Assembly (NCBI GenBank): GCA_001793155.1
Contig: MGHI01000040.1
Location: forward strand, 3,209 to 67,208
DNA length: 64,000 bases
Reading direction: 5' to 3'
Source of the DNA: Candidatus Woesebacteria bacterium RIFCSPLOWO2_01_FULL_39_61
Lineage (GTDB): Bacteria > Patescibacteriota > Microgenomatia > UBA8517
The position numbers were made by a program, and so were the translations under genes. This document shows, piece after piece, positions 1 to 64,000 of this stretch; the first letter of the stretch is position 1; each line of letters starts with the position of its first letter. The notes under the pieces are model-generated. The model was not told the origin of the DNA, made no database searches, and was given only the letters and a program-made list of their open reading frames with translations.

Positions 1-146
1 GCCAAAATCCCTTGAGCGAAACGAACAACCGCACGATTGACACATATATGTAAATATCATATATTAGTTTCTAAAATATCGCAACTGAGTAAAAATAGAT
101 CATTTAGCCTACGTCGAAGCGGGGATTGCATCCAGTAGTCCACCTT

Positions 147-1922
147 TCAAGGCGAGGAGGATGTCATTAACTTCTGTCTTGTTATCTCTGTTGTATCAAC
201 TAGGGCGTCACCTTCAAGATCGAAAGAATAAATATTATCAAGCACAACCACTTCTACTTTACTTGTATAATTTTTTGTTGCCTCACCATCTGTATAGGCT
301 GAAACAACCTCTTGCCAATCCGGGGTATAAACAAGGCTCCATGGATAATCGATACCATACTGAAAATAAACTATAACCGGAAATCCAAACATCAAAGAGT
401 GGTGTAGTATCTCAGAATTTGAAGGTTGAAAGTAAAATAAAATTGGCGTGTTCCCGTGCTTGTCGAAAACATCAGGTATTGAGTTTCTAATATTCTCGGT
501 TAAGCGCACTCCCCTAACATCCGAAAGGTGGTTCAAGTATTTAAAGCTTCCCAGTGCATGAATTAATATTGCGAGAATAAAAAAAAGGTATAGGGGAAAT
601 TTGTTCTTAGCATTTGCCACAAAAGCGCTGAGAAGTAAAGTTATTCCAACGGAGGACACTATTAGATATCTTTCTTGTGTGGCCGTTATCACAGAGGGAT
701 TCCTCAGCCAGAAAATAAAGTACCCAAAACCTATAATCGAAAGTATAACTATTGATCTAAAAAAAGAGCTTTTGTTCTTTAAAGTACTTAATAGGACAAC
801 CATTATAAGAATCAGCAAATAACCGCCTGCAAAGAAAGATAATAATTCCGATGTTGTAATAGGGTTTATTTGAAAGTAGGTAAAATAAACACCAGTTGCC
901 AATGTCCAGGCAAAACCGATCCAATATGCCAGATTGAAATATTTTTGCTTTAAATTCGAATATCCGGCTTTAAATAACCGTAAGATGAATCCCAAAATAA
1001 AAATAGCGGGTGTGACTACAAATAATAATGTTTTAATAATGCTTAAAGACTCCCACGACCTTAATACTAATCTGTTAGGGAAAACCATTTGTCCCAGTTG
1101 AGCTATCGGAAACAAAAAGAATTTAAACTCGTATTTTCCGTTTTCGGGTTTGAAGTCCGAAAAATATTTAAAAATACTGTTTATAAAACCGCCGCTTAAT
1201 CTGTTTTCAGTACTGCCAATACCGATTGATCCGCCAATTTTCCCAAAAAGGAAAATCGACAGTACAATTAATATGTATATGGAAATCCGGATAAAAGAGT
1301 ATTTAGTTTCAACCTTCTTAAACCTAAAAAGAAGATAAAGTACTTCAATAAATATTCCTAAAAGAGGTAAAAATGCCATTCTGATAGGCTGAACCACTAT
1401 AGTCAGACCAAAAAGTATTACTGATATAAAAATTAGTTTTAAGGAATCCTTTTCTTTTGATTTAAAAACGCTCAACAGGTACAGGTTAAATAGCGTAATT
1501 GCTATATATGAAGGCATATTAAAAACCCAACCTGTGGTTTCCAAGCCGGTTGAAGTAACTAAAAAAAAGATTGATGCAAGATAAGCAAGTATCTTATCTT
1601 TGAATAAAAATAATACTAGGGGTAAAAAGGAAAAAGCAGCGATTATTCTCATTATAAAAGAGGCGACAAAATAAGGAGTTGGATTTAATCCGTAAAAGTG
1701 ATAAATAATCGCGAATACACTATCTTGCGGGCCGTAATCTGTGAAGAAATAGTTGAAGTAATTGAACTCCCTACCTTCTCCAACAATGTGTTGGAATCTG
1801 TAAAGTGTAAGCAGCGAATCCCCGTCAAAATGAATATTAAAGCTGGGATAAAAAATAATTAATCCAAAGAATATTATTAATAGAGTTACTATTAATTGTT
1901 TATTACTTCTAACAAGTTCCAT
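147..1922 (-). CDS. Polytopic membrane protein, GT-C fold glycosyltransferase-like (PMT/ArnT/GT39-like)
   Basis: 591-aa ORF with >10 predicted hydrophobic helices. Overall architecture resembles phospholipid-carrier-dependent glycosyltransferases. Family assignment is by resemblance only. Confidence 0.5.
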   Translation of the reverse strand: MELVRSNKQLIVTLLIIFFGLIIFYPSFNIHFDGDSLLTLYRFQHIVGEGREFNYFNYFFTDYGPQDSVFAIIYHFYGLNPTPYFVASFIMRIIAAFSFLPLVLFLFKDKILAYLASIFFLVTSTGLETTGWVFNMPSYIAITLFNLYLLSVFKSKEKDSLKLIFISVILFGLTIVVQPIRMAFLPLLGIFIEVLYLLFRFKKVETKYSFIRISIYILIVLSIFLFGKIGGSIGIGSTENRLSGGFINSIFKYFSDFKPENGKYEFKFFLFPIAQLGQMVFPNRLVLRSWESLSIIKTLLFVVTPAIFILGFILRLFKAGYSNLKQKYFNLAYWIGFAWTLATGVYFTYFQINPITTSELLSFFAGGYLLILIMVVLLSTLKNKSSFFRSIVILSIIGFGYFIFWLRNPSVITATQERYLIVSSVGITLLLSAFVANAKNKFPLYLFFILAILIHALGSFKYLNHLSDVRGVRLTENIRNSIPDVFDKHGNTPILFYFQPSNSEILHHSLMFGFPVIVYFQYGIDYPWSLVYTPDWQEVVSAYTDGEATKNYTSKVEVVVLDNIYSFDLEGDALVDTTEITRQKLMTSSSP

Positions 1923-2083
1923 TATGTGTTAACTTCGCAACTCTGAGACAGTTTAAGTGAAAAAGTCCATATATTCAATTCATTTTTCATATACACGAAA
2001 ATGGTAAAATGGTGAACGCCGTTGGTAAAAAAATATTATAGCGAATCGAAGATTCGATTTATAAATTTTGTTAAAAAATTGCT

Positions 2084-2653
2084 ATGAAAACAGTCAAGGA
2101 GCAAGGAAGTGTGCCGAAAATCCGTTTTGAAGCAAAACCATATAAAATAAGTTCTTGGACAGTTCTTAGATTACCCAAAGAAGAAAGCGCAAAGCTTCCG
2201 TCCCGTGCCCTGACAATGGTTAAGGGAACTATTAACGGCTTTCGTTTTCAAGCTCCCTTGGAACCGGACGGCACGGGAAGCCACTGGTTTAGAGTCGATG
2301 AAACACTGCAGAAGAAAGCTCATGTAAAGGCGGAAGACAATGTAAAACTTGAAATTGAACCTTCTCGCGAATGGATAGAGCCGGAAGTTCCCGAGGATTT
2401 GAAGAAGGCTCTTTCAACTTCCAAAAAAGCAGAAGGTCTATGGACGGATATTACGCCAAATGCGCGTTGGGATTGGATCCGCTGGATACGCGCTGTCAAA
2501 ACTCCGGAAACTCGCCACAAGCATATTGAAGTGGCTCTTGCAAAACTCAACAAAGGAACAAGAAGGCCGTGCTGTTTTAACCGTAATCTGTGCAGTGAGC
2601 CATATGTCTCACATAACTGGGCGCTCCTTGCGCCGATGCAGGCGATAAAATAA
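2084..2653 (+). CDS. DUF1905 / YdeI-OmpD-associated family protein
   Basis: 189-aa ORF. N-terminal DUF1905-like beta region (KPYKISSWTVLRLPKEES...GFRFQAPLEPDGTGSHWFRVDE) followed by YdeI-like C-terminal segment (WDWIRWIRAVKTPETRHKHIEVALAKL). Confidence 0.55.
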   Translation: MKTVKEQGSVPKIRFEAKPYKISSWTVLRLPKEESAKLPSRALTMVKGTINGFRFQAPLEPDGTGSHWFRVDETLQKKAHVKAEDNVKLEIEPSREWIEPEVPEDLKKALSTSKKAEGLWTDITPNARWDWIRWIRAVKTPETRHKHIEVALAKLNKGTRRPCCFNRNLCSEPYVSHNWALLAPMQAIK

Positions 2654-2802
2654 ATTACGGCTATCTTACTTTTTCCTGTTCCTGAACACGTCAGTCAGGG
2701 GATGCTTGAGGAGTTTTAATATAACCAATACCCCCCATGAGTTGAAAGTCGGGTAATTTTTTTGTAATAATTAACGTTCAAGCATAAAACTTATGGCAAA
2801 AT

Positions 2803-3277
2803 ATCTTATTGAGTCGCCCCATACCAATAAAGGTTGTTTAGAGGCACTGGATGATATGCTTGTGAATGATCCGAAACTCCTGATATTAAGGTTAAATGGG
2901 ATCCTAAAAAGTTTCCTAAAGATGAGCAGTCTACTATTGTAATTCATCTGGAAATACCAGAGGGAATTCATATTCAGGCGCACAAGCCGGGAGAAGATCT
3001 TATTATACCAACCAATGTTTCACTCAAAGAGACAGAAGATATATCTTTTGGGCAACCAGTTTACCCCGAGCCAAAAAGGCTGCCGGTTTTGTGGTCACGG
3101 GCGACTCTTCTGGTCTATGAAGGATCGGTTGACATCCATTATCCGACTCAGGTAGCAAAAGATGCTAAAGTCGGAAAGCATACAATAGAAGGAAATCTCT
3201 CGTTTCAGGGCTGCACTGATCAACTCTGCCTAACACCCAGAGAACAAAGCTTCGTCTTGATAATGGAGATAAAGTGA
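2803..3277 (+). pseudogene. DsbD N-terminal (DsbD-alpha)-like domain remnant, apparently frameshifted
   Basis: Frame 2 from 2870 to 3277 encodes ...IHIQAHKPGEDLIIPTNVSL...YPEPKRLPVLWSRATLLVYEGSVDIHYP...LSFQGCTDQLCLTPREQSF. This matches the DsbD-alpha periplasmic domain pattern (H..W; YP.P; YE..V; QGC.D..C.PP). The only ATG-initiated ORF upstream (2803, MAKYLIESPH...) is in a different frame, there is no signal peptide, and there is no in-frame canonical start. Confidence 0.35.
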
Positions 3278-3438
3278 GAAACATAATTAATTTTTCGGGT
3301 GAAAACTTAAAATCCAAAACAGAAGAATTGTTTGAGTTTTAAACCACCGATGCAATTCAGTATTAAGAGAAGAGAAAACAGGTTCCGGCTTTGTCCATTT
3401 CTTGTTGATTTTAATTAGGACTCGCTCCCAAATGATAC

Positions 3439-3467
3439 TTGACAACTATTACAACTAGTTGTAGTAT
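3439..3467 (+). promoter_or_regulatory. Sigma70-type promoter (TTGACA-N17-TAGTAT) with embedded 12-bp palindrome ACAACTAGTTGT
   Basis: TTGACA at 3439-3444, 17-nt spacer, TAGTAT at 3462-3467. A perfect palindrome at 3451-3462 overlaps the -10 element. The ATG of the RHH gene lies 8 nt downstream, so the transcript is leaderless or nearly so. Confidence 0.5.
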
Positions 3468-3474
3468 ATGAAGT

Positions 3475-3690
3475 ATGATAACTAATAACCATGACTTGAC
3501 TCTAGCTAACGCTAAAAACAAACAAAGAATAACGCTTTTCGTTAATCCTTCAATTTTGAAACAAGCTAGAGCCCAAGCGGTTGTTGAAGATTTAAGTTTA
3601 ACTTCCCTAGTAGAAAGAGCTTTAACTAAATACTTACCCAAAGAAACAATAATTAAGAAAGCTATAATTAGAGTGGCTCCTGATCCTTAA
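3475..3690 (+). CDS. Ribbon-helix-helix (CopG/Arc-like) DNA-binding protein, probably autoregulatory
   Basis: 71-aa ORF (RITLFVNPSILKQARAQAVVEDLSLTSLVERALTKYL) with a typical RHH beta-strand plus two helices. A palindromic operator sits in its own promoter. Confidence 0.5.
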   Translation: MITNNHDLTLANAKNKQRITLFVNPSILKQARAQAVVEDLSLTSLVERALTKYLPKETIIKKAIIRVAPDP

Positions 3691-3763
3691 ACTCAAATTA
3701 ACAAAGCCGGCGGATAAAGAAAAAATTTTAAGAATCGTAAAATACTAAAGGAGGTGATAAATT

Positions 3764-4162
3764 ATGGCAGAAATTGTAAAAGAAACCGTGACCACTCAAA
3801 ATGAAGGTCCAAAAGCAGCAGTAACTACTGAAGTCAAACGGGTAGCAACCGGTACACAACAAGTTGAATATATAATTTATTTCCTTTTTGGAGTACTGGA
3901 AATACTCCTTGTTTTCAGACTTATTCTCAAGTTGCTGGGGGCAAATGTCTCAAGCGCTTTTGTGCGTTTAATTTACAGCCTTACCGGAATTTTCATCTTA
4001 CCATTCGAAGGAATCTTTCGTAGAGGATTTACCCAAGGAATAGAAACAGCGTCAGTTTTTGAGCCGTCAACATTAGTCGCAATTATTGTTTACGCTGTTT
4101 TGGCTTGGGGAGTTGTAAAGTTGGTACGAGTACTTTCCGGCGAACGACAACAAACAGAATAG
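3764..4162 (+). CDS. YggT family membrane protein
   Basis: 132-aa ORF with two YGGT-like repeats (LLVFRLILKLL...; IFILPFEGIFRRGF). RBS AAGGAGGTG lies upstream. Confidence 0.65.
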   Translation: MAEIVKETVTTQNEGPKAAVTTEVKRVATGTQQVEYIIYFLFGVLEILLVFRLILKLLGANVSSAFVRLIYSLTGIFILPFEGIFRRGFTQGIETASVFEPSTLVAIIVYAVLAWGVVKLVRVLSGERQQTE

Positions 4163-4219
4163 TCTGTTTGACGTGTTTAGCCTGAGGATCTATAGAGAGA
4201 GGGTGAATAAAATACGGGT

Positions 4220-4462
4220 ATTATACTTTGGATTATTTTTGGAGCAATTGCGGGTTGGATCGCTTCTGTAGTTATGAAAACTGATTCCAGTCAAGGCACC
4301 ATGATGGATATCGTATTGGGCATAATCGGTGCGGTTGTTGGCGGTTTTCTTATGGGCTTAGTTGGTCAATCCGGCGTGAACGGATTTACACTCTACAGCT
4401 TGGGGGTAGCAGTCATTGGAGCAATCGTTGTGATTTATATCGGACGCATGCTAAAAAGGTAG
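4220..4462 (+). CDS. GlsB/YeaQ/YmgE family stress-response membrane protein (transglycosylase-associated)
   Basis: The ORF-track ATG is at 4274, but the conserved family N-terminus (LWIIFGAIAGWIASVVMK) is encoded in frame upstream back to a TAA at 4208-4210. No ATG/GTG/TTG start is present there (ATT at 4220 or ATA at 4223 are the options). The C-terminus (GIIGAVVGGF...GVAVIGAIVVIYIGRMLKR) is typical of the family. Confidence 0.55.
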   Translation: MILWIIFGAIAGWIASVVMKTDSSQGTMMDIVLGIIGAVVGGFLMGLVGQSGVNGFTLYSLGVAVIGAIVVIYIGRMLKR

Positions 4463-4518
4463 ATGAAACCTGCTAGTATAGAATTTTTTTGGTTCATTTT
4501 TAAGGGGGTGGTAACTGT

Positions 4519-4662
4519 ATGAATATATCTATGACAAATTTAGGTCCTTTGGCATCGCTTTTGTTCGGTATATTAATTCTTATATTTCCGAAGTTTCTTA
4601 ACTATCTGATAGCCGTTTACCTTATTGTTATTGGAATTATCGGGCTTGGTTTAATAAATTGA
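4519..4662 (+). CDS. DUF3096-like small membrane protein (47 aa; not in ORF track)
   Basis: ATG at 4519 preceded by RBS AAGGGGGTGG. Encodes MNISMTNLGPLASLLFGILILIFPKFLNYLIAVYLIVIGIIGLGLIN, matching the DUF3096 two-helix pattern. Confidence 0.5.
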   Translation: MNISMTNLGPLASLLFGILILIFPKFLNYLIAVYLIVIGIIGLGLIN

Positions 4663-4665
4663 TAG

Positions 4666-5265
4666 TTGGGAAAACTAAATATATATACAAAAATGAAAAA
4701 CCAAAGCGGAGGCGTTGATGTCGGGTCAGAAAAGCTTTATACACAGGACGAAGTTAATAATTTACGTAAGGATTGGAAAGAAAGTCATTCCTCTCAGGCA
4801 AGAGAAATAGAAAAAGAAACTCAAACCGCGGATAAACAAAAAAGACTGAATAACAGAAAGGTTGCAAAATTGGTTAAAAAATCAAATAGAATACTAGTAA
4901 GTATATCCTCACACAAACTTCCTTTTGATTTATTTCCGGACACCATTAACATCGAAGAGGGTAGGATTACGATAATAACCCGCCAATTACTTTCTTCCGA
5001 AGTGCACAGTGTTGATATAAAAGATATTTCCAATATATTTATTAATACATCCTTCTTCTTTTCACAGCTGATCATTATCTCTAAAACTTTTGAAGAAAAT
5101 GAAATAAGAATAAGAAATTTAAGAACCAAAGAAGCAATATTTGTTCGAAGAATCATCGAGGGGTTAAGGATATTCGAAAACAAACAGATAGATACTTCTG
5201 GCTACACAAAGGGAAAGCTTGTCGCTAAGCTCAAAGAATTAAGTACGACAGAAATAGTGACGTAA
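4666..5265 (+). CDS. Hypothetical protein
   Basis: 199-aa ORF. Charged N-terminal third, then a beta-rich segment reminiscent of bacterial PH-like folds. No confident family. Confidence 0.4.
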   Translation: MGKLNIYTKMKNQSGGVDVGSEKLYTQDEVNNLRKDWKESHSSQAREIEKETQTADKQKRLNNRKVAKLVKKSNRILVSISSHKLPFDLFPDTINIEEGRITIITRQLLSSEVHSVDIKDISNIFINTSFFFSQLIIISKTFEENEIRIRNLRTKEAIFVRRIIEGLRIFENKQIDTSGYTKGKLVAKLKELSTTEIVT

Positions 5266-5306
5266 AGAAACGAAAAGGTAGACAAGTAAAATTCAGAAAA
5301 TGGAGG

Positions 5307-5864
5307 TTAATGATGATGAGCCCTTTCCGATGCTTCCAAGTCTTTTATGGCCTTCTCAACTGTATGAATAAACCGAACATAAGCTTCGATATACTTACGA
5401 CCTGAAACCAGATCATTAACTTCATATTTTGCTCTTTCTTTTAGGTGGTGAAATAAATGTCTGCTGATTTCTTTTGATTTATCCGAAGAAATCTTGGCCA
5501 ACACTTTATCCAGTTTCCCTGATTCTATCGCTTTATCTGCTAGGGCAATTTCGGGTTCGATCGAGCCTGCCGGTTTTATTCCCTCATAGGCGACTCCTTC
5601 CCCTTCCCTGTGAATCCTCACCAAAAGTTCAAAAAATTCCATTTCGGCTTTTTCTTTTTCTTCCTTTGTCTTTGCCAGTCTTTTTTTACCTTTTACCCGT
5701 TTGAAGGCCTTTTTTAACTCGTCCTCATTTTCCGGCTTAACCCAAATAAGTACATAGCTGATATTATCCCTGTCCAAAGACTTACGCGCGGCACTAACAA
5801 CGGGACCATCCAGGGTATCGCAGTGAGCTGATGTGTGGGAAGGAAAGATTAAAAAAGCCAGCAC
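5307..5864 (-). CDS. DUF6448 family secreted protein
   Basis: 185-aa ORF. Signal peptide followed by the HCDTLDGPVV motif characteristic of DUF6448. Ends in HHH. Confidence 0.55.
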   Translation of the reverse strand: MLAFLIFPSHTSAHCDTLDGPVVSAARKSLDRDNISYVLIWVKPENEDELKKAFKRVKGKKRLAKTKEEKEKAEMEFFELLVRIHREGEGVAYEGIKPAGSIEPEIALADKAIESGKLDKVLAKISSDKSKEISRHLFHHLKERAKYEVNDLVSGRKYIEAYVRFIHTVEKAIKDLEASERAHHH

Positions 5865-5995
5865 TAAAGAAAAATTACACCAAGAAAAGTATAAATCGGT
5901 GTCTTCACTTTTTTAATTATACCGTGTTTGTTAAGTAGTAAGCTCTGACAAAAAACACAACCCCAAAACTTCTGATAAACTAAAGTAAGGAGGGG

Positions 5996-6181
5996 GTGAT
6001 AATAATGGCAGATATGAATGAAAAATTGAAAGAATGTTTTAAGCCGCACGTTATGATGCATAGCTTATTCGGTTTGGGTCTCGGATTTATACTGGTATCG
6101 CTTATCCCGGGACTTGGAAATTTTTGGCTGGGATTGGTTGTCGCAGGAGTGGCAGTTGCCCTCGATTACACTCGAAAATGA
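5996..6181 (+). CDS. Small two-helix membrane protein
   Basis: 61-aa ORF with strong RBS GGAGGGGGTGAT and two hydrophobic helices. Confidence 0.4.
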   Translation: MIIMADMNEKLKECFKPHVMMHSLFGLGLGFILVSLIPGLGNFWLGLVVAGVAVALDYTRK

Positions 6182-6394
6182 ATAGTACTGCAGTTGAGGT
6201 TTTAAACTAGGTCAATCCGATGGTTTATAGAAAATTTCAAGAAAACCCCGATCTAAACGGGCATGAATTGAACTTTTATATGTCATCCTCTTTTAAGGAA
6301 ATCTACTTTCCAATTCGGGAGGATATCATTGGCTTTTGGCTTCAAATTTGATATTATAGGTTACTATTAATACAGGCAGAGTGAAGCCTCCCCA

Positions 6395-6495
6395 AGCATC
6401 GAAGCTCGGGCTATCTTTTTAAGATACCGCCTTCGGCGGAAGGCGCCTAGCCTAGGTTCATTCATCCCCGAGTCTGGAGACTCGGGGAATTCTGA
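6395..6495. repeat. MITE-like palindromic repeat, copy C (variant with extra GCCTTCGGCGGAAGGC hairpin)
   Basis: Shares ...gttcWattcatcccc[stem-loop]ggggRWtTctgaa with the copies at 7705 and 27183. Contains hairpins CCCCGAGTCTGGAGACTCGGGG and CGCCTTCGGCGGAAGGCG. Confidence 0.5.
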
Positions 6496-6539
6496 ATTTA
6501 GTCTTAAACGCCTGTATTTTTTTAGGTTCAATTTTAAAT

Positions 6540-7706
6540 ATGGAGCCAAAACTATTACATCCAATCAGCTTTAATCCGCGAATCCCCTACCCGGTTACTA
6601 TTCTATTGGCAGGCTTTGCTACCTTCATAATTTCCTTTATCTATTTTTTAAATTTGGACAGCGACTTTGTCTATAAAATTCAAAGACAAGCGGTTGTTCA
6701 AAAAATTGAAAATTACGAATATTCACTTCGGGAAAAAGCCGCAACACAAGCTGTCCATACCGAAGCCGTATCTTACCAACTTCCGTCTGACTTTGCGGTT
6801 TTGCCCTCAGCAAAGTGGGTACCGCAGACGTTTAATAACTGCGGTCCCGCAACTACTTCCATGGTTTTACAGTATTTCGGATACAGCGTTAGCCAGGAAG
6901 ATACAAAATCTGCTTTGAGAACAAATCCTGACGACAAAAACGTTTTTACTTTCGAAATTTCAGATTACTTAAGAAAAAATTACAATATAGAATCCAAACT
7001 TTTATATAACGGAAGTGCTCAAACTCTAAAAACCTTAATCGCAAACGGAATCTATGTCATGGTTGAGGATTGGCTTCATCCGAATGAGGATATCGGACAC
7101 GTAACGATTCTCAGAGGGTTCGACGATAAAAGGGGGATGTTTATCGCAGACGACTCCTACCTGGGTACAAATATTAAATATCCTTATGAAGAATTCGATA
7201 AGACGCAGTGGAAACCTTTTAACCGGGAATATTTACCTGTCTATAAACCTGAACAAAAAGCTCTCGTTGAAACCATAGTCGGAAATGACTGGGATGAAAA
7301 AACTATGTTTGAGAATGCAGTTGAGAAGAATTTAGCGGACACAAAAAAAGATTCCGAGGACATGTATGCCTGGTTTAATGTAGGAACCAGTTATTTTGCA
7401 CTCGGAAAATTCCAGGAAGCAAAAAGTGCATTCGAAAAATCAAAAGAAATCGGCTGGCCGAAAAGAATGCTTTGGTATCAAATTCAACCTGTAGAAACTT
7501 ATATTGCTTTAAGCGAGTCTGATAAAGCCATTCAACTGGCCAATGTCGGGTTAATCGGTAACGATAGTTTCTCAGAACTACATCTTGAGAAGGCCAAAGC
7601 CTATAAAGGACTTGGAGACATGGGTAAAGCCCGTGAAGAGACTGAAAAAGCTCTTTATTACCATCCCAATTATCCGGATGCGAAAGAATTTCTAAACAGT
7701 CTTTGA
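6540..7706 (+). CDS. Membrane-anchored C39-like peptidase domain protein with C-terminal TPR repeats
   Basis: 388-aa ORF. N-terminal TM helix. NNCGPATTSMVLQYFGY matches the catalytic-Cys motif of the Peptidase_C39_2 family. C-terminus has TPR-like helices (AWFNVGTSYFALGKFQEA..., LEKAKAYKGLGDMGKA). Confidence 0.6.
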   Translation: MEPKLLHPISFNPRIPYPVTILLAGFATFIISFIYFLNLDSDFVYKIQRQAVVQKIENYEYSLREKAATQAVHTEAVSYQLPSDFAVLPSAKWVPQTFNNCGPATTSMVLQYFGYSVSQEDTKSALRTNPDDKNVFTFEISDYLRKNYNIESKLLYNGSAQTLKTLIANGIYVMVEDWLHPNEDIGHVTILRGFDDKRGMFIADDSYLGTNIKYPYEEFDKTQWKPFNREYLPVYKPEQKALVETIVGNDWDEKTMFENAVEKNLADTKKDSEDMYAWFNVGTSYFALGKFQEAKSAFEKSKEIGWPKRMLWYQIQPVETYIALSESDKAIQLANVGLIGNDSFSELHLEKAKAYKGLGDMGKAREETEKALYYHPNYPDAKEFLNSL

Positions 7707-7813
7707 TGACATCCTCCGCGGCTTTAAGCCCGCGGTTTCCTCTAAAGGAGGATGACATATGAGCGTTCTATTCATCCCCGACAAATGTCGGAGTTTTCTT
7801 GAATGCTCTTATA
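7705..7813. repeat. MITE-like palindromic repeat, copy A
   Basis: tgacatcctcc-[GCGGCTTTAAGCCCGCGG]-tttcctctaaaggaggatgacatatgagcgttctattcatcccc-[GACAAATGTCGG]-agttttcttgaatgctcttata. Aligns base-for-base with copy B, with compensatory changes in the stems. It supplies the TGA stop of the upstream gene. Confidence 0.6.
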
Positions 7814-7846
7814 ATTGCCACCGAAGTTGGTTAAAATGGTTCTTCA

Positions 7847-9865
7847 ATGAACCACCTCCAACCAATCTCAGGAACTCCTCTTATCCCCCCTTTTTTCGTA
7901 ACCATCTATTTCGCCATTTTTATCGGTATACTTCTTATTACCTATCTTTTTATTCATCTTAAGGCCCGCGATCTTCATATCAGCCATAAACTCAAGAAGT
8001 TAGCCATCTTTGCAACGGTAATAAAAATTCTTGTTATTATCGGAGTTATCCTTGTTGCGACTTACTGGCTCTATCCGGCACCCGCCCCCAGAAAAGTGAT
8101 GCCTCTCAATAACTCTATTCAGGTTCCCCTTAATAATCCCGTAGAAATAGAGTTCGACCGCCCCGTAAATAGACAAGTGATGGAAAAATCAATCTTTCCA
8201 GATACTCCGGGAGTGTGGGTATTTGAAAAACCACTCTATGCCACTCATTTATACCGCAAACTTACTTTCTACCCCCACCAAAGTTTAGAACCCGGAACTG
8301 TCTATAAAATCACACTTTTCAATGTCCAAAACACCAGTAAAATTTCGGACTCCCGCGCTTACAGTCTTACTTTCACCACCCAAAATACTCCTAACGTAAC
8401 CTCAGTAATCCCAAGATCTGATTCGTCGGATATTCCAGTTACTTCTCAGGTAACCATAAATCTTTCAGAAGGAAATGACAGGGTCAGCGATTTTGAGTTC
8501 TCGCTTAATCCGGAAATTTCGTTCAGAACTCAATTAAGTCAAGACAAACATTCTTATCTTCTAATTCCTTTAGAAAATTTCAGTCAGGGTACTACTTATA
8601 CCCTAACTATCCGTAAAACCGATCTTTTTTGGAATCTTGACGAAGACGAAATAATCCACAGGAGTCCGACTACCGAGGAATATAGCGGTACGTTCACCAC
8701 CAAAGAACCTCCGGGAATCGAAGAATTCGCTCCGCCAGATACAAACGCCCCCGTTGACAGCACAATTAAAATCAGATTTACCCAAGCTATGGATCAAAAT
8801 TCCGTAAAAGAAGGTCTGCAGATTGCGCCCGATCCAGGAGGAAAACTTCTGTGGGAGGACGATAAAACCCTAATTATTAAACCTACTAGACTTGAATATG
8901 AGAAAAAGTACACGGTTTTTCTTGCACAGGGAATAAAAGATAAGGAGGGTGGATATCTCATGGAAAAAGTAACTAAAGCGTTCACAACAATAGGATATGT
9001 AAAACCGACTAATTTTTCTCCGTCATCAGGCTGGGAAGGAGTCGGAATCGGAAATCCGATAAAAGTAACTTTTGACCAGGAAGTAAATAAATCTTCCGCT
9101 CAAGAAAAGTTTTCAATAACTCCATACATTAGCGGCGATTTCAGCTGGGAGGGTAATACCCTGATCTTTCAACCCAAAGATAATCTCCCTTTTTCAACTC
9201 AAGTTACCATTAAAATCGGAGGAGGAATAAAAAGCATATATGGACTCGACTCCATACAAGCATTCACAAGTTCCTTTAAGACTCAAAGCCAGGTTTTTAA
9301 ACTCTCGGTTCCGGCATTTCTTCAAAAGCATCCTCTCTCCTGCGAAGTTTCGGCACTTCGAATGACATTGGCTTATAGAGGTATCCAAAAAACAGAAGAG
9401 GAACTTCTAAGTAAAGTTGGTTTTGATCCCACAGAACATATTGGAAACGTCTGGGGAAATCCCTACGAGCGATTTGTCGGCAATGTTGACGGACGGCAAA
9501 TGACGACTGGTTACGGAGTCTACTGGGGTCCTATTGCGCGGGTTGCCAAAGAGTTTACAAATTCTCAATCTTTCGAGGGCTGGGGAGTCAAAGAAGTAAC
9601 CCAAGCCGTTATCCAGGGCAATCCGGTAATTATTTGGGTATTTAGCCGCGGCGGCGTTCCGACCTCTTGGTATACCCCCGGGGGTCAAAAAATCTATGCC
9701 GTAAGCGGAGAACATTCGGTTGTAGTTGTTGGTTTTGTCGGCCCCGCAGAGGACCCGACTCAAATAATAGTCAACGACCCTCTGGTGGGTCAAATTTACT
9801 GGACACGCTCAGTCTTTGACAAAAAATGGTCCGTCTTCAATAGAAGTGGAGTGGTTATCTATTAA
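7847..9865 (+). CDS. Membrane-anchored protein with Ig-like (SbsA/Big-type) repeats and a C-terminal C39-like (YvpB-type) peptidase domain
   Basis: 672-aa ORF. N-terminal TM segments. Central repeated ~90-aa beta-rich modules ending in T.F.T/ I.F..AMD motifs. C-terminal HPLSCEVSALRMTLAYRG...GEHSVVVVG matches the Cys/His arrangement of C39-like peptidases. Confidence 0.6.
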   Translation: MNHLQPISGTPLIPPFFVTIYFAIFIGILLITYLFIHLKARDLHISHKLKKLAIFATVIKILVIIGVILVATYWLYPAPAPRKVMPLNNSIQVPLNNPVEIEFDRPVNRQVMEKSIFPDTPGVWVFEKPLYATHLYRKLTFYPHQSLEPGTVYKITLFNVQNTSKISDSRAYSLTFTTQNTPNVTSVIPRSDSSDIPVTSQVTINLSEGNDRVSDFEFSLNPEISFRTQLSQDKHSYLLIPLENFSQGTTYTLTIRKTDLFWNLDEDEIIHRSPTTEEYSGTFTTKEPPGIEEFAPPDTNAPVDSTIKIRFTQAMDQNSVKEGLQIAPDPGGKLLWEDDKTLIIKPTRLEYEKKYTVFLAQGIKDKEGGYLMEKVTKAFTTIGYVKPTNFSPSSGWEGVGIGNPIKVTFDQEVNKSSAQEKFSITPYISGDFSWEGNTLIFQPKDNLPFSTQVTIKIGGGIKSIYGLDSIQAFTSSFKTQSQVFKLSVPAFLQKHPLSCEVSALRMTLAYRGIQKTEEELLSKVGFDPTEHIGNVWGNPYERFVGNVDGRQMTTGYGVYWGPIARVAKEFTNSQSFEGWGVKEVTQAVIQGNPVIIWVFSRGGVPTSWYTPGGQKIYAVSGEHSVVVVGFVGPAEDPTQIIVNDPLVGQIYWTRSVFDKKWSVFNRSGVVIY

Positions 9866-9924
9866 AATTGACCTACTTTGATCTCTTGACATGAAAAAAT
9901 AGAAATAATTACTATGGTTATAGT

Positions 9925-10875
9925 ATGGATAAATTTAAAAAACTCATAGTTATCCTACTCTTCACAACTCTGGTTTCATCCGTCTTTACACTACTCTTCA
10001 AATCTCCAACTCCAGTTAAATCTCTTACGAATACTGTTGTCATAAACGAAGTGGCCTGGGCGGGTACCGAAGCGTCGGACGCTGATGAGTGGATCGAGCT
10101 TTTTAATGCAACCGGTTCTGATGTAGATTTGACCGGCTGGTCATTAAATGCCACTGATGGCGTCCCAGCCATCGCCTTAAACGGTACAATTCCGGCAAAC
10201 GGGTTTTTCTTGTTGGAAAGAACTGATGACACAACTATTAAAGACATTACAGCCAACCAATTTTTTACAGGAGCGTTGGGTAACGACGGAGAAAGTTTGG
10301 AATTAAGAAACACAAGTAGCGAATTAGTAGATTCAGCTAATGCTGACGGAGGAGCCTGGCCGGCCGGCAGTAGTAGTCCTGCCAAAACTATGGAAAGAAT
10401 AAATCCTTTGCTTGCCGACAGCGACGACAACTGGGCAACCAATGACGGAGCGACAATTAACGGAACCGACTCGGCTGATGGTACAATATTAGGTACCCCT
10501 AAGGCAGCAAATAGTGTACTTAACTTAAGTATAACTCCAACCGAGGGAGTAACCCCCACCCAAGAACCGACTCCTATTCCGACTACTGAGCCAACAGCTG
10601 AACCCACCGTGGTTCCCACCGAAGAGCCAACACCTATTCCGACCGAGGAACCCACACCGATACCAACAGCGGAGCCAACAGCTGAACCAACCGCAATCCC
10701 AACGGGTGAACCATCACCGACATTAACCCCCGTTCCCTCCCCCCAGCCTACTCCTCAGGGAATGGTTATTGGAGTATTGGGATTTGGAACAAATAGAACA
10801 ACATGCAGATTAAGTTTCCGCTTGGCAAGCTTCGGCTTTTTAAGATTCTTCTTGCCACGAATCTCCTGTTCATAA
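9925..10875 (+). CDS. Lamin-tail-domain (LTD) secreted protein with Pro/Thr-rich linker repeats
   Basis: Signal peptide. INEVAWAGTEASDADEWIELFNATGSDVDLTGWSL...GTIPANGFFLL is the LTD signature. Followed by a (T/E)EPTPIPT repeat tract. The C-terminal 40 aa are of doubtful reality. Confidence 0.65.
   Translation: MDKFKKLIVILLFTTLVSSVFTLLFKSPTPVKSLTNTVVINEVAWAGTEASDADEWIELFNATGSDVDLTGWSLNATDGVPAIALNGTIPANGFFLLERTDDTTIKDITANQFFTGALGNDGESLELRNTSSELVDSANADGGAWPAGSSSPAKTMERINPLLADSDDNWATNDGATINGTDSADGTILGTPKAANSVLNLSITPTEGVTPTQEPTPIPTTEPTAEPTVVPTEEPTPIPTEEPTPIPTAEPTAEPTAIPTGEPSPTLTPVPSPQPTPQGMVIGVLGFGTNRTTCRLSFRLASFGFLRFFLPRISCS
10543..10740 (+). repeat. Tandem ~21-24 nt repeats encoding (E/A)EPTPIPT linker
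   Basis: Repeated gaaccnacnccnataccnac units inside the LTD gene. Confidence 0.6.
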
Positions 10876-10907
10876 GACGCTAACTTCAGAATCTGTCCCG
10901 ACTTCTT

Positions 10908-11459
10908 CTATTCTTTTTTTACCAGTTTGCTGAAATCTTTATAAAGTTTTTGAATTTTTGGATCAATCACTAATTTACAATAGAATGCGCCCCTGCTTTT
11001 TTCGTAATAGTCTTTATGAACTTTCTCGGCAGGATAAAAAGAGGTAAAAGGAAGTACTTCCGTTACTATTTTTTGGTTAAACTCTTTTGACTTCTCCAAT
11101 TTACCGACAAAATCGATCGCCAGTTTTTTTTGCTTTTCACCATGATAAAAAATAACCGATCGGTACTGGCTACCCACATCGGCTCCCTGCCGGTTTAAAG
11201 TCGTAGGATCATGAGTAGCGAAAAAAACTTCCAGGAGCTTTGAGAAGGAAATTGCCAGGGGGTCAAACTCGATTTGTATCGCCTCCGCATGACCGGTTAC
11301 TCCGGCAGCCACCTGTTCATAAGAGGGATTTTCCATTTTTCCTCCGGAGTAACCCGGAGTTACACTCCCTACCCCCCTTAGCCTTCTGAAAATTGCCTCT
11401 GTACACCAAAAACATCCTCCCGCAAAGGTTGCTATATCTAATTTTTTATCTTTCATCAC
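10908..11459 (-). CDS. msrA: Peptide-methionine (S)-S-oxide reductase MsrA
   Basis: 183-aa ORF with GCFWCTEAIF active-site motif and full-length MsrA pattern. Confidence 0.9.
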   Translation of the reverse strand: MMKDKKLDIATFAGGCFWCTEAIFRRLRGVGSVTPGYSGGKMENPSYEQVAAGVTGHAEAIQIEFDPLAISFSKLLEVFFATHDPTTLNRQGADVGSQYRSVIFYHGEKQKKLAIDFVGKLEKSKEFNQKIVTEVLPFTSFYPAEKVHKDYYEKSRGAFYCKLVIDPKIQKLYKDFSKLVKKE

Positions 11460-11584
11460 CTAAGTTTACCAAAATTCGGGACCAACATCCCAAACCCTAG
11501 AGAGGAACTTTTTTTAACTATGGTAGAACACAACAAAAACACTTCCTAGAAGTTATTAAACTTTTTACCATATAGGGTAACTTT

Positions 11585-12154
11585 TTAGCTTTCGCTACCC
11601 TTCAAGACTTTTTCGACAACGTCGTGCGGTAGTGATGCCGCAGACATCAAAGCGGCTCGCACTGTTTTACCAACCTCCCCGCCAACCTCATCAGCTGCCT
11701 TTACAACTCCAAGTACCGCTTCTCTTGCAGCATCCCCGGTGGAAACCCCGACAGATCCGGCAGCTTCAATCGCTCCTTCAACCGCCGAGACAGCGACTTC
11801 GCCCAAATCTCCACCCAGTTCTGCCGCTCCGGAAACTGCACCTTGAGCCGCTTTTTGGGCCGCAGAAAGAACGTCTCCCCCCAACTCAGAAACACCAGAG
11901 ACTGCAGAGCTGACCGCACCTTTAGCTGCTCCAACTACTGAAGTTCCAACATCGCTTGCCGCCGAAACGCTTCCGGAGACAATGTCGGCCAAGGTATCCA
12001 TACCAGTGGTTGCCATATCGGAAACATCTTTCAGAGAACCGACTACTTGATTCTTAACGGCTCCCCGCAGTGAAGAAAGTACGTCGTCCGCCCCTTTAAC
12101 TGTCGATACAATTGTGCTACTGACTTCCTTTGCAAAATTAGATAACATTCCCAT
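11585..12154 (-). CDS. Ala/Gly/Val/Ser-rich low-complexity repeat protein (amphipathic-helix repeats), function unknown
   Basis: 189-aa ORF with strong RBS (GAAAGGGGGTGAACA-ATG). Imperfect ~11-residue repeats (AVSGVSELGGDVLSAAQKAAQGAVSGAAELGGDLG). Local GC far above the window average. Confidence 0.5.
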   Translation of the reverse strand: MGMLSNFAKEVSSTIVSTVKGADDVLSSLRGAVKNQVVGSLKDVSDMATTGMDTLADIVSGSVSAASDVGTSVVGAAKGAVSSAVSGVSELGGDVLSAAQKAAQGAVSGAAELGGDLGEVAVSAVEGAIEAAGSVGVSTGDAAREAVLGVVKAADEVGGEVGKTVRAALMSAASLPHDVVEKVLKGSES

Positions 12155-12232
12155 TGTTCACCCCCTTTCACTTTTCAACACTTTAAGTTTAACAAAGACA
12201 AAACCCGGTGTACATCACAAATAGATGTATCG

Positions 12233-12261
12233 TTGCACAATTCAAACTTTTACCCTATAAT
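12233..12261 (+). promoter_or_regulatory. Sigma70-type promoter TTGCAC-N17-TATAAT
   Basis: TTGCAC at 12233-12238, 17-nt spacer, TATAAT at 12256-12261. RBS AAAAGGAGAG precedes the ATG at 12343. Confidence 0.5.
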
Positions 12262-12342
12262 AGCGATGTTCTTTAACAGGCGTCAGAAGCAATAAAAGCC
12301 ATAAAAAAATCCATCAGACAAAAGCAAAAAGGAGAGTGTTTC

Positions 12343-12825
12343 ATGATCACAGTAAGCAGAATCTCGATGTTTGGCCGTATCTACTTGTATTGGGAGCGTA
12401 TGACCGGGGGAAACCCCTACTGGTACCAGGAAAACCTGTGCCATTTTGTAAGGGTCCTCATTTTCTGGACACCACTAGCCTGGTTTACCAAACACCGTCT
12501 TTTCAAGACGGACATAAAACCTTGGATGGTTGTCTCCGCTCTTTTGTTTGCTGCCACCCTAATTCTTTCCCGGGATTTCCGCCTTACCGTTGCGGTCATC
12601 ATTGGAGTGCTACTGGCCATTTTAGGCACAGTAGCAATCGTGTATATAATTGATAAGATATACAACGGAAGCCCAAGACTGCAAAGGCTCGGTCGCTTTC
12701 TCGAAGAGGCTTGGTTCTGGTTCTGGGAGAAAAGATTTGCTCCATTTATTTATCCCTGGACCCTAACTTTAGCCCTTCTCAACGTTTCACTGCAGTTTGG
12801 CTACCTCTTTGGTTCAAGGTTTTAG
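12343..12825 (+). CDS. Hypothetical membrane protein
   Basis: 160-aa ORF with several hydrophobic helices. Overlaps the next ORF in another frame. Confidence 0.45.
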   Translation: MITVSRISMFGRIYLYWERMTGGNPYWYQENLCHFVRVLIFWTPLAWFTKHRLFKTDIKPWMVVSALLFAATLILSRDFRLTVAVIIGVLLAILGTVAIVYIIDKIYNGSPRLQRLGRFLEEAWFWFWEKRFAPFIYPWTLTLALLNVSLQFGYLFGSRF

Positions 12826-13073
12826 CGCTAGTTGAACTCAGTTTTTTGGTCGCGGTCGTTATTGTCGTAGCTATAGCTGGTGTACTGGCACTCTGGGAAC
12901 GCATACGACCGCCAAGAAGATATCAAGTACGGAAAGAGCGTCTTCACATCGAGGACACCAAACTCTACGACAGCCTGGACGTTGCCTGGAAATACGTCAA
13001 AGCCATAAAGCTGCGCATTTGTCCCTTCATCAAAATTGTTGACGACGAAGAGAATGAGGAAGATAAAGATTAG
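12711..13073 (+). CDS. Hypothetical membrane protein (possibly the frameshifted continuation of 12343..12825)
   Basis: 120-aa ORF overlapping the previous ORF by 115 nt in a different frame. Its downstream two-thirds (TM helix plus acidic tail DDEENEEDKD) look protein-like, while the first ~25 codons do not. Confidence 0.35.
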   Translation: MVLVLGEKICSIYLSLDPNFSPSQRFTAVWLPLWFKVLALVELSFLVAVVIVVAIAGVLALWERIRPPRRYQVRKERLHIEDTKLYDSLDVAWKYVKAIKLRICPFIKIVDDEENEEDKD

Positions 13074-13080
13074 CTGACCG

Positions 13081-13170
13081 CCTGTAGGAGATTGACACAA
13101 GCTGTTGGGGAAACCAACAATGAACAATGAACTAAAAGTTCAAACATTCGTTGCAAAATTCCCCAACAGC
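13081..13170. terminator. Long nested palindromic hairpin in convergent intergenic region (putative bidirectional terminator)
   Basis: AGCTGTTGGGGAA ... TTCCCCAACAGCT 13-bp perfect arms. They enclose an inner TGAAC-TAAAA-GTTCA hairpin. Further hairpins CCCGCTAAGCGGG and GCCGAGTCTGATTCGGC follow before the rpoD stop. Confidence 0.4.
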
Positions 13171-13245
13171 TAACTATTACTCGAGATAGTCCTGAAGTTT
13201 TCCCGCTAAGCGGGACTGCGCCGAGTCTGATTCGGCTTGTTTTCT

Positions 13246-14325
13246 TCACTCAAGGTAGTCCTGCAACTTCTTTCTTCTGCTAGGGTGTTTCAGTTTTCTT
13301 AAAGCCTTTGCTTCTATTTGACGAATCCTTTCGCGGGTTACTCCGAATACCTTTCCGACTTCTTCCAGGGTCATTTGTTTATTTCCCTCCAATCCGAATC
13401 GAAGCTTTAGAACCCTCGCCTCCCGATCAGAGAGAGTAGAAAGTACCTCGTCTAAATGATCCTTGAGGAGTTGTTTCGAAGCTGCGTCAACGGGAGAAAG
13501 CTGGCTCTCATCGGGAATAAAATCTCCCAGAAAACTTTCCTGATCCTCTCCGACCGGAGCCTCAAGGCTAGTTACCTCCTGGGCAATTTTAAATATCTCG
13601 CGGACCCTGTCCGCATCAATTTCCGCCTCTTCGGCAATCTCCTCCGCAGTTGGTTCACGACCCAACTCCTGCATAAGACGGCGGCTGATTCTATACAACT
13701 TATTAATAGTTTCAACCATGTGGACAGGAATCCGAATTGTCCTTGCCTGATCGGCAATGGCTCTGGTTATGGCTTGGCGTATCCACCAGGTTGCATAGGT
13801 CGAAAACTTATAACCCTTACGCCAGTCGTATTTCTCAACCGCTCTAATTAATCCCTGATTACCCTCTTGGATAAGATCAAGAAGAGATAGTCCACGACCG
13901 ATATACTTTTTAGCGATTGAGACAACCAACCTAAGATTGGACTCCGTTAATTTATCCTTGGCTGCTTTTTCAGCTTTTTCATAGCGCTTGGCAAGTTCAA
14001 CCTCTTCTTCAGCAACCAGAAGCGGTACTTTACCAATCTCCCGTAAATATTGCCTGACCGGATCAGTTGACTCCGCCCCCCCAAGCTTGGATAATATTTC
14101 AATCTCCCGCTCGAGTTTTTCTTTGGCCTTTTCGTCCGAATCGATTTCCTCTGTTTCCACCGATTCAAATACGTCGATTCCCTCGGCCAGCAACTTATCG
14201 TAAAGCTCGTCTAACTCTTCTAACCTATCTTCGGCGTCGGGAAATACAACTAAAATATCATCCTGAGTCAGGAATCCCTGCTCTCTTCCTCTTTTTATTA
14301 AACCCACAACGTCTTTTCTTTTCAT
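13246..14325 (-). CDS. rpoD: RNA polymerase sigma factor RpoD (sigma-70)
   Basis: 359-aa ORF with regions 1.2, 2 (...[34 protein letters not shown]), 3 and 4 ([25 protein letters not shown]). Confidence 0.92.
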
Positions 14326-14524
14326 ATAGTCATATTAAAACAAAAAGTTAATTTTGACATTTTGTTTGGCAAGCATAGAATTCCTATATACCAAACTCAA
14401 TAATATATGTCATTTTGTTTTGAGTTTGCTATATCTGATTATTTCGCTTTTTTGAATACCCGGGCCTTGCTCGGCAAATTTCCTCTTGACGTATTATAAC
14501 TTTTTGACTGCCAATTCGCACAAC

Positions 14525-16324
14525 TTAGTGTTTTTTAGTATCTAAATCCGGGTTTTCAAGATCATGTAGCTTATTGGTTAAAATATTGTACTTTTCTTGA
14601 GTTTTTAACAATTTCCCCGTTTCCTTTTTAAGTTCCAGGTCTTTTATCTTTAAAGCTGACTTTTTCAATTCTTCCTTAATTTGAACGCTTTGAAGCTGTC
14701 TAACGATAAGTTCTATCTCTTTTTCGTAAGTTTCGGGTTTATCGGCCAAGCCCCTAATGTCCTTCAATACCATATCCGTAAATCCGCTTACCAACTCGTC
14801 GGGGAGCTTGCTTGCAAATATTGACGGATCAAATTCCTTGTTTTTATCCATAAAGAGGGTAAACTCGTCGAGTATTTTTCTGGTTAGCGGGGTTTTAACC
14901 AAAGCTTGGGTCTGACGATTAAGAAGAACTTTGGGATCATAACGAAAGGCTACACTCATAAGACGGTCTTCCAAAAGCTCTCTTCTTCCTTTCTTCTCTT
15001 CACTGGGAATTATTACAACATTAGAAGCTTCTTTATTATCTTCCGTGGGTTTTCTGAAAGATATCTGTTCTGCCACGGCCTCGGGATTTACGCCCAAACG
15101 CCTGGCCACCTCCTGAATATAGTAAGACTGAACAATCTTGTCTGATATACGGGAAAGAATAGGAACGACCTCTCTGCTTATTTTCGCCTTGGCAATTCCG
15201 GTTTTGTCGGTGTTTTTGGCAAAGATGAGATCAATAACAAAATCCCAAACTCCTACTGCGTTCTGCACTGCTTTCTTAAGATAGTCGGGGTTCTGTCTAG
15301 CTGCTTCGTCCGGATCTTTATACTTACCGAGCCTTACCACTCGCATATCAAACCCTTGCCTTTCTGCAATTTCTATACCACGCTTGGCAGCCGAATCACC
15401 GGCAACGTCGGCATCAAGTGCTAAAATTATTTCGTTGGCAAAACGGGATAAAAGTCCCACCTGATCTTCGGTTAGAGCCGAACCCTTGATTGCGACTACA
15501 TTTTTAATACCCGCTTGCCAGCTCGATATCATATCCAACTCCCCCTCAACGACAACTACCGAACCGCTCTTTTTAATATCTTTTTTGGTCGATTCAAGTC
15601 CGTAAAGAATCTTGGATTTGTGATATATATCAGTCTCCGGAGTGTTTATATACTTAGCCAGGTTTAGTTTTTCCTTATCGGGCAAAATTCTACCGGCAAA
15701 ACCTACCACATTACTCCTGTGATCTGATAAAGGAAAGATAACCCTACCACGGAAGCGGTCATATGTCTTTCCGTCTTTAGTATAGATAAGGCCCGCCGAT
15801 TCGAGATCTTTTTGAATAAATTTCTTTTTCTCGATTAAATATTTCCTTATGGCAAACGGTTCGTCAGGAGAATAACCCAACTTAAATGTCCTGATGGTTG
15901 ATATCTTCAATCCACGCCTTAGGAGATAGTCAAGCGCCTTTTTTCCGACTCTGTGACTGGTTAGAACATAATGATAAAAAGCGGTTGTCAAAGAATTCAC
16001 TCGGTAAAGTTTGTCCTTAACCCCCTGCTGACCGGATTGCAAAGGCTTAAGCTGCACCCCGGCACGGTCGGCCAAGAATTTCAGAGCTTCGTAAAAATCC
16101 ATTCCTTCATACTTCTCCAAAAAAGAAATTGCGTCTCCTGATTCTCCGCAGCCAAAACACTTAAAATGCTGAATTTCGGGCGAAACCACAAATGACGGTG
16201 TTTTCTCGCTATGAAAAGGGCACAAGGCTTTGAAGTTCTTTCCGGCCTTCTTTAAGGTAATATAATCCGAAATCACCGAAACAATATCGGATTTTGCTTT
16301 TATTTCATCTACTTGATCACTCAT
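14525..16324 (-). CDS. dnaG: DNA primase DnaG
   Basis: 599-aa ORF with zinc-finger CPFHSEKTPSF...CFGCG, TOPRIM region (VVVEGELD..., ILALDADVAGD). Sits immediately upstream of rpoD, the classic dnaG-rpoD arrangement. Confidence 0.9.
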   Translation of the reverse strand: MSDQVDEIKAKSDIVSVISDYITLKKAGKNFKALCPFHSEKTPSFVVSPEIQHFKCFGCGESGDAISFLEKYEGMDFYEALKFLADRAGVQLKPLQSGQQGVKDKLYRVNSLTTAFYHYVLTSHRVGKKALDYLLRRGLKISTIRTFKLGYSPDEPFAIRKYLIEKKKFIQKDLESAGLIYTKDGKTYDRFRGRVIFPLSDHRSNVVGFAGRILPDKEKLNLAKYINTPETDIYHKSKILYGLESTKKDIKKSGSVVVVEGELDMISSWQAGIKNVVAIKGSALTEDQVGLLSRFANEIILALDADVAGDSAAKRGIEIAERQGFDMRVVRLGKYKDPDEAARQNPDYLKKAVQNAVGVWDFVIDLIFAKNTDKTGIAKAKISREVVPILSRISDKIVQSYYIQEVARRLGVNPEAVAEQISFRKPTEDNKEASNVVIIPSEEKKGRRELLEDRLMSVAFRYDPKVLLNRQTQALVKTPLTRKILDEFTLFMDKNKEFDPSIFASKLPDELVSGFTDMVLKDIRGLADKPETYEKEIELIVRQLQSVQIKEELKKSALKIKDLELKKETGKLLKTQEKYNILTNKLHDLENPDLDTKKH

Positions 16325-16391
16325 TTACCCTGATTATATCTCACTCTTTAATTTTATATAATTAAGTTCAACTTTACTTTTATAAACAAAA

Positions 16392-17717
16392 ATGAAAATA
16401 CTAAAATTAGCTTTTCTCCCAGTCACCACCCTGCTTATCTTTTTATATCTTTACGGAGCGATCCAACATTCTAACTTAATAAACATAAGAACACGTACGG
16501 GAGATCTTGATCACGGCGACCAAGGGGCGTATATAGAGGTAATTAAAAAAACCTATAACGAGAGCTTCAGATTTCTCGGCGATAGAAATAGAATGCCTCT
16601 TTATACTACTTTCCAAGCCATATTTTATACACCGGGCATAACCGATGAACGACTCTTCGCTCAAGCTAAGTTGATCAATATATTTTTTTCAATCTTTCTT
16701 ATCTACCTCATGTTTATCTTTAATCGAAGATACATTTCTAAACTAAGCAATATTGTATTTACACTGATTATTGGCTTTTCTGTCTTTTTGCCCCGGTCCG
16801 CCTATGTACAGCCCGAACTTCTTTACTTCACATTAAGTTTTTTTGCATTTGTGTATTTTTGTAAAACTATCAAACACAAAAAGGTTGCTGATGTTGTCTT
16901 CGCGGCAATCCTGGCTGTGGCGGCTTATATGACAAAGGCTTCGATGCTCCTGGGGTTTGGATTTTTTATCTTTTTTCTTTTTCTGTCCGGCTTAAAGGGA
17001 TACAGAATTAAGAGGATGTTGGCAATTCCGATAATCGCCTTAATAATTTTTTTATCGCTCGTATCTCCATACCTTATTCAAACCAAAAAACTTTATGGAG
17101 GTTATTTTTTCAATTACGCAACTACTTATATGTGGAGTCAGAACTGGGATGAGGCGTTAACCGTCGATAAAAAATTGCGAAATATTGAATACATAAGATC
17201 GCTGTCAAAAGATCAGCTACCGTCATTGGGCAGATACATTAAGGAACGCTCCGCCTCCGATATGAGCTTGCGTATGTTTACCGGCATCATTCTAAATATA
17301 GGTATACTTTTAGGAACGTACGCAACCCTTTCCTCCGCAATTCTTATTTTATACATTCTCTTTTTAATTTATTTTATTTTTTCCAGTATAAGGCTGGATA
17401 GCTTTCGAAGATTCTTAAATCAAAATAAGGCTGTAATAATTTTTATTTTAGGTTATCTTCTTTCATATTTCTTCGCGTTTTCCTGGTATGCTCCGATTGG
17501 TGCCGGCCCAAGGTTTACCTTTACCACTTATATACCCGCTCTTTTTTCTGTCCTTTATCTATCTGAAAAGCTTAGCATTAAGGGAGAAGTTTCAAAATTT
17601 AATCCTATTAGTACTCAACTTTTTTATTTAACTCATATAGCTTCATTTATCATCTTATTTTTGGGAGTAAAAGGCCTAATCTTTCCCTATCTTTTCACTT
17701 CATGGGCTGGGTTCTAG
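16392..17717 (+). CDS. Polytopic membrane protein, GT-C-like glycosyltransferase candidate
   Basis: 441 aa, >10 TM helices, PMT/ArnT-like architecture. Confidence 0.45.
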   Translation: MKILKLAFLPVTTLLIFLYLYGAIQHSNLINIRTRTGDLDHGDQGAYIEVIKKTYNESFRFLGDRNRMPLYTTFQAIFYTPGITDERLFAQAKLINIFFSIFLIYLMFIFNRRYISKLSNIVFTLIIGFSVFLPRSAYVQPELLYFTLSFFAFVYFCKTIKHKKVADVVFAAILAVAAYMTKASMLLGFGFFIFFLFLSGLKGYRIKRMLAIPIIALIIFLSLVSPYLIQTKKLYGGYFFNYATTYMWSQNWDEALTVDKKLRNIEYIRSLSKDQLPSLGRYIKERSASDMSLRMFTGIILNIGILLGTYATLSSAILILYILFLIYFIFSSIRLDSFRRFLNQNKAVIIFILGYLLSYFFAFSWYAPIGAGPRFTFTTYIPALFSVLYLSEKLSIKGEVSKFNPISTQLFYLTHIASFIILFLGVKGLIFPYLFTSWAGF

Positions 17718-18941
17718 AGACTTATTTGCGTTAATAACCTGTTTATCTACTAAACCCAAAACTAGGCTAAATGAAAAGACAAGCATAACAATTATTGTAG
17801 GTACCAACCCCCACCAAAAACTTAAGCTGGTTGCAAAAAACAATGAGAGAGTCAGAAAGATCTTCCTTGTTATCATTACCTTACTATCAAGAAGTGCAAA
17901 GAGGGGTGGGAGAAGGATTACCAAATCATGAAGAAGGGTGTGGCCAGAAAACAATAGAGTAAAAAACACTGCAATTAAAAATCTGTGGCCAAATTTAGCA
18001 TTACGGGGATTTCTTATAAAAACAAGGATTGCCACAAAATAACAAACAACATTAAGGCCAATAGACTTATAACCATACAACCACCCTCTAAAAATAAAGG
18101 CGAGTAATCCATTTAGGCTAACCATCTTTACGGCCTGAGGATCATATTTCCAATAATCCTGGCCTGCGGCAATTATGTGAATATAATCAGAAAGGGTAGG
18201 AGTAATTCCCGAAATTAGTATACTAATTCCTACCAAGATAGCTAACATACTAAGAAAACCCAAGACAAAGCGCCTCTTATCCTGGACCAGGATATATAGA
18301 AACGGTGTAATAATCATAAATTGAGGTTTAATCAAAAAAAGGGCCGTAAATATACCTGCCTGAAATGTTTTTTTTCTGGTCAAGGAAAGAAAAATAAATA
18401 AGGTAACTATGGCTAGAATTAGGGTAGGTTGACCCATGAATAAAGTACCAATTACCGGCAAAAATAAGGGGGGGGAAATATATAAAAAAAGCCTGTTTAT
18501 TTTCTTAAAATATCTAGACGAGAGAAAAATAAGCATCCATAAAAAGAAAATATTTAAGGCTAAAAAAGAAATATAACCCACATCATATTCCATTAGCGAA
18601 AACGGAAGGTAGAAAAGAACAACAAAGGGAGGGTTCATAAACATCGCGACCGGTTTACTTTCCGAAAAAGTAAGCTCCTCTCCTAAATATTTTTTGATAA
18701 GCTTCAATTGGAAGGATCGTTGAACATCTACTTTATAGAGCGAGGAACCCTTCCCTTCCTTCACAATCTGGGCGGCTGTGTAAAAATGAATGAAGTCTGT
18801 CCCAAAAGCAAACTTTCCCCTCATAAGGAAAAGTACATATGAAAATATAAGAAGTACCATCACAATTCCAAAAATAAAAATTGTGGGGGTCGCTAAGTTG
18901 TGTATTGAAAAAAATTTCTTGCTTCGGAAATTTTTAGTCAT
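17700..18941 (-). CDS. Polytopic membrane protein, DUF2029/GT87-like (paralog group B)
   Basis: 413 aa. Shares the motif F..F..AA.IV..GKG..LY with 20557..21777 and 21728..22909. Confidence 0.45.
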   Translation of the reverse strand: MTKNFRSKKFFSIHNLATPTIFIFGIVMVLLIFSYVLFLMRGKFAFGTDFIHFYTAAQIVKEGKGSSLYKVDVQRSFQLKLIKKYLGEELTFSESKPVAMFMNPPFVVLFYLPFSLMEYDVGYISFLALNIFFLWMLIFLSSRYFKKINRLFLYISPPLFLPVIGTLFMGQPTLILAIVTLFIFLSLTRKKTFQAGIFTALFLIKPQFMIITPFLYILVQDKRRFVLGFLSMLAILVGISILISGITPTLSDYIHIIAAGQDYWKYDPQAVKMVSLNGLLAFIFRGWLYGYKSIGLNVVCYFVAILVFIRNPRNAKFGHRFLIAVFFTLLFSGHTLLHDLVILLPPLFALLDSKVMITRKIFLTLSLFFATSLSFWWGLVPTIIVMLVFSFSLVLGLVDKQVINANKSLEPSP

Positions 18942-18989
18942 CGAATCCTCTCTCTTGTAATTTTAAGAGTGCCTTCGTGGCGTTAATTA

Positions 18990-20555
18990 TTACTTATGTT
19001 TTTTTAAAACTACCGCGGTCTCATCCTGGTATACTTCTTCCCACCCGTCTTTTTCTAGCTGTTTTACAAGTTTAAAGTCTTTCTTTTTATAACCAAAGTA
19101 TGTTAAGAAGTTTCCAACTTTTTCAAAATAAACATCGAGTGGCGTATCGTCTTTCGGTTTGGTCCACAAAACTACCTGAATATTATATTCGTCAAATACT
19201 TTCTTATAGTCCAATTCCCCACCGAGAATTTTGGTGTAATCGTCAAAAGCCGAATTTGTTTCCCCGTCGGGAGCATTCCAACGCCAACTCGGCATTCTTC
19301 CATCGACAAATACCTTCTTTTCAGGTATTTTCCAAATCAAATAACCACCCCAACCGTACTCGGTAAAAATTTGTCCGGGAGGAGTATTCTCTTTAAGATA
19401 GTAAACCGCACTTTTGGGATAGTAGTTCTCTTCTGTCAAAGAAATTCCTTCGGCGTAATCAAAAATAAGCTGGAATAAAACAATTCCAAGCACCCCCAGC
19501 CAAGCCCATCTATATGCCTTAAAAATTCTCTCTAAGGCAGATTTCTTATTCTTAAGCTGATTGTGAAATGTCCAAATAGCTTGGGTTACAATCGGTAAAC
19601 CTGCAATTACCAAAAGAGGTAAATGTCTTCTTGAACTAACGGCCTGAACCAAAAAGAAGAAAAACAAAAAAACTTCCTCTGTTTTCAGAAATTTTCTTTG
19701 CTTCCAGACAAAAACCGAAGAAAAAGTACCCAAAACAATCATCGGTAAATTAAGCATGGTAATGGCCGGCATCCACTCGTTAATTGCCCAGCGAAGCTTA
19801 GCATCAACGATTGAAGACCAGACTTCCCTCCAGACACCAAAACCATAGGGATTTACTAGGGTAATAAGAAGGCTGGCAATAAAAATAAAATATGAATATA
19901 AGTTGACTTTCTTTTCTCTTAAGGATCTGGTAATCAATACCAGGAAAAATGACATTAATCCGGATGCAAATCCTCCGTGTGTGTTAGCCCAGACCAGAAA
20001 TATCAGTGGCAAAAAGAGTCTGTATTTTTTCCAAAGTATGTCGTCAAAGATCATCTTGAGGAGTAGTGCGAGAAATACCCAAGTTAAAATCTGGACACGC
20101 ACTCCAAAAAAGACAAAAAGTAAAGAGATAGATAGCAAAAATACAAAATTGGAAAAGTCTCCGAAATCGCCGCCCAAGGACTTCCGATAAATATTTGTCA
20201 AATCTTTCTTGACACTTGATTTTAAAGTTGAATGGGAAATCTTTATCGCCAAAAAAACAAAAAGAGAGTAGATAAGCGCAAGACCTATCTTACCGACAAT
20301 TGGGAAAAGATACGAAAGCGTCAGGCTTTGCAACCAGGCATGATCAACATATGGGAAGGAAGGCATCGTATAACTAAAGGGGTCCTTATATTGTATGCCC
20401 GTCTTGAGAATTAGTTCGCCCGATTTCAACCTCCAGCCAAAATCAGGATCAAGAAAGACAATCGCTCTCGTCCAAAATAAGATTAAAGCCAGCATATAAA
20501 ATATCGCTCTGCCGTACTTCTTTGCAAAGGCCAAAAAATAATTTAAGTGGTACAT
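18990..20555 (-). CDS. Membrane protein with N-terminal polytopic domain and C-terminal soluble domain
   Basis: 521 aa. About 10 TM helices, then a ~170-aa hydrophilic C-terminal domain. Confidence 0.45.
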   Translation of the reverse strand: MYHLNYFLAFAKKYGRAIFYMLALILFWTRAIVFLDPDFGWRLKSGELILKTGIQYKDPFSYTMPSFPYVDHAWLQSLTLSYLFPIVGKIGLALIYSLFVFLAIKISHSTLKSSVKKDLTNIYRKSLGGDFGDFSNFVFLLSISLLFVFFGVRVQILTWVFLALLLKMIFDDILWKKYRLFLPLIFLVWANTHGGFASGLMSFFLVLITRSLREKKVNLYSYFIFIASLLITLVNPYGFGVWREVWSSIVDAKLRWAINEWMPAITMLNLPMIVLGTFSSVFVWKQRKFLKTEEVFLFFFFLVQAVSSRRHLPLLVIAGLPIVTQAIWTFHNQLKNKKSALERIFKAYRWAWLGVLGIVLFQLIFDYAEGISLTEENYYPKSAVYYLKENTPPGQIFTEYGWGGYLIWKIPEKKVFVDGRMPSWRWNAPDGETNSAFDDYTKILGGELDYKKVFDEYNIQVVLWTKPKDDTPLDVYFEKVGNFLTYFGYKKKDFKLVKQLEKDGWEEVYQDETAVVLKKHK

Positions 20556-20556
20556 T

Positions 20557-21777
20557 TTATGCTTCTAGAAAAATATGACTTTTGCCTACTATCAAAAACA
20601 ACACCCCCAGTGTCAGTAGAGGGAAAGATAAATACGCCTGAAATCCTGTATAGGCAAGAATTGGTAGCGCATAGATAACAAACGCCAGAAAGTAGGCAAA
20701 TTTAAACCTCTTTTTCCTACCCCTAAATATCTTATTAAATATAATGTAGAAAGGAATTAAAAGGAGAACATAGTCAAAACTTAGGAAATGAACAGAAAAT
20801 ACTATCGAAAAGAGAATCGTCGAAACGAACAATGTCTCGTAGGTTAATTTACGAGACCGTATCGCAAAAAATATCAGCACCACAAAATATAAAAGAGTAT
20901 TTAGAAAGACCACAAATCTGCCGGATAGATTAGAAAATAAAAAACGGGTATTCGCATAGAAAGATCCCATATCTTGGAATCTGCTTCCATAGTTTGAATT
21001 CTCCGTTGTAAATAAAAACGCAGGATAGCGAAGAAACCACAAGGGATAGGACATGACTGAACTTACTAAGATTAAGAAGGCAAACATTGGAAAAAAACCG
21101 ATCAAAAATTGCTTTTTTTCTCTAACTAAAAAAAAGATAAAAGGTATCGCCGTAAGATATTGTGCCTTAATTATCAAAAGAGACGAAAATACACCGGCAA
21201 GAACATACTTTTTATCTTTTATGCTATTAAAGATAATCAAAAAGATGGTTGTAATTAGCACTGAAAGTTGTCCCATACATAGAGCTTGCAGTGCTGGAAT
21301 AAATACGATCACCAATAAAAATAAGTATTTAGACTTTGCGGAAATGTTTTCAAACACCCTTGTGAGTAGATAGTAAAAAAAGATAAGTAATAAAAAATTT
21401 CCTATGGAAAATATCGTGTAAGCAGTCTCCAGGGAAAGAAAGGTTAAAGGAAGATAGATAAGAAGCACAGCAGGAATTCCTCGGAAAGGCAAGACCCAGT
21501 CACCTATTTTCGGATCTATTACTGACGTTTGAAAAAAATATTGTGTTGGCAAATCATAAAGCAAGCTCCCCTTTCCTGCGGCAAGTATTTCAGCTCCAAC
21601 AAAATAACTGATAAAGTCTGCCGATTTTGAAAAATAACTCCTATTTACCAGAGTTGCCATAAATGTAGCTAAAAATATCGAAAGAAAAGAAGCGTGAACA
21701 ACAATTTTTTTTATAGTTTGTGATTTTTTAGTTTTCTTCATGTGAGCGGCTCCCAGGAAAGAGAAAAAACAGACCAA
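20557..21777 (-). CDS. Polytopic membrane protein, DUF2029/GT87-like (paralog group B)
   Basis: 406 aa. The true start is probably MKKTKKS at 21741, which trims the overlap with the upstream gene. Confidence 0.45.
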   Translation of the reverse strand: MVCFFSFLGAAHMKKTKKSQTIKKIVVHASFLSIFLATFMATLVNRSYFSKSADFISYFVGAEILAAGKGSLLYDLPTQYFFQTSVIDPKIGDWVLPFRGIPAVLLIYLPLTFLSLETAYTIFSIGNFLLLIFFYYLLTRVFENISAKSKYLFLLVIVFIPALQALCMGQLSVLITTIFLIIFNSIKDKKYVLAGVFSSLLIIKAQYLTAIPFIFFLVREKKQFLIGFFPMFAFLILVSSVMSYPLWFLRYPAFLFTTENSNYGSRFQDMGSFYANTRFLFSNLSGRFVVFLNTLLYFVVLIFFAIRSRKLTYETLFVSTILFSIVFSVHFLSFDYVLLLIPFYIIFNKIFRGRKKRFKFAYFLAFVIYALPILAYTGFQAYLSFPLLTLGVLFLIVGKSHIFLEA

Positions 21778-22909
21778 CCATCAAAAATGCGAATTGTAAA
21801 AAATAGGTTGTATTCAAAAAAATTATTGACGGTAGAAAAAATAAAAAAAAGACAATGATTTGGGAAACGTACTTTCTTTTCTCTTTTTTTAAAAAAACCA
21901 GATTTAAGATTATAAAAATCGGAATAAGAGTCACTGTTAAGTCATGGGCCAAAGTGTGCATTGAAAAAAATATTGAAAAAAGAACCGCTGAAATAAAGGA
22001 CTTTTCTCTATCCACTTCTTTATATCTATACCGAAAAATGACCAAAGCTAGTAAATAAAAGATTAAATTAGCTGCAATCAAGAATTCTCGCGGCATCTTA
22101 CTAATCATGTTTTGGGCTAATAAAAAACCATAAAATGTAAAAGACAAAGCCGCATTACTGCCAAGTTTCGGAATCTCGCTGCTTAAAACGAACTCGGGAT
22201 ACTTTTGTAAAGTTTGCCAGCCGGATATATACAAACTCACAGATAATATAAGAAGCATGGAAATAAAAAACCCCTTAAGATATGACTTTTTATCTTCAGA
22301 AAGGATAAACAAAAAGGGGAAAAGGGTTAGATATTGTATTTTCAGCAGAAAGAAAGAGGTAAAAAAACCAAGTAAAAACCATTTTTTCTTTTTTAATAAA
22401 AAATAAAGCGAAGCATATAAAAGTAATAAGATAACTGAAGTCTGCCCCATTCTTAGGGAAAGCAAAACAGGTAAAAAGACAATTGGAATTAAGCCGAGAA
22501 AAGGCTTACCTCTAACCAAATCCCTAAATTGAATCGATAACCAAACCGAGGTCAGCACAAGAATGATGTAGTTGGTGTATACAAAATACTTGTATGCCAT
22601 CAGTGGGTGCAAAAACGAAAACGGTAAAAAGATAATCACCGAAGCTGGAATTAACCTAAAACCGTTTCTATTCCTTACGTCCGTCCTTTCAATATACTTC
22701 TCCTGAATCTGATAGTTGAAACCTATATCATAAAGCTTCTCGCCTTTTCCGTCTTTTACGATTTTAGCTGCAACAAAATGATTAAGAAAATCACTTTCCA
22801 GCAACAAATTCTCCGTTGGTTTGAACAAGATAATTATGGGAATGCTGACTATAAAGAAATATAAGACCAATAGTACCAAATTAACGTTTTTATTTTTGAT
22901 AGTCTTCAT
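21728..22909 (-). CDS. Polytopic membrane protein, DUF2029/GT87-like (paralog group B)
   Basis: 393 aa. Shares the conserved N-terminal motif FLNHFVAAKIVKDGKGEKLYD with the other group B paralogs. Confidence 0.45.
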   Translation of the reverse strand: MKTIKNKNVNLVLLVLYFFIVSIPIIILFKPTENLLLESDFLNHFVAAKIVKDGKGEKLYDIGFNYQIQEKYIERTDVRNRNGFRLIPASVIIFLPFSFLHPLMAYKYFVYTNYIILVLTSVWLSIQFRDLVRGKPFLGLIPIVFLPVLLSLRMGQTSVILLLLYASLYFLLKKKKWFLLGFFTSFFLLKIQYLTLFPFLFILSEDKKSYLKGFFISMLLILSVSLYISGWQTLQKYPEFVLSSEIPKLGSNAALSFTFYGFLLAQNMISKMPREFLIAANLIFYLLALVIFRYRYKEVDREKSFISAVLFSIFFSMHTLAHDLTVTLIPIFIILNLVFLKKEKRKYVSQIIVFFLFFLPSIIFLNTTYFLQFAFLMVGLFFLFPGSRSHEEN

Positions 22910-22957
22910 TAAGGTTTTTAGTATCTATATTACGGATATCGGAATTATATAGGGCAT

Positions 22958-24190
22958 TTAAATGAAGTCTGATAAAAAGGTAATAAACAAATAAAGATTT
23001 GTATGGGCAACAACTAAAATAACGATTTTAAAGGCCTTCGAAAGGATTCTGTATTTTCTCCTGTAGCCAATTAAAAGAATCAAAAAAAGTAAAGGGAGAA
23101 AATCCAACGAATACCTATATCCAAACTGACGATATCCTACTCCGTAATAAAGAAGTATCGGCAATGCGATTATTAAAGCTGTGACCCACATAAGTTTCAA
23201 CAACCGATTTTTATACTTCAGTAAGAAAAGGTACAGAAAGTAAGGCGAGGTAAAAAAGATACTTACTCCCCAGGGATTGGCTTTTATATAAGGGTATGTT
23301 AATACGTGAGAAAGGCCATCCTTGAAAACCGGCGTGGGTGAACTTAACAAGAAGTAATATAAATTTCCAGGGAGATGAATAAGGTTAAAAATTCCGTATT
23401 CCCGAGCTTTAAGGGCCGAACCTTTAATTAACTGAAAATTATAACCCAGTTCAAAAATGTTTCTGAACCTAAGCTGGTTATAAAGAAATGCCAAAAAGAT
23501 AGCCAGGATAAAAGGTGAAATAATCTTAGTTAAATTCAAAAGTCTCGAGCGAAAGGTTGTATGCGTATTAAAATATATATCGGCGACAAAAAGTACTATT
23601 ATTAAGCTTGCAGGAGTTCTGGTCAGAAAAAGTAATCCGCTAATTACCCCTAAAACCCAATGGCGTTTTTTTGACAGAAACTCGTAAAGTCCAAGAAATA
23701 GTAAAAAGGTAGCCACAACTTGAGAGTAATACCAACTCCACGGCCAAAGGGCAACGCCCAGAAAAACTGAACTAAAACAAAAAGCAAAAGCCAAAAACAA
23801 CGAGTCATTTGAAGAGTATTTAATTTTCCTGCAAATCCGATAGATAAGATAAAAAACTCCAGCCACCAAAAAAAATTGTAGATACCCCTGCAGGAAAAAT
23901 TTTCCAAAAAGGCTAAATATATAAACGAAAGGTATTAAAATAATGGCCGGAAAAGGCTGAAGCGGCCAATAAAACTTACCCTCAAAGAGGGCGGTATCAT
24001 AAACTGCAACTTTTGTTTGTGTAAAATAAAGTTTACCTTGCAAAAAAGAGTACGCCAAATTAGAAAATTGTTGGTCTCCGGAGATAAAAAAGTTTAAGAG
24101 TCCGCAAATTAAAAAGAAGAAGATCATGCTCATAATCACAACCCTCTTCCCGAGTGGATAATTTTGGATTGGTTTTTTGAAATTTGCCAT
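22958..24190 (-). CDS. Polytopic membrane protein, GT-C-like (paralog group C)
   Basis: 410 aa. Shares FLQGKLYF...YDTALFEGKFYWPLQPFPAIILIPFV with 26461..27828, 27904..29106 and 29131..30351. Confidence 0.45.
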   Translation of the reverse strand: MANFKKPIQNYPLGKRVVIMSMIFFFLICGLLNFFISGDQQFSNLAYSFLQGKLYFTQTKVAVYDTALFEGKFYWPLQPFPAIILIPFVYIFSLFGKFFLQGYLQFFLVAGVFYLIYRICRKIKYSSNDSLFLAFAFCFSSVFLGVALWPWSWYYSQVVATFLLFLGLYEFLSKKRHWVLGVISGLLFLTRTPASLIIVLFVADIYFNTHTTFRSRLLNLTKIISPFILAIFLAFLYNQLRFRNIFELGYNFQLIKGSALKAREYGIFNLIHLPGNLYYFLLSSPTPVFKDGLSHVLTYPYIKANPWGVSIFFTSPYFLYLFLLKYKNRLLKLMWVTALIIALPILLYYGVGYRQFGYRYSLDFLPLLFLILLIGYRRKYRILSKAFKIVILVVAHTNLYLFITFLSDFI

Positions 24191-24196
24191 GTGTGA

Positions 24197-25708
24197 TCAT
24201 TTACCAGGATTTGCTACATATAAGTTTACCTCTTCGTGATCGTTAGAGGTCCCGGCAACGTTTTTAAGTCCAAATTTATTAGCGAAATTTGTCAAATACT
24301 CTTCTTTATACCAGCCGTCGAATTCGTTTTTGGAAACAATTAAAAACAAGGTGTTGTCTAAGGTTTCTTTATTTAATTTAGAGTGTCTTTTTATATCTTT
24401 TTCGGCAAGTATATTAAATCGCCGGGAGAGAAAAAAAGGCTGGAAATAGCGATCTGGCGACAGTTTATCAAAAGTAAAGTAAAGCTGGGGATAGTAAGTT
24501 ACAACCATCAAATATTCCTTGGAGTCCAGAAGGTCTTTGTGATTCGTTATAAAATTTTGAACCCGGGTAAGATCTGAGTCTCTATCTTCGCTAAAAAGAA
24601 AGTGGCGGTAACTACCCACCTCCGATATAAAAAGCAACAGTAAAACGGATGCTAGTAAGTGCGACATCCTGGTCTCTGGAATTATTTTCCTCCCCTGAAG
24701 AGCAGAATTTCCTCTGAAAGATAAAGCTATTATCAAGACCATAGCTATCGTGACAATCAAAGAGAATTGTACGAAATGGTGAAAATAAAATAACCCCCCT
24801 ACAAAAGTCGATGAGATCGAGGCGAAAAAGATTGCAAATATCAAAAACTTATACTCTATTAACTTATTATTTAGTAGACTGAAATAAAGGAGGGGAATAA
24901 CCAAGATTATGGATAAAAACAATCTCGTTTCAGAAGAGATGTTTAAAACTAGCTGTCTTAAATAATCGGTTTTTATCAAGCGAGAGTATCCCGAGTTAAA
25001 AACTAGTAAATTATCAATTAAGTAGTCCAGCCTGCCCCCCAAAACAACGTAAAATAAAATTACCGAGAGGAAAGATACTATAGACCCGACAAAAAATTTT
25101 AAAAATATAGCCAATTTCTCACCCTTACTTAAAAACCAGACCAAGGGAACAATTCCCCAAAAAATAGTCGTCGGTCTGGTAAGTATTGCCAAAGAGTAAA
25201 GAATTCCAGCAAAAAAGACTTTTTTTCTTTCTACTAACAAAAGCGATGAAAGTATAAAGAAAAAAGCCACGGTTTCGGAGTATACGCCTCCTGTAAATGT
25301 CCCTATCGAGTAACTTTTGATAAGAAGGGTAATAAAAAAAGAAAGAAATATTCCCCACTTACCTGATAGTAAGTTTTGCACCTTAAACCAACTGGTTGCA
25401 ATCTTAATTGAAAAGAAGGACAAAAAAGTATCCAGGATGGTACTTGTCACAATTAATGCAAGTTTGTAGTTATTTTTAAAAAAGAGATATAAAACCGAGA
25501 AGAAAAAGTAAAGTACAGGGCCTTTATTATCGGCAAAATCTACATACATGTCTTTCCCTTGGGCAACGCCACGACCGATATAATAAAAGGAAAAAAAGTC
25601 AGGATCAATATTTCCCCAAAGAAAGCTTAAGGATACCAAAAAACTAGTTATAATAATTACCAAGAAAAGGTGCTTTTCCTTAATTTTTAAATTTCGATTA
25701 ACCTGCAT
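24197..25708 (-). CDS. Polytopic membrane protein with C-terminal soluble domain, GT-C-like
   Basis: 503 aa. N-terminal ~11 TM helices, then a ~150-aa soluble domain. Confidence 0.45.
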   Translation of the reverse strand: MQVNRNLKIKEKHLFLVIIITSFLVSLSFLWGNIDPDFFSFYYIGRGVAQGKDMYVDFADNKGPVLYFFFSVLYLFFKNNYKLALIVTSTILDTFLSFFSIKIATSWFKVQNLLSGKWGIFLSFFITLLIKSYSIGTFTGGVYSETVAFFFILSSLLLVERKKVFFAGILYSLAILTRPTTIFWGIVPLVWFLSKGEKLAIFLKFFVGSIVSFLSVILFYVVLGGRLDYLIDNLLVFNSGYSRLIKTDYLRQLVLNISSETRLFLSIILVIPLLYFSLLNNKLIEYKFLIFAIFFASISSTFVGGLFYFHHFVQFSLIVTIAMVLIIALSFRGNSALQGRKIIPETRMSHLLASVLLLLFISEVGSYRHFLFSEDRDSDLTRVQNFITNHKDLLDSKEYLMVVTYYPQLYFTFDKLSPDRYFQPFFLSRRFNILAEKDIKRHSKLNKETLDNTLFLIVSKNEFDGWYKEEYLTNFANKFGLKNVAGTSNDHEEVNLYVANPGK

Positions 25709-25727
25709 GGTAAATGCTCCCGGAAAC

Positions 25728-26453
25728 TTAAAAGGGGGGAAATAAACTTAAAAGCGTAGATAATCCATACTTAACACTTCTTGTAAAACTAATAGAAGAC
25801 GCTTCATTAAAATAACGAACCGGAACGGGAGTTTCTCCAACCCGAAAACCACGCCTGATTGCCGAAATTAGTATTTGTTGATCAAATACAAAGTCGTCAG
25901 AAAATTTGTGAAACGGCACCCTTTTAAGCACCTTTTGGTGAAAGGCGCGAAAACCGGTATGATATTCTGATAAATTCTGACCAAGGATGATATTTTCCAC
26001 AATAGTTAATAGCCTATTTCCCAAATATTTATAGAGGGGCATCCCGCCGGCCAACGACTCTTTTCTGGTTCTAATTCTTGAACCCAACATTAGGTCAAAA
26101 CGTCCTTCAATAATCGGTTTTACCAATTCTTCAACCAAACTGCTGTCGTATTGATAATCCGGATGAATCATCACAACAATATCGGCTCCCTCGTTTAAAG
26201 CCAACGTATAACAGCTTTTTTGATTTCCGCCATAACCCCTGTTCTGGGGGTGAACAAAGGTCTTAATACGAAGGCGTTTGGCAATTTCTACGGTTTTATC
26301 GTGACTTCCGTCATCAACCAGTATTATTTTATTAACAATTTTTTTGGGTATATCCTCGTAAGTCTTTTTTAAAGTTTTTTCCGCATTGTAAGCCGGCATC
26401 ACTACTACTATTTTCTCAAAATTGATTCTTTTTCTCTTAGATGTGCTTTTCAT
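25728..26453 (-). CDS. GT2-family polyprenol-phosphate sugar transferase (DPM1/GtrB/ArnC-like)
   Basis: 241-aa ORF: VVMPAYNAEKTLKKTYEDIP...ILVDDGSHDKT...HPDYQYD..., a typical GT-A DxD-fold Dol-P-Man/Und-P-Glc synthase pattern. Confidence 0.8.
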   Translation of the reverse strand: MKSTSKRKRINFEKIVVVMPAYNAEKTLKKTYEDIPKKIVNKIILVDDGSHDKTVEIAKRLRIKTFVHPQNRGYGGNQKSCYTLALNEGADIVVMIHPDYQYDSSLVEELVKPIIEGRFDLMLGSRIRTRKESLAGGMPLYKYLGNRLLTIVENIILGQNLSEYHTGFRAFHQKVLKRVPFHKFSDDFVFDQQILISAIRRGFRVGETPVPVRYFNEASSISFTRSVKYGLSTLLSLFPPF

Positions 26454-26460
26454 AAATTTA

Positions 26461-27828
26461 TTAATTCATAAAGTAGGCTGTTATAAAAAAATATAAATTC
26501 GTCAGCGACGAAACAAAAATTAACAACTTAAACCCATCGGAAAGTTTACCGAACGTATTCTTATAATTTTTAATAAGTAGGAAAAAAAGAAGCGGCAGAA
26601 AATCAAGAGCATAACGATATCCGAACTGGCGAGAACCTATCGCGTAATATAGAAATATTGAAAACGCGATTACGGATATTGTTAGCATGAGAATTTTGGA
26701 CAACTTGTCTTTATACGAAAGTAAAAATAAGTAGCCAAAGATTGGCGACGTAACAAAAATACTCATCCCCCACGGGTCTGCCTTTACAAAAGGGAAAGTC
26801 AAAACGTGAGAAATTTCATCTTTGAAAACTGGAAGCGGCGTTGCTAAGAGAAAATAATATAAGTTTCCTGGAATGTGATAAAGACTTAGCACTCCATAGT
26901 CGCGAGCCTTGGTTGAACCCGCCAAATTAATGGCGTTAGTATAACCAAATTCAAAAACGTTCTGAAACCGTATCCAGTTATAGGCGAAAAAGAGTATAAA
27001 AGCTAGGATAACTGGGGTACATAATAAAAAAACCTTTTTCGTTTTCTCAATCCAGCCCTCTCCCTTATTTGTAAGAATGCTCATTAAAGGAAACACAAGA
27101 ATTCCTACAGATGACGCCCTGGTTAATAAAAGCAGTCCCACAAATAAACCCAACAAAACTTCTGGCACCTTGTTCAACGAGTTATGACGTCCTCCCCACC
27201 TTGAAAGGCGGGGTATCCCTAAGGAGGACGACATATCGGCGTTCAATTCATCCCCGCCCTGAAGGGTGGGGTTTTCTTGAATGCCGTTATAAATAAGAAG
27301 GAATATAAGTAGTGTTACTAGTGTATGGGCAATAAAACCTGGCCACAAAGCACTACCCAAGAATACCGTTGAGAAGCAAAAAGCAAAAGCTAAAAACAAA
27401 GAATCCTCATGTTCGTATTTAACTTTTCTTGCAACCTTATAGCAAAGATAAAAAACTAAAATCACCAATAACGGCTGAATATAGCCGTGATATATACGAA
27501 CCCCCAACAAATGAGAAACCAGCACAAAGGGTAATAAAAATACAGCCGGAAAAGGGCCGTGAGGAGAATAGTAGTTTCCTCTATCGGGGGTTGTGTCTAA
27601 CCAACTTCCATCAGGCTGGGTTAAAAAATAAGTCTTTCCGGACCAAAAAGATTCAGCCAAACGGGTGAAGTATTCACCCTTGAGAGTAAAATTAAATGCG
27701 ACAACGACTGAAAAAAACAAGATAATAGAAACCTTCAAAATTCTGGTCATTTTTTCAAATAATAATAACAAAAATAATCTCTGATAAAAAATTTCCCCGG
27801 AGACACCCCCACAACACCCTTCCTTCAT
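26461..27828 (-). CDS. Polytopic membrane protein, GT-C-like (paralog group C) carrying an in-frame ~40-aa insertion derived from a MITE-like repeat
   Basis: 455 aa. Relative to paralog 22958..24190 it contains the extra segment ...NPTLQGGDELNADMSSSLGIPRLSRWGGRHNSLNKVPEV... This segment is encoded exactly by repeat copy B (27183..27295). Confidence 0.5.
   Translation of the reverse strand: MKEGCCGGVSGEIFYQRLFLLLLFEKMTRILKVSIILFFSVVVAFNFTLKGEYFTRLAESFWSGKTYFLTQPDGSWLDTTPDRGNYYSPHGPFPAVFLLPFVLVSHLLGVRIYHGYIQPLLVILVFYLCYKVARKVKYEHEDSLFLAFAFCFSTVFLGSALWPGFIAHTLVTLLIFLLIYNGIQENPTLQGGDELNADMSSSLGIPRLSRWGGRHNSLNKVPEVLLGLFVGLLLLTRASSVGILVFPLMSILTNKGEGWIEKTKKVFLLCTPVILAFILFFAYNWIRFQNVFEFGYTNAINLAGSTKARDYGVLSLYHIPGNLYYFLLATPLPVFKDEISHVLTFPFVKADPWGMSIFVTSPIFGYLFLLSYKDKLSKILMLTISVIAFSIFLYYAIGSRQFGYRYALDFLPLLFFLLIKNYKNTFGKLSDGFKLLIFVSSLTNLYFFITAYFMN
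27183..27295. repeat. MITE-like palindromic repeat, copy B (inside CDS 26461..27828, in frame)
   Basis: tgacgtcctcc-[CCACCTTGAAAGGCGGGG]-tatccctaaggaggacgacatatcggcgttcaattcatcccc-[GCCCTGAAGGGTGGGG]-ttttcttgaatgccgttata. About 80% identical to copy A outside the stems, and the stems are compensatory. Confidence 0.6.
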
Positions 27829-27829
27829 T

Positions 27830-27905
27830 ATCGGGCGGGGCCTTAAGAGGGAGGCATAAATATTTATCTACCGAGTCAGTGTCGAAAGTTTTCTTGAATG
27901 CTTCT
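27830..27905. repeat. Degenerate partial MITE-like repeat, copy D
   Basis: ...ttaagagggaggcataaatatttatctaccgagtcagtgtcgaaagttttcttgaatgcttctata shares the 3' portion (taaRgRggagg...gttttcttgaatgcYNNtata) with copies A and B. Confidence 0.3.
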
Positions 27906-29106
27906 ATAAAAATACACTAAGAAAAAGGTAAAAATTAAAAAGCGAACTAAGCAATATCACAAATTTTATTTTTATTGATAGTTGTCGAGGCTTAATCGAG
28001 TATAAAAGGAGAAGAAATAAAAAGGGCAAAACATCGATCATGTATCTCGGTCCGACCTGTGTCCATCCTGGTGAATAATACGTAAAGAGAATTGTAACTA
28101 TTATCAAAATTGTCAAAAGCGATAGCCTAACTATCCTTTTTTTAAAATTAGCTCTAAAGACACTAAGGAATATTGGAGAAACTACAAAGAAACTTGTCCC
28201 GGGCTCAACTACTTTCAGAAAGGGTAATTTAGGGATTAATTTCGATATTAGAATGTTTCTATTTTCTACAAAACTAACTTCAAAGGTTTTAATAAAATAG
28301 TAGTAGAAGTTCATTGGAATATTACTAAAGGCAAATAAACTATTTCCAGTTGGAAAACTTGTAACTTTCGTATAGCCGCTGTCTAAAAAATTTCCGAACC
28401 GTAAGTAGTTATAAATCATAAGTACAAAAACCATCAATACATACGGGGTAGAAAGGCTTGCCAACTTAGCAAATTTTTCTCTTAACCTATATTTAGGGTT
28501 AAGAAAAATTTCAAATATGAAAAACATTATCGTCAAACCGGTAATAAATCTGGAAGCAAGGGCTAAAGCAGAAAAAAATCCAATAACAAAATACCTCTTC
28601 TTCCCTAAAAATTCATAAATTGCTAATAGGACAAAAAAAACACCCACAGATTGAGACAAATAAGAGCTTATTGGAATAACAGATATACTCTGATAGACGG
28701 AAGCCAGACAAAAAGCATAAGCAAGGTATAAAGAGTCCTTAGTATTATATTTGAAAGATTTGGATATGCGAAAACAAATGAAAAGAGCACCCAAGAAAAC
28801 AAAAACATGAAGAAGGCTTTGATAAAAAGGAGCTTTAAATAAGTCAGAAATAAAAACAAAAGGAATAAGTAAAATCGCAGGCGTCGGACCCTGATGAAGA
28901 TAGTATTTCCCGTCGTAGAGTACGTAGTCTTCCTGAATCGATGTGTGTACTAAATATAATCTTTTATTGATAAATGACCTGGCCAATTCGGTGTAACCTG
29001 AAAAGTCTCCGATAACGTTAATATATAAATTAAATATTAATATAAGAGAGGTAAAAATAATTAGAAAAATCAATATCAATTTTGATGAATAATGTCTATG
29101 CTCCAT
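27904..29106 (-). CDS. Polytopic membrane protein, GT-C-like (paralog group C)
   Basis: 400 aa. Motif FINKRLYLVHTSIQEDYVLYDGKYYLHQGPTPAILLIPFVFI. Confidence 0.45.
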   Translation of the reverse strand: MEHRHYSSKLILIFLIIFTSLILIFNLYINVIGDFSGYTELARSFINKRLYLVHTSIQEDYVLYDGKYYLHQGPTPAILLIPFVFISDLFKAPFYQSLLHVFVFLGALFICFRISKSFKYNTKDSLYLAYAFCLASVYQSISVIPISSYLSQSVGVFFVLLAIYEFLGKKRYFVIGFFSALALASRFITGLTIMFFIFEIFLNPKYRLREKFAKLASLSTPYVLMVFVLMIYNYLRFGNFLDSGYTKVTSFPTGNSLFAFSNIPMNFYYYFIKTFEVSFVENRNILISKLIPKLPFLKVVEPGTSFFVVSPIFLSVFRANFKKRIVRLSLLTILIIVTILFTYYSPGWTQVGPRYMIDVLPFLFLLLLYSIKPRQLSIKIKFVILLSSLFNFYLFLSVFL

Positions 29107-29130
29107 ATTATCAGTATTAAAATGTTTCTC

Positions 29131-30351
29131 TTAAACAAACATTTGTGCATTTCCAATCATACGCGCTATAAATAAATACAAATTAAACAAGGAGCTAAAA
29201 ATTATTAATGTCTTTGCAAATGTGGAAACATTTTGTTTTCTAAATGAAAATAAAAGCATAATAAATGCAAAGGGTAATAAATCAAGCAGATAACGAGGCC
29301 CCAACTGATAGTCTTCCCCTGAATAATAAAAAAGTAGTAAAGCCAAAAGTATGATTATCGAAGCTAGCAAAGATGATTTCACAAGTTTATTTTTTATCTT
29401 TACCTTTAAGAGATAAAAAAATACCGGAGATACTACAAAAAAGCTGGTACTGGGATAGGCAACAAGGTGGGGTATATTAAGTGTTATACCACCAAGTACT
29501 ACTTGCTTATTATTGAGAATATAAACCTGTAAGCCTTTTAAAAAATAGGTATAAAAATTATTGCGAAGATACCTGATTCCGAAAAGCGGGTCTCCTACCG
29601 GAAGAGTTGGATTATTTATTAAATAACCAGTCTCAAAAAAACTCTCGAATCTGACAAAATTATAAATTAGCAAAAGCACACCCGCAAATCCGATTGGAAG
29701 TAATAGATAAAACAAATCCCTAATTTTATTTTTCAGTGAAGATTTACTATATAAGATATCGAAGACAAAAAAGGCTAAACCTAAAATCGTAAATGCCCTA
29801 GTTGCCAAAACCAAAGATAATAAAACACCTGTAAGAAAATGTTTTCTGTAAAAAAGATATATATAGATTGCCAAAAGCATAAAAAAGACGCTTATTTCTT
29901 GGCCAAAGAACCAGCTAACTGAAAAAAAGGCTATAAACTGGAAAACCGAAGCAAAACAAAATGCGTAAGCGAGGTATCTAGAATTTTCGCCCCCGAATTT
30001 AAAATACCGCGCGATTTTATAACAAAGTATAAAAATTCCCAAGCTTATAAAAAACTGCAAATATCCTTGCTTGAAGTTAAGTCCAACGATATCAAAGACG
30101 AATACGAAAGGCATCAAGATAACTGCAGGCAGAGGTCCTTGATGCCAATAGTGCTTTGAATCATATAAAACCAAATCCATCTCCTTATAGCCATCTGGAA
30201 AATACAATTTGCCTTCCAAAAAGGATTGCGAAAGAGCTAAATACTGATCGTTGATGTTTATTTTCAAATTTAAAGCGAAGACTAAACTAAAAAAAACGAC
30301 CAAAAAAATATCTACAATTATTTCAGGAAAGTGAATTTTAGCTAAGCGCAT
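29131..30351 (-). CDS. Polytopic membrane protein, GT-C-like (paralog group C)
   Basis: 406 aa. Motif FLEGKLYFPDGYKEMDLVLYDSKHYWHQGPLPAVILMPFVFV. Confidence 0.45.
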   Translation of the reverse strand: MRLAKIHFPEIIVDIFLVVFFSLVFALNLKININDQYLALSQSFLEGKLYFPDGYKEMDLVLYDSKHYWHQGPLPAVILMPFVFVFDIVGLNFKQGYLQFFISLGIFILCYKIARYFKFGGENSRYLAYAFCFASVFQFIAFFSVSWFFGQEISVFFMLLAIYIYLFYRKHFLTGVLLSLVLATRAFTILGLAFFVFDILYSKSSLKNKIRDLFYLLLPIGFAGVLLLIYNFVRFESFFETGYLINNPTLPVGDPLFGIRYLRNNFYTYFLKGLQVYILNNKQVVLGGITLNIPHLVAYPSTSFFVVSPVFFYLLKVKIKNKLVKSSLLASIIILLALLLFYYSGEDYQLGPRYLLDLLPFAFIMLLFSFRKQNVSTFAKTLIIFSSLFNLYLFIARMIGNAQMFV

Positions 30352-30452
30352 AATTTATTTTAGTAAATATTCTTTTAAATATACTGGAAGAATTAAACTT
30401 ACTGAAGATAGAGCAACCCAACGAAGGCGGGCTAAGTGGGACGAGTTTCGTA

Positions 30453-30947
30453 CTAGTTTTCTAAATATTTGAGCAAAAATACTGCAGAGTTTCCTTTTCC
30501 ATATTGATAATCTTTAATCCAACCCGCATCTTCATAACCATTCTTTTTATAAAAGTTAACGACCCCATCATCTCCTTTGTTAGTGTAAACAAACATTTTA
30601 CGAGCCCCTTTACTATGAGCATATTCTTCTAGTTTGCCAAGAATTTTAGATCCGACTCCCTTGCCTGCATGTTCGGGATTAACTGCTGCGATTACTATTA
30701 CCCATTTCTCGATTCCTTCATTTCCATTTATGGGATTTTCCTGTTGAGCATAGGTCATACCCAATATTTCATTGTCATCAGATAATGCTAATACACAAGC
30801 GCCTTTTTCTTCATGGATAGCTTTAACCATTTCTGTAAAGGAAAACCATTGTTCCACTGACGAATCTGGTGTTGCAGAAAAAGCCTTTCTAGCGATAGCT
30901 TCGATTGGTTCTATATCTTGGTTAACGTTGAATAATTCTGTTCGCAT
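30453..30947 (-). CDS. GNAT family N-acetyltransferase
   Basis: 164 aa. Acetyl-CoA binding motif region VIVIAAVNPEHAGKGVGSKILGKLEEYA. Confidence 0.7.
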   Translation of the reverse strand: MRTELFNVNQDIEPIEAIARKAFSATPDSSVEQWFSFTEMVKAIHEEKGACVLALSDDNEILGMTYAQQENPINGNEGIEKWVIVIAAVNPEHAGKGVGSKILGKLEEYAHSKGARKMFVYTNKGDDGVVNFYKKNGYEDAGWIKDYQYGKGNSAVFLLKYLEN

Positions 30948-31216
30948 ATATAAAGTGTATCATCGGGAGTTCGAAAATAGTCCGATTAAACGTTTTGGGG
31001 CGGTGCCTAGTTGACTATGTTGGAACCTTTTTTAAAGAACAACTTGAAAGTATTTCCATTACTCCACGGCCAAGATTGGCACTGCAACGAGTCTGATTAT
31101 ACTAAATTCGGGCACGCATTAGTAAGCGAACTTCGAACTTTATGATATTAGGTTGATGGATATTTCTCAAAAAGTATTCGAAGCCTTGCAGAAAGAATTG
31201 GAGGTTTAAGCTATGG

Positions 31217-32548
31217 TTATAGCTTTAATACATAACTTTCATAACCATTGTATGGCTGTGTTTTGCCTTCAAAATTCACATTTATCTTTAACTCAGATTC
31301 TCCACTTCCAGTAAATGTTATGTTTTTAGTCAACTCACGAGATTGTCCAGAAGTCAAATCTATATTTTGAAAGTTCTCGGTGGCTAAAACTTTCACCTCA
31401 CCATCTGTGGTGAAGCCATCATTTGTTCTTTTGTAGGGGGTTTGTGAAATTGACAAAGATTTTAGAACAGCATTCTCTTTACTAACATTCGTCAGCTCAA
31501 TATCAAAGACATTACTAACTCCACTCTTGATTGGTCTTTTATACTTAATCTTCATCACAATCTTATTACTGTAACGCAAATCACTCCATATAAGCCCTTG
31601 TTCTGATGGATATTCTGTGGGAGCATATAAACTACTTTCAAAGACCAGTAAATCACCATCAAGCTTAACCTCTGAATTTATAGAATAGTTTTCACCTTTG
31701 GAACGGAAATCGCAATCTTTCACTGGTTCTTCTCTATGCGTTTGTCCTTCTCTTAAAGACCATAAACCAGCTTGAGAACATTCTCCATTATTGAAGTTTG
31801 CTACATACTTTCCATCTTTCAAAAATTCGATTTCAGTTGGTAATCTAAATAAATCTAAATCGTTAGTTTTCTTCCATTTTTTTGCTGTAAGCTTGTTAAA
31901 TAAATCAGAAGTATTTACCCTCGGCAGGTTATCAGCTGTATATGTGTTACCACTATCTGTAATCGCTTCACATTTACCTAACCTTTCACCTGCCAATGAA
32001 ATTCGGTCACTTTTTATTACAAATCCCCAAGCGTCACCAGAACTTAAAAAGATTACTCCTGAATCTGAACCGCTTGCTTCAAAGTTCCAATTACCTTGAC
32101 CTGAACCTTCTGGATAATCTGAAAAGTGTGACCATTTGTAAGTTCCGTTTTTAGTAAAAGCGTAGTTTTTTGCAGTAGGTGCAAGCATACTTTTCCCTGA
32201 AATATCATCTTTATTGCACCAAGTGTTAGCAGTCAGTTTATCAAACAGAGTTCCTTTGTCTAAACTTGAAGCTGTTGGCTGCGAAGATGTCGTATCAAAG
32301 TTAGATGGAATACTTTTATTTGATAACTTTGTGGGTAACAGATTAGATTTTGTAGCAAGCAAATAACCAACTACCCCAATTACTGTCACAAGAAATAAAA
32401 CTCCCAAAATGATGAGAATTGAGCCTTTTTGGTTTTTTATTAGACTTCGGAAAGTGGATTGAGATTGAATTAGTGATTTAGAAGGATTTACAGGCTGATT
32501 ATAATTGTCCACTTCCATATAGTTATAGTATTTCAAATACGAGGGCAA
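31217..32548 (-). CDS. Hypothetical membrane-anchored extracytoplasmic protein
   Basis: 443 aa. N-terminal signal-anchor helix (ILIILGVLFLVTVIGVVGYLL), then a beta-rich Ser/Thr/Asn-rich domain. Confidence 0.45.
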   Translation of the reverse strand: MPSYLKYYNYMEVDNYNQPVNPSKSLIQSQSTFRSLIKNQKGSILIILGVLFLVTVIGVVGYLLATKSNLLPTKLSNKSIPSNFDTTSSQPTASSLDKGTLFDKLTANTWCNKDDISGKSMLAPTAKNYAFTKNGTYKWSHFSDYPEGSGQGNWNFEASGSDSGVIFLSSGDAWGFVIKSDRISLAGERLGKCEAITDSGNTYTADNLPRVNTSDLFNKLTAKKWKKTNDLDLFRLPTEIEFLKDGKYVANFNNGECSQAGLWSLREGQTHREEPVKDCDFRSKGENYSINSEVKLDGDLLVFESSLYAPTEYPSEQGLIWSDLRYSNKIVMKIKYKRPIKSGVSNVFDIELTNVSKENAVLKSLSISQTPYKRTNDGFTTDGEVKVLATENFQNIDLTSGQSRELTKNITFTGSGESELKINVNFEGKTQPYNGYESYVLKL

Positions 32549-32895
32549 AATACAATGAGTTTTTCATAGGGGGTATACCACCCCATTTTTGACCATCCAA
32601 AACCCATTATGACCTTTCTCCAATCCGTAGCATATTTTTGAAAACTGGTAATTGCTGAACTCGTGCTTCAAGGGTATCTTTTGGTACCCTTAACTTCACA
32701 CTATGTAAGTCCGCACCATCATTATATTAAGTACTCTAATATAATAGTTATATTGATAAGTATAAAGAGATATACGCCATGCTATTTTGACAAGTGTTAG
32801 CTTCAAAGGTCTTAAATATGCTTGTGTCTCTATAAAACTTCTGAAAGTTATGGGACTTTAAGCTATAATCAGAGCACAAATTAGATGGAAATGGT

Positions 32896-33468
32896 ATGGA
32901 TAATAAAGTTAATAGTGAAGCAATCAGTCTTGTTAAAAAAATCCTAAGAATAACTTCTCCTACTGGTAAGATACCAGCATTAATTATCCAACCACGCAAT
33001 AAAGTAACACGAAATAATAGTAATGCAATTTATTATTCAAACCCCCATGTCATAGATTTCCTGGTGTCAGAAAGTGTAATTAGAGTTATCAATATCTTAA
33101 AGAAAGATGCTGCCCCAAAGGATTTTTCATTCAAAGTTTCTTTTAGGAGAAATGAGGCAGAAGAATTCCTGTATGTTATTTGTCATGGAGACTTCTCCTG
33201 GGATAAAAGAGATGGAACTTGGACTTACAAAGACAGGTCATATCCTTTTAAGCTGGGTACTGGACAATATAGGTTGATAAATCTATTTATGGAGAATCAG
33301 AATACTCACTTTACGGAGGATGAGATTATTACAACTTACAGTTCAAAAAGAGAAGACGATATTAAACGATTGACAAATGACTTAATAAAAGAAATTAGAA
33401 GGCCGTTGAAGATACCGAAAAAGCACTTCATTCCTGGAGATGGCTATATCTTCAAACCCATCCTTTGA
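32896..33468 (+). CDS. Hypothetical protein with C-terminal winged-helix (OmpR/PhoB Trans_reg_C-like) segment
   Basis: 190 aa. C-terminal YRLINLFMENQNTHFTEDEIITTYS...DIKRLTNDLIKEIRRPL resembles the wHTH of OmpR-family effectors. Confidence 0.35.
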   Translation: MDNKVNSEAISLVKKILRITSPTGKIPALIIQPRNKVTRNNSNAIYYSNPHVIDFLVSESVIRVINILKKDAAPKDFSFKVSFRRNEAEEFLYVICHGDFSWDKRDGTWTYKDRSYPFKLGTGQYRLINLFMENQNTHFTEDEIITTYSSKREDDIKRLTNDLIKEIRRPLKIPKKHFIPGDGYIFKPIL

Positions 33469-33545
33469 TATTCCTTAATCTTCTCCAATTCTTCCCCAAT
33501 TAATTTCGTATCAACTTCGCAAAATATCGCCTATTCTTCCAGTAT

Positions 33546-33740
33546 ATGGGAAGCTCGCAATCCATTACCTGGTTGAGTCTTGAACTTCAAGAGGAAATTA
33601 GAAAGCACTTCCAGCCTAAGTACAAACAGCCATTAACTGACGAACGAGTAATAAGAATTGCCGATAATCTGACCTCTGTAATGGAAGTTTTGCTCAAGAT
33701 GAGATGGAGACAAAAGTATGGAAATCTTTCAAGACCTTAA
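33546..33740 (+). CDS. Hypothetical small protein
   Basis: 64-aa ORF, no recognisable family. Confidence 0.3.
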   Translation: MGSSQSITWLSLELQEEIRKHFQPKYKQPLTDERVIRIADNLTSVMEVLLKMRWRQKYGNLSRP

Positions 33741-34089
33741 TATCACAGAACCATTTATTCAGAAACACTTCATTAAGTATCCACAGGCCTCTATAAGTTT
33801 TGTCTTTCGCAAGTTGAGAAACAGGCAAAGTTTGTCTTTCTTTGGTGATTATCCCCTCATTTCAGTTGTTGTTGCGACCATGCGAGAAATGGGCATTCCT
33901 GTCAAAAGAAGGATGCTCCGTAAAACTTTTAATCAATCGAAGGAATTGAGGGGGAAGATTACACTTCTCGACCAACTTTTAAGTGATGAAATCCCGCACA
34001 AAGATTTAGCTGGAATACCCTACAACACACGATATAGTGGCAAGACGACTATTGCATCATCCAAAGGAGGAAATGCCCATGAAATCTGA
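33718..34089 (+). CDS. Hypothetical protein
   Basis: 123-aa ORF, no recognisable family. Confidence 0.3.
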   Translation: MEIFQDLNITEPFIQKHFIKYPQASISFVFRKLRNRQSLSFFGDYPLISVVVATMREMGIPVKRRMLRKTFNQSKELRGKITLLDQLLSDEIPHKDLAGIPYNTRYSGKTTIASSKGGNAHEI

Positions 34090-34315
34090 TTTTTTTATTA
34101 CAAAAGACCTGGGACTTTCAGGAGCCTTACATTCAAAAGGAGTAAAACTCGTGCGAGTAGATAGGCAGGGGAAATTGTGTTTCTTTGTATTTGAGAATCG
34201 TTCTTTATGCGAATCACTCCAGCAACAGTTTTATGCCAAAACTCTTGATGTAGATGCTTTGGAATATACAAACAGCTTGAGGGTCTTAAAAGACCTTGTT
34301 TTTTCAAGGAGTTAA
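34079..34315 (+). CDS. DUF5659-like small phage-associated protein
   Basis: Start moved to the ATG at 34079, which has RBS AAGGAGG 9 nt upstream. MKSDFFITKDLGLSGALHSKGVKLVRVDRQGKLCFFVFEN...VDALEY..SLRVLKD matches the DUF5659 pattern (TkDLyLaa.L...G.kL..i.r.g....FvFe). Confidence 0.45.
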   Translation: MKSDFFITKDLGLSGALHSKGVKLVRVDRQGKLCFFVFENRSLCESLQQQFYAKTLDVDALEYTNSLRVLKDLVFSRS

Positions 34316-34327
34316 GCTAAAGAAATT

Positions 34328-34639
34328 ATGGAAATGTCAGATGAACATGTCAAAATCCGAGTTTTTATTAAAGACAAGGGCAACTTGTTAGCGAATGCGA
34401 CTATATCCCTTGAAACCGTATATTTTGGTTTTATTACAATCAAAGACTTTCAAATCTGGCGAAGTCAAAATCTCAACAGCAGACTCCAAGAATACATCAA
34501 CATCAAACCTCTACAGAGAAATGTTTATGGCAAGTGGCTAGACAGAGTATTTTTTGAAGATACAGAGAAATGGTACGAGCTAGAAGCAAAAATTTACGAT
34601 GCTTATTTTATGGCTCGAAGTAAAGCAAGTGATAAGTGA
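34328..34639 (+). CDS. SpoVG-like small protein
   Basis: 103 aa. MEMSDEHVKIRVFIKDKGNLLANATISLETVYFGFITIKDFQIW aligns with the SpoVG N-terminus (ME.TDV.L.RV...GRMRA.ASITLD.EFVVH.IRVIDG). Confidence 0.4.
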   Translation: MEMSDEHVKIRVFIKDKGNLLANATISLETVYFGFITIKDFQIWRSQNLNSRLQEYINIKPLQRNVYGKWLDRVFFEDTEKWYELEAKIYDAYFMARSKASDK

Positions 34640-34924
34640 ACATAGTAACTATGTAGGATATAGGAACCAGTATAGTAACGCTTTCCCTTACAAGGAAATC
34701 TTGCTTATTACTTTATAGAGTTCGTTACTTTATTAGTCATTGTTACTTGTTAGTTATAGTTACTGTAGTGTTTCAAGTAAGATTATGAGATTAAATATAG
34801 CTTGCAACCGAACCTAAAACTTGAGATAATGAGACTGTGCTCAGGGAAATAGGTGAAGTTTTTTAATGCCCTCGTAGGACAGGACTTCACCGTTCTGAGC
34901 ACAACCTGCGGGGGCATTTAAGTT

Positions 34925-36436
34925 ATGGACAAACTTATACACATTCAGTATTCAAGGAAATCATCAGAGGAAGAAGAACGCCAAGCATTATCTATCGAGG
35001 CACAAGAAAGAGAACTGACAGACTTTGCTGACAGGGTTAAGTTTGAAGTAATAAAACCACGACTGGTTGAGACAAAATCTGCACACAAACCTGGTCGTGG
35101 AATCTTCAACGAGATGCTAGACAAAATTGAACGAGGTGAAGCTAATGCAATCCTTTGTTGGAAGTTAGACAGACTCGCTCGCAATGCTCTTGATGGTGGG
35201 AGAATTGTGTGGTTGATGGATGAAGGCAAATTGAAACAGATAGATACTCCCTACAAATCATTTAAAAATACTGCTGACGATAAGTTTTTGATGAGCATTG
35301 AGTTTGGTATGAGTAAGAAATACTCTGATGATTTAAGCGACAATGTTAAACGAGGAATTAGACAAAAGTACGAGCTTGGACAATACCCAAATCTTGCACC
35401 AATTGGTTACATCAACATGAAGATTGATGGTGTAATTAACATCTACCCAGACCCAGAACGCAAAGATTTAGTTATCAGAATCTTCGTTGAATATGCTACT
35501 GGAAAGTACTCACTTGGAGGATTAACTGATATGGTTTTCAAGTGGGGTCTAAGAACTCGAAGGAATAAACCAATCAGTAAATCTCATCTTCACAGAATCT
35601 TGCAAAATCCCCTGTATCATGGCCAATTTGAACATGGTGGAGAGTTACACAATGGCAGCTACGAACCACTCATCACAAAGAAATTATTTGATGATGTTCA
35701 GGCAGTATTAAACGACAGAAGTAAACCGAAGAAGATTGATAATGAATGGCCGTATGCTGGACTTATCAAATGTGGTTGCGGATGTGGTGCATCAGTTATC
35801 TTTGAAACAAAGAAGAAGTATTATAAAAAGACTGATAGAAATGCTGAATATACTTACGCACGTTCAAGCAGAAGATGCAGCAAATGTGCTCAACAAGGGA
35901 TAACTCTTAAAGAACTTGAGCAGATGATTGACGAGAAACTAATTCCTGTCTCAATTGATGAGGATACTTGGAGATTGGGAATTAAACTCCTTAATGCGAA
36001 GTACGATTCAGAGGCGAAACACAGAGCACAAGTTGTTGAAAGTCAACAAAGACAGTACCAGAGAATCCAATCTGAACTTGATGGATATTTTAAGATGCGG
36101 GCACGGGAGGAGATGACAAGCGATGAGTTTGTTGCCAAAAAGAAAGCAATTCTGGAAGAACAGGCAAAATTGAAGGACAAGATTAACGAAGGTTTGGAGG
36201 GTCAAAGGACTTGGTTGGAACTTGCTGAAGATTTCTTTACAACTGCTTACGAGGCACGGAACGTACTTAATAGTGATATTTTGGAAGACAAACGAATGGC
36301 AGTTAAAAAGATTGGTTGGAACCTCTTGTTAATGAACGAAAAGCTCGTCTGGACGTACCAAGAGCCCTATGATGTACTCCTAAAACCCACTTATCGTTCT
36401 GACCTGCGGAGACGAGAGGATTCGAACCTCTGGTAA
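34925..36436 (+). CDS. Large serine recombinase (phage-integrase type)
   Basis: 503 aa. N-terminal resolvase catalytic domain (IQYSRKSSEEEERQALSIEAQ...KSAHKPGRGIFNEML...LCWKLDRLARN), recombinase domain, Cys-rich zinc ribbon (CGCGCG...CSKC), and a C-terminal coiled coil. The 3' end overlaps tRNA-Ser(UGA). Confidence 0.85.
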   Translation: MDKLIHIQYSRKSSEEEERQALSIEAQERELTDFADRVKFEVIKPRLVETKSAHKPGRGIFNEMLDKIERGEANAILCWKLDRLARNALDGGRIVWLMDEGKLKQIDTPYKSFKNTADDKFLMSIEFGMSKKYSDDLSDNVKRGIRQKYELGQYPNLAPIGYINMKIDGVINIYPDPERKDLVIRIFVEYATGKYSLGGLTDMVFKWGLRTRRNKPISKSHLHRILQNPLYHGQFEHGGELHNGSYEPLITKKLFDDVQAVLNDRSKPKKIDNEWPYAGLIKCGCGCGASVIFETKKKYYKKTDRNAEYTYARSSRRCSKCAQQGITLKELEQMIDEKLIPVSIDEDTWRLGIKLLNAKYDSEAKHRAQVVESQQRQYQRIQSELDGYFKMRAREEMTSDEFVAKKKAILEEQAKLKDKINEGLEGQRTWLELAEDFFTTAYEARNVLNSDILEDKRMAVKKIGWNLLLMNEKLVWTYQEPYDVLLKPTYRSDLRRREDSNLW

Positions 36437-36495
36437 CCTCTGCAGGCTACACCGATTTTCAAGATCGGCCCGTTCATCCACTCCGGCACGTCTCC
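36407..36495 (-). tRNA. tRNA-Ser (anticodon UGA)
   Basis: Manual fold: acceptor GGAGACG/CGTCTCC, D-arm CCGGAGTGGATGAACGG, anticodon loop CTTGAAA, long variable arm, T-arm AGAGGTTCGAATCCTCT, discriminator G. Confidence 0.8.
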
Positions 36496-36499
36496 CCGG

Positions 36500-36586
36500 C
36501 GGAGGAGGTGGGATTCGAACCCACGCGAGCTTTTAAGGCTCACGCGCTCTCCAAGCGCGCGGAATGAACCACTATCCGACTCCTCC
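36500..36586 (-). tRNA. tRNA-Ser (anticodon GGA)
   Basis: Manual fold: acceptor GGAGGAG/CTCCTCC, anticodon stem CGCGC/GCGCG with loop TTGGAGA, long variable arm GAGCCTTAAAAGCTC, T-arm GTGGGTTCGAATCCCAC. Confidence 0.75.
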
Positions 36587-36598
36587 GAATATAGCCAA

Positions 36599-37183
36599 TT
36601 ATACCAAACTCTCCTGTATTCCCGAATCTAAAATCTTTTCTGCTTGATCAAGAAATTTTTTCTCTCCAGAAAAGCTAAGCTTTTTTCTTGCCTTCTCAAA
36701 TTCCAACCATTCAACTTTTTCTGTCTCAAATCCAGGACCTTGATGCATATCTTTTATCCATCTCATAAGATAAAAAGTTACAAATTTCAATTTCTTGCCA
36801 CCTTCTTTTGATGTGTAGAAATATCTCTCCGTACCGATTTTTTCTATAATTTTTGCTTCCACACCGCCCTCTTCTCTTACTTCTCTTCGCGCAGCGTTTT
36901 GAAGATCAGCTTCATTTGCTTTTTTCTCTCCCGAGGCCAATGGTCCCGGTTTTTGCCCGTCGTCACAGTCGTCAATCCATCCCTTGGTAAACCTCCAAAC
37001 GTTCCCAGGATAACCCTTGGTGGGACTTGATTTTGCCACTAACCAATATATCCTAACTTTCCTACCTTCCCTTTCTTTTACTTTTTTAAAGACAATTCCT
37101 CCCGCTGAAAATTCCCTGACTATTCCTGGAGCTTGGTTTATATCTAGGGGTTCTTTTTTTTGGCCTTTCTTTCCTTTTTCCAC
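36599..37183 (-). CDS. NUDIX hydrolase
   Basis: 194 aa. Nudix box GEKKANEADLQNAARREVREEGGVEAKI (GX5EX7REVXEEXGV). Confidence 0.7.
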   Translation of the reverse strand: MEKGKKGQKKEPLDINQAPGIVREFSAGGIVFKKVKEREGRKVRIYWLVAKSSPTKGYPGNVWRFTKGWIDDCDDGQKPGPLASGEKKANEADLQNAARREVREEGGVEAKIIEKIGTERYFYTSKEGGKKLKFVTFYLMRWIKDMHQGPGFETEKVEWLEFEKARKKLSFSGEKKFLDQAEKILDSGIQESLV

Positions 37184-37593
37184 TTTTTATATACTCCCCG
37201 TGCTTCCTTCAACATGGTTTTTTCTCTCTTGGAGGAAAGCTTTTTTACAGTCTGTGAGTAATCAAACCAATTGGCATCCGGAAACCCGATTATATCTTTG
37301 GCAAATGACTTTGATAACATTAAATAGTATAGGTATCTTTGGGGAACTATTTTCCCGTTGATATTTGTCACGCCTCCCGCACGCCCGACTTCTTCTAAAA
37401 CTCTGGTCGTCATAAAAGCCTTTTCCCCCATCATACGCAGTGCCGCACGAACGGAAGATTCACCTCTTCTAACCGTTACCTTGGGAATCTCCCAAACATC
37501 ATCGTCTTGATGCTTAATCAAAAACCATTCGGGCTTATTGTGCTGTTCCCTAAAAACAATGGCTCCCGAAACTAAAACTAAATTTTTATTCAT
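37144..37593 (-). CDS. NUDIX-like hydrolase (degenerate Nudix box)
   Basis: 149 aa. GAIVFRE...RRGESSVRAALRMMGEKAF resembles a Nudix fold with a non-canonical box. Overlaps the downstream NUDIX gene by 40 nt. Confidence 0.5.
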   Translation of the reverse strand: MNKNLVLVSGAIVFREQHNKPEWFLIKHQDDDVWEIPKVTVRRGESSVRAALRMMGEKAFMTTRVLEEVGRAGGVTNINGKIVPQRYLYYLMLSKSFAKDIIGFPDANWFDYSQTVKKLSSKREKTMLKEARGVYKKWKKERKAKKKNP

Positions 37594-37602
37594 AACTTTA
37601 CT

Positions 37603-37866
37603 TTAACTTGAGGCACCTTCAAAGTAAAACCTAAGCATCTTCTTAATACTTCTTCTCCCCCAACCACTTTTAAGAAATCTTTCCCTAGCTTTTGCATCTT
37701 TAATTATCAAAAAGCCTTCATAATATATCAATTTATACGGCCTATACAGTTTTGTTGCCAAACTCTCTCCAAAGTTGTGTTCCTTAAGTCTTCTGTCAAC
37801 ATTATCAGTAGAACCGATATATAGACTTCTGTTTACTTCACTTCGAATAATATAGACAAAAAACAT
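37603..37866 (-). CDS. GIY-YIG nuclease family protein (short single-domain type)
   Basis: 87 aa. MFFVYIIRSEVNRSLYIGSTDNVDRRLKEHN with GIY...YIG motifs. Confidence 0.7.
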   Translation of the reverse strand: MFFVYIIRSEVNRSLYIGSTDNVDRRLKEHNFGESLATKLYRPYKLIYYEGFLIIKDAKARERFLKSGWGRRSIKKMLRFYFEGASS

Positions 37867-37934
37867 AGCGTCGCGTAATAAATCAAAGATTTAAACGCGA
37901 CAGCCACGTTTAAATTGCTTGGCAATTTATTACG

Positions 37935-38025
37935 TGGCGGTGGGGACAGGATTTGAACCTGCGCGAGGGGATTAACCCTCAAAGGTTTAGCAAACCTTCG
38001 CCTTAGACCACTCGGCCACCCCACC
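37935..38025 (-). tRNA. tRNA-Ser (anticodon GCU), CCA encoded
   Basis: Manual fold: acceptor GGTGGGG/CCCCACC, D-arm GCCGAGTGGTCTAAGGC, anticodon loop TTGCTAA, long variable arm, T-arm GCAGGTTCAAATCCTGT, 3' GCCA. Confidence 0.8.
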
Positions 38026-38101
38026 CCGGCTAAGCCCCAATTATATCAAAACTGAGCATAGTAGAAAATACGACATTTATGTATAATGTTTTTTAGACAA
38101 A

Positions 38102-38659
38102 ATGGCTGCTCAAACACAAAAAACGGCATCGACTAAGAATCCTCAAGAGGACTACGCGGCTACGCCCCCTCCGCAGCCCATACAACCCGAAAAGGAACTC
38201 TTTGCCTGGCACGCGCCGGCCAGACCTTTCAAAAGGAGGGGTAAGGAATTTTGGATGACAATAATAGCAATAGCATCACTATTTAGTTTTATCTTGTTCC
38301 TGGCCGAAGGCGCAATGCCGGTAATTCTTATCGTTTCGGTCATTTTTCTTTTTTATGTTTTATCAAACGTCGAACCTGAAGAGATTCAATATAAAATAAC
38401 AACCAGAGGAATAAGGGTGGTAGGAAGACTGACCGACATGATGCTTATTTCCAGATTCTGGTTTTCAAAAAGATTCGATAAGGACCTACTTATTTTGGAA
38501 ATCTTACAAATACCCGGCAGGCTGGAACTCGTAATAAACGGAAAAGATTTAGAAAAAATAAGGAAAGTATTATCCATCTATCTACCTGAGGAAGAAATTC
38601 CTCCAACCAATTTTGATAAACTCTCGGGCTGGCTCTCAGAAAAACTTCCGGGGAATTAA
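38102..38659 (+). CDS. Hypothetical membrane protein (two TM helices followed by beta-rich domain, PH-like?)
   Basis: 185-aa ORF. Pro-rich N-terminus, TM hairpin (WMTIIAIASLFSFILFLAEGAMPVILIVSVIFLFYVL), soluble C-terminus. Confidence 0.4.
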   Translation: MAAQTQKTASTKNPQEDYAATPPPQPIQPEKELFAWHAPARPFKRRGKEFWMTIIAIASLFSFILFLAEGAMPVILIVSVIFLFYVLSNVEPEEIQYKITTRGIRVVGRLTDMMLISRFWFSKRFDKDLLILEILQIPGRLELVINGKDLEKIRKVLSIYLPEEEIPPTNFDKLSGWLSEKLPGN

Positions 38660-38692
38660 AAATCTTCCCTATTTTTGATAAAATATAACCAC

Positions 38693-38768
38693 GCACCCGT
38701 AGCTTAATGGATAAAGCGTCGGCTTGCGGAGCCGTAGATTGCGAGTTCAACTCTCGCCGGGTGCACCA
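38693..38768 (+). tRNA. tRNA-Arg (anticodon loop TTGCGGA, apparent anticodon GCG), CCA encoded
   Basis: GCACCCGTAGCTTAATGGATAAAGCGTCGGCTTGCGGAGCCGTAGATTGCGAGTTCAACTCTCGCCGGGTGCACCA aligns position-for-position with bacterial tRNA-Arg (E. coli Arg-ACG/CCG). C35 and A73 are present. Confidence 0.7.
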
Positions 38769-38902
38769 CGTCAAACGTGGTAGACAAGCGCTTTCGTCTT
38801 TAATACAAAATTTCTGAAAGAAATTTTGAAAGAAAAGCTGGTAGAGCGGAAAGTATTTTGAAACGGCAGTGAAAGAATACGATCAGCAAACCTATCTTGA
38901 CG

Positions 38903-38950
38903 CGGTGGGTTGTCCGAGTGGTTTAAGGAGCTGGTTTCAAACCCCGCACC
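38903..38950 (+). pseudogene. 5' fragment of a tRNA-Ser-like gene (acceptor 5' strand plus D-arm plus start of anticodon arm), truncated
   Basis: GCGGTGGGTTGTCCGAGTGGTTTAAGGAGCTGGTTT matches the 5' half of the neighbouring tRNA-Ser genes (GGTGGGGTGGCCGAGTGGTCTAAGGCG...). No complementary 3' half follows. Confidence 0.4.
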
Positions 38951-38987
38951 TTTATTTAAGTAAAGAAAATCGTAAATATGTTTAATA

Positions 38988-39074
38988 GGCGGGATGCTGG
39001 AGAGGTCTAACAGGCTGGTCTCGAAAACCATGCGCTTCGTAAGAGGTACGGGGGTTCGAATCCCTCTCCCGCCG
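38988..39074 (+). tRNA. tRNA-Ser (anticodon CGA)
   Basis: Manual fold: acceptor GGCGGGA/TCCCGCC, anticodon stem CTGGT/ACCAT with loop CTCGAAA, long variable arm, T-arm GGGGGTTCGAATCCCTC, discriminator G. Confidence 0.75.
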
Positions 39075-39115
39075 CAGGTAAAGGTGCGGGGCGAATCCTC
39101 TACCCACCGCCCACA

Positions 39116-39787
39116 TTATCGGGATAAAGTTAATCCCCAAACCTCACCGGCTCCGCCTCTTTTGAGAACTCTTCCGACTTCTTTCAGGGTGGTACCAGTT
39201 GTCATAACATCGTCAAATACTACAATACTAGCGCCGTTTAGCTTTTTACTGCTATTCAAAGCAAAGACGTCTTTCAAATTCATCTTTCTTTGTTTCCCTC
39301 TTAGCTCGACTTGGGGTACCGTAGAAGATTTTCTGACGACCTGCTCCGGACTAAAATTCCACCCCATTTTTTCCGCAATTATTTTTCCGATCCTTTCCGA
39401 TTGATTAAATCCTCTCCAGCGCTCACGCCGCATGTACAAGGGAACCGGAACTAGGATTGTGTTGGACGGAAGTGCGTGAACATTGGTCTTCAAATAATGT
39501 ACGGTGTAAACTGCCAGTTCGTCGGCAATTTCATATGCAAAATTGTACTTTAATTTCAAAATCGACTGACGAATTACTTTTTCGTATTCCCAGATAGATA
39601 CTGCTCCGTCTAATCCCCAAGGTCTTTTGCACTTTATGTGAGTGAATCCGTCAACTGACGGTTTTTCGCATTCGACACAAATTTGCCTTACCAGTCTTAC
39701 TTTCCCTAAACAAGCCGGGCAAAGGAAATAATTTTTCATCCTGCAGCCTAAACAAAACTTTGGAAAGAGGATATCAACTAAGTTCAT
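39116..39787 (-). CDS. comF: ComF family protein (double zinc-ribbon plus phosphoribosyltransferase domain)
   Basis: 223 aa. N-terminal CLGC...CPAC...CVEC...HIKC zinc ribbons. C-terminal PRTase motif IVVFDDVMTTGTTL. Confidence 0.75.
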   Translation of the reverse strand: MNLVDILFPKFCLGCRMKNYFLCPACLGKVRLVRQICVECEKPSVDGFTHIKCKRPWGLDGAVSIWEYEKVIRQSILKLKYNFAYEIADELAVYTVHYLKTNVHALPSNTILVPVPLYMRRERWRGFNQSERIGKIIAEKMGWNFSPEQVVRKSSTVPQVELRGKQRKMNLKDVFALNSSKKLNGASIVVFDDVMTTGTTLKEVGRVLKRGGAGEVWGLTLSR

Positions 39788-39869
39788 AATGAGCTAAAAT
39801 ATAAAAACCTATAAAGTCATTACAAAATGGCTTTATATAACTCGTCGTAGGCTCAAGACGAGTTTCGTA

Positions 39870-40319
39870 ATGAGTTCTATGAAAATTATAAACAGAAAAG
39901 CCTCATTCCATTATAAGATTCTTGAAAAATACGAGGGAGGAATCGTTCTTGGAGGAGGAGAAGTAAAATCTTTAAAAGTGGGAGGGGCTGATATTTCAAA
40001 TTCCTACGCGAAAATCGTCAACGGCGAAGTTTATCTAATCAATGCAAATATACCTATCGAAGGCAAAAGGGACTACAACTCAACAAGGTCGCGCAAAATT
40101 CTTCTTCATAAAAGCGAGATCGTATCTATTAATACCAAGATTAAGGCCAAAAAATTGACCCTTATCCCCCTCAAGATGTATAATAAGGGGCGTTTAATTA
40201 AGATAGAATTGGCTTTAGCCAAACCCAAGCGCGAGTTTGAAAAAAGACAAGCTATTAAAAAGAAAGATCTTGAACGCGAGATTGAACGGGAATTAAGAGG
40301 AGAAAAGAAAATTAATTAA
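39870..40319 (+). CDS. smpB: SsrA-binding protein SmpB
   Basis: 149-aa ORF. ...NRKASFHYKILEKYEGGIVLGGGEVKSLK... and a C-terminal basic tail are typical of SmpB. tmRNA lies immediately downstream. Confidence 0.9.
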   Translation: MSSMKIINRKASFHYKILEKYEGGIVLGGGEVKSLKVGGADISNSYAKIVNGEVYLINANIPIEGKRDYNSTRSRKILLHKSEIVSINTKIKAKKLTLIPLKMYNKGRLIKIELALAKPKREFEKRQAIKKKDLEREIERELRGEKKIN

Positions 40320-40417
40320 CAAAAATTGCATTTGCAATTTTTGAAAGGAGAAGCCAGCGAAAAGCCAATATCCCGAGCTTGTCGAGGGATAAAGGCGTCG
40401 AAGCTAGGCTTCGACGC

Positions 40418-40774
40418 GGGGACGATACAAAAGGTTTCGACGGAAAACGTACTTTGAAATCTGCAAGCCGAGTATAACACTTCTCGTAAATCACGTGTTA
40501 AAAACATAATTGCTGATCGCGATTATAATTACGCCTACGCCTAAAAAACGGACGCGTTGTCTTGCCGGATACGATTCTCAACCGCGCTGGTGAGGCATAA
40601 ACCCAGTTGAGATGCGGAAAGTATGTCTGGTTTTATATACTTTCCCAAGATTTAAAACCAAATTCCTAACTTTTTCTTTGGTTTTTAATTTTAGGAATAA
40701 AACCAAAGCCAAATACGCTTGTAGAAGATTTTAAATTAGTTTTTCGGACGAGGGTTCGAATCCCTCCGTCTCCA
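40418..40774 (+). ncRNA. ssrA: tmRNA (ssrA)
   Basis: 5' GGGGACGATACAAAAGGTTTCGACGG (compare the canonical GGGGCUGAUUCUGGAUUCGACGG). 3' GGACGAGGGTTCGAATCCCTCCGTCTCCA forms the T-arm plus acceptor that pairs with the 5' GGGGACG. An internal tag-like frame GCT GAT CGC GAT TAT AAT TAC GCC TAC GCC TAA (ADRDYNYAYA-stop) is present; the exact resume codon is uncertain. Confidence 0.8.
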
Positions 40775-40840
40775 CACTTCGCTACTTTCAATATGAAAGT
40801 AGCTTCGCGTGGTAAACCACACAGTATTTAAAAACCTTCT
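40767..40840 (+). repeat. Direct repeat X: tmRNA 3' terminus plus downstream flank (also repeated at 42259..42320)
   Basis: CCGTCTCCACACTTCGCTActttcaatatgaaagtaGCTTCGCGtGgtaaACCACAcAGT versus 42259 CCGTCTCCACCACTTCGCTAatGCTTCGCGgtGcaagcACCACAtAGT. Confidence 0.45.
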
Positions 40841-40960
40841 TTACATGATATGCGAAGTGTGTCCCGCGTAGCTTTTTTAGCCAGCGTAGCTTTAGCGAAG
40901 TCGGCAGCGAAGTAGGGCAGTGTTTATAAATTCTTATTTACGGTACGATGAGTAAGTTCA

Positions 40961-41197
40961 ATGTATTTCGTCTATATATTAAAATTGAATAATGGCCAGT
41001 ATTATTCGGGTTATTCGTCAAATCTGAAACAAAGAGTGGTGGATCATAAAAAAGGGAGGATAGACGCAACTAAAAATTTTCGGCCTTTAGACCTTGTTTA
41101 TTATGCAGGTTTTAAGACCCGAAAATTAGCAACTAATTTTGAAAAGTATCTTGAATCAAGCTCCGGTTTTGCTTTCAGGAATAAACATTTAATTTAA
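40961..41197 (+). CDS. GIY-YIG nuclease family protein (short single-domain type)
   Basis: 78 aa. MYFVYILKLNNGQYYSGYSSNLKQRVVDHKKG. Confidence 0.7.
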   Translation: MYFVYILKLNNGQYYSGYSSNLKQRVVDHKKGRIDATKNFRPLDLVYYAGFKTRKLATNFEKYLESSSGFAFRNKHLI

Positions 41198-41378
41198 TTA
41201 TCATGTAAATATCTCTCCCCGACCCCTTTTTGTGCCCGACGGGGTCAAAATGTAAGGTAATATAAGGTTGGAGTGTTCTCTTATAACTGTGGATTCTATC
41301 CACGGTTTCAAGCTTTGCTTACCGAGTCTGACTCGGCCAAGCTATGCTTATAATTCGTGCTAATCGCTTAGCAAAAAA

Positions 41379-42077
41379 CTATGAAGTCGCTCTCCATTTC
41401 AAAACGTTAAGGTCATCAGCAGTACAACTATCTATTCCAAGGGAAAGTAATTTTTCGTAATCCTCCTTGCTGTCTGTGGGCAAATGGGAACCAATTTTAT
41501 AGCCTTTTTTATGGAATCTTTCAACCCTGTCTTTGTTCCAAAAACCCTCTGGTTTGTCCAACCAGATAGTAGAAGCACCAGTAAGTTTAAGGTAACTCAG
41601 CATTAGATAATCACCAAACTCCTCAGTCATCCAATCCTCGATTAGATAGGGTTTGGTAATCATTCCTATATTCGCTTTAGGTGCAAGCTCTCTTATGTAT
41701 CTTAGTAAAGGCAGTATTCCCGAGGTAATTTCAAAATTTTCCAATTTGTGTTTATATACCAAGTCAACTACCGCTTTTACTGTTTCAATTTCTGGTGGTT
41801 TTATTTCTATCTGTATCTTGCCTTTATCTGAGAATGTTTCAATTACCTCTTCTAGTTTTGGATAATCCAAATTCTTGTCATGAAGAAACTTGTGTGTAAG
41901 ATAAACACCTTTATTGGGTTGGTAGTAAACATCGATTTCAACACCATCCGCTCCCTTATCGAAAGCACTTTTTATGCCTTCGATTGTGTTGTCATCATGA
42001 CTTTTTCTATCTCCCCTGTGCCCAAGAACAAGAAGATTGCTCATTAAAGCTATTTTACACCAAATTGTGTAAATCAA
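41379..42077 (-). CDS. Glycerophosphodiester phosphodiesterase (GDPD) family protein
   Basis: LVLGHRGDRKSHDDNTIEGIKSAFDKGADGVEIDV... is the GDPD catalytic motif. The likely true start is MSNLLVLGHRGD at 42044. Confidence 0.7.
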   Translation of the reverse strand: MIYTIWCKIALMSNLLVLGHRGDRKSHDDNTIEGIKSAFDKGADGVEIDVYYQPNKGVYLTHKFLHDKNLDYPKLEEVIETFSDKGKIQIEIKPPEIETVKAVVDLVYKHKLENFEITSGILPLLRYIRELAPKANIGMITKPYLIEDWMTEEFGDYLMLSYLKLTGASTIWLDKPEGFWNKDRVERFHKKGYKIGSHLPTDSKEDYEKLLSLGIDSCTADDLNVLKWRATS

Positions 42078-42258
42078 AAACTACTTACGTAGCATTACCG
42101 TCGGTGTACCCGAAATCATAGAGTTCAGATACTATGATGTGACTGATTACTGGAAAGAATTTTTGTCATTCGTGACTAAATCTAAGGCTAAAGGAGAAGC
42201 TTTAAGTACAGAAAACCATTTGAAAATATATTCCTCAATCTGGTTCCAATTATTTACC

Positions 42259-42320
42259 GCCGTCTCCACCACTTCGCTAATGCTTCGCGGTGCAAGCACC
42301 ACATAGTTAAATAGCAACGG
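42259..42320 (+). repeat. Direct repeat Y: second copy of tmRNA 3'-terminus/flank motif
   Basis: See repeat X. CGTCTCCAC reproduces the last 8 nt of the tmRNA acceptor strand plus the discriminator region, 1.5 kb downstream of ssrA. Confidence 0.45.
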
Positions 42321-42390
42321 GCGGCGGCACAAGAAGTTTAGCGAACGGTATCCCTCCGTAGCCTTGGCGAAAGGGGACAAATAAGATGTT

Positions 42391-44340
42391 CTATTCAAGG
42401 TGTTTTAATTCAATGGAGTAAAGTTTCTCTTGGGCCAGAAGAATTAGCTTCTTTTCCTTTTCGGAAACGACTATTGAAGTCGTACTTTTAGTTTCGGCGG
42501 ATATATATTGAGCCTTATATTTTCCTTCTTTATCAATAACTACCACACGGGAATTTTCCGGATCAAGAATATATAAGTGTTCGGATTGGTCGTCTGTAAA
42601 AAGTGTTTTTGGATTTTTGATTTCGGGGTATACTCCTTCTGATTTAAAATCTTGTTTATTACCTAAACTGAACTTTAATATCGAAGCGTCTTTGCCTAAT
42701 ATCCAAATGGACCCGTCTATAATAAACGACCGGGAATTATTCAAATCTATAACAACCTCCGACGCCAACCAGTTTTTTCTGGAACCAAAACCCTCACTGC
42801 TTCCCGCGAATCGCCAGATCATGGATGTATCTTCTTCAAGAAGATACATGTTCCCCGCATAAGGATATATCATAACGTCTCCGGTCCAATCTTTATCTAC
42901 AACTTTGACAAGTCTGTCTTTTAGTTCAAAAATGCCGTCGGAGTTAGATATAAATATTCTACCTGCGTAGACGCCGATATCGTCAACTTTGTTAATCGCA
43001 GACGGGCCGGCAACAACCTCGCTCCTTTTCGTGTCAAGAGCTATGCTGACGACTTTTCTTGCATTTTTATCGAGAATGAAAAGCTTGCCATCGGAAAGGA
43101 TAATATCATCTGACTTAAAACCATTTGACAGGAGTGTTAAATCAACATAAAGTTCGGTGTCTAGCTTATATTCACCCAAAATCTTTCCCTGAGATTCATT
43201 AAGTCTATCTGCCAACTGAGTAAGTTGCGGATCCTTAATGTTCTCACTTAAAAGTTTGGCTACGATAGCCTTACTTTCCGCAAACAGTTCTCTCGAACGC
43301 ACCGGATTTAATGAATATATCTCTTCGGCTTCGTCCAGCTGGTGAACAGCCCCTGCCAACTCCGCCTGATAACGGGATTTATAGTCGTTGAGCTTTTTTT
43401 GTCTAATCCCAAAAAAAATACTTAGGACTAGCAAAAATAAAATTATAAACCCGGCTGATGCAAAGGTTTTTCTTTTATTTTTATCTTTTAAACTTTCTTG
43501 GTTGGCTCCGACATAGAATTTCCTTTCAGGAACCTTTTTGAAAAGAGGGGTTATTTTATTTTTCAGGTTATCAATCCAATTTTTATTGTGTCCGAAGTCT
43601 TGTTCAGTCTTGTCCGCAGAAGCTTTATTAGTTTCTAAACCAAGACTGTTCATTACTACATTTTCTGAAGACTCACCAACTTTCTGGTTCAAGTTGGCCG
43701 TTTGATTCTCCAGATCCTTTGCTTGGTTGCATTTAAGAGCTAATAATCCAAGTTTTCCGTTCCCGCTTTCTGAATGAGTGTCTCTTGCGAATAACTCAAC
43801 GGCTTCTGCCAAACCCCGAGGAGAAAGCGTACTTAAAACTTTAGCCAAATCAAATCGAGAAAAGAATTTCGAAGTTCCGAGTACAATGATATCCTGATCT
43901 TTTAGAAAGCCTGATGCAAGCTCCATATCCATCGCACCCGTTTTGAGGATAGGAATAATATTTTTGTCACGAATCAATACTACACCCGCCCCACGAACCG
44001 TAGCTAAATAAGCAACATTTTCAACCTGAACCATCGCTACAATTTCGATATCCCTTATGTTTTCAGTAAAATCTTCCAGTACACCGGATATTGCATTTTT
44101 GAGACTAATATAAGGACTATCGCTGCCTTCAAAGTAATCTTTGTAGATTTTACCCAAAAGTTCCCTGCCTAAAATTGTATTTTCTATTCCTTTTTCGCTA
44201 TCACCGACCGAAAGTACTACGTAAAGTTCTCCTTTTGACGATAACTTGGATTCGTCTTGGGGTTTGAAAATATGGACTTGCGACCAGCCCGTTTCGTCCG
44301 GTCGGCCTGTTAGTGTTACTGGATCAAGATTTACTGCCAT
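42391..44340 (-). CDS. Membrane protein with N-terminal degenerate PP2C-like (pseudophosphatase?) domain and large extracytoplasmic beta-rich C-terminal domain
   Basis: 649 aa. N-terminal ~200 aa with PP2C-like motif VAMVQVENVAYLATVRGAGVVLIRDKNI (compare A.VGDSRAYL.R.G) lacking catalytic Asp/Gly. One TM helix (FIILFLLVLSIFFGI), then a ~320-aa repetitive beta domain. Confidence 0.4.
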   Translation of the reverse strand: MAVNLDPVTLTGRPDETGWSQVHIFKPQDESKLSSKGELYVVLSVGDSEKGIENTILGRELLGKIYKDYFEGSDSPYISLKNAISGVLEDFTENIRDIEIVAMVQVENVAYLATVRGAGVVLIRDKNIIPILKTGAMDMELASGFLKDQDIIVLGTSKFFSRFDLAKVLSTLSPRGLAEAVELFARDTHSESGNGKLGLLALKCNQAKDLENQTANLNQKVGESSENVVMNSLGLETNKASADKTEQDFGHNKNWIDNLKNKITPLFKKVPERKFYVGANQESLKDKNKRKTFASAGFIILFLLVLSIFFGIRQKKLNDYKSRYQAELAGAVHQLDEAEEIYSLNPVRSRELFAESKAIVAKLLSENIKDPQLTQLADRLNESQGKILGEYKLDTELYVDLTLLSNGFKSDDIILSDGKLFILDKNARKVVSIALDTKRSEVVAGPSAINKVDDIGVYAGRIFISNSDGIFELKDRLVKVVDKDWTGDVMIYPYAGNMYLLEEDTSMIWRFAGSSEGFGSRKNWLASEVVIDLNNSRSFIIDGSIWILGKDASILKFSLGNKQDFKSEGVYPEIKNPKTLFTDDQSEHLYILDPENSRVVVIDKEGKYKAQYISAETKSTTSIVVSEKEKKLILLAQEKLYSIELKHLE

Positions 44341-44364
44341 GCTTATTTTAAGAAGAAAAAAATA

Positions 44365-44589
44365 TTAAAGAATAAAAAAGGATATTACCAAAACAAAAAG
44401 GGATGCAATCGCATGAACCAGAGCCAAAGTCTTTATGGGAGTCTCAAAACCCACTTTTAAAGTCTCTGTCATTAACTTAACTTGTCTTACAACAACCACG
44501 GCAAAAACTAAATATATAAAAAGAAAGAAAATAATGCCCGATTTTGTAACTAATAAGAATGTGTCTCCCAAAAAATTGAGGTTGTTCAT
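44365..44589 (-). CDS. Small two-helix membrane protein
   Basis: 74-aa ORF with two hydrophobic helices. Confidence 0.35.
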   Translation of the reverse strand: MNNLNFLGDTFLLVTKSGIIFFLFIYLVFAVVVVRQVKLMTETLKVGFETPIKTLALVHAIASLFVLVISFFIL

Positions 44590-44595
44590 AGACGT

Positions 44596-45306
44596 TTAAC
44601 GGACTCTCCCTTCTAGCTTTTCTTGCTCCTCTTCCAAGCGCAACTCTCTTAGTATCTTTGCGACTTTATCAGGGTTAGGTACGTCTTCAAATTCGATCTT
44701 TGGAACTTCGGCGGCTGTTTGAATTACGACATCTCCGTAATGAAGATAGGTCCGAATCGCTCCACCAACCTCTACCGTAACATCCTGAATTTGGTCGATA
44801 TTTGCGTCTGTAATTTCTCTATAAAAAAGATTCACAAAATCGACCTCAACAATTCTTTCGTCTGTAACTATATTTACATGGAAAAACCATGTTAAAAATT
44901 TTTCTAAAGCAATGGCAAAAGTTATCAGATACCAAATCATCACAAGGACAGACTGAAATCCCAAAGGAAGCAAATCAAAAAACGAAAATAGAGGTAAGAA
45001 AGCCGGAGCAAGTATCATTAGAAACACCAAAAATAGCCATCCCAAATTAGAAACGGGGTGTCTCCGTATAAGAAGAATAACCTTTTCCTCAGGGTCTTCA
45101 TTGATAAACTGTACATAATCGGGATAATAGCAAAAAGAGGCTAGCGGATTGTGGGTATGGTCCTTAAAATTGTGTCCGTGAGGATGGGGTAATTGAACCG
45201 GAATCTCCTGAACCGCATTTTTGTGAATTTTAATATTTGGTTTTTCTGATATGGGAGCTTTTAGACTTCTAACCCCTGAGTCTTTTGATTTGAATATATC
45301 GGGCAC
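44596..45306 (-). CDS. Bacterial PH-domain (bPH_2 / DUF304, YdbT-like) membrane protein
   Basis: 236 aa. EKVILLIRRHPVSNLGWLFLVF... TM hairpin, then ...TDERIVEVDF... The PH-like beta region is typical of bPH_2. Confidence 0.55.
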   Translation of the reverse strand: MPDIFKSKDSGVRSLKAPISEKPNIKIHKNAVQEIPVQLPHPHGHNFKDHTHNPLASFCYYPDYVQFINEDPEEKVILLIRRHPVSNLGWLFLVFLMILAPAFLPLFSFFDLLPLGFQSVLVMIWYLITFAIALEKFLTWFFHVNIVTDERIVEVDFVNLFYREITDANIDQIQDVTVEVGGAIRTYLHYGDVVIQTAAEVPKIEFEDVPNPDKVAKILRELRLEEEQEKLEGRVR

Positions 45307-45401
45307 GTTAAGCGATTATATCACTTTTTAAGTTCAAAAATTAAAATTCAAAGCGCAAAATGACAAGTCAAAATCTAAAATTTTTGAATTTTGAATTGTT
45401 T

Positions 45402-47186
45402 TTAAATCTTTTCAACATTAAAAAGCGAGCTTTTTAATCCTACATATCCAGGAGCCCGAAGGTTGAAGGCTTTTTTAAATTCGTCACCTGCCACACTTAC
45501 ACTTCCCTTATTGGTAGAAAAAGTTACTGTCTGAGTTGATCCCGAATTTGAATACACAACGGATACACCGGTTACACTTGAATATCCGCCGATTGCCGCC
45601 AAATCAGATATCGAATAAGGATTTCCTTTCCAGCAATTTGTATCAACAGGAGAAATCCGGGAGGCATCCCCTCCTCCTTTATACAGAATTTGCCAGGCGT
45701 TAAGAATATCCGCCATTTCCGCTCCGGTAAGCCAGGGGTTACTCCTTCCGCAGGTAGATCCTCCCCGCGTTTTGTACCAAGCTTTATAGAACCAGGGAGA
45801 AGAGGCAGTCTTTTCATAAGCCTGACTAGGCCAATTCCCGCCGTCAGCATCCTTTATCCCGTTCCAACCCCACTGGGTAATGGTAAATCCACCGCTGGTT
45901 GAAGCATAATAAGTTGTTGCGGGGGTACCGCCGCGGGTAATTACCCAACCCCGGGTCGCCCGAACAGCCTCCGCCCACTTTCCGCTTTTTAGCTGAGGCT
46001 TATAAACCTGGCAGGACTCCGTCGGACAAATAGTCCCGGCACCATTATTTGTAACAGCCAAGGCGTATGACCTGGCAGAAACTGCCTGAGCTTTGAGTGC
46101 CTCCATGCCTCCGTTATCACCCCAACTCTCCGGCACCTCGTAAATTCCCAATAGATAATTCTCTTCGAAAGGTATACGTCCGTAACCCGTCACTCCGATC
46201 GTTGCCGGAACGGAATATCCTTTTGTAAGCTCCGCTCCCTGAAAATAAGCGGCTAAAATTGTTTCTGCGGATTGGCCCTTTTTGCTTCTTCCGTAAGCAC
46301 CATACTGACTTAGACCAGTCCGGTGCGGTGCTCCGAACGAAAATGCCGCATATGCCGGCCGAAAACCCGGGTCGCAGAAATTCGAAGATCCGGGAGGACC
46401 GGAACATGGTTCTAGGGTTGGCGGTGTGTCTCCAACCGAGGTTTGAAATCCTCCGGCCTTGAGTGCCAAAAGCTCCTCCTGTTTAGCGGATAAACTTGCC
46501 AAGTAATCTTCGGTTTTCGCCACCTCGCCAGCCAAAAAGGTGGCTCGCTCGTTGACTTTTTGCTTAAGAGCCGAGAGGTTGCTTTTATTCTTTTCGAGGT
46601 TTTCTTTATCTCCCTTAAGTTTAACTAAGTCCTGCCCGTATTTTTCCATTGTTAAAATATCCTCATTGGCAGCCTTTTTTCGGAACGCCAATTCTCGAAA
46701 GGCATCGGTTGCGTTTTGACTCGAGAGAAAGGGGGCAATGGGATCGTAAAATCTTATGAAGCGGTAGTGATTATTTGCTTTCTCCTCAAAAATTTCTTGT
46801 GCGTAGGCAAGGTCTTCTTCTCGATTCTCTATGTCGTTCTGGTTAATTGTAAGTTGGGTTGACAAACCATTGATACGTTTCTCGAGGCTGGCTAGCTGGG
46901 TTTTTAAATCTGACAATTCTTTTTTATTGTATTCCTGAGCCGGCTTTAGTGCGTTTATTTCCTGTTCAATTCTGGTAAGACAAAAATCAATATCACCCGG
47001 CCCAGGACTATCACAGTTTGGTTCAGCGGAAATAGTAGTAAGTTGTAAGTAGTAAGTTGTAAGAAGTAAGAGAGTTAACGCTAAGGTGAAACCGAGAGTG
47101 GATCGTATTTTCTTTGAAAATTTATTTATTTGAGAATTTTTTGTAAATTGTAAATTGTAAATTGTAAATTTCAGCATGTTCCCCAT
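45402..47186 (-). CDS. SpoIID/LytB domain protein with N-terminal coiled coil (cell-wall amidase enhancer-like)
   Basis: 594 aa. Signal peptide, ~200-aa coiled-coil region, C-terminal LKAQAVSARSYALAVTNN...YYASTSGG... SpoIID/LytB motifs. The 5' end of the CDS is built from (TTGTAAA)n and AGTAAGTTGTA tandem repeats. Confidence 0.65.
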   Translation of the reverse strand: MGNMLKFTIYNLQFTKNSQINKFSKKIRSTLGFTLALTLLLLTTYYLQLTTISAEPNCDSPGPGDIDFCLTRIEQEINALKPAQEYNKKELSDLKTQLASLEKRINGLSTQLTINQNDIENREEDLAYAQEIFEEKANNHYRFIRFYDPIAPFLSSQNATDAFRELAFRKKAANEDILTMEKYGQDLVKLKGDKENLEKNKSNLSALKQKVNERATFLAGEVAKTEDYLASLSAKQEELLALKAGGFQTSVGDTPPTLEPCSGPPGSSNFCDPGFRPAYAAFSFGAPHRTGLSQYGAYGRSKKGQSAETILAAYFQGAELTKGYSVPATIGVTGYGRIPFEENYLLGIYEVPESWGDNGGMEALKAQAVSARSYALAVTNNGAGTICPTESCQVYKPQLKSGKWAEAVRATRGWVITRGGTPATTYYASTSGGFTITQWGWNGIKDADGGNWPSQAYEKTASSPWFYKAWYKTRGGSTCGRSNPWLTGAEMADILNAWQILYKGGGDASRISPVDTNCWKGNPYSISDLAAIGGYSSVTGVSVVYSNSGSTQTVTFSTNKGSVSVAGDEFKKAFNLRAPGYVGLKSSLFNVEKI

Positions 47187-47272
47187 TATACCAAGCTTGT
47201 GTCGACTAATCTTTCAAACTTTAATTCTTATTTTCAACTCTTTATATATTGTGCTAAACTTTTTAAAAGATA

Positions 47273-47737
47273 ATGAAAGTAAAAATTACAAAGATACTCA
47301 CCAGTATTTTTCTTTTTCTATTCCTACTATTCTCCTTTAACAAAGTTACCTATGCTGGTATTTTACCCGGACCCGAAAGATGTACTCCCTCAGGTGGTGG
47401 ATTTTGGGGGTGGATAACAGAAGCCAATACTGGTATTGATACTGCAATTGGTTGTATACCTCTTGAAATCGGATTCTTCGGATCTTCGGGTGGCGCCCGA
47501 TCTTTTACCGCTTTTATGCTCCGTTGGGCAGCCGGCCTCGGAGGAGGAATTGCTTTTATACTTATAGTCTATGCGGGTTTTATGATTACTACCGCAGCAG
47601 GCAATCCCCAACGTCTGCAGGCGGGAAGAGAACTCTTAACCTCTGCCATATCCGGTCTACTGATGCTTATCTTCTCTGTTTTTATCCTGAGAGTCGTCGG
47701 AATTGATATTTTGGGCTTAGATGCTCTCGGATTGTAA
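47273..47737 (+). CDS. T4SS pilin-like protein (VirB2/TrbC-like, CPR type), paralog 1
   Basis: 154 aa. Signal peptide, Gly-rich region, then ...YAGFMITTAAGNPQRLQAGRELLTSAISGLLMLIFSVFIL (hydrophobic-motif-hydrophobic) as in the following seven paralogs. Confidence 0.45.
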   Translation: MKVKITKILTSIFLFLFLLFSFNKVTYAGILPGPERCTPSGGGFWGWITEANTGIDTAIGCIPLEIGFFGSSGGARSFTAFMLRWAAGLGGGIAFILIVYAGFMITTAAGNPQRLQAGRELLTSAISGLLMLIFSVFILRVVGIDILGLDALGL

Positions 47738-47748
47738 TAGTCATCAAA

Positions 47749-48072
47749 ATGGATATTGAAATTGCAGGACTACCGTTTTCTGATTGGGAAACACAAACTC
47801 TCCCTTTATTAGCCAATCAACCAATAGGGACTGTAATTAATACTTTTATAAGATACCTTTTTCCTATCGCCGGATTAGTCCTTTTGGCTTATTTAATCTT
47901 TGGAGGTTACAAATATCTCACCTCCATGGGTGATCCCAAAAAAATTCAGGAGTCGAGACTAAATATTACCTACGCAATTGTTGGGTTTGCAATTTTGATT
48001 GCGGCATATTGGGTAGTTCTTGTTGCTGCAAGGGTTCTTAATATTCCGGCAATAAATCAAATATTTAGGTAG
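47749..48072 (+). CDS. T4SS pilin-like protein, paralog 2
   Basis: 107 aa. ...LVLLAYLIFGGYKYLTSMGDPKKIQESRLNITYAIVGFAILIAAYWVV... Confidence 0.5.
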   Translation: MDIEIAGLPFSDWETQTLPLLANQPIGTVINTFIRYLFPIAGLVLLAYLIFGGYKYLTSMGDPKKIQESRLNITYAIVGFAILIAAYWVVLVAARVLNIPAINQIFR

Positions 48073-48087
48073 TCACAAGATACTGTT

Positions 48088-48402
48088 ATGCAAAAAATTG
48101 CCATCGATTTTTCAAGCAACTTTTTCGGGGCACCGGGTCATTTTCTTTCCACCCTCACCGGCGTAGGCACCCTTGCCTCAGTACTTCTTGCCAACGCACT
48201 TATTATTGCAGGGGTAGTTTTTATACTGCTTATTATCATTGGCGGAATACAAATGATTAGTGGCGCCGGCAAATCTCCCCAAGAAGTGGCGCGGGGCAAG
48301 GAAATTATTCTCGCCGCTATTCTTGGTTTTATCATAATTTTTGTTTCCTACTGGATAGTAAGAATTATAGAAAGATCATTTGGTGTTAACATTTTGGGTT
48401 AA
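48088..48402 (+). CDS. T4SS pilin-like protein, paralog 3
   Basis: 104 aa. ...IIGGIQMISGAGKSPQEVARGKEIILAAILGFIIIFVSYWIV... Confidence 0.5.
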   Translation: MQKIAIDFSSNFFGAPGHFLSTLTGVGTLASVLLANALIIAGVVFILLIIIGGIQMISGAGKSPQEVARGKEIILAAILGFIIIFVSYWIVRIIERSFGVNILG

Positions 48403-48420
48403 AGATCGTACAATCAATTT

Positions 48421-48750
48421 ATGAATCCCTTTGGAACTATCGCCCCGCCCCCAGGAGTAGCCAGTTTTGGCGGAGGTCTCGGCGGTCTCCCCGCCTTTCT
48501 TAATGTAATATTTAAAACCTTAATTATGATTGCAGGAGTTTATACTCTTCTAAATTTTGTCTTTGCAGGATATACCTTTCTTTCCGGAGCCGGGGATCCC
48601 AAAAAGATTCAGGATTCGTGGGCAAAGATATGGCAATCTATTATTGGACTAACGGTCGCAGCCGGATCTTTCGTGCTGGCGGCGCTTTTAGGACTTTTAC
48701 TTTTCAGGGATTCAAATGCAATACTCCAACTAAGAATCTTTGGACCTTAA
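48421..48750 (+). CDS. T4SS pilin-like protein, paralog 4
   Basis: 109 aa. ...FVFAGYTFLSGAGDPKKIQDSWAKIWQSIIGLTVAAGSFVLA... Confidence 0.5.
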   Translation: MNPFGTIAPPPGVASFGGGLGGLPAFLNVIFKTLIMIAGVYTLLNFVFAGYTFLSGAGDPKKIQDSWAKIWQSIIGLTVAAGSFVLAALLGLLLFRDSNAILQLRIFGP

Positions 48751-48771
48751 CTTTGAAATTTTGCATATAAA

Positions 48772-49143
48772 ATGAACCAGTTATCAATATCTATACCAAT
48801 AGGAAATTTAAGAGGCACAGGGCCGCTGGGTTTTGAGAATGTATCCTCTACACGCTCTGTTGGTTATATTCTAAATCAGGTTATATCCGTTTTGGTTGGG
48901 GCAATGACGTTATTTGCAACAATTTGGTTTTTGATCTTATTAATCACGGCTGCGTACAGCTGGATGAATGCGGGAGGGGATAAAGTGGCACTCGAGAACG
49001 CAAGACAAAAAATGTTACATGCAGTAATAGGCCTGACGATTGTCATCGTGGCAATTTTTGTTGCCGACTTTATCGGCTTTATTCTCGGCGTTCCGGACAT
49101 TTTGAACGTCGAAGGATTCATAACCAGAATACTAAATCCCTAA
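48772..49143 (+). CDS. T4SS pilin-like protein, paralog 5
   Basis: 123 aa. ...LITAAYSWMNAGGDKVALENARQKMLHAVIGLTIVIVAIFVA... Confidence 0.5.
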   Translation: MNQLSISIPIGNLRGTGPLGFENVSSTRSVGYILNQVISVLVGAMTLFATIWFLILLITAAYSWMNAGGDKVALENARQKMLHAVIGLTIVIVAIFVADFIGFILGVPDILNVEGFITRILNP

Positions 49144-49146
49144 GTT

Positions 49147-49521
49147 ATGATAACTTTTATTCCATCGGTTATCTACGCACAAGTATATCAACCGCCGGCA
49201 AGGCGAATTGTAAACCCTTTATTAAATGTAACTCTTCAAATATTAAGTGGGAATATTTTTATTTCACGCTTTCTTCCAGCTCTTTTAACTCTGCTTTTTG
49301 TTATCGGTTGCATTTATTTTCTTTTTATATTTACCCTGGGGGCAATCCAGTGGATCAATTCAGGGGGGGATAAAGTAAAACTTGAACAAGCAAGGGACAG
49401 GGTTACACAGGCGGTTATCGGATTGGGAGTTCTTTTGTCTGTCTATGGTGTTTTAAGTCTTCTGGAGTACTTCTTTGGAACGAATCTCAGGTCCTTTAAC
49501 ACCAACAGTATTAGGATTTAG
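49147..49521 (+). CDS. T4SS pilin-like protein, paralog 6
   Basis: 124 aa. MITFIPSVIYAQ signal. ...GAIQWINSGGDKVKLEQARDRVTQAVIGLGVLLSVYGVL... Confidence 0.5.
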   Translation: MITFIPSVIYAQVYQPPARRIVNPLLNVTLQILSGNIFISRFLPALLTLLFVIGCIYFLFIFTLGAIQWINSGGDKVKLEQARDRVTQAVIGLGVLLSVYGVLSLLEYFFGTNLRSFNTNSIRI

Positions 49522-49596
49522 GCGTCTAATTCAAAGCTAAATTACCTCTTGACAAGTGCCAATCGCTAACTTCATAATGACTATTAAGATAAATAT

Positions 49597-49944
49597 ATGA
49601 CAACTTTTCTGCCATCAACGGTTTTTGCACAGATAAATCTTACGCCTCGAGGACAGTTTACAACATTAAACAGTATAACTATCGGTAATATAATTTCTGC
49701 AATTATTATACTTGTTTTAATTGTTGCAGCTTTAGTCTTTTTCTTCATGCTAGTTTGGGGTGGCATTAAATATATAACATCGGGTGGTGATAAGGCCCAG
49801 ACAGAAGCAGCAAGAAGTCAAATTACAGCAGCTTTAATCGGTTTGGTGATAGTTTTTGCCGCTTGGGCTATTATAAATTTGGTTAACCTATTCTTCGGAA
49901 TAAACATACTTAACTTAAATATACCTAACGCGCAAGCTCCGTAA
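49597..49944 (+). CDS. T4SS pilin-like protein, paralog 7
   Basis: 115 aa. MTTFLPSTVFAQ signal. ...VWGGIKYITSGGDKAQTEAARSQITAALIGLVIVFAAWAIINLV... Confidence 0.5.
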   Translation: MTTFLPSTVFAQINLTPRGQFTTLNSITIGNIISAIIILVLIVAALVFFFMLVWGGIKYITSGGDKAQTEAARSQITAALIGLVIVFAAWAIINLVNLFFGINILNLNIPNAQAP

Positions 49945-49960
49945 AGCTAGGGTTAGGGTA

Positions 49961-49984
49961 AGCCCCGAAAGGGGCTTTTTTTTT
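49961..49984 (+). terminator. Rho-independent terminator
   Basis: AGCCCC-GAAA-GGGGCT followed by T8 (49977-49984), 17 nt after the stop of pilin paralog 7. Confidence 0.8.
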
Positions 49985-50047
49985 GGCAGGAAAAAATGCC
50001 TGGAGAATGTTATTGCCCCATTTCCCATCTTGCGTTACACTTAATTT

Positions 50048-50368
50048 ATGATTCCTTTGAATCCTTGCACTAACCCTGATTATGTAAGAGGTACCGTACC
50101 AACCTTGGCTTATCTCGAATGTCTATTTGGAAGAACAGCCAATATTATCTTGGGTTTGGCAGGAATTGCACTTTTTATTATGTTACTCATCGGTGGTTTT
50201 AGGTATATGACGTCAGGAGGAGATCCCAAAGCGCTTGATTCCGCCCAAAAAACCATTACCTATGCTATTATCGGGCTAGTTCTCACGGCTAGCTCCTATC
50301 TCTTCTTGCGCTTTGTCGGAGCAATAACCGGAGCTGATGTTTTTAATTTTTATATTTTCCGCCCCTAA
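50048..50368 (+). CDS. T4SS pilin-like protein, paralog 8
   Basis: 106 aa. ...LLIGGFRYMTSGGDPKALDSAQKTITYAIIGLVLTASSYLFL... Confidence 0.5.
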   Translation: MIPLNPCTNPDYVRGTVPTLAYLECLFGRTANIILGLAGIALFIMLLIGGFRYMTSGGDPKALDSAQKTITYAIIGLVLTASSYLFLRFVGAITGADVFNFYIFRP

Positions 50369-50371
50369 TCT

Positions 50372-53182
50372 ATGAGGCTGCCTACTACAAAAATAGGATT
50401 ACTTCTAGAAACGCTTCTTTTTTTAATTATTATTATATTTTCAGTTAAGACGGCGAAGGCTCAAATTCCCCCGCCCTACGTTCCTTGTAATCAAGTAAGA
50501 AGTCCGGAGTTTCATTCATTACGTCCTTACCAAGCCAGTCCCTGCAACCAAGAAGCAACCGAGCTTGCTTTATATTGCGACAGTAGCTTTGTTCTACCTG
50601 ATACTTTTGTTATTGACAAAACGTTTTCAAATCCACCCACCAGCTGGGTTTATTCATACCTTGGCAATCCAATATCACCCGTGCGTCCTGAGGACTCTTT
50701 TAATCAACCTGCGTGCAGGTTCTGTGTGGGAAATTTCTGTGCTGTAAGTTTGGGAACAGCCTGTGTTGCCGACCTAAACCAGTGCCAAACTAATACAGAT
50801 TGCTTCAACAGCTGCAGAAACAATCTTGACGGCACCGAGACGTGCACTTTCCTCGTTAACCGAGAAAGAGACGTTGCGATTGATCTGTCCGGGGCAGAAT
50901 TCCCAATAATGGGAAATACCCAGGACGTTATAAATAGCCAAAACCTGTGGGGTAATAGCCTGCCTTTTGACGTCTTTGATGTTTCGGAACCGTTGGATGC
51001 TTACGACCCCACCAAAGTGAACGAGTATGTGAGTTGGTACCTTAACGGAATAATAAACAGGGCTGAATACAAAACTCTTGATCCCGATGACCCCAATGAC
51101 TTTCTTAAAATTACTGACTTCTCCGGACCCATAAGAAAATTACTCTCCTTTGAGAACCAAATTACCCAAAGGGTAAGTCAAATTAATGAAGCTAATGAAG
51201 GCGACGTTCGCCACAATCAGGTCGTGGGCTGTGACAATCTTACCGGTAACCCCACAGAGTGCTATCCACAGAGAGCTGGAGTAAGGGAAAGGAGACTGAG
51301 AGATTGGCTTCCCAACAACCTTCCGCCCTTAAGGGAAGCTTTTGATAACTTCTCAGACTACTGGGGGGCCTATACTGACTGGAGAAATGGAAATCCACGC
51401 TTTATCGGCAACCTCTTCGACTATATTCCCTTTTCTTCAACCGAGGACAGGAAAGGGCTCGACGAGGCAGTTTTTCAGTCTATTCAACCGGCTCAACCTT
51501 ACGTAAGAATTGTCTCGGCCACCCTTACCCAAACTCCGGCTGACTTATTCTTTGCCCACATCGAAGAAACCGCAGGATTGGCTAATATTCTTCAGAAAAC
51601 TTTCGCTTTTCGAGGGGCGGCTTTAGACGGTCCTCCTGCCAATATCGCGCCTCCGGCAAATGCCTACTGCGACCTGGTCGAGGTAAGAAGCAACCCCGGA
51701 GATGATCTTTTTGCCGGGGAAATTCGCGTCCACCTCGAATACGAGGCACAAATTGACTGTAGTTTCCTCATCCCTTATCTCTGGCCGAATCCTGCCGAAG
51801 GAGTGCCTCCCGGAAATGTCTGTGAGAATCTGGCCGGGGGAACATGTCAGTACATTCCAGAAAATTATCAGTGTGATTACGTCTATGGGCCAGTAGATTG
51901 TCCACCAGATCCACTTAACCCTGAAGTTATATACTGTGCCGTCAATTGCCGTCCACTATCAAACACCGCGGCCTGTGCCGATCTCGGCAAACAGTGCTAT
52001 CCAAGCACTTGGGGATCCTGTACTGGTGTCACCGAAAATGTTTTTGTCTGCCCAGCCGGTGTTGACTGTACTGCCGTTATTTGCCAGGCGGGCAGCTTTT
52101 GCGACGGTGACGGTTGTTTGCCGGGATCCTTTTGTGCAAATAATTACTGTCCTCCGGGTTATGATTGTTACGATAATCCCTGCTCGGGGTCAGATGTCTG
52201 CGCCAACGGTTGTGTCCAGCCAATCACTGAGCCAAACCTGACCCAGCAGTGTCCAGTTACTGTCAACGTTAATCTCGGTACAGTTACTCATACCCCGAAA
52301 GCCGACGAGCTTTGGAGCCGATTTGTTTCGGGTCCGGCCGGGATCTTCAGAAGAGTATTCCCTAAGATAGAACCCGGTGCGCCGATTGAAGCCTTGTGGG
52401 ACATTCCGGCTTCGACACCGGTAACATTCACCGCCCCGGGACTGGTGTATGTCGGAATTCCGGGATCAGGACGTACCCAGCCCGAGCTTTACTTCCCCCA
52501 CATAGGAGGAATCCACCAATATTTCTTAAAATGTATTCAAAGAGCTCTAAGGCCGCAGGGATTCGGAGAGCCCTGCATATCGGGCTCCCCCGGCACGAAT
52601 GCGCCGACCGATAGCACCTGTCCCAATGTTCCCGATTCCGCAATACCAGCCAGGTGGATCGGGCCTGCAGGATCAGGAATAAAAGACCATTTTATATGGG
52701 CGGCGGATCTTTGGTGCGGGGGGGTTGGAGAGAATATGGCTGAAGAGTGTTATAACTACGTAGTTCAACAATCATTGGCGGCCGGAGTAAACCCCGCCTT
52801 TTCACTTTCCATCTGGCTTCATGAGTCGGCAGCCAGCAATTATACCTGCAGCGGTGCCGGTGCCCAGGACTTTGGTATAAATGATCCGTCGATTGCCATG
52901 AACCTGGTTCTGCAACTTCAGCGTTTCCTTACTCTACCTTACTCAAGCACATATCTTTACTGTCGTACGCAGGCACAATCCCGCGGCCTTGATCCCATGT
53001 TCGGATTTCTGGATCGTTTCCGTGACGGTAATTGTGATTTTGTTCAAAATGGATCCAATGCCGGGTGGAGTTTTTATCAAAACATGATGAGCTTTGCTTG
53101 GCCTTTAGTTACTGAGCCCATAAGAAATTGTGTAACAGGCTGGTTTGGGATATTGTGGCCTACCGACTTTGCCTGTCCGTAA
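50372..53182 (+). CDS. Large Cys-rich secreted protein with C-terminal lysozyme-like/lytic-transglycosylase-like region (candidate T4SS-associated cell-wall hydrolase or pilus adhesin)
   Basis: 936 aa. Signal peptide (LLLETLLFLIIIIFSVKTAKAQ), about 70 Cys including clustered CxxC-rich stretches (residues ~480-620). The C-terminal ~130 aa (...NPAFSLSIWLHESAASNYTCSGAGAQDFGIN...) resemble the ES...S/GAxG catalytic region of SLT/lysozyme-like domains. Confidence 0.45.
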   Translation: MRLPTTKIGLLLETLLFLIIIIFSVKTAKAQIPPPYVPCNQVRSPEFHSLRPYQASPCNQEATELALYCDSSFVLPDTFVIDKTFSNPPTSWVYSYLGNPISPVRPEDSFNQPACRFCVGNFCAVSLGTACVADLNQCQTNTDCFNSCRNNLDGTETCTFLVNRERDVAIDLSGAEFPIMGNTQDVINSQNLWGNSLPFDVFDVSEPLDAYDPTKVNEYVSWYLNGIINRAEYKTLDPDDPNDFLKITDFSGPIRKLLSFENQITQRVSQINEANEGDVRHNQVVGCDNLTGNPTECYPQRAGVRERRLRDWLPNNLPPLREAFDNFSDYWGAYTDWRNGNPRFIGNLFDYIPFSSTEDRKGLDEAVFQSIQPAQPYVRIVSATLTQTPADLFFAHIEETAGLANILQKTFAFRGAALDGPPANIAPPANAYCDLVEVRSNPGDDLFAGEIRVHLEYEAQIDCSFLIPYLWPNPAEGVPPGNVCENLAGGTCQYIPENYQCDYVYGPVDCPPDPLNPEVIYCAVNCRPLSNTAACADLGKQCYPSTWGSCTGVTENVFVCPAGVDCTAVICQAGSFCDGDGCLPGSFCANNYCPPGYDCYDNPCSGSDVCANGCVQPITEPNLTQQCPVTVNVNLGTVTHTPKADELWSRFVSGPAGIFRRVFPKIEPGAPIEALWDIPASTPVTFTAPGLVYVGIPGSGRTQPELYFPHIGGIHQYFLKCIQRALRPQGFGEPCISGSPGTNAPTDSTCPNVPDSAIPARWIGPAGSGIKDHFIWAADLWCGGVGENMAEECYNYVVQQSLAAGVNPAFSLSIWLHESAASNYTCSGAGAQDFGINDPSIAMNLVLQLQRFLTLPYSSTYLYCRTQAQSRGLDPMFGFLDRFRDGNCDFVQNGSNAGWSFYQNMMSFAWPLVTEPIRNCVTGWFGILWPTDFACP

Positions 53183-53215
53183 ATTAATCAACCGATTTTC
53201 AGTTTTCATTTCACA

Positions 53216-53641
53216 ATGAATAAACCAATAACTAAATTTTCAAATAAAAGAAAATACGACCTGGAAGAAAGAACGGCCAGATTTGCAGAAAATGTTATAG
53301 GTTTGGTAAAACAAATACCTGTCAATCCAGTCAATAAACGGATTATAGAACAACTCGTAGGAAGCGCGGGTTCTCTAGGAGCAAATTATTGCGAAGCGAA
53401 TGAGGCTGAAAGCAAAAAGGATTTCATCCACAAAATAGGAATTTGTAAAAAGGAGACTAAAGAAGCGAAACACTGGCTAAGATTGCTAAAGGTGTCTGAC
53501 CACGAGTATGAATTAGGTGTTGAGCCCTTATCAGAAGAGGCTCAAGAACTACTTCTAATTTTTTCTTCAATTAACCAGTCTGCGAAACGCAAAAGTATTG
53601 AAAATTATTATTTGAAAAATTCGTTGAAAATTGAATCTTGA
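53216..53641 (+). CDS. Four-helix-bundle protein (23S rRNA IVS protein / Avd-like fold family)
   Basis: 141 aa. YDLEERTARFAENVIGLVKQIP...IIEQLVGSAGSLGANYCEANEAESKKDFIHKIGICKKETKEAKHWLRLL matches the family pattern (F...L..Q..RA..SI..NIAEG......KD...FL.IA.GS..E....L.L). Confidence 0.6.
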   Translation: MNKPITKFSNKRKYDLEERTARFAENVIGLVKQIPVNPVNKRIIEQLVGSAGSLGANYCEANEAESKKDFIHKIGICKKETKEAKHWLRLLKVSDHEYELGVEPLSEEAQELLLIFSSINQSAKRKSIENYYLKNSLKIES

Positions 53642-53658
53642 AAATTGAAAATTAAAAT

Positions 53659-55392
53659 GTGCTATTATTTAATTACAAAATGTTTAAGAAACTGCTTTTA
53701 ATTTTTCTTTCTGTAAATATTCTCCTTCTAAGCGGCTTTTCTCCTTTTGTCCGATCGGCCCGCGCACAAGAATCCACTTGGTTCAGGCAAAGTTTTTATG
53801 AGTGGTATACAAAAGTCTATGATACCGACGCAACTCCTGCCGACGAAATTTACGGGGAACGCTACACCGCAGCCCAGGTTGAATGGGTCATATATGGAAT
53901 TTGGGCGTTTTGGGTTAACCAATTTATAGTACCCGATGTTGCCGCTTGCCTTTTTGCAGCCGTTAGTGATCTAGATGACTTGGGCACCTGTTTAATCGAT
54001 AGTCTTACACAACTTTTTGAAGATCTTCTTGACAGAATCACTTACAATCCGAACAACATAAATCCCGCTTTAGCTCTAGACCACTACTCCAAACCTCTTC
54101 CTTCCATGGTCTTTGAGAGCCGTCCTCTTTCTGGAATCACCTATGTAAAAGATAAGTTTAATTTGGTTGGCGAGGTTTATGCACAGCAGGGTTTTGGCTT
54201 TAGCAGACTTGAATTCATACAGCCCTTATGGCAGGCCGCACGCGATATCAGTTTCTTCTTCTTGGTTCTGGCAACAGTTATTATGGCCTTCATGATCATG
54301 TTTAGAGTCAAGCTCTCGCCCCAAACCGTAATCAGCATACAGTCGGCCATACCCAAGGTAGTTATGGGGATTATACTTATCACTTTCTCCTATGCTATTG
54401 CAGGTTTTATGATTGATCTTGTTTACGTAACCATAGGTTTACTTGCGTCCATGTTCGATTTAGCCATACCGGACGTACCTGGAATCGTCCAGTCCGGCAT
54501 CTATTACAGACTAATGACCGAGGGCATCCCTTTTATCGGACTTGGTGCTTTTGGACTCATGATTCTTTATCTGCCCATGTTTTTTATCTCCTTCACCATT
54601 GCCATTGTCGGAAATCTAGGAGTATTAAACCTTTTAGGGATTTTTGCGATAGCGCCCTTGATATCGATGGTTGTTACTCTCATCGTTTTGTTCGTACTTC
54701 TTTTTATAACCATAAAAATTCTTTGGATGTTAATAAAAACAGTTGTTGCAATTTTCTTACTTGTTATTTTCGGACCTGTCTATATCTTGGGCGGGGTAGT
54801 CTTTCCCTCTTTTGGGTTTGGCAGCTGGATTAAACAACTGGCTTCCAACTTGGCTGTCTACCCCGTAGCCGGAGCTATGTTTATCCTATCTTATATGTTT
54901 TTAGTTTGGGGAAGTTTTGTGGTGTTTTTAGATTTGTTTAATATAGATACCTGCGATCCCGGGCTCAACCCCTTGACGCACCTTTTAAATCAAATATTTA
55001 ATGCTTTGGGTTTCAACGCTTGTGTATCAGGGAACGTATGGCAACCACCTCTAACTTTAAATGGCGCCCCGGGTGGCACTGCTACTGGCTTAATTTTCTG
55101 CTTTGTAAGTTTGTCAATTCTATTTTTGATTCCAAAGACAGCGGATATCATTAAGGGTTTGATCTCCGGCCGTCCATATGCCTACGGAACCGCAATCGGC
55201 GAAGCGTTTGGCCCTGCAGCAATGGGTGCCGCGGCGGGTTGGGGATATATATCTGGCGGCCCCGCCGCCAAACTAAGAGCAGTTCAAGAAGGCAGAATTA
55301 CCCTGTCTCCAGAAGTCCAGGAACGTTATAGAAGAATGGATAGGATATACGGCTTAATTAACCAAGTAACTGGCTTCGGAAGAAGAAAGTAG
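53659..55392 (+). CDS. Polytopic membrane protein, candidate VirB6/TrbL-like T4SS channel component
   Basis: 577 aa. Signal/anchor, then about 8 TM helices spread over the protein with Gly-rich loops. Topology resembles TrbL/VirB6 family proteins. No sequence motif was confirmed. Confidence 0.35.
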   Translation: MLLFNYKMFKKLLLIFLSVNILLLSGFSPFVRSARAQESTWFRQSFYEWYTKVYDTDATPADEIYGERYTAAQVEWVIYGIWAFWVNQFIVPDVAACLFAAVSDLDDLGTCLIDSLTQLFEDLLDRITYNPNNINPALALDHYSKPLPSMVFESRPLSGITYVKDKFNLVGEVYAQQGFGFSRLEFIQPLWQAARDISFFFLVLATVIMAFMIMFRVKLSPQTVISIQSAIPKVVMGIILITFSYAIAGFMIDLVYVTIGLLASMFDLAIPDVPGIVQSGIYYRLMTEGIPFIGLGAFGLMILYLPMFFISFTIAIVGNLGVLNLLGIFAIAPLISMVVTLIVLFVLLFITIKILWMLIKTVVAIFLLVIFGPVYILGGVVFPSFGFGSWIKQLASNLAVYPVAGAMFILSYMFLVWGSFVVFLDLFNIDTCDPGLNPLTHLLNQIFNALGFNACVSGNVWQPPLTLNGAPGGTATGLIFCFVSLSILFLIPKTADIIKGLISGRPYAYGTAIGEAFGPAAMGAAAGWGYISGGPAAKLRAVQEGRITLSPEVQERYRRMDRIYGLINQVTGFGRRK

Positions 55393-55485
55393 AACAAAAC
55401 CCCCGTGAATTATTCCTGAAAGTTTGGCGCATGCTCGATTCCGCGCTGGTGAAAAACCAGAATAGTATTACACCTATATAACTTC

Positions 55486-58400
55486 TTAAGGAGTCGGTGT
55501 TGTAGTCTGAACTGCTCGCCTCTTCTTTTTCTCTTCATCTATTCGTCTTTGTTCTTCTTCGAAAGCTTCGATTTCTTTTGCCATTTTCTTCGATATACCC
55601 CTTCTTGATCTCTCTCGTGGAGCAAAAAGCGTTCCTTCTATATAAATGTCGTATAAAAGGTTCCAATCACTTGTTAATACATCTCTTGCGTGCAACGAGT
55701 CGTAAAGTTGTTTACGCCGTTCTGGGCTCATAAAAAATCGATTATCGGAAAGTACGGAGGTTACTATAGCATTATATGCAGACTCGGGAATATCAAGTAT
55801 TGTTTCTGCTTGTCCGGTAACAAACCCCTTTTCTGGGCTCATTATTAAAGCTGTTGCTCCGAGAAGATAGGCACGATCGGTAAATATCGGAGCCAATTTT
55901 GCATCCCCCCTAACTTTAATCCACTTATCAAGAAAGGATTCCCTCGACAATCTTTTCTTGGGATCCCCGCTCATTTGGTGCCCCTCAAGTGCCACAACAG
56001 CACTGCCAACATCCCAATAATAACCCCACCATTCACCAGCCCTAACTTCATCAAGCACTTTACCGGCGTTTTCATTTCCATTTTCAGTCAGATCAACAAG
56101 CTCAATCGGAACTTCTTTTGTGATTGTTTTTTGTCCTTTTTCAAATTTGATCACGGCTTTTTGTGCAGTCTCGATTGGCACTGCCCTAACATACCTTTCT
56201 TTATCTATAAGTACGTCTGCTATTGAAGTTGATGGGTGCCTGCTTCTTTCTCCCGTCTGCGGATCTGCATATTCTTGCCCTCCCGTATCAATCATCTCCA
56301 ATACACTGTAGAACATCCTCTCCGGAATATAATCTCTTTCGCCTTCGTCAAATTCTTCCCTGAAAGTCGTTCCCTTTTTGGTTTTTCTATCCTTAACACT
56401 GTAATTTTCCCTTGTCCACTCACCTAGGGGACCACCGTATGCGCGTTCTGCGTTTAAGGTTCGTTCCATATCAGCCGCTTTCCGCTCTGCCTCGTCAAGC
56501 TTGTCGGGTGCTATCCGTCCAGCAGCCACATCCTCTCGTATCCGCTTTATCTCTGCCGACTTTCTTTCAAATCTCTTTCTGGCAGAAAGTCGTTCTTTTA
56601 GTTTAAGTCCCGGTGAAAAAAGTTCTCTTACTCCATCCGAAATTGTAGCCGATTCCTGTAGCTTTATAGCATAATCTTTGCGTGTGGGATCATCCTCCTC
56701 CTTAATAGCCTCTGTTTGTGCTCTGTAGACGTCTCCCGAATCATAAGCGCCGGTAGCGTAAAAAAGGTCATCGGCGGCATGAACGGAGGTTTGAATTAAA
56801 TCTTCTACTGTAACCCGATGATCTGTTGCCCATTTTCTAGCTTCTTCCACTTCTTTCTGGTGGTTCTCTAGATTTCTTTCTGCTTTAGTTATTTCCGCAT
56901 CAACATCTTCCCCCTGTACTTTTCTTGTTTTTAAGCTCTCCAATTCATCAATTGATTTCTGCAACCCCTGGTCGCTGAGTCTTTCAGACATCGCCTTCGT
57001 TAAAGCCTTTCTATAAGCGTCAAGGTTCTTTTTATCTGATAAAAGCTGATAGCCTGTTTCCGATAATACAAATTGTTTGAAGTTGAAACCTGTAGCAAAA
57101 TTTAATTTTTCAACCTTCTCTTGCACCTTAACAAGCTCGTCCCCTTGAAATTCTCCCCTTTGTATCTTTTCGGTTAATGTTTTTGCTTCTTCGGCTGCCT
57201 CGGCCCCTACTTTGTCCGGAAAATCTTGGAACACGTCTTTTGCAAGGGTTAAAACCGCCATTCGAAATCCGGGTGTATTATCCCAAGCCTCCCTGAAATA
57301 TTCGCGGGAAAGCCTGGCTCCCTGGGCTTCGATCCAATTTTCGGACGTTTTTGCTCCGGTTAACTCTTTAATATATGAAAGGTAATTGAGCTGTAAAAAT
57401 AGTCTGATTGAATCCTGATATTTCTCCCTATCCTCGTTACTTATCCGGGTGCCGTCCGGTCTTTGTTCAAACCTGAACCAGTACGGGTTGCTCGAATCAA
57501 ACCCTTCGGGGTTTGTAAAAGCCCTGTGCTTCATCGCGTGAACAACGGCCTCGTAACCGGAAAGAAGCGCTCGGTTTTGCTCTACTGCCATCCTATATTG
57601 ACCCTCGGTAAAGTCAGCCATTTTCTTTAATTGTTCAAGCAGTGCATCTCCAGCCACGGCCCCACCAGTAGCAACTTCTGGTTTTCTGTATTTACCCTTT
57701 CCTTGAATAAAGTCGGAGGCGTCTTTTTTTAACTGCGGTCTTTCCTTACCCCATCGTTCGAGATCAATGGTTTTTCCGTACCTGTCAAGGTATAATTTCG
57801 CTTCTTCTGCCACCTTTCTATATTCAGTGGCAGTTTTGGTGTCTCCCGCAGCTTCTGCAGCCAGAGCCGCACCTGGGTAATATTCAAGTTGTGCTTCAGC
57901 AAGATGAAACTCCATTTGATCTAACGCTCCTCCGATATAGGCCGAAGACATTCCCCCAAAATCAACGGTTGATCGATTCAAACTTCTGGTTTCTACTCTA
58001 TGTAGTTCAGATGCGTTTCTACCAAGACCGCCAATTACATCCATTGCATCTATGTAATCATTATCCATTTGAGCCTTTTTTATTTGTACGTTAATCCCCC
58101 GAACCTCACCCGACACCGGATCTGTATGTCTAAAAATTCCAGCGGCTTTTGCTGACTGGACTAAAACTTCATCTCGGGCAAATTTCAGTCCTTCTACCGC
58201 CTTAGCAACCTCATCATCCGTTAAATTTTGTCCGTTTACTGTAAACCCACTTGGTGTATCAACTAAACCCAATAGTCTATTCTGAATTAAAAGAAATAGA
58301 CTTTCGTTGGGATCCTGGGCTTTTTCTCTGTTGATTTCTTCAATTATCCCCATTAACTTTTCGCTGTCTCTAAACTCTACATGTAAGGCTCCGATTGTGG

Positions 58401-58689
58401 CCTTTTCTAAAACTTCCCTGTACACAAGCTTCTTTTCATCAGATAGTGTACCTCCTTCAAATAGTAGAGCCTTCGTGTTTTTTTCCTGAAGCCTATCTAT
58501 ATATTCCCTTCTAGACATAGACCTTTTTTCAATGTCCCCAAGAATTGCATCCATCCTCTCTGAATCAGGATCGTTACCAATATATCTCTTACCCTCTAGT
58601 TTTCCGCTACTTGGTTCCCAACTGGTGGTCGCAATTTTTATATCTGGTCGTCCTTCTCCTTCTGGTCCGTCGCTCATTTTTCCTTTCAC
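55486..58689 (-). CDS. Large hypothetical soluble protein (1067 aa), no TM segments, function unknown
   Basis: The ORF track starts at GTG (58689). The ATG (MSDGPEG) lies 4 codons in. Preceded by the RBS GAAAGGA and a TTCACA-N16-TATAAT promoter. Charged, helix-rich, no recognisable catalytic motifs. Confidence 0.5.
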   Translation of the reverse strand: MKGKMSDGPEGEGRPDIKIATTSWEPSSGKLEGKRYIGNDPDSERMDAILGDIEKRSMSRREYIDRLQEKNTKALLFEGGTLSDEKKLVYREVLEKATIGALHVEFRDSEKLMGIIEEINREKAQDPNESLFLLIQNRLLGLVDTPSGFTVNGQNLTDDEVAKAVEGLKFARDEVLVQSAKAAGIFRHTDPVSGEVRGINVQIKKAQMDNDYIDAMDVIGGLGRNASELHRVETRSLNRSTVDFGGMSSAYIGGALDQMEFHLAEAQLEYYPGAALAAEAAGDTKTATEYRKVAEEAKLYLDRYGKTIDLERWGKERPQLKKDASDFIQGKGKYRKPEVATGGAVAGDALLEQLKKMADFTEGQYRMAVEQNRALLSGYEAVVHAMKHRAFTNPEGFDSSNPYWFRFEQRPDGTRISNEDREKYQDSIRLFLQLNYLSYIKELTGAKTSENWIEAQGARLSREYFREAWDNTPGFRMAVLTLAKDVFQDFPDKVGAEAAEEAKTLTEKIQRGEFQGDELVKVQEKVEKLNFATGFNFKQFVLSETGYQLLSDKKNLDAYRKALTKAMSERLSDQGLQKSIDELESLKTRKVQGEDVDAEITKAERNLENHQKEVEEARKWATDHRVTVEDLIQTSVHAADDLFYATGAYDSGDVYRAQTEAIKEEDDPTRKDYAIKLQESATISDGVRELFSPGLKLKERLSARKRFERKSAEIKRIREDVAAGRIAPDKLDEAERKAADMERTLNAERAYGGPLGEWTRENYSVKDRKTKKGTTFREEFDEGERDYIPERMFYSVLEMIDTGGQEYADPQTGERSRHPSTSIADVLIDKERYVRAVPIETAQKAVIKFEKGQKTITKEVPIELVDLTENGNENAGKVLDEVRAGEWWGYYWDVGSAVVALEGHQMSGDPKKRLSRESFLDKWIKVRGDAKLAPIFTDRAYLLGATALIMSPEKGFVTGQAETILDIPESAYNAIVTSVLSDNRFFMSPERRKQLYDSLHARDVLTSDWNLLYDIYIEGTLFAPRERSRRGISKKMAKEIEAFEEEQRRIDEEKKKRRAVQTTTPTP

Positions 58690-58757
58690 TAATCAAATTA
58701 TATCATCTTAATTATACTTCATCTATAAATTTTGTGAAAACGCTTCAGGTTTGAAAA
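58671..58757. repeat. Direct repeat R1: promoter plus 5' end of the 1067-aa gene plus conserved upstream element TTTGTGAAAACGCTTCAGGTTTGAAA
   Basis: ccgtcgctcatttttcctttcactaatcaaattatatcatc...tttgtgaaaacgcttcaggtttgaaa. About 90% identical to R3 (60308..60385) apart from a 13-nt indel. Confidence 0.6.
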
Positions 58758-58989
58758 AAAATGGAAGAAATATCACTTTAAGAAATTCCTCTAACGTCAT
58801 AGAGGCCTGGTTTAAAATACTCTGAAAGGTTCCCATCGCAACTTCCTTGTGGTTGGGAATAATGATAGTTTGAAGTTTACCTCTCCAAAAACCCTTAAGT
58901 TTGACGTGGCTTCCCTTCTGAGATACTTTGTAAAATCCTGCCTTTTTAAAAGATTTTATGATTACTCTGGCTGAGTAAAGCTTAGGCAT
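58723..58989 (-). CDS. hicA: HicA family toxin (mRNA interferase)
   Basis: Start taken at MPKLYSAR. ...KKAGFYKVSQKGSHVKLKGFWRGKLQTIIIPNHKEVAMGTFQSILNQASMTLEEF matches the HicA core (GSH..., P.H...G.L..IL). The C-terminal tail runs into repeat R1. Confidence 0.6.
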   Translation of the reverse strand: MPKLYSARVIIKSFKKAGFYKVSQKGSHVKLKGFWRGKLQTIIIPNHKEVAMGTFQSILNQASMTLEEFLKVIFLPFFFKPEAFSQNL

Positions 58990-59197
58990 AAATAAGTCGT
59001 AGCTCAGGGTTTTTTGGAACACCAACGGTCGGAAGTTTAACGTTCTCGTCTTCCAACAGCAATTCAACGGCTTCCTTTAAATTGTTAAGGGCCTCTTTTT
59101 CTGTTCTACCTTGGCTGGCAAGCTCAATTCCGATGAGTTTAGCAACAAACAATTTTTCTTCCTGCCAAACAAGGGCTGACAATTTCCTCTTCGCCAT
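58982..59197 (-). CDS. hicB: HicB family antitoxin (short form)
   Basis: Start taken at MAKRKLSALVWQEEKLFVAKLIGIELASQGRTEKEALNNLKEAVELLLED, the UPF0150/HicB N-terminal pattern. Overlaps hicA by 8 nt. Confidence 0.6.
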   Translation of the reverse strand: MAKRKLSALVWQEEKLFVAKLIGIELASQGRTEKEALNNLKEAVELLLEDENVKLPTVGVPKNPELRLIYA

Positions 59198-59248
59198 ACT
59201 AGCTAATAGTAGTAAAAACAACTGCAGTAATCAAGGATTAATTAATTT

Positions 59249-59275
59249 TGTGAAAACGCTTCAGGGTTGAAAGGA
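59249..59275. repeat. Partial repeat R2: conserved upstream element TTTGTGAAAACGCTTCAGGGTTGAAA
   Basis: 27-bp copy located about 50 bp upstream (minus-strand sense) of the hicB start. Confidence 0.5.
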
Positions 59276-59381
59276 AATAATATTATCGATTTTATTCTCG
59301 AATCTCGGGAGTCTGAAAATAGTGCAAATTTACTGATATAATAGAGAGAGTACATTTTCGGAATGCGATGTCTGTAAGCTC

Positions 59382-59633
59382 ATGCTACAAAAAATTTTAC
59401 AAAATAAGCCTTATCTGGCCTGGTATGTTAAAAATAGAAGTACGCTTTCGGACGTGAGTACGTTGGAACATATTTTATCCTACGGTAATTGGGACGATAT
59501 TTTGGAAGCAGAAAAGACCGTGGGAATCTCTAAAATGAAGTCTCTTTTTCAAGAAATCGCATCAAAAAAAAGAGTAAACCTCAAACCACAAACGCTCAAT
59601 TTCTTTCAAAACTATTTCGATAAATATGCATGA
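59382..59633 (+). CDS. Hypothetical small protein, possible cognate partner (AbiEi-like antitoxin?) of the downstream nucleotidyltransferase
   Basis: 83-aa ORF overlapping the downstream AbiEii-like gene by 8 nt (translational coupling). No confident family match. Confidence 0.3.
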   Translation: MLQKILQNKPYLAWYVKNRSTLSDVSTLEHILSYGNWDDILEAEKTVGISKMKSLFQEIASKKRVNLKPQTLNFFQNYFDKYA

Positions 59634-60237
59634 AGAAATTCTATCGGAAAATCAAAAGAGGCTTCTTCCTCTCCTAAATAGATTCTCGGGAAAATTCGGG
59701 CTGGTTGGCGGAACCGCAATTGCACTACATATTGGCCATAGAAGGTCCCTCGACCTTGACCTGGCAACTCTTGAAAGTACAAAAAACGAAAAAGTAGCGA
59801 ACGAAGTAAGAAGTCTTTACTCAATAGAAAGTGTTCTTGTCGATGAAGTAAACGAATTAAGTATAGTTGTAGAATCCGTCAAGCTCACTTTCTTTACCTA
59901 CCCTTTCCACATTGAATTTACAGACAAGCTGACCCAAGTTTTAAAAATGCCAGATTTAGTAACACTATCTTCTATGAAAGCTTACGCTCTGGGGAGAAGA
60001 GCAAAATGGAAGGATTATGTGGATTTGTATTTTGTTTTTAAGAATTACTCTTTAAAGGATGTTGTAGATAAGTCAAAAGGGATCTTCAAGGGTGAGTTTA
60101 ACGAAAAATTATTTAGAGAAGAACTTAGTTATTTTGAAGACATAGATTATTCAGAAGAAATTGACTATATGGAAGGCTTTAAGACGAACGACGACGTCAT
60201 TAGAAATGCTCTAAAGGAAGTCAGCCTTCAGAAGTAA
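59626..60237 (+). CDS. AbiEii/AbiGii-type nucleotidyltransferase toxin (DUF1814 family)
   Basis: 203 aa. ...FGLVGGTAIALHIGHRRSLDLDL... is the GGTAL..GHR.S.D.D motif of AbiEii-family NTases. Confidence 0.65.
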   Translation: MHEEILSENQKRLLPLLNRFSGKFGLVGGTAIALHIGHRRSLDLDLATLESTKNEKVANEVRSLYSIESVLVDEVNELSIVVESVKLTFFTYPFHIEFTDKLTQVLKMPDLVTLSSMKAYALGRRAKWKDYVDLYFVFKNYSLKDVVDKSKGIFKGEFNEKLFREELSYFEDIDYSEEIDYMEGFKTNDDVIRNALKEVSLQK

Positions 60238-60307
60238 TAACTAAAACCTGGTGACCAGTTAACTTGAAGCCAACCTTTTTCAGTACAGTTTTCGCTCACT
60301 CCCAGCT

Positions 60308-60385
60308 CCGTCACTCATTTTTCCTTTCACTAATCAAATTATACCATCATTAGAAAAGTTTGTGAAAACGCTTCAGGGTTGAAAA
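60308..60385. repeat. Direct repeat R3: orphan duplicate of the promoter and first codons (MSDG...) of the 1067-aa gene
   Basis: ccgtcactcatttttcctttcactaatcaaattataccatcattagaaaagtttgtgaaaacgcttcagggttgaaa. Read on the minus strand it gives TTCACA-N17-TATAAT, an RBS, and ATGAGTGACGGA. The ORF then terminates after 12 codons. Confidence 0.6.
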
Positions 60386-60435
60386 AGCACGTTCACGAGG
60401 TAAGGTAAAGGGTGAAGGTTAAAGGGTAAAAGAAA

Positions 60436-60822
60436 ATGACTATTCCCTCCCAAGTCACTAGCTACAAAAAATTACAACTATATCAGAAGGCCAGGCTTTT
60501 AGTTCTTAAAACATACCAGATTACATCCTTATATCCAAAGTCAGAATTGTATTCATTGGTTCCTCAGATGCGAAGATCAGCCATGTCTGTACTTGCAAAT
60601 ATTGTAGAAGGATATTCAAAAGAAAGCGCACCTGAATATGCCAGATTTTTAACTATTTCTATCGGATCTATAACTGAACTCGAGGTTTATTTAGACATCT
60701 CTTTAGATTTGGGTTACCTTTCAAAAGATAAACTTGATAAAATGAATACAATAATAATTGAAGTAAAAAGACTTTTGTACGGATCAAGAAAAAGGGCTCG
60801 AGAAAAGATAAGTATAAAGTAA
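60436..60822 (+). CDS. Four-helix-bundle protein (23S rRNA IVS protein / Avd-like fold family)
   Basis: 128 aa. LQLYQKARLLVLKTYQITSLYPKSELYSLVPQMRRSAMSVLANIVEGYSKESAPEYARFLTISIGSITELEVYLDISLDLGYL is a strong match to the family consensus. Confidence 0.7.
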   Translation: MTIPSQVTSYKKLQLYQKARLLVLKTYQITSLYPKSELYSLVPQMRRSAMSVLANIVEGYSKESAPEYARFLTISIGSITELEVYLDISLDLGYLSKDKLDKMNTIIIEVKRLLYGSRKRAREKISIK

Positions 60823-60856
60823 CTTTCACCTTTTACCTCTTGCCTTTTACCTATAC

Positions 60857-61882
60857 ATGGATCAAGAACACCCGATACCGCAACAAATTTCAGCCTATCA
60901 ATTCAGGCTGGTCGGAGATATGACCTTGAAACAGTTTTTTCAGGTTGCTGCCGGAGTTTTAATTTCTTTGGTTATTTATTCTTCGGGTCTGACGCCGTAT
61001 ATTAAATGGCCGCTGATAATCCTTTCATTTTTGGCGGGCATTGCTTTTGCCTTTTTTCCGCTTGAAGATAGACCGCTCTCTAAATGGCTTTTCCTTTTTG
61101 TAAAAGCAATATACTCTCCTACAATTTATACCTGGAAAAAAAAAGTTGTCGAACCTCAGTTTTTCCAACCCGAACCGATTTCTCAGCCTACTTCGATGCC
61201 TCAAACACCTGCCATAGAGGATTTGGCAACTAAACAGGCTCCTGTACCAAGTCTGGAGCCTTCTCCGAAGGAGTTTCAAAAATTTGAACAGCGCGAAAAA
61301 GAATTTATGTCAAAGGTGTCGGAACAATTTGAGTCAGCAAAAAAAGTTGAACTTGGCGGGAAAGCTCCACGACAAGTTCCTCTGGATAATGATAAGGTTA
61401 AGGTTCCCCAAGTTCCGGCCCTGACGGTCGAAAAGACAGAGAAAAAGCCCGTCGTTCCAATCCCGGAACTTAGCGTTTCGGACGTCGGAAGCGAAATAAC
61501 CGCTTCCGTCGGACAAAGAATGAACGAGGTTAAACTCGCGGAATTTTCTCCGGAAGCAGCACCCCCAACCCCTCCCACAAAATCCAACATTGTTGTGGGA
61601 CAGGTCATAGATTCAAAAGGCATGATTATTGAAAATGCAATTCTTGAAATTAAAGATCCTGAAGGCCGTTCGGTAAGAGCTCTCAAAAGCAACAAGCTAG
61701 GGCACTTTATGATTGTTACGCCTTTGGCAAACGGTAAATATGAGATAATAACTGAGAAAGAAGGGTTTACCTTTGAACCGATATCCTTTGAAGCAAGAGG
61801 AGATATTATACCACCGGTTTTCGTCAAAGCCAATCAAATTGAAGCTAATCTAGCTACTAATCAACCAACAATGGTTAACTAA
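60857..61882 (+). CDS. Membrane protein: N-terminal PrgI/VirB3-like TM hairpin, Pro-rich linker, C-terminal carboxypeptidase-regulatory-like beta-sandwich
   Basis: 341 aa. ISAYQFRLVGDMTLKQFFQVAAGVLISLVIY...PLIILSFLAGIAFAFFP resembles PrgI-family proteins that precede VirB4 in Gram-positive-type T4SS. The C-terminal VVGQVIDSKGMIIENAILEIKDPEGRSVRALKSNKLGHFMIVTPLANGKYEI resembles the CarboxypepD_reg fold. Confidence 0.4.
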   Translation: MDQEHPIPQQISAYQFRLVGDMTLKQFFQVAAGVLISLVIYSSGLTPYIKWPLIILSFLAGIAFAFFPLEDRPLSKWLFLFVKAIYSPTIYTWKKKVVEPQFFQPEPISQPTSMPQTPAIEDLATKQAPVPSLEPSPKEFQKFEQREKEFMSKVSEQFESAKKVELGGKAPRQVPLDNDKVKVPQVPALTVEKTEKKPVVPIPELSVSDVGSEITASVGQRMNEVKLAEFSPEAAPPTPPTKSNIVVGQVIDSKGMIIENAILEIKDPEGRSVRALKSNKLGHFMIVTPLANGKYEIITEKEGFTFEPISFEARGDIIPPVFVKANQIEANLATNQPTMVN

Positions 61883-61896
61883 AAAAATATTACAAA

Positions 61897-62565
61897 ATGG
61901 CAATACCTTTTCTAAGTACTCCTGATAAAACAATTCTTTCAACCACGCAGGACCTTATTCCTTTAGCTGATATTGTCGACGGAGTTGTGATCTATAAAAA
62001 CGGAGGCGCTGCCCAAATCATGGAATCAACTTCTCTTAATTTTGGCCTCTTAAGCGAAAACGAACAAGAAGCAGTTATTGCATCATATGCGGGACTTCTT
62101 AACTCTTTCAATTTCCCAGTCCAAATCGTGGTCAGGTCACAAAAAAAGGATATCTCTATTTATATGAATTTCTTAAACGAAGCCCAATCTAAAATTAATA
62201 ATCCAAAATTGATTCATATAATGGAAGACTATAAAAATTTTATAGCCGAAGCGATTAAAAAGAAAAATGTGCTTAGTAAAAAGTTCTATATCGTGGTTTC
62301 CTTTTCTCCTTTCGAACTAGGATTAGGAAAGTCTTTAGTAACAACTTTTAGGCCATCGAAAAAAGGGGCACTCTTACCATTTCCCAAATCCTACGTTGTA
62401 AGAAAAGCAAAAATTGCTCTTTTCCCTAAAAGAGAACACTTAGCAAGACAGGCAAGAAGATTAAATATTCAGCTAAAACCCCTGTCGAACGAAGACCTTA
62501 TCCGACTTTTTTATAATACTTATAACCCTGAACCTCCTGTAAAGGAAATGGGGATTCTGGGATAA
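61897..62565 (+). CDS. VirB4/TrbE N-terminal domain-like protein (CagE_TrbE_VirB-like), in frame with the downstream ATPase ORF
   Basis: 222 aa. DLIPLADIVDGVVIYKNGGAAQIMESTSLNFGLLSENEQEAVIASYAGLLNSFNFPVQIVVRSQ follows the VirB4 N-domain pattern (L..D.I..L.DGS....I..G..FEL..E.E.......FN.LL......V.IY..LVR). Terminated by a single TAA. Confidence 0.4.
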   Translation: MAIPFLSTPDKTILSTTQDLIPLADIVDGVVIYKNGGAAQIMESTSLNFGLLSENEQEAVIASYAGLLNSFNFPVQIVVRSQKKDISIYMNFLNEAQSKINNPKLIHIMEDYKNFIAEAIKKKNVLSKKFYIVVSFSPFELGLGKSLVTTFRPSKKGALLPFPKSYVVRKAKIALFPKREHLARQARRLNIQLKPLSNEDLIRLFYNTYNPEPPVKEMGILG

Positions 62566-62655
62566 GCTGCTGCGGAATTGATACTGCAGCAGTCTCGAAC
62601 TTTGTGTGAGACTAGCTTGTTCACTCCTCGCCCAAAGGCGAGTTTGAATAAATAT

Positions 62656-64000
62656 ATGAAGCTGCCGAGCCTATTTAGAAAAAAACCAAAAGAAAAAGAG
62701 AGTCAAAAACCGGATATAAATAAAGCCGATCAGGTCATTAGCCCTACTGACCAAAAATCTCCGACAGCTACAGCCGCAGGGGTTAATAACGGCAAAAACA
62801 TACCTCCACCGGATAAGCCAAAAATAGATGACCCCGTTGTTGCAATTAGTCAAAATGAAAGTCTTATAAATGTAATTGCTCCCGAGATGGTCGAGTTGGA
62901 TTTTGACTTTTTTAGGGTTAACAATGTCTATTTGCGCACGCTTTTCATTTCGGGTTATCCGAGATTTGTTTCTCCGGGATGGCTAGAACAGGTCATTAAC
63001 TTTAATAGCTCCCTCGACATCTCATTTTTTATCTATCCGATTGAGGGCAAAGGAGTGCTGGATGATCTCCTACACAAGGTTGCCGAAATGGAAGCGGAAA
63101 TTGCAACCGATCTTGAGCGTGGAAAAATAATCAATCCGGCAACACAGGCAAGGCTTGACGACGCAAGGCTTCTGCAAGATGAATTGGTCAAAGGAGCCGA
63201 GCATTTTTTTGAATTCGCTTTCTATATTACTATCCGCGCCTTTGACTTTGAGCAACTAAATCAAATTACTAAACAAGTCGAGTCAACGCTGGGGTCGCTT
63301 CTTATAACCGCAAAGCACAGCACTCTCGATATGGAAAACGGGTTCCTTTCAACCTCTCCCTTCGGCTTAGACAGAATTTCGATTACCCGCAACATGGATA
63401 CAACTTCTTTGTCAACAACCTTCCCCCTCACCTCGGCTGAGTTGTCCAGCGACAAAGGAGTGCTTTACGGAATTAACTCTCAAAACGGATCTTTTATTAT
63501 TTTTGATCGGTTCTCGATGGAAAATTCCAACATGACCGTGTTCGCGACTAGCGGAGCTGGAAAATCTTATTTCGTTAAACTCGAATCTCTGAGGTCTCTA
63601 ATGCTTGGGTCGGAGGTAATTATCATTGACCCCGAAAGCGAATATAAAGCGCTATCCGACGCCGTCGGAGGAGAATATCTCACATTTTCTTTTAATTCCC
63701 CAAGCAAAATCAATCCCTTCGGGCTTTCCCAAATTCATGAGGAGGGTGAAAATCAATTAAACCTAAAAATTCTTTCGCTGCATTCGCTTTTCAAAATTAT
63801 TATGGGAGCGATCACTCCTCCCCAAGAAGCCCTTCTGGATCGGGCTCTCGTCGAAACTTACAGATCAAAAGGAATTGATATGGATCCTACAACCCAAACT
63901 AAGGAACCTCCTCTAATGGAGGATTTATACAAAGTATTAATCGGAATGGAGGTTCCGGAAGCCCTCGATTTGGCCGCTCGAATCGAAAAGTATGTTCGAG
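62656..64000 (+). CDS. virB4: VirB4/TrbE/CagE-family conjugal-transfer ATPase (5' partial; runs off window end)
   Basis: ...DFDFFRVNNVYLRTLFISGYPRFVSPGWLEQVINFNSSLDISFFIYP... is the typical VirB4 core start. Walker A FATSGAGKSY. The ORF is open to the window end, so it was not listed in the ORF track. Confidence 0.7.
   Translation, partial: MKLPSLFRKKPKEKESQKPDINKADQVISPTDQKSPTATAAGVNNGKNIPPPDKPKIDDPVVAISQNESLINVIAPEMVELDFDFFRVNNVYLRTLFISGYPRFVSPGWLEQVINFNSSLDISFFIYPIEGKGVLDDLLHKVAEMEAEIATDLERGKIINPATQARLDDARLLQDELVKGAEHFFEFAFYITIRAFDFEQLNQITKQVESTLGSLLITAKHSTLDMENGFLSTSPFGLDRISITRNMDTTSLSTTFPLTSAELSSDKGVLYGINSQNGSFIIFDRFSMENSNMTVFATSGAGKSYFVKLESLRSLMLGSEVIIIDPESEYKALSDAVGGEYLTFSFNSPSKINPFGLSQIHEEGENQLNLKILSLHSLFKIIMGAITPPQEALLDRALVETYRSKGIDMDPTTQTKEPPLMEDLYKVLIGMEVPEALDLAARIEKYVR

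What the first reader, a model, noticed from the sequence alone, without database searches (positions are those of the whole stretch)
47273..64000. Type IV secretion / conjugation-like locus with eight tandem VirB2-like pilin paralogs, a Cys-rich giant secreted protein, PrgI-like and VirB4 components
Eight consecutive small ORFs (47273..50368) share a strict architecture. Each has a signal peptide (often ending ...AQ), a hydrophobic helix, the motif Y(K/M)(Y/F)(L/I)TSGGD(P)K...A(R/Q)..I..A(I/L)IGL, and a second hydrophobic helix. This is the topology of TrbC/VirB2 pilins, and eight tandem paralogs is unusual.

The paralogs are followed by a 936-aa protein with about 70 Cys whose C-terminus looks lysozyme/SLT-like, a candidate VirB1-like hydrolase or tip adhesin. 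Next is a ~8-TM protein (VirB6/TrbL-like topology). Further downstream are a PrgI/VirB3-like membrane protein with a carboxypeptidase-regulatory-like beta-sandwich tail and a VirB4 ATPase. No coupling protein or relaxase is visible in the window.

The assembly looks like a Gram-positive/CPR-type T4SS, but with a pilin-gene expansion and accessory proteins (the Cys-rich giant, a 1067-aa soluble protein, two four-helix-bundle proteins) not part of described systems. In an episymbiotic CPR cell this could be a DNA-uptake or host-attachment pilus apparatus rather than a conjugation machine.
Basis: partly seen in the sequence, partly recalled or inferred. Interest (0 to 1): 0.8.

Follow-up and report, generated by a model that had tools for sequence, protein, structure and literature searches.

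The report
Woesebacteria type IV secretion locus, eight pilins
This is the chromosomal type IV secretion-like machine already described for ultrasmall Patescibacteria (CPR bacteria); new here, its eight small pilin-like genes turn out to be eight ancient, individually conserved genes in a fixed order, not a recent or variable expansion.

Summary
Eight consecutive small ORFs (47273-50368) all match Pfam T4SS_pilin. They are followed by a 936-aa Cys-rich protein with a C-terminal lysozyme-like domain, a polytopic membrane protein whose model best matches R388 VirB6, a PrgI/VirB3-like protein, a TrsD-like protein and a CD1110-type VirB4.

Two details were wrong. Only the first pilin has a signal peptide, and the giant protein has 46 Cys, not about 70. 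No relaxase or coupling protein lies in the window or in the 8 kb beyond it. The locus ends at dnaN/dnaA.

This kind of system is already published (Wang 2023; Quinonero-Coronel 2025, which reports VirB2 arrays of 2-11 genes). The finding is therefore a new member of a known kind.

What this analysis adds, from the 80 closest Microgenomatia loci (those with informative names are mostly Woesebacteria):
- The eight pilins are positional orthologues, 50-72% identical across genomes against about 28% between paralogues. p7 is almost as conserved as VirB4.
- The Cys-rich lysozyme protein, the VirB6-like protein and a membrane metallopeptidase are core parts.
- The four-helix-bundle, HicAB and AbiE genes are variable insertions.
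- The 1067-aa soluble protein occupies a conserved antisense slot whose occupants are barely alignable between genomes.

The function is inferred, not shown: a heteromeric surface filament or conduit for host interaction.

The parts
42391..44340 (-). 649-aa protein. Last gene of a divergently transcribed operon conserved next to the pilin array. Association with the system is possible but unproven.
   Evidence: Found upstream of SpoIID in 32 related loci in the same order and strand. No Pfam family.
44365..44589 (-). 74-aa DUF5657 small membrane protein in the conserved divergent operon.
   Evidence: PF18901, E 4e-18. Syntenic in 33 loci.
44596..45306 (-). 236-aa membrane protein with a bacterial PH (bPH_2) domain, in the conserved divergent operon.
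   Evidence: PF03703, E 6e-4, below the cut-off. Syntenic in 38 loci.
45402..47186 (-). 594-aa SpoIID-domain protein with an N-terminal coiled coil. Candidate peptidoglycan lytic transglycosylase, divergent from the pilin array.
   Evidence: PF08486, E 1e-13. Present on the minus strand directly upstream of p1 in 50/80 loci, median 56% identity.
47273..47737 (+). Pilin-like p1 (154 aa). The only paralogue with a signal-like N-terminus. It also has an extra ~60-aa Gly/Trp-rich segment with two Cys. It is the one member that is duplicated in some genomes.
   Evidence: T4SS_pilin 26.2 bits against cut-off 26.6. Hydropathy. Mean orthologue identity 67%. All extra copies in the 9-10-gene arrays are p1-like.
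47749..48072 (+). Pilin-like p2 (107 aa).
   Evidence: T4SS_pilin 41.7 bits. Positional orthologue in 34/37 arrays.
48088..48402 (+). Pilin-like p3 (104 aa).
   Evidence: T4SS_pilin 34.6 bits. 37/37 positional orthology.
48421..48750 (+). Pilin-like p4 (109 aa).
   Evidence: T4SS_pilin 18.8 bits, sub-threshold. 36/37 positional orthology.
48772..49143 (+). Pilin-like p5 (123 aa).
   Evidence: T4SS_pilin 17.7 bits, sub-threshold. 36/37 positional orthology.
49147..49521 (+). Pilin-like p6 (124 aa), the closest paralogue of p7.
   Evidence: T4SS_pilin 26.6 bits. 26/37 best-match p6 and 11/37 best-match p7. p6-p7 identity is 44%.
49549..49578 (+). Promoter-like site (TTGACA-18-CATAAT) in the 75-nt gap before p7.
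   Evidence: 11/12 consensus match. The total number of such sites in the region is no higher than in shuffles, so this is weak evidence.
49597..49944 (+). Pilin-like p7 (115 aa). Best family match and most conserved paralogue. Candidate major subunit.
   Evidence: T4SS_pilin 44.1 bits and a weak TrbC hit. Mbov_0395 pilin-like 29.2 bits. Mean identity 72% among orthologues. Median 62% to the window copy, second only to VirB4. At least 120 clusters at 68-99% identity.
49960..49977 (+). Canonical intrinsic-terminator-like hairpin plus T-run after p7.
   Evidence: Seen after p7 in only 5/38 arrays.
50048..50368 (+). Pilin-like p8 (106 aa).
   Evidence: T4SS_pilin 39.9 bits. 37/37 positional orthology.
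50372..53182 (+). 936-aa exported Cys-rich (46 Cys) protein. The N-terminal ~740 aa have no detectable relative of known fold. The C-terminal ~170 aa form a lysozyme/lytic-transglycosylase-like domain (candidate catalytic E818-S819). Functional VirB1 analogue.
53216..53641 (+). 141-aa 23S_rRNA_IVP four-helix-bundle protein. A variable insertion, not a component.
   Evidence: PF05635, E 3e-13. IVP genes occupy different intergenic sites in different loci.
53659..55392 (+). 577-aa (570 from the ATG at 53680) polytopic membrane protein with a ~150-aa exported N-terminal domain behind a signal-like N-terminal helix. Divergent VirB6-like platform.
   Evidence: No Pfam, NCBIfam or PDB sequence hit. 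More than 1345 homologues, none with a Pfam domain. AF2 pLDDT 77. Top five Foldseek PDB hits are R388 TrwI/VirB6, prob 0.93-1.0, TM 0.40-0.45. Present in 80/80 loci by construction.
55486..58689 (-). 1067-aa soluble, acidic protein with no TM segment, in a positionally conserved antisense slot. Sequence is hyper-divergent. Role unknown; an effector or adaptor role is only a guess.
   Evidence: 60/62 loci have one 526-1083-aa minus-strand ORF between the VirB6-like gene and PrgI. Only 38 homologues among 1.84 billion representatives. Occupants split into clusters with no hhalign signal between them. No Pfam or PDB hit.
58723..59197 (-). HicA/HicB-like toxin-antitoxin pair. An insertion.
   Evidence: HicA_toxin, E 2e-13. 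Gene calls. Present in 1-5 of 80 loci. Bounded by a repeated 30-nt core.
59382..60237 (+). 83-aa ORF plus AbiEii-like nucleotidyltransferase toxin. An insertion.
   Evidence: PF08843, E 1e-8. Present in 1-2 of 80 loci.
60436..60822 (+). 128-aa 23S_rRNA_IVP four-helix-bundle protein. A variable insertion.
   Evidence: PF05635, E 3e-31. Variable positions across loci.
60857..61882 (+). 341-aa PrgI/VirB3-like membrane protein with a conserved C-terminal CarboxypepD_reg-like beta-sandwich.
   Evidence: PF12666 26.6 bits against cut-off 27, and PF13620. The full length is conserved in 62 orthologues. Matches the gene at the same position in a Pontibacillus locus.
61897..62565 (+). 222-aa TrsD-like protein, equivalent to the N-terminal domain of VirB4.
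   Evidence: Matches model positions 2-121 of the CD1110 VirB4 family and TrsD. TraC-like (weak) hit on record. 61 orthologues, 57% identity.
62656..64000 (+). VirB4-type ATPase. The first 448 of 633 aa are in the window.
   Evidence: P-loop_TraG, DUF87 and CagE_TrbE_VirB hits. Full protein scores 359.8 bits against conju_CD1110, cut-off 325. 36-38% identical to Bacillota and Actinomycetota VirB4.

Best explanation
The locus is the chromosomal, replication-origin-proximal type IV secretion-like apparatus characteristic of Patescibacteria. The host genome is a Candidatus Woesebacteria (Microgenomatia) MAG. The apparatus descends from the conjugation machinery of monoderm bacteria.

Shown here:
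- A CD1110/MPF-FATA-type VirB4 ATPase, a separate TrsD-like protein that corresponds to the VirB4 N-domain, and a PrgI/VirB3-like membrane protein.
- A polytopic membrane protein with a VirB6-like fold.
- Eight T4SS_pilin-family two-helix proteins.
- A 936-aa exported Cys-rich protein ending in a lysozyme-like domain.
- A membrane-anchored metallopeptidase just after VirB4.
- A conserved SpoIID-domain protein upstream.
- No relaxase, coupling ATPase or VirB11 nearby.
- The eight pilin-like genes are eight old orthologous groups kept in a fixed order under purifying selection.

Inferred mechanism:
- VirB4, together with TrsD and PrgI, extracts pilin-like subunits from the membrane and polymerises them on the VirB6-like platform. 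The product would be a heteromeric surface filament or conduit.
- p7 would be the major subunit. The other seven would be specialised minor, base or tip subunits. They may stand in for the VirB5 and VirB8-10 parts for which no candidate was recognised in this locus.
- The glycosidase and peptidase(s) would cut peptidoglycan, the cell's own and possibly the host's.
- By analogy with Southlakia epibionticum, where the homologous locus is essential for epibiotic growth, the machine serves host interaction rather than conjugation. That could mean contact, or import or export of macromolecules.
For: Component identities:
- VirB4 scores 359.8 bits against NCBIfam conju_CD1110 (cut-off 325). TrsD222 matches model positions 2-121 of the same family.
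- All eight small ORFs hit PF18895.
- The VirB6-like fold: the top five PDB hits are R388 TrwI, prob 0.93-1.0. The hit chains have 261-272 modelled residues, more than the 226-aa TrwJ, so they must be TrwI.
- Peptidase_M23 is found in 6/17 orthologues of the gene after VirB4, and the window genome's copy carries a HEAGHH motif.

Context:
- The locus is followed by dnaN and dnaA.
- VirB4 is the only Walker A ORF in the window.

Conserved order in the 80 closest Microgenomatia loci (mostly Woesebacteria where named):
- The order is SpoIID(-), p1-p8, Cys-rich, VirB6-like, antisense ORF, PrgI, TrsD, VirB4, peptidase, o191.
- 37/50 complete loci have exactly eight pilins, and the position-versus-paralogue matrix is nearly diagonal.
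- Orthologues are 50-72% identical against 27.6% for paralogues.
- Measured against the window copy, p7 is 62% identical, second only to VirB4 at 74%.

The same pilin-like x2 / large membrane protein / PrgI / TrsD / VirB4 / 1050-aa M23 peptidase order occurs in a Pontibacillus megaplasmid.

Literature: the T4SS and its pilin series are essential in Southlakia (PMC10633639). Patescibacterial T4SS features are described in PMC12102498.
Against: - No pilin-like ORF reaches significance against TrbC/VirB2 (best E 0.65), solved pilins or R388 TrwL.
- The VirB6 assignment rests on fold only (Foldseek E 0.03, TM 0.40-0.45). There is no sequence or profile signal.
- Seven of the eight pilins lack a signal peptide, unlike VirB2 propilins.
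- Nothing here shows that a filament exists, what is transported, or in which direction.
- p7 as major subunit rests on conservation, plus a promoter and terminator pair that is conserved in only 5/38 arrays.
- A coupling protein could be encoded elsewhere in the genome. Only 72 kb of it was seen.
- The 80 loci are the closest of 526 relatives, so the fixed set of eight is shown only for this clade.
Confidence: 0.7

Rival explanations
1. The machine is a DNA-import apparatus of the H. pylori ComB or archaeal Ced type. These are T4SS derivatives that also lack a relaxase and a coupling protein and use VirB2-like small proteins.
For: No relaxase or T4CP in the window or the next 8 kb. VirB4 gives a weak NCBIfam match to CedB, E 9e-15, far below the cut-off. 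CPR cells cannot make nucleotides de novo (stated in the review).
Against: In Southlakia a comEC deletion abolishes competence but not viability, while the T4SS remains essential. The essential role there is therefore not ComEC-dependent DNA uptake (PMC12857230). No com genes lie in this locus. The best VirB4 matches are conjugative CD1110-type, not Ced or ComB.
Confidence: 0.12
2. The pilin array is a diversity generator. Multiple divergent VirB2 paralogues would provide antigenic or host-range variation, as proposed for Bartonella and Anaplasma and suggested for Patescibacteria in PMC12102498.
For: Paralogues within the array are only about 28% identical. The N-terminal exported tails of p1, p2 and p8 are poorly conserved. 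p1 copy number varies from 1 to 3.
Against: Each of the eight positions has its own orthologue in the same order in 37/37 eight-gene arrays. Orthologues are 50-72% identical while the VirB6-like protein is only about 36%. The p7 core is nearly invariant. This is the signature of eight fixed, non-redundant roles, not of diversifying copies.
Confidence: 0.08
3. The eight small proteins are not filament subunits. They would be integral-membrane parts of the translocon, for example a hetero-oligomeric ring or channel lining, and the name 'pilin' would be misleading.
For: There is no significant sequence match to VirB2/TrbC or solved pilins. There is no cleavable signal peptide in 7/8. Eight fixed single-copy genes would suit a stoichiometric complex.
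Against: All eight hit the curated T4SS_pilin family, and p7 gives a sub-threshold match to the Mbov_0395 pilin-like family. They have the VirB2-like two-helix topology with a basic loop. Published structure-based annotation of the Southlakia homologues calls them pilins. p7 is far more conserved than the others and has its own promoter-like site, which fits a major-subunit/minor-subunit arrangement.
Confidence: 0.2
4. The locus is a decaying integrative conjugative element that happens to sit in this genome.
For: VirB4, TrsD, PrgI and the pilin-like genes are homologous to those of monoderm conjugative elements. TA modules and a serine recombinase gene lie in the window.
Against: The same gene order next to dnaA/dnaN is kept in dozens of genomes whose VirB6-like proteins are only 30-43% identical. 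The ORFs are intact and VirB4 is 74% identical across them. The TA modules are present in only 1-5 of 80 loci. No relaxase is present.
Confidence: 0.03

Closest known systems
Patescibacteria-clade T4SS (Southlakia epibionticum SEML1_0006-0019, Wang et al. 2023; survey by Quinonero-Coronel et al. 2025)
   Same: MPF-FATA-like VirB4, adjacent TrsD and PrgI/VirB3, a tandem array of divergent VirB2-like pilins, peptidoglycan hydrolases next to virB4, no relaxase or T4CP nearby, a chromosomal site close to dnaA (window data).
   Different: This locus has eight pilins; Southlakia is reported to have six. The VirB6 and VirB1 equivalents here escape the HMMs used in the survey, which reported VirB6 as 'scarce' in Microgenomatia. 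They were recognised here only by fold. The glycosidase is fused to a ~740-aa Cys-rich region of unknown fold. A hyper-divergent antisense ORF sits between the VirB6-like gene and PrgI. The published suggestion that the arrays serve host-range or antigenic variation does not fit the fixed orthology found here.
Monoderm MPF-FATA conjugation systems of the CD1110/pGO1 type, including a Pontibacillus sp. ALD_SL1 megaplasmid locus, and the Mycoplasma ICE-derived NCBIfam families Mbov_0395 (pilin-like) and Mbov_0397 (VirB4)
   Same: VirB4 is 36% identical. TrsD (E 1.5e-30), PrgI, and two pilin-like genes are homologous to p1-p8 (53 and 46 bits to the paralogue HMM). A large membrane protein sits at the VirB6 position and a ~1050-aa M23 peptidase sits after VirB4, all in the same order. 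For the Mycoplasma families the evidence is sub-threshold NCBIfam matches only: p7 to Mbov_0395, VirB4 and TrsD222 to Mbov_0397. No Mycoplasma locus was examined.
   Different: The Pontibacillus locus has two pilin-like genes, not eight. It has no Cys-rich lysozyme giant and no detectable similarity of its 779-aa membrane protein to the 577-aa family. Conjugative members also carry a relaxase and T4CP, according to the literature.
Agrobacterium VirB / R388 Trw (MPF-T) system
   Same: The functional layout matches: VirB2-type two-helix pilin, VirB3, VirB4, a VirB6 platform and a VirB1 lytic transglycosylase. The 577-aa model matches TrwI/VirB6 best among all PDB chains.
   Different: There are no VirB5 or VirB7-11 equivalents and no outer-membrane complex. 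There is no sequence-level similarity to TrwL or TrwI. The pilins lack leader peptides.
Relaxase-less DNA-import T4SS (H. pylori ComB; archaeal Ced)
   Same: A VirB4-type ATPase plus small VirB2-like membrane proteins without a relaxase or coupling protein. Weak CedB match.
   Different: Best homology is to conjugative monoderm VirB4, not Ced or ComB. Published genetics in Southlakia separates the essential role of the T4SS from ComEC-dependent DNA uptake.
VirB2 paralogue arrays of Bartonella and Anaplasma
   Same: Several tandem virB2-like genes in one T4SS locus (as cited in PMC12102498).
   Different: Those arrays are interpreted as variation devices. Here each paralogue is an old, separately conserved orthologous group.

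Membership tests
Patescibacteria-clade T4SS (as defined in PMC12102498) | VirB4 related to the MPF-FATA class of monoderm conjugation systems | tested here: met
   NCBIfam conju_CD1110 359.8 bits, above cut-off 325, model positions 185-735. 36-38% identity to Bacillota and Actinomycetota VirB4.
Patescibacteria-clade T4SS (as defined in PMC12102498) | TrsD-like protein (VirB4 N-domain homologue) encoded next to virB4 | tested here: met
   The 222-aa ORF immediately upstream matches N-terminal positions of the VirB4 families (E 4e-9, 3e-6) and TrsD (E 2e-4, well below the family cut-off). E 1.5e-30 to the equivalent Pontibacillus gene.
Patescibacteria-clade T4SS (as defined in PMC12102498) | PrgI/VirB3-like membrane protein near virB4 | tested here: met
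   PF12666, E 9e-6, 26.6 bits, which is 0.4 bit under the gathering score. It covers model positions 1-81 of 91. Two genes upstream of VirB4. 62 full-length orthologues.
Patescibacteria-clade T4SS (as defined in PMC12102498) | Array of VirB2-like (PF18895/PF04956) pilin genes near virB4 | tested here: met
   Eight tandem ORFs, all with PF18895 as best hit and five at or above the gathering score. They lie 12-15 kb upstream of virB4 in the same conserved cluster.
Patescibacteria-clade T4SS (as defined in PMC12102498) | No relaxase or coupling protein in the cluster; chromosomal site near dnaA | tested here: met
   VirB4 is the only Walker A ORF in the 64 kb. Pfam scans of the locus and of the largest ORFs find no relaxase or T4CP. 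dnaN and dnaA lie 4-6 kb after virB4. The rest of the genome was not examined.
Pfam T4SS_pilin (PF18895) | Score at or above the curated gathering threshold (26.6 bits) | tested here: met
   p2 41.7, p3 34.6, p6 26.6, p7 44.1 and p8 39.9 bits meet it. p1 26.2, p4 18.8 and p5 17.7 bits do not, but they align over the same core and are positional members of the array.
TrbC/VirB2 pilins (PF04956; solved T-, F- and pKM101-type pilins) | Detectable sequence or profile similarity to VirB2/TrbC | tested here: not met
   Best is p7 against PF04956, E 0.65, 10.7 bits. A paralogue profile against all PDB chains finds no pilin. hhalign against R388 TrwL gives prob 0.3%.
TrbC/VirB2 pilins (PF04956; solved T-, F- and pKM101-type pilins) | Two hydrophobic helices joined by a short basic loop | tested here: met
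   Hydropathy profile and alignment show two TM segments flanking the S-G-G-D-P-K-K/R loop in all eight.
TrbC/VirB2 pilins (PF04956; solved T-, F- and pKM101-type pilins) | Long cleavable leader peptide on the propilin | tested here: not met
   Only p1 has an N-terminal hydrophobic signal-like segment. p2-p8 start with 20-45 non-hydrophobic residues and cannot be extended upstream.
TrbC/VirB2 pilins (PF04956; solved T-, F- and pKM101-type pilins) | Polymerises into an extracellular filament | not testable with these tools
   Needs microscopy or biochemistry.
VirB6/TrbL polytopic T4SS platform | Match to VirB6/TrbL/PrgH sequence models | tested here: not met
   No Pfam or NCBIfam family. Family profile against PDB finds nothing. 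tblastn against plasmids finds nothing. hhalign against TrwI gives prob 0.15%.
VirB6/TrbL polytopic T4SS platform | At least five TM helices and a fold resembling solved VirB6 | tested here: inconclusive
   The AF2 model (pLDDT 77) has about 8-9 long helices. Foldseek against PDB ranks R388 TrwI/VirB6 chains 1-5, prob 0.93-1.0, but with E 0.03-0.34 and TM 0.40-0.45. The next unrelated hit has prob 0.13.
VirB6/TrbL polytopic T4SS platform | Encoded inside the T4SS gene cluster | tested here: met
   It always lies between the Cys-rich protein and PrgI/TrsD/VirB4 in the related loci.
VirB1-like / lysozyme-like peptidoglycan glycosidases (SLT superfamily; Pfam SLT_3) | Lysozyme-like fold | tested here: met
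VirB1-like / lysozyme-like peptidoglycan glycosidases (SLT superfamily; Pfam SLT_3) | Match to the family HMM and a conserved catalytic Glu | tested here: inconclusive
   The window protein itself has no Pfam hit. 16 of 43 aligned homologues hit SLT_3 at the same C-terminal position. The E818-S819 motif is present in all 27 sequences aligned in that block. Catalysis is untested.

The most novel reading that the evidence does not exclude
In Woesebacteria the T4SS-like machine would be built from a fixed set of eight non-redundant pilin-like proteins forming an obligate heteromeric filament or conduit. p7 would be the shaft. p1, with its extra Cys-bridged head, would be the tip. The others would replace the VirB5 and VirB8-10 parts for which no candidate was recognised in this locus. 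The positionally conserved but hyper-divergent antisense soluble protein would be its translocated, host-directed substrate, and the Cys-rich lysozyme giant would breach the host wall. That would make this a structurally new class of T4SS output device, not a VirB2 homopolymer.
Probability: 0.2. Interest if true: 0.75.

Novelty: new member of a known kind. Interest (0 to 1): 0.45.

Why it matters
T4SS-like loci are among the few envelope machines shown to be essential for the epibiotic life of Patescibacteria, and nobody yet knows what they move or what they build.

This locus adds no new kind of system. The comparison it allowed does sharpen the question in three ways.
- The pilin arrays of this clade are eight ancient, separately conserved genes. 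This argues for a multi-subunit structure and against a variation device, and it names p7 as the subunit to look for in filaments.
- It supplies candidates for the VirB6 and VirB1 equivalents that HMM surveys reported as scarce in Microgenomatia.
- It flags a fast-evolving soluble protein at a fixed position as a candidate substrate.

It also shows that pilin-like genes accompany CD1110-type VirB4 in at least one Bacillota replicon. The pilins may therefore be ancestral to this monoderm lineage rather than borrowed from diderm systems.

Tried and rejected
- Sequence-level links to canonical parts all failed. The family profile of the 577-aa protein found nothing in PDB. The same protein against plasmids by tblastn gave no match. 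hhalign against R388 TrwI gave prob 0.15%.
- The pilin paralogue profile against PDB hit only designed helical hairpins that share a 'GDP' loop. hhalign against R388 TrwL gave prob 0.3%.
- The idea that p7 is set apart by its own terminator is not general. A terminator-like hairpin follows p7 in only 5/38 arrays, similar to other positions.
- The idea that the antisense soluble proteins carry a T4SS-type basic C-terminal signal is inconclusive. Their C-terminal 40 aa are more basic than the rest (z 0.99), but the SpoIID control shows the same (1.02), and the sequences are not independent.
- The idea that all occupants of the antisense slot are one family is unsupported. An iterative HMM reached 16/62, single linkage gave clusters of 25/19/6/4/2/2, and hhalign between clusters gave prob below 4%.
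- The 1067-aa protein, HicAB, AbiE and IVP were first judged 'not conserved' from BLAST. That verdict was revised for the 1067-aa protein once the constant 2-5.7-kb gap was inspected.
- The third homologue search, with p7, returned only close Woesebacteria orthologues. The age of the eight-gene set outside this clade could not be tested.

Full report
**Source and context.** The window is part of contig MGGV01000010.1 of assembly GCA_001792585.1. Its proteins are named as coming from Candidatus Woesebacteria. tRNA genes, a tmRNA, dnaG and, just past the window end, dnaN, dnaA, rpmH, rnpA and yidC show that the region is chromosomal and close to the replication origin.

**Check of the observation.** Eight + strand ORFs of 104-154 aa lie at exactly the stated coordinates, separated by 3-103 nt.
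- All eight have Pfam PF18895 (T4SS_pilin) as their best family. p2, p3, p6, p7 and p8 reach the gathering score, p1 misses it by 0.4 bit, and p4 and p5 are sub-threshold.
- They share a hydrophobic helix, a (T/S)-(S/A)-G-G-D-(P)-K loop and a second hydrophobic helix. They are otherwise only 17-29% identical to p1.
- Two stated details are wrong. Only p1 has an N-terminal signal-like hydrophobic segment. p2-p8 begin with 20-45 non-hydrophobic residues and cannot be extended upstream.
- The 936-aa protein has 46 cysteines, not about 70.

**The other genes.**
- VirB4 (633 aa in full) scores 359.8 bits against the NCBIfam CD1110 family of VirB4-like conjugal ATPases, above the curated cut-off of 325. 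It aligns to model positions 185-735.
- The 222-aa ORF just before it aligns to positions 2-121 of the same model and to TrsD. The VirB4 N-domain is therefore a separate protein.
- The 341-aa ORF is PrgI/VirB3-like at its N-terminus. It carries a carboxypeptidase-regulatory-like beta-sandwich that is kept in all 62 orthologues.
- The two 'four-helix-bundle' proteins belong to the 23S_rRNA_IVP family.
- Between them lie a HicA/HicB pair and an AbiEii-type toxin module.
- VirB4 is the only ORF of at least 120 aa in the 64-kb window with a Walker A motif. There is therefore no VirD4 or VirB11 here. No relaxase domain was found in any scanned ORF.

**Comparative genomics.** The 577-aa membrane protein has more than 1345 homologues, none with a Pfam domain. 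A family alignment retrieved 526 genomic relatives. The 80 closest loci were kept; their titles name Woesebacteria, Microgenomates or simply Patescibacteria, and many are generic or mislabelled.
- In these genomes that protein is only 30-43% identical to the window copy. The gene order is nevertheless kept: SpoIID-domain gene (minus strand), p1 to p8, Cys-rich protein, 577-aa protein, a large minus-strand ORF, PrgI, TrsD, VirB4, a large membrane peptidase and a 191-aa protein.
- Of 50 loci with full flanks, 37 have exactly eight pilin-like ORFs.
- In those 37, the ORF at each array position best matches the window paralogue of the same position in 37, 34, 37, 36, 36, 26, 37 and 37 cases. The exceptions at position 6 best-match p7, its closest paralogue.
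- Across 38 arrays, proteins at the same position are on average 50-72% identical (p1 67%, p7 72%). Paralogues within an array are 27.6% identical.
- Median identity to the window copy is 74% for VirB4, 62% for p7, 57% for TrsD, 54% for p1, 39-50% for the other pilins, 44% for PrgI, 36% for the 577-aa protein and 34% for the Cys-rich protein.
- The core of p7 is almost invariant.
- Where arrays have nine or ten genes, every extra copy is p1-like.
- The eight genes are therefore eight old orthologous groups under purifying selection, not a recent or diversifying expansion. This holds for the clade sampled, the 80 closest of 526 relatives.

**The Cys-rich protein.** It has more than 445 homologues.
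- The window copy hits no Pfam model. Sixteen of 43 aligned relatives hit SLT_3 (PF18896, lysozyme-like) at the C-terminus, and some carry an N-terminal NAGPA phosphodiester glycosidase domain.
- An AlphaFold2 model (mean pLDDT 80) has a helical C-terminal domain. Its best Foldseek matches are g-type lysozyme, a C. difficile glucosaminidase and SltB1.
- The motif W-L-H-E818-S-A-A-S-N-Y contains a Glu present in all 27 sequences aligned in that block.
- The first ~740 residues, which include a run of about 20 Cys between residues 484 and 627, found no structural relative.

**The 577-aa protein.** Sequence and profile methods find nothing.
- Its AlphaFold2 model (pLDDT 77, about 8-9 long helices behind an exported N-terminal domain) has the R388 stalk protein TrwI/VirB6 as its five best PDB matches. 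Probabilities are 0.93-1.0, E 0.03-0.34 and TM 0.40-0.45.
- The next unrelated hit has probability 0.13.
- The hit chains have 261-272 modelled residues, more than the whole 226-aa TrwJ/VirB5, so they are TrwI.
- This is moderate, fold-only support for a divergent VirB6. It fits the published remark that VirB6 is 'scarce' in Microgenomatia because of extreme divergence.

**After VirB4.** The 1100-aa protein has a charged cytoplasmic N-terminal part, an Ala/Gly-rich and multi-TM middle, and an exported C-terminal part with a HEAGHH zinc-protease-like motif. Six of 17 orthologues carry Peptidase_M23 there and two carry an N-terminal DnaJ domain. The 191-aa protein that follows is bitopic and conserved, and remains unassigned.

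**Upstream.** The SpoIID-domain protein is a candidate lytic transglycosylase. It is followed on the minus strand by a bPH_2 membrane protein, a DUF5657 protein and a 649-aa protein. All four are syntenic with the array wherever the flank reaches. Whether they belong to the machine or merely travel with it is open.

**Genes that are not components.** HicAB, AbiE and the IVP genes are present in 1-19 of 80 loci, at varying intergenic positions.

**The 1067-aa soluble protein.** It first looked non-conserved, with BLAST hits in 3 of 80 loci.
- However, every locus has a gap of 2-5.7 kb between the VirB6-like gene and PrgI. In 60 of 62 loci this gap holds one minus-strand ORF of 526-1083 aa.
- These ORFs have essentially no TM segment, about 30% charged residues and a net acidic charge.
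- The window protein has only 38 detectable homologues among 1.84 billion representative proteins.
- The occupants of the slot fall into clusters that profile-profile comparison does not connect.
- The slot is conserved and the sequence is not. This means either very fast evolution or repeated replacement.
- A basic C-terminal tail is present on average, but the SpoIID control shows the same, so it is not informative.

**What is already known.**
- Wang et al. 2023 showed by Tn-seq that the T4SS of Southlakia epibionticum and its series of predicted pilins are essential for epibiotic growth. They noted the lack of coupling and relaxase proteins (PMC10633639).
- Quinonero-Coronel et al. 2025 surveyed Patescibacteria (PMC12102498). 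They described the MPF-FATA-like VirB4 clade, TrsD, PrgI, the rarity of relaxases and the proximity to dnaA. They also described 441 VirB2 arrays of 2-11 genes, especially in Microgenomatia and Saccharimonadia, with about 25% identity within arrays. They suggested that the arrays aid adaptation to different hosts.
- A 2025 review repeats this and calls the pilins unique among monoderm T4SS (PMC12857230).
- The finding is therefore a further member of a described kind.

**Relation to ordinary monoderm systems.** The closest plasmid-borne VirB4 with an informative annotation (36% identity) lies on a Pontibacillus megaplasmid.
- That locus reads: small membrane proteins, two pilin-like genes (one named Mbov_0395 family by NCBI), a 779-aa membrane protein, a PrgI-like gene, a TrsD-like gene, VirB4 and a 1050-aa M23 peptidase.
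- Both pilin-like genes match the window paralogue HMM at 53 and 46 bits. The TrsD-like gene matches at E 1.5e-30 and VirB4 at E 2.5e-121.
- The module of pilin-like genes, platform, PrgI, TrsD, VirB4 and large peptidase therefore exists outside Patescibacteria. The pilins need not have been borrowed from diderm systems.

**Mechanism.**
- Shown: the parts list, its conservation, and the absence of DNA-processing partners nearby.
- Inferred from established T4SS biology: in the R388 model, VirB4 hexamers with VirB3 feed VirB2 to a VirB6/VirB5 stalk. By analogy, the ATPase module would extract the two-helix subunits from the membrane and assemble them on the VirB6-like platform, while the glycosidase and peptidase(s) open the wall.
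- Eight separately conserved subunits, one of them (p7) nearly as constrained as the ATPase, point to a heteromeric structure with a major subunit and specialised minor subunits.
- The function, host contact or exchange, rests on analogy with Southlakia.
- Rivals are DNA import (ComB/Ced-like), a variation device, membrane-resident translocon parts and a decaying ICE. They are weighed in their own entries.

**Verdict.** The interest is moderate. It lies in the fixed eight-member pilin set, the fold-level candidates for VirB6 and VirB1, the hyper-divergent antisense slot and the Bacillota counterpart.

Noticed in passing
window 55486-58689 (-); loci L003-L081, between the VirB6-like gene and PrgI: A positionally conserved antisense slot. 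60 of 62 related loci hold one 526-1083-aa soluble acidic ORF here, yet the occupants are barely or not at all alignable between clades. The window copy has 38 homologues among 1.84 billion representatives.
   Followed up: yes
window 58666-58762, 59241-59278, 60307-60390: A ~30-nt core A(T/G)TTTGTGAAAACGCTTCAGG(G/T)TTGAAA occurs three times and bounds the HicAB module and the orf83-AbiEii module. On the minus strand it carries a promoter-like -35 box. In addition, 42 nt covering the -10 box and the first codons of the 1067-aa gene are duplicated at 60307-60348 (95%). The TA modules therefore look inserted into that gene's promoter region, with the promoter duplicated.
   Followed up: partly
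window 53216-53641 and 60436-60822; e.g. L020, L025, L028, L043, L062, L076: 23S_rRNA_IVP (PF05635) four-helix-bundle genes sit at different intergenic positions of the T4SS cluster in different genomes, even inside the pilin array. This suggests they behave as small mobile or selfish genes.
   Followed up: partly
L083 (Pontibacillus sp. ALD_SL1 plasmid NZ_CP062975.1, 351-361 kb): A Bacillota megaplasmid carries the same order: two pilin-like genes, a large membrane protein, PrgI-like, TrsD-like, CD1110 VirB4 and a 1050-aa M23 peptidase. It lies next to a flagellar gene cluster, with no relaxase annotated in the 25 kb seen. The plasmid is typed non-mobilizable.
   Followed up: partly
window 42391-47186 (-): A four-gene minus-strand operon (SpoIID-domain protein, bPH_2 protein, DUF5657, 649-aa protein) is conserved divergently from the pilin array across related genomes. 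DUF5657 is itself a ~74-aa two-helix membrane protein.
   Followed up: partly
L002 12665-15967 and its orthologues (alignment A4): The large membrane protein after VirB4 swaps its ends between genomes. The C-terminus is M23 peptidase in 6/17, the window genome's copy (L002) carries a HEAGHH HExxH-type motif there, and the N-terminus is DnaJ in 2/17.
   Followed up: partly
window 17700-32548 (-): A run of about ten consecutive minus-strand ORFs of 390-520 aa. One hits glycosyltransferase family 87 and the others tested have no Pfam hit. They are possibly paralogous membrane glycosyltransferases. The region has strongly positive AT skew.
   Followed up: no
window 34925-36436 (+) with tRNA-Ser genes at 36406-36586: A large serine recombinase gene lies immediately beside two tRNA-Ser genes. 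Further tRNAs and the tmRNA follow within 4 kb. This may mark an integrated element.
   Followed up: no
window 6540-9865 (+): Two adjacent proteins with Peptidase_C39-like domains. One has a TPR repeat and the other has four Big_5 Ig-like domains.
   Followed up: no

Follow-up and report, generated by a model that had tools for sequence, protein, structure and literature searches.

A conserved cysteine-rich protein with a probable lysozyme-superfamily tail in the pilus/T4SS cluster of Woesebacteria, a candidate VirB1-like component

The few Patescibacteria in culture depend on T4SS-like pili for their epibiotic lifestyle. Among the proteins of such systems, VirB5 has ~220 aa and consists of a three-helix bundle with a globular appendage. 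Hydrolases of the VirB1 class in monoderms are represented by PrgK of pCF10, TraG of pIP501, Orf14 of Tn916, and CwlT of ICEBs1. The active domain of PrgK is a muramidase, and the VirB5/VirB6 model is described in the same source together with the analogy to pertussis toxin and Ptl (PMC12857230). According to a 2025 survey (PMC12102498), VirB1 homologues are rarely linked to virB4 outside Paceibacteria, VirB6 is scarce in Microgenomatia, and neither VirB1 nor VirB6 could be found in most clusters there, from which it was concluded that Microgenomatia pilus biogenesis may not need VirB1.

The protein family described here offers a concrete candidate for the missing hydrolase, one that is universally syntenic; the polytopic protein encoded next to it is a candidate VirB6. 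The family comprises ~900 clusters of unannotated proteins, is defined by a ~700-aa core whose fold matches nothing known, and seems restricted to Woesebacteria/Microgenomates. Its member in the window (the whole stretch of DNA analysed, 64 kb), a 936-aa protein, is a candidate wall-cutting enzyme of the kind not found in this cluster by surveys.

The gene and its locus

The features of the locus are as follows.

45402..47186 (-): SpoIID/LytB-domain protein with a coiled-coil N-terminus, divergently transcribed
47273..50368 (+): eight-gene array of VirB2-like pilins (PF18895), immediately before the 936-aa ORF
50372..53182 (+): ORF of the 936-aa Cys-rich protein, predicted to be exported, stop codon included
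50372..50461 (+): predicted N-terminal signal peptide or membrane anchor, aa 1-30, with hydrophobic helix 5-22 and AKA/Q
53659..55392 (+): 577-aa polytopic membrane protein with at least 8 TM segments, candidate divergent VirB6-like subunit
60857..61882 (+): PrgI/VirB3-like protein with a CarboxypepD_reg-like domain
61897..64000 (+): TrsD/TraC-like protein (61897-62565), then a VirB4-type ATPase from 62656 (Walker A SGAGKS) that runs off the window end

The 936-aa ORF proposed by the sequence-only reading is real, and so is its position directly after the pilin array, its ATG lying 3 nt past the stop codon of the eighth PF18895 (T4SS_pilin) gene. Five of the eight pilins were found directly by the Pfam scan, the other three by a pilin HMM and cross-locus orthology. 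The same reading took the locus to be T4SS-like, which is supported by PrgI-like, TrsD-like, VirB4, and pilin genes all being present in the window. The cluster representative, P0001, is the window protein with a sole difference (C614R).

As for cellular location, the protein had been claimed to be extracytoplasmic, and a hydrophobic N-terminus ending in AKA/Q is consistent with Sec export; the extracytoplasmic placement that characterises VirB1-like proteins is likewise indicated by helix 5-22 and this site. The signal call is based on a hydropathy scan and inspection rather than on a dedicated signal-peptide predictor, and the adjoining consensus 'AQ.P.PYVPC' at the N-terminus is kept in homologues. 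Judging from these features, the protein would be exported by Sec and its signal peptide cleaved.

Synteny was assessed in a sample of 64 species-level loci with 24-46% identity. At least six pilins precede the family gene at 47 of 48 loci, a polytopic protein follows it at 48 of 58, and VirB4 and the divergent SpoIID gene are found at 37 of 43 and 43 of 45 loci, respectively. The near-universal order is pilin array, family gene, polytopic VirB6-like gene, PrgI-like gene, and VirB4, with the family gene tightly coupled to a conserved paralogue, 'pilin-8'. Like genes of the VirB1 class, it is encoded within the T4SS cluster and conserved with it across the 64 loci, and the 936-aa protein is a fixed, hitherto unannotated part of the Woesebacteria-type pilus/T4SS cluster. 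The SpoIID/LytB-domain protein, by its domain content, is predicted to be a second glycan-cleaving enzyme of the conserved block. It could itself supply the wall opening that is attributed below to the 936-aa protein, which is a counter-point to that attribution.

The C-terminal tail

52589..53179 (+): C-terminal 'type A' domain, probably lysozyme/SLT-like, aa 740-936 (197 aa), with a helical core at ~770-914
52823..52825 (+): codon of the putative catalytic acid Glu818, located where helix 808-819 ends; the next residue is Ser819
52868..52870 (+): codon of the invariant Asp833 (DFG motif), which may be a second catalytic carboxylate or one that positions the substrate

The tail had been likened to the catalytic Glu region of lytic transglycosylases or lysozyme-like domains, and the fold model, motif I, and the invariant Glu818 all agree with this. 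The AF2 model of the tail is all-alpha (pLDDT 92, pTM 0.90), i.e., of the alpha-rich kind typical of a lysozyme fold. All of the 33 best Foldseek matches in PDB belong to the lysozyme superfamily, each individually weak and together consistent: they are g-type lysozymes, Mlt/Slt transglycosylases, a GH73 glucosaminidase, or a GH23 chitinase. The highest-ranking match reaches E=0.04 with probability 0.87, and TM values are 0.4-0.5. The full-length model gives identical lysozyme-superfamily matches.

The C-terminal string SLSIWLHESAASNYTCSGAGAQDFGIN spans residues 811-837 and holds Glu818 within an SLT-type motif I (GVNPAFSLSIWLHES). Five residues (W815, E818, S822, D833, and G835) are invariant in all 87 unique tails, and the residue after Glu818 is S or T in 86 of these 87, so that E818-S819 has the form of a conserved catalytic-type Glu that ends a helix within an ES motif. 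In hhalign, E818 coincides with the Glu that is invariant in tail classes C/D, with an E-value of only 0.03 over 40 columns; when aligned to MltC, that class C/D Glu falls on the catalytic ES ('YGVDESLILAIMQIES' versus 'AGVNPAFSLSIWLHES' in the window protein). The sequence-only reading had named the lack of a lysozyme-like fold and a non-conserved Glu as outcomes that would tell against it; the fold is present in the model and the Glu is conserved.

Neither the Pfam SLT families nor PDB nor HEWL gave a significant sequence match with the type-A tail. The tail remains below the gathering thresholds of Pfam SLT, SLT_2, SLT_3, SLT_4, and Glucosaminidase, and 30 type-A tails compared with Pfam had no match at E<=1, only noise (e.g., MTTB, Cas1). 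GH20, the sole PDB match of the type-A tail profile (E=0.76), was dismissed as spurious. Comparison by hhalign with SLT_3-type tails lined up the ES motifs in one case (E=0.07); larger alignments did not reproduce this register (E=0.9), and it was not used as evidence of homology. A likeness to HEWL (E35...D52-Y-G-I) was rejected as well: hhalign pairs D833 with D52 over 16 columns (E=0.17) and leaves the Glu off register, which makes it a sequence resemblance only.

Other family members carry Pfam SLT_3 above threshold, or near-threshold SLT/SLT_2, in the C-terminal slot. The C-terminal enzyme domain is exchanged among at least six sequence classes upon a constant core, and in some homologues NAGPA (phosphodiester glycosidase) domains are added. 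Given the fold model, motif I, and the invariant Glu818, the type-A tail is very probably a lysozyme/SLT-superfamily domain; as an enzyme it would be either a hydrolase or a lytic transglycosylase.

Core, inserts, and cysteines

50468..52588 (+): conserved family core, aa 33-739, with very long beta-strands and helices
50669..50851 (+): Cys-rich insert 1, aa 100-160, 8 Cys
51758..52252 (+): Cys-rich insert 2, aa 463-627, 22 Cys, expanded at the tip of a beta-hairpin and flanked by strands 450-466 and 624-642
52049..52213 (+): tandem stretch of five 11-residue units, each C-x-x-G-x-x-C-x-x-x-x, aa 560-614

The ~700-aa core has strands ~20 residues long. No relatives of the core or the full protein were found in Pfam (E<=10), NCBIfam, or PDB (phmmer and family profile), and the fold search of the core returned zero PDB matches. 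The lone PDB profile match, midkine (E=2.5), is not significant. Roughly 45 of the top 50 BFVD matches of the core were ssRNA-phage maturation (pilus-binding) proteins; these were rejected with probability <=0.04, TM <=0.14, and rmsd ~30 Å, solved maturation proteins being absent from the PDB fold search.

The 936-aa protein contains 46 cysteines (4.9%), fewer than the ~70 first estimated, in comparison with 76 in total (~0.45%) for the remaining 54 ORFs of the window. Some 38% of the cysteines encoded in the window thus belong to this protein alone, an enrichment far above chance for the genome. The dense stretch placed at residues ~480-620 is borne out at residues 484-627, where the spacing is C-x4-to-x12-C. 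Its description as rich in CxxC and CxC is not: the protein has a single CxxC (C115-C118) and zero CxC, and homologues have 0-3 CxxC each. His makes up ~1% of residues (9 in the window protein), and neither paired CxxC/CxC nor Cys-His sets of metal ligands were found. Among Cys-rich repeat families, no EGF, furin-like, TNFR, GCC2_GCC3, or similar match was reported by Pfam at E<=10.

A separate, fused 'giant Cys-rich module' had also been proposed; what is found instead are two expandable loop inserts inside the conserved ~700-aa core. Across homologues insert 1 ranges from 15 to 68 aa with 2, 4, 6, or 8 Cys, and insert 2 from 12 to 165 aa with 2-22 Cys. Between closest relatives the inserts have 40-58% identity and indels of >50 aa, versus 75-96% identity for the core, which makes them the fastest-evolving regions of the protein. 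The tandem 11-residue units of insert 2 are modelled with reduced confidence (pLDDT 55-66), and a DNA-level tandem repeat beneath them was looked for and not found.

According to Cys parity computed on alignment A2 (73 homologues), the count is even from residue 33 to the end in 69 of the 73 (p ~2e-16), in insert 1 in 72, and in insert 2 in all 73. Such even numbers, together with inserts that can grow from 2 Cys to 8 (insert 1) or 22 (insert 2), argue for disulfides rather than metal sites. The sequence evidence points to disulfides as the state of these cysteines, and such bonds would form in the exported protein. The metal-binding alternative raised earlier is unlikely given the even counts, the near-absence of CxxC, and the low His content. 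No Dsb, VKOR, or thioredoxin gene is present among the Pfam-scanned ORFs of the window, Patescibacteria lack a respiratory chain (PMC12857230), and a literature search on Dsb/VKOR in CPR and on PF18896 gave nothing relevant. The lack of such genes in the window and of a respiratory chain counts against the explanation preferred below, which calls for ~23 disulfides in a Cys-poor organism without quinone-linked respiration, a biochemical puzzle.

Role of the protein and comparison with known systems

We consider it reasonably probable that the protein is a Sec-exported, disulfide-stabilised T4SS-pilus component with a VirB1-like peptidoglycan glycosidase. With a mass of ~100 kDa, it would belong to the T4SS-like pilus apparatus of Woesebacteria/Microgenomates and be physically associated with the pilus or the T4SS. 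Its ~700-aa core may serve as a scaffold on ~20-residue beta-strands, braced by up to ~23 disulfides, with the two beta-hairpin-tip loop inserts expanded into hypervariable disulfide knots. The tail, a presumed divergent lysozyme/SLT-superfamily glycosidase with Glu818 as general acid and Asp833 as possible second carboxylate, would cut peptidoglycan glycan strands locally. Such VirB1-like wall opening would let the pilus or secretion channel pass the cell wall, either the cell's own or the host's.

A host-directed tip lysin or adhesin is possible, though we regard it as unlikely. After Sec export the protein would dock on a VirB6-like platform or the pilus tip. Its hypervariable disulfide knots would attach to the surface of the host, whose wall, rather than the cell's own, the lysozyme-like tail would breach where the two cells touch; functionally it would resemble VirB5, or pertussis toxin in the Ptl system. 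The gene does lie where virB5 is found in virB operons, after the VirB2 array and before the VirB6-like gene, and is tightly coupled to 'pilin-8'; the fast evolution of the Cys-rich inserts fits as well, also with the pilus-tip adhesin idea of the sequence-only reading, and both the swapping of tail classes on one core and the added NAGPA domains have the look of an arms race. Variable tails, however, may equally follow changes in the own wall, no immunity-like gene is adjacent, and fold similarity to VirB5/TraC or known adhesins is absent from the PDB fold and sequence matches. Somewhat bolder and rather doubtful is a reading in which the protein, as a VirB1+VirB5 hybrid of new fold, would form the working tip of the T4SS pilus in Patescibacteria. 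A Sec-exported, disulfide-armoured stalk would be loaded on the VirB6-like platform before eight specialised pilins, its disulfides being formed in a cell that lacks a respiratory chain; hypervariable Cys-knot inserts would recognise the host cell, and an interchangeable lysozyme-family head (at least six classes on one core) would cut host peptidoglycan to open an epibiont-host conduit. The combination of a conserved core with hypervariable knots and exchangeable enzyme heads offers testable handles for host specificity.

A structural, non-catalytic wall-spanning or anchoring component, whose tail merely binds glycan and whose core forms part of a channel or stalk in a VirB8/9/10-like role in a monoderm, appears improbable. 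The long-stranded core is better conserved than the tail family-wide, VirB8 homologues are mostly undetected in Patescibacteria, and the tail is not placed in an SLT family at sequence level, all of which would suit this role. The strict invariance of Glu818 and Asp833 across the 87 tails, with Ser/Thr at 819, is nevertheless what catalysis, not binding, predicts, and a Glu is invariant in each other tail class too. A general cell-wall remodelling enzyme that merely adjoins T4SS genes is very improbable: SpoIID and other wall enzymes do lie nearby, but the order of pilins, family gene, and VirB6-like gene holds in nearly all 64 loci down to 24% identity, with a 3-nt gap to the last pilin, which already disfavours it. 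Finally, metal-binding (Zn or Fe-S) or redox modules, which the high Cys density might suggest, are almost certainly not what the cysteines form, being rejected on motif grounds and on a parity that is near-perfect across all insert size classes, with the protein predicted to be extracytoplasmic and zero Pfam metal-binding domains even at E<=10.

Compared with PF18896 SLT_3 ('Lysozyme like domain') and with the family-1 lytic transglycosylases and goose-type lysozymes of GH23 (MltC, MltE, Slt, EtgA, and GEWL), the tail occupies the slot that is SLT_3 in paralogous family members, has motif I 'GV(N/D)xxxxLxIxxxES' in register with MltC, and places its Glu at a helix C-terminus, GH23 enzymes being its best fold matches. 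In contrast to GH23 and SLT_3, it yields no significant profile match; unlike GH23, it lacks the GLMQ and AYNxG motifs and has invariant ASNY...QDFG, a terminal WPTDxxCP, and 3-4 predicted disulfides. GH73 glucosaminidase scores level with GH23 for the tail fold, and bond specificity could be either way.

With VirB5 the protein shares predicted Sec export, a gene between pilin and VirB6-like genes, and variable surface regions. This resemblance is positional only, since the protein is ~4 times larger and carries a probable enzyme domain; at 936 aa, and with a three-helix-bundle match absent from the PDB fold and sequence matches, it does not qualify as VirB5.

As for the VirB1-class hydrolases, no VirB1/TrsG/CD419-type or CHAP/NlpC-P60/LytM domains were found in Pfam or NCBIfam. 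The 936-aa protein differs from these hydrolases in lacking a CHAP, NlpC/P60, or LytM partner domain, in having its glycosidase at the C-terminus, where Pfam SLT models miss it, and in the fusion of this tail to a ~700-aa disulfide-rich core without known relative. To our knowledge, a VirB2 pilin array is absent from other monoderm T4SSs; here it stands directly before the gene. In common with VirB1-class hydrolases, the protein is encoded by a T4SS-locus gene, has an N-terminal signal or anchor, is predicted to be extracytoplasmic, is multidomain, and carries a probable lysozyme/SLT-superfamily glycosidase domain with a catalytic, here putative, Glu.

Cysteine content and expandable inserts

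The gene adjoining the pilin array encodes a predicted exported, cysteine-paired protein, which ends in a lysozyme-like tail with a conserved Glu and has a fixed place in the T4SS/pilus block.

50372..53182, forward strand: Cys-rich protein, 936-aa ORF (translation)

Its ATG lies 3 nt past the stop of the eighth and last small two-TM gene, and the N-terminus consists of a hydrophobic helix (aa 5-22) that ends in AKA|Q. The protein contains 46 Cys (4.9%), fewer than the ~70 claimed in the sequence-only reading. Since the remaining 54 window ORFs have only 76 Cys in total, which indicates a Cys-poor genome, the ~11-fold enrichment is not due to chance. The dense region described in the same reading does exist (aa 484-627, 22 Cys, spaced C-x4-to-x12-C); however, instead of CxxC/CxC stretches the protein has a single CxxC (115-118) and zero CxC. 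Five 11-residue units of the form C-x-x-G-x-x-C-x-x-x-x stand in tandem at aa 560-614. The last Cys of these repeats (residue 614, nt 52211-52213) is Arg in the database representative from the same 90% cluster, the sequence being otherwise identical, which is either a natural variant, whose number of Cys would be odd, or due to sequencing.

Cysteine parity counted on an alignment of 73 homologues
Insert 1, aa 100-160 in the window protein: 15-68 aa and 2, 4, 6 or 8 Cys in homologues; even count in 72/73
Insert 2, aa 463-627 in the window protein: 12-165 aa and 2-22 Cys in homologues; even count in 73/73
Residues 33 to the end: even Cys count in 69/73 (p about 2e-16)

Judging by this parity, the cysteines are predicted to form disulfides within expandable inserts. 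Of the two options proposed earlier, disulfides or metal, only the former is thus retained, as metal-binding sites are very unlikely given the one CxxC, ~1% His, and the extracytoplasmic location. In the full-length AF2 model (pLDDT 86) insert 2 is flanked by the long strands 450-466 and 624-642, and would therefore be an expanded hairpin tip. In comparisons with the nearest relatives (~70% identity), the inserts show 40-58% identity and indels >50 aa; the corresponding identities are 75-96% for the core and ~80% for the tail. No Dsb/VKOR-type genes are found among the Pfam-scanned ORFs of the 64-kb window. Because Patescibacteria have no respiratory chain (PMC12857230), the oxidising power for ~23 disulfides is a puzzle.

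Conserved core and lysozyme-like tail

The Cys-rich protein has zero sequence matches in Pfam, NCBIfam or PDB, and no published description of its family was found in the literature. Homologues nevertheless number in hundreds and, where they have a name, are hypothetical proteins of Woesebacteria, Microgenomates or Patescibacteria. An exhaustive profile search of 1.84 billion representatives reports 900 clusters (50% identity), of which 782 have E<=1e-10. The conserved core of the family spans residues 33-739, and the C-terminal 150-330 aa differ in kind between homologues. Some members also carry N-terminal extras. The modules added in homologues P0013, P0117, P0028, and P0093 and in loci L011 and L013 include an N-terminal NAGPA phosphodiester glycosidase (PF09992); a further one is an unannotated ~300-aa region with 'GPNEP' and 'TETG' strings, which may be clan GH-A glycosidase motifs.

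As for the core, neither a PDB fold match (local Foldseek search) nor a profile match was obtained. When the full-length model (window 50372-53179) was searched against BFVD, ~45 of the best 50 matches were ssRNA-phage maturation proteins, which are pilus-binding, with probability <=0.04, TM <=0.14, and rmsd ~30 Å. With scores this low, and with solved maturation proteins absent from the PDB search results, this is not counted as evidence of kinship. The matches probably reflect the bias of long beta-strands together with database composition.

Clustering of 162 tails yields six classes. Class A (type A), to which the window protein (aa 740-936) belongs, has 93 members, is linked to the small class F (E=3.5e-5), and occurs in 79/120 best homologues. 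Class B tails match Pfam SLT_3 above gathering score. Classes C, D, and E are mutually linked (E<=3e-4), having SLT_2/SLT matches near threshold. Against PDB, 20/23 matches of the C+D profile are lytic transglycosylases and g-type lysozyme, with MltC as the best (E=0.004), followed by SltB, EtgA, and MltE; the sole invariant Glu of this profile falls on the catalytic ES of MltC.

Regarding type A itself, single sequences and a 30-member profile give no match in Pfam or PDB, comparisons with HEWL and, profile to profile, with SLT_3-type tails of other family members are not significant, and sequence places the tail in no curated family. The tail model is a high-confidence all-alpha domain (pLDDT 92, pTM 0.90). 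Its best 33 PDB matches reported by Foldseek all belong to the lysozyme superfamily and comprise g-type lysozymes from cod, salmon, and goose, the transglycosylases MltF/C/D/E and Slt, a GH23 chitinase, and a GH73 endolysin domain. For the best match E=0.04, probability 0.87, and TM 0.4-0.5 are reported, and the full-length model returns the same two top matches and nothing else credible. Glu818 is located at the C-terminal end of the modelled helix 808-819, and all 87 unique tails of type A have W815, E818, S822, D833, and G835 unchanged. According to hhalign, the type-A and C+D profiles align over 40 columns (E=0.03) with E818 on the C+D invariant Glu; judged by eye, the register of the motif is exact (type A 'GVNPAFSLSIWLHESAASNY', MltC 'GVDESLILAIMQIESSFNPY'). 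The string quoted in the sequence-only reading is found at residues 811-837, and the lysozyme-like C-terminus proposed there is supported by the 33 fold matches and the conserved Glu. In our view the tail is very probably a diverged lysozyme/SLT-superfamily domain whose putative catalytic Glu is intact, and would be either a hydrolase or a lytic transglycosylase; the invariant Asp833 would suit a hydrolase.

T4SS block and pilin array

47273-50368, forward strand: pilin array, then the Cys-rich gene, in the T4SS block
53216-53641, forward strand: 141-aa four-helix-bundle protein (23S_rRNA_IVP / bAvd-like)
53659-55392, forward strand: 577-aa polytopic protein, at least 8 TM segments
55486-58689, reverse strand: 1067-aa protein, no Cys, no TM segment
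60436-60822, forward strand: second IVP gene (23S_rRNA_IVP / bAvd-like four-helix bundle)
Also in the window: PrgI/VirB3-like protein, TrsD/TraC-like protein, VirB4 ATPase (runs off the window end)
Upstream, divergent: SpoIID/LytB protein, bPH_2 protein, DUF5657, 649-aa protein

The 577-aa and 1067-aa proteins have no Pfam or NCBIfam match; the former may be the VirB6 'missing' from Microgenomatia, in a highly divergent form. Related loci have a ~770-920-aa protein in the same place and strand as the 1067-aa one. The IVP gene before the PrgI-like gene is kept in other loci, and the other IVP gene shifts position.

Over 64 species-level loci (24-46% identity) the block around the family gene is nearly invariant. 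The polytopic protein lies downstream in 48/58 loci and VirB4 in 37/43, SpoIID is divergently oriented in 43/45, and at least six pilin genes stand upstream in 47/48, with a mode of 8 (33/48 loci). Many GTDB representative MAGs with this Woesebacteria-type block (L006-L008, L010, L012, and others) have record titles 'uncultured Gammaproteobacteria bacterium', evidently placeholders or mislabels.

All five pilin genes scanned with Pfam match PF18895 T4SS_pilin; the other three were assigned by a pilin HMM and orthologues in other loci. Compared with L006-L068, the eight pilins are positionally orthologous over ~55 species, each array position having one and the same window paralogue as its best match, in unchanged order, and the one adjoining the Cys-rich gene is of 'pilin-8 type' in 52/55 loci. 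Such conservation argues for eight old, specialised pilins (heteropolymer or major + minor) and not for the recent antigenic-variation copies proposed in PMC12102498. A strong terminator-like hairpin AAGCCCCGAAAGGGGCTT with a T-run (49960-49977) separates pilins 7 and 8; the 3-nt gap between pilin 8 and the Cys-rich gene (within 50366-50374) has no terminator, and these two genes may form their own coupled unit.

Elsewhere in the window, ~ten tandem reverse-strand genes (17700-30351) for 8-12-TM proteins, several of them GT87-type glycosyltransferases, plus a GT2, suggest an expanded envelope-glycan glycosylation cluster. The region 34925-40775, where a large serine recombinase gene lies beside four tRNA-Ser, one tRNA-Arg, SmpB, and tmRNA (tag ADRDYNYAYA), could be an integration hotspot.

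Proposed role and known T4SS hydrolases

A VirB1-like role is moderately favoured. The protein would be exported by Sec, folded oxidatively, and joined to the apparatus, where its tail would cut glycan strands and let the pilus or channel pass a wall; the core would act as a rigid scaffold with the variable disulfide knots exposed. Its main rival, a tip-located lysin or adhesin turned on the host and VirB5-like in position, agrees with the hypervariable inserts, swapped enzyme heads, and extra glycosidase modules of homologues, and is a genuine but clearly lesser possibility. A structural role without catalysis is improbable, and a chance neighbourhood with the T4SS genes even more so.

According to the 2025 survey of Patescibacterial T4SSs, VirB1 homologues are rarely near virB4 outside Paceibacteria and VirB6 is scarce in Microgenomatia; VirB1 may be dispensable for the VirB2 pilus, or its role may be taken by 'other glycosidases' (PMC12102498). 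The Cys-rich family is a concrete candidate for the glycosidase role left open there. VirB1-class hydrolases of monoderm T4SSs, such as PrgK, TraG, and Orf14, are multidomain (PMC12857230), a logic common with the Cys-rich protein. The latter, however, is without their kinds of partner domain, available profiles miss its catalytic domain, and its core has no precedent. The sequence-only reading is partly confirmed as an observation and partly supported as an interpretation, and the protein would combine a function like that of VirB1 with an architecture not described before.

Follow-up and report, generated by a model that had tools for sequence, protein, structure and literature searches.

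Introduction

Small gene modules, often toxin-antitoxin (TA) pairs, lie between short direct repeats in cis-mobilizable elements, pdif modules and integron cassettes, and in these systems the recombinase is not encoded inside the modules. In integron cassette arrays the attC repeats fold as imperfect hairpins and the integrase adjoins; insertion sequences (IS) and transposons are recognized by terminal inverted repeats, a target duplication of 2–15 bp and a transposase. A further process, insertion with long target duplication, has been described for restriction-modification (RM) genes (Nobusato et al. 2000, Gene 259:99; Furuta, Abe & Kobayashi 2010, NAR 38:2428, PMC2853133). In those cases a start or stop codon often lies within the repeats, and the species concerned are mostly naturally competent (PMC2853133).

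Here we analyzed a locus in the groundwater genome of Candidatus Woesebacteria RIFCSPLOWO2_01_FULL_39_61, using a stretch of 64 kb that we refer to as the window. Within a type-IV-secretion-like gene cluster, ~1.55 kb of foreign DNA with four ORFs lies between a PrgI-like operon and a gene for a 1063-aa protein, an interval that measures ~105–128 bp in relatives. The cargo is two two-gene modules of the addiction type with putative TA function, hicB-hicA and a pair formed by an 83-aa ORF and the gene for a short AbiEii-family nucleotidyltransferase. These modules probably entered the shared promoter region in a two-step insertion with long target duplication, the process that is the best match in the literature.

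Results

Resident genes around the insert

The target gene (55486–58677, minus strand), whose promoter and first codons have been duplicated, encodes 1063 aa, or the 1067 aa given in a preliminary description of this DNA if an alternative GTG start at 58689 is used. No family was found for its product in Pfam or NCBIfam, and the gene is hypervariable among lineages, with orthologue identities of 65, 54, 38 and 38% versus 83–94% for VirB4. The resident PrgI-like gene (60857–61882, plus strand) lies opposite it across the ancestral divergent promoter region. A four-helix-bundle gene (PF05635; 60436–60822, plus strand), surrounded by a 22-nt inverted repeat (60411–60432 and 60830–60851), represents a separate insertion into the same hotspot, as it is not found in lineages L008, L048 and L049, is present in L055 and survives as a decayed remnant in L002. 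The insert's GC content is 34–41% versus 39–48% for the flanking coding sequences. For the 1063-aa protein, 24 contigs were read from 63 index blocks; the arrangement was identical in every one, and the locus is therefore not a misassembly. Rfam at gathering thresholds returned only tRNAs and tmRNA across the whole window.

Two two-gene modules

The product of hicA (58723–58989, minus strand; 88 aa) is a putative toxin that matched Pfam HicA_toxin (PF07927) with 51.9 bits versus a cut-off of 27, and residues K25, G26, S27 and H28 of its KGSH motif were invariant in an alignment with seven homologues. Those homologues are 72–77 aa long and the alignment covers residues 1–74 only; the final 14–16 hicA codons (FLPFFFKPEAFSQNL) are read from repeat R1, and the tail they encode is missing in all homologues. 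The neighboring gene (58982–59197, minus strand; 71 aa) overlaps hicA by 8 nt (ATGCCTAA), and its designation as a putative short HicB-like antitoxin is based on this overlap and its position. Its best family match, DUF7387 with 24.6 bits, was under the cut-off of 27.9, a match to PDB 2yzt was weak (E = 0.07), and a single-sequence AF2 model (pLDDT 58) was too poor to use. HicA and HicB had no matches in NCBIfam or PADLOC other than a stray Cas8a match of HicB in PADLOC (E 0.006). Hence the HicA half of the proposed hicBA pair was confirmed, but the HicB half was weakly supported. We also observed a weak resemblance (p ~0.03 from shuffles) between the hicB start (TATGGCGAAGAGGAAAT) and that of the class-B big gene in L048 and L049.

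The second module begins with an 83-aa ORF (59382–59633, plus strand) that overlaps the nucleotidyltransferase gene (59626–60237, plus strand; 203 aa) by 8 nt (ATGCATGA). The nucleotidyltransferase, a putative toxin, was like HicA above its profile threshold, with 35.6 bits versus 22.5 for Pfam AbiEii (PF08843), although the match covers only an N-terminal motif (residues 21–58). PADLOC AbiEii models reached 1.7e-5, whereas a PDB sequence search was without a match. There are >7800 relatives of this protein, several of them named AbiEii or AbiGii by NCBI; the nearest AbiEii homologue, with 70% identity, occurs in unrelated contexts.

AbiEi antitoxins are two-domain, winged-helix proteins of ~200–300 aa that are encoded upstream of the toxin. 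The 83-aa ORF was rejected as an AbiEi, as neither an AbiEi family in Pfam, NCBIfam or PADLOC nor a winged-helix signature was detected. Its only family match, DUF6922 with 13.9 bits, was under the cut-off of 27, no PDB sequence matched, and a Foldseek search of the PDB with its model of five helices (pLDDT 75) returned nothing below E = 2.5. The label of an abiE-like pair thus fits the toxin and not its partner. However, ORFs of 83–96 aa with the same 8-nt overlap onto the downstream gene also occur in L041, L042, L043–45 and L046, so the ORF accompanies the nucleotidyltransferase gene as a conserved partner and is a candidate for the antitoxin. Flanking repeats occur at one of the other AbiEii-homologue loci, L044, and there are none at L041 and L046. 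Upstream of the 83-aa ORF, a promoter-like site (59313–59342, plus strand; CTGAAA-18-TATAAT with TG), a consensus match of 10/12, is likely the module's own promoter.

Three copies of the promoter region

A repeat search returned a 38-nt family with three members (58725–58762, 59241–59278 and 60353–60390) and a 42-nt pair with 95% identity (58666–58707 and 60307–60348), which are two of the five families of direct repeats in the whole window that are at least 26 nt long with members at most 4 kb apart. The three members share a 26-bp element, E (TTTGTGAAAACGCTTCAGGGTTGAAA), with direct copies at 58731, 59247 and 60359. These were exactly the matches to E found in 64 kb at up to three mismatches, versus an expectation of 0.00 from shuffles. 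Both searches placed the repeats where the preliminary description had reported them, but the half-sites within E begin 16–17 nt apart rather than the 14 nt claimed.

Two of the repeats are full copies. The right-hand copy, R1 (58656–58758, minus strand), comprises E (58731–58757), a −35 box TTCACA, tandem −10 boxes, an RBS and the start of the 1063-aa gene, and is the predicted working promoter of that gene. The left-hand copy, R3 (60296–60423, minus strand), comprises E (60359–60385), TTCACA-17-TGgTATAAT, an RBS and an ATG, and has kept the native upstream flank with a CGTGAAC box. In a gapped alignment (58758–58656 with 60386–60299) R1 and R3 are identical at 81 of 88 positions (92%), with 15 gap columns inside the promoter. 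The reported identity of ~90% therefore stands, but the repeat is ~90–100 bp long (88–103 nt spanned) rather than ~80 bp, and includes the promoter, RBS and first codons. R3 and R1 are the two best sigma-70-like sites in 58500–60950, each scoring 11/12; the spacing of 17 attributed to both holds for R3 (TTCACA-17-TATAAT with TG), while R1 has 16 (TTCACA-16-TATAAT). In R3 the copied first codons of the 1063-aa gene run into non-homologous sequence, and the orphan ORF stops after 12 codons (MSDGAGSERKLY, 60318–60280, minus strand), as had been described. R3 is an orphan predicted promoter of near-consensus sequence that drives no gene and faces antisense into the nucleotidyltransferase gene.

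The remaining repeat, R2 (59239–59275, minus strand), is a partial copy between the two cassettes, upstream of hicB, that consists of E and AAAATTAAT. It matches the ancestral sequence across ~32–37 nt (TTTCAA...TTCACAAAATTAAT), and its E part is the same as in R3 and in the single copy of L048. A CGTGAAC box lies beside every native copy of E and is absent from R1 and R2, whose left breakpoints coincide within ~5 nt at a T-run.

The element had been viewed as a shared regulator binding site, and its strong conservation at the native site across lineages and its position beside the −35 box, like that of an activator or repressor site, could indicate that the three copies did not arise by duplication but are independently maintained operators of one regulon. 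We give this next to no credence: the identity of R1 and R3 continues past E into the leader, RBS and codons, R3 has no gene to regulate, R1 and R2 lack the box of the native copies, and there is no further copy of E in 64 kb. The view of a shared site holds in that E is a deeply conserved promoter core, but its copies are related by descent and did not evolve independently.

Empty sites and alternative cargo in relatives

Five related lineages (L008, L048, L049, L053 and L055) have an orthologue of the 1063-aa gene in divergent orientation to the PrgI-like gene, with one E and no TA genes. The flanking genes are 105–128 bp apart in L008, L048 and L049, the spacer of L053 is without genes, and L055 has the order big gene, E, four-helix-bundle gene and PrgI, which is the cassette-free arrangement that the preliminary description had asked to be sought. 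These empty sites support its proposal that a cassette entered the big gene's 5′ region with duplication of the promoter. Its alternative, recombination between pre-existing promoter repeats, is not supported, as the ancestral site is single-copy. R1 aligned to the single-copy site at 91 of 101 positions in L008 and 71 of 84 in L048, and R3, flank included, at 105 of 146 positions in L008 (9116–9259); the upstream flank of R3 is common to L048, L049, L002, L053 and L055.

A sixth lineage (L002–L007, L033 and L035) has different cargo at the site, MNT/HepT and a 274-aa gene, separated by three partial promoter copies with boundaries unlike those in the window. As relatives have a single E and the cargo differs, E is best understood as the conserved core of a divergent promoter, the extra copies of which arose by duplication at insertion. 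All the empty sites are in other lineages (VirB4 89–94% aa identity) and the source population shows no polymorphism; the polarity of the change therefore rests on parsimony and on the differing cargo of L002.

The opposite polarity, with ancestral cassettes and short sites formed by deletion between direct repeats, is highly improbable. Such repeats do allow precise deletion, and the patchy four-helix-bundle gene requires either losses or repeated gains, but TA genes are absent at the site in five lineages, and the two filled lineages hold unrelated cargo within different repeat boundaries, which means independent gain of the cargo at least.

Collection-wide searches contradicted the concern that the repeats are a common genome-wide motif. 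A degenerate E pattern gave seven single matches in GTDB genomes (the source genome is not among them), all in unrelated phyla and attributable to chance, and 25 matches in JGI metagenomes (likewise without the source genome), of which only those in L033 and L035, of the L002 type, were real. A relaxed regular expression found orthologous copies only. For the source genome, the absence of E elsewhere was demonstrated for the 64-kb window.

The origin of the copies themselves was constrained by the 30-nt leader, which is identical in R1 and R3 but matches no other lineage exactly (28/30 in L008), so this lineage is the source of both copies. This bears on a Campbell-type, or homology-facilitated, integration, in which incoming DNA of a related cell, with the cassette beside the donor's copy of the promoter region, recombines through this short homology, leaving one resident and one donor-derived repeat in place of a true target duplication. 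Such an event could account for the indel between R1 and R3 in the −10 region, and the phylogeny of the 1063-aa gene, discordant with those of its neighbors, suggests allele exchange at the boundary; E, which has the same sequence in the window and L048 (100% conservation), could have been the crossover point, and cases of long target duplication cluster in naturally competent species. However, it is unlikely given that R1 and R3 share an identical leader and RBS that are unlike those in all other lineages sampled, that 34–100 bp of homology is very short for a RecA-dependent single crossover, and that no donor context with a cassette beside E was found, the contexts of the nearest AbiEii homologue being unrelated.

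Signatures of mobile elements

No transposase or integrase families were detected in the insert and no integrase within 20 kb around the site, and the cassette ends, compared by Smith-Waterman alignment against shuffles, have no conserved termini. IS or transposon insertion was rejected, as there is no transposase, terminal inverted repeat or short target duplication. An integron or attC array was also rejected: folding the DNA of the three repeats on both strands gave no attC-like hairpin (z −0.97 to +1.24 versus shuffles), and no integrase is near. A recombinase is first encountered 22 kb from the site, next to tRNA-Ser genes, and belongs to the large serine family.

A recombinase acting in trans on E as an att-like site could nonetheless have moved integrase-less cassettes into the order E-cassette-E-cassette-E. 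Consistent with this, two cassettes are bracketed by three direct copies, R1 and R2 have nearly the same left boundary (within ~5 nt), and the cargo of L002 is also surrounded by E-bearing repeats. In addition, at L044, an unrelated Woesebacteria locus, four direct copies of the 3′ end of a Wzy-like gene separate three cassettes. We nevertheless regard this as very unlikely, since repeat lengths and right boundaries vary (~34 nt, ~95 nt, and ~70 nt in L002, which also has another left boundary), the repeats lack hairpins and the cassette ends lack conservation, E occurs nowhere else in the collections scanned, the L044 repeat is unrelated in sequence to E repeats, and the nearest recombinase is distant. 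Large serine recombinases are not known to produce long direct repeats.

Discussion

Two nested duplications, of ~95 and ~34 bp, fit the structure of this locus better than a single event. In a first step, the nucleotidyltransferase module would have entered with duplication of ~95 bp spanning E, the −35 and −10 boxes, the leader, the ATG and ~5–8 codons, giving rise to R3 and the ancestor of R1 and R2. In a second step, hicBA would have entered the right-hand copy with duplication of ~34 bp (E and 8 nt), producing R2 and R1, and the hicA stop codon would have been lost at the junction, so that a tail of 14–16 aa is read from R1. After DNA uptake, the ends may have been sealed through end-joining or through microhomology at the T-run. 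Several points count against this two-step insertion. Long target duplication is without an established mechanism, and R1 and R3 differ by a promoter indel of 13–18 nt, which either occurred after the duplication or indicates that the copies are not simple in-situ duplicates. In addition, the coinciding left breakpoints of R1 and R2 are not predicted by random breakage and hint at a preferred site.

A selective filter may have shaped what is seen at this site. Only insertions that duplicate E would leave both resident transcription units intact, and since duplication of E spares both back-to-back promoters, such insertions are probably the ones that survive. The promoter copies now face the cargo, R2 in the sense orientation upstream of hicBA and R3 antisense into the nucleotidyltransferase gene, and either could be active, R3 as a possible source of the antisense RNA put forward in the preliminary description. 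A duplicated promoter core that keeps both neighbor operons alive and gives the cargo a promoter is a plausible reason for the persistence of the modules.

The locus is a clean and comparatively dated example of addiction modules entering a streamlined genome of the Candidate Phyla Radiation (CPR) without mobile-element machinery, and it marks a recombination hotspot beside a hypervariable gene of a type-IV-secretion-like apparatus. Its coinciding breakpoints at a T-run, nested duplications and fused HicA tail make it of value as a model for the duplication mechanism. Possibly, although we consider it a long shot, the window locus and L044 are outcomes of one dedicated Patescibacteria process, trans-acting or linked to uptake, in which small addiction or defense modules are inserted serially at one breakpoint with copying of tens of base pairs of target sequence. 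If so, integron-like cassette arrays would exist without attC sites or a linked integrase.

Comparison with known systems shows where the locus is familiar and where it departs. With HicAB type II TA systems it shares a HicA domain above the Pfam threshold, the KGSH motif and an 8-nt overlap with a small upstream gene; however, the antitoxin candidate is only 71 aa long, with no detectable DNA-binding domain and no above-threshold HicB family match, and HicA bears a junction-derived C-terminal tail. The second module resembles the AbiE type IV TA and abortive infection system (Dy et al. 2014, PMC3985639) in its bicistronic overlap and downstream DUF1814/AbiEii nucleotidyltransferase, but its 83-aa partner is without an AbiEi signature and the toxin is short (203 aa), with a profile match at the N-terminus only. 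The array of small, recombinase-free modules, often TA pairs, with short direct copies between them recalls systems that accrete at att sites. It differs in that the copies are of the local target and of variable extent, form no palindrome or hairpin, have no recombinase nearby and contain an element that is absent elsewhere.

The closest likeness is to insertion with long target duplication as defined by Furuta 2010. Both repeats align to a single copy at the empty site (L008 and L048), and R1 and R3 (~88–103 nt) exceed the >30 bp of that definition, with R2 (~32–37 nt) borderline. The insert, at ~1.55 kb, is well under 20 kb and lacks mobile-element genes and terminal inverted repeats. As in the RM cases, the repeats span the start of the target gene and leave it intact, a gene is fused at a junction and repeat lengths are variable. 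The differences are that the cargo is a HicA/HicB-like pair and an AbiEii-family pair instead of RM genes, that the host belongs to the Patescibacteria (CPR), that two nested events share one left breakpoint, and that the cargo inherits promoter copies because the duplicated segment is the core of a divergent promoter. The locus thereby extends insertion with long target duplication from RM genes to toxin-antitoxin modules.

Genomic setting and empty sites

The insert of about 1.55 kb, which holds hicB-hicA and an 83-aa ORF paired with a 203-aa AbiEii-family nucleotidyltransferase gene, lies in a type-IV-secretion-like cluster. Gene order there is some eight pilin-like genes, then a 936-aa gene, a four-helix-bundle gene, a 577-aa membrane protein gene, a 1063-aa gene (55486-58677, minus strand), the insert and a second four-helix-bundle gene, and then genes for a PrgI-like protein, a TraC-like protein and a VirB4-like ATPase. 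A Candidatus Woesebacteria bacterium RIFCSPLOWO2_01_FULL_39_61 protein matches the 1063-aa product at 100% identity, and as all 24 contigs read that encode this product agree on the neighbourhood, an assembly artefact was excluded.

The preliminary description had read the locus as a toxin-antitoxin (TA) cassette inserted in the 5' region of the big gene with duplication of its promoter, and this main reading is supported both by empty sites and by the anatomy of the junctions. Six syntenic lineages were traced through homologues of the big-gene product and of the PrgI-like protein, and TA genes are absent from the site in five lineages. Among these relatives' stretches, the divergent gene pair is 128 bp apart in L008, with one copy of the 26-bp promoter element E, and ~105 bp apart with one E in L048 and L049, while L053/L054 have a 533-bp spacer without genes and one E-like element. 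L055/L056 have the order big gene, E, four-helix-bundle gene and PrgI with no TA genes, which is the cassette-free arrangement that had been proposed as a check. L002-L007, L033 and L035 instead hold an MNT/HepT pair and a 274-aa gene, with three partial promoter copies between. In L002, the flank and E recur in copies a and b (43 nt, 88%), and the -10 region is common to a and c; copy a is immediately upstream of MNT and copy b is antisense into the 274-aa gene. These differing states of the site indicate that two lineages gained unrelated addiction modules at one place, each with promoter duplications. It is highly improbable that the relatives' short sites are instead deletions.

The 1063-aa gene is itself hypervariable and has a phylogeny at odds with those of its neighbours. 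Its product is 65, 54, 38 and 38% identical to the orthologues in L002 (6758-9940), L008 (9236-12391), L048 (5040-7895) and L049 (5060-7897), respectively, with corresponding values of 83, 89, 94 and 89% for VirB4 and 79, 89, 95 and 90% for the TraC-like protein. Two allele classes exist, one of ~1050-1063 aa starting MSDG and one of ~945-951 aa starting MAKKMA, a pattern which suggests allele replacement or diversifying selection within this cluster.

The two four-helix-bundle genes (PF05635, '23S rRNA intervening sequence protein'; 53216-53641 and 60436-60822) are both missing from the syntenic L008, L048 and L049. The second, bracketed in the window by a 22-nt inverted repeat (60411-60432/60830-60851), is a decayed 3' remnant in L002 and a 93-aa copy in the same place in L055. 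Both genes act like insertions that favour a site upstream of PrgI.

Promoter repeats and element E

The repeats described around the TA genes were borne out by a repeat search, an element scan and pairwise alignment. The three direct copies of the promoter segment, R1, R2 and R3, were recovered as a 38-nt family (58725-58762, 59241-59278 and 60353-60390) and a 42-nt pair at 95% (58666-58707/60307-60348), which make up two of the only five such families (direct repeats, ≥26 nt, within 4 kb) in the whole window. In a gapped alignment of R1 (58758..58656) against R3 (60386..60299), 81 of 88 aligned positions are identical and the 15 gap columns fall inside the -10 region. E, common to all three copies, has exactly three matches at up to three mismatches in the 64-kb window and 0 in shuffles; a degenerate version returned the same three and no others.

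The top two sigma-70-like sites in 58500-60950 belong to R3 (TTCACA-17-TATAAT with TG) and R1 (TTCACA-16-TATAAT). R3 comprises a near-consensus promoter, an RBS and an orphan 12-codon ORF (60318-60280, minus strand), oriented antisense into the nucleotidyltransferase pair, and R2 lies upstream of hicB but in the same scan lacks a correctly spaced -10 box. Activity of such promoter copies facing the cargo would be a putative consequence of the duplication. Just 3' of the nucleotidyltransferase stop codon, between cassette and R3, is a near-palindrome (AACCTGGTGACCAGTT, 60244-60262) that could be a weak terminator or be bound by a protein.

E (TTTTCAAcccTGAAGCGTTTTCACA, read along the 1063-aa gene) occurs once, at an orthologous position, in each of the five lineages that carry no TA cargo, invariably after a (C/T)GTGAA(C/G) box. 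The window and L048 agree at 28/28 of its positions, while PrgI is just 79% identical there, and the promoter plus leader is 90% identical to L008, with flanking coding DNA at 65-78%. The -35 hexamer of the big gene's promoter is the 3' end of E, and the CGTGAA box, read from the opposite strand, gives TTCACG, a hexamer that faces PrgI. E is therefore taken to be a divergent promoter's conserved core, and plausibly a regulator site; that its three copies are independent operator sites has next to no probability. A scan of 185,579 species genomes and JGI metagenomes, neither of which holds the source genome, returned only chance singletons and the L002-type locus, so E is not, in these collections, the dispersed motif that would have spoken against the preliminary description.

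Cargo genes

The hicA gene (58723-58989, minus strand) matches Pfam HicA_toxin at 51.9 bits (cut-off 27). Upstream of it, with an 8-nt overlap, lies the gene for a 71-aa putative HicB (58982-59197, minus strand), a label that is positional because the protein has sub-threshold matches only (DUF7387, 24.6 bits versus a cut-off of 27.9; PDB 2yzt, E=0.07). HicA has 88 aa versus 72-77 aa in its homologues, which align to residues 1-74 only. As its C-terminal tail (FLPFFFKPEAFSQNL) is encoded by R1 and the homologues end earlier, the junction has removed the hicA stop codon. The hicB start (TATGGCGAAGAGGAAAT, MAKRK; 59197-59181) resembles the class-B big-gene start in L048 (7890-7876) and L049 (TATGGCAAAGAAAAT, MAKKM), a weak likeness (p ~0.03 from shuffles); if it is real, R2 would be a duplication of the full promoter and start, joined to hicB.

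The 203-aa nucleotidyltransferase (59626-60237, plus strand) matches the AbiEii profile at 35.6 bits (cut-off 22.5) through its N-terminal nucleotidyltransferase motif, and PADLOC AbiEii models match it too. Its family is very large (>7800 matches, members ~203 aa), with source-named members from Patescibacteria (Woesebacteria, Microgenomates, Amesbacteria), and some relatives carry the NCBI name AbiEii/AbiGii toxin. Its gene overlaps the 83-aa partner ORF (59382-59633, plus strand) by 8 nt. In four other genomic contexts the homologue likewise follows an ORF of 83-96 aa with an equal overlap, so the two genes form a conserved module. The partner was rejected as AbiEi, having no AbiEi family matches. 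A DUF6922 match of 13.9 bits is its sole hint (20.3 bits for the counterpart in a second pair, in L044, a stretch of Ca. Woesebacteria RBG_19FT_COMBO_42_9, MGFX01000006.1), and no PDB neighbour was found for its five-helix AF2 model (pLDDT 75).

Other features of the window

A 503-aa large serine recombinase (Resolvase and Recombinase domains; 34925-36436) adjoins two tRNA-Ser genes (36406-36586) and is preceded by four small ORFs (190, 123, 78 [DUF5659] and 103 aa); the region 32896-36586 may be a small integrated element. Two small GIY-YIG ORFs (87 and 78 aa) in 37593-41000 (12679-12942 and 16037-16273 in L051) are close to smpB, the tmRNA gene (40418-40777) and a tRNA gene cluster. Tandem 24-36-nt coding repeats rich in Pro, Thr and Glu codons (10555-10718), inside overlapping ORFs at 9918-10875 (316 aa, plus strand; 245 aa, minus strand), may encode a low-complexity linker of a surface protein.

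Junctions and mechanism of insertion

R3 retains the native upstream flank (...CCTTACCTCGTGAACGTGC), which is orthologous in L008, L048, L049, L002, L053 and L055, and R1 retains the native 1063-aa gene on its side. R1 and R2 both start at a T-run just before CAACC and are both without the CGTGAAC box, and the R2 match to the ancestral sequence ends at TTCACAAAATTAAT. The simplest history would be two nested events, in which the nucleotidyltransferase module entered with a ~95-bp duplication and hicBA then entered the right-hand copy with a ~34-bp duplication. R2, R3 and L048 carry the same E, from which R1 differs by one substitution, in keeping with that order. The coinciding left breakpoints of R1 and R2 suggest microhomology or fragility at the T-run.

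This anatomy matches insertion with long target duplication, and the duplication would let an insertion into a 105-bp region common to two promoters survive. Campbell-type or homology-facilitated integration, in which the donor DNA brought its own promoter copy, would agree with the promoter indel between R1 and R3 and with the discordant phylogeny of the 1063-aa gene, but it is unlikely given the 30-nt leader, which is identical in R1 and R3 and different in every other lineage, so that both copies derive from the window's lineage.

The array-like look of the locus could also point to an att-site cassette system, as could a parallel in L044 (2647-5767), where four direct copies of a 42-57-nt segment have three cassettes between them: a 96-aa plus 212-aa AbiEii pair, an 83-aa plus 203-aa AbiEii pair and a 254-aa secreted-looking protein. 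We consider such a system very unlikely, as the repeat extents are variable, hairpins are lacking (none of R1, R2 and R3 folds) and there is no recombinase in the insert, the nearest being the large serine recombinase beside the tRNA-Ser genes, 22 kb off. Comparison of the cassette ends found no sequence in common. The L044 copies, 62-76% identical to the reference copy, code for the C-terminal end (TMLWLWFTMLGLAQ) of a Wzy-like gene; their layout is that of the window locus, but the repeat sequence is unrelated. A dedicated serial cassette-insertion process in Patescibacteria is conceivable, although we regard it as quite unlikely.

Insertion with long target duplication is known from restriction-modification systems of Helicobacter, Haemophilus, Neisseria, Campylobacter and others, with repeats of >30 bp and variable length and no other mobile element present (PMC2853133). 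Those repeats often cover a start or stop codon, leaving the target gene intact, gene fusions occur at the junctions, and most hosts are naturally competent (PMC2853133). The window insert differs from these known cases in its TA instead of restriction-modification cargo, in its CPR host and in its apparently nested events at a hotspot.
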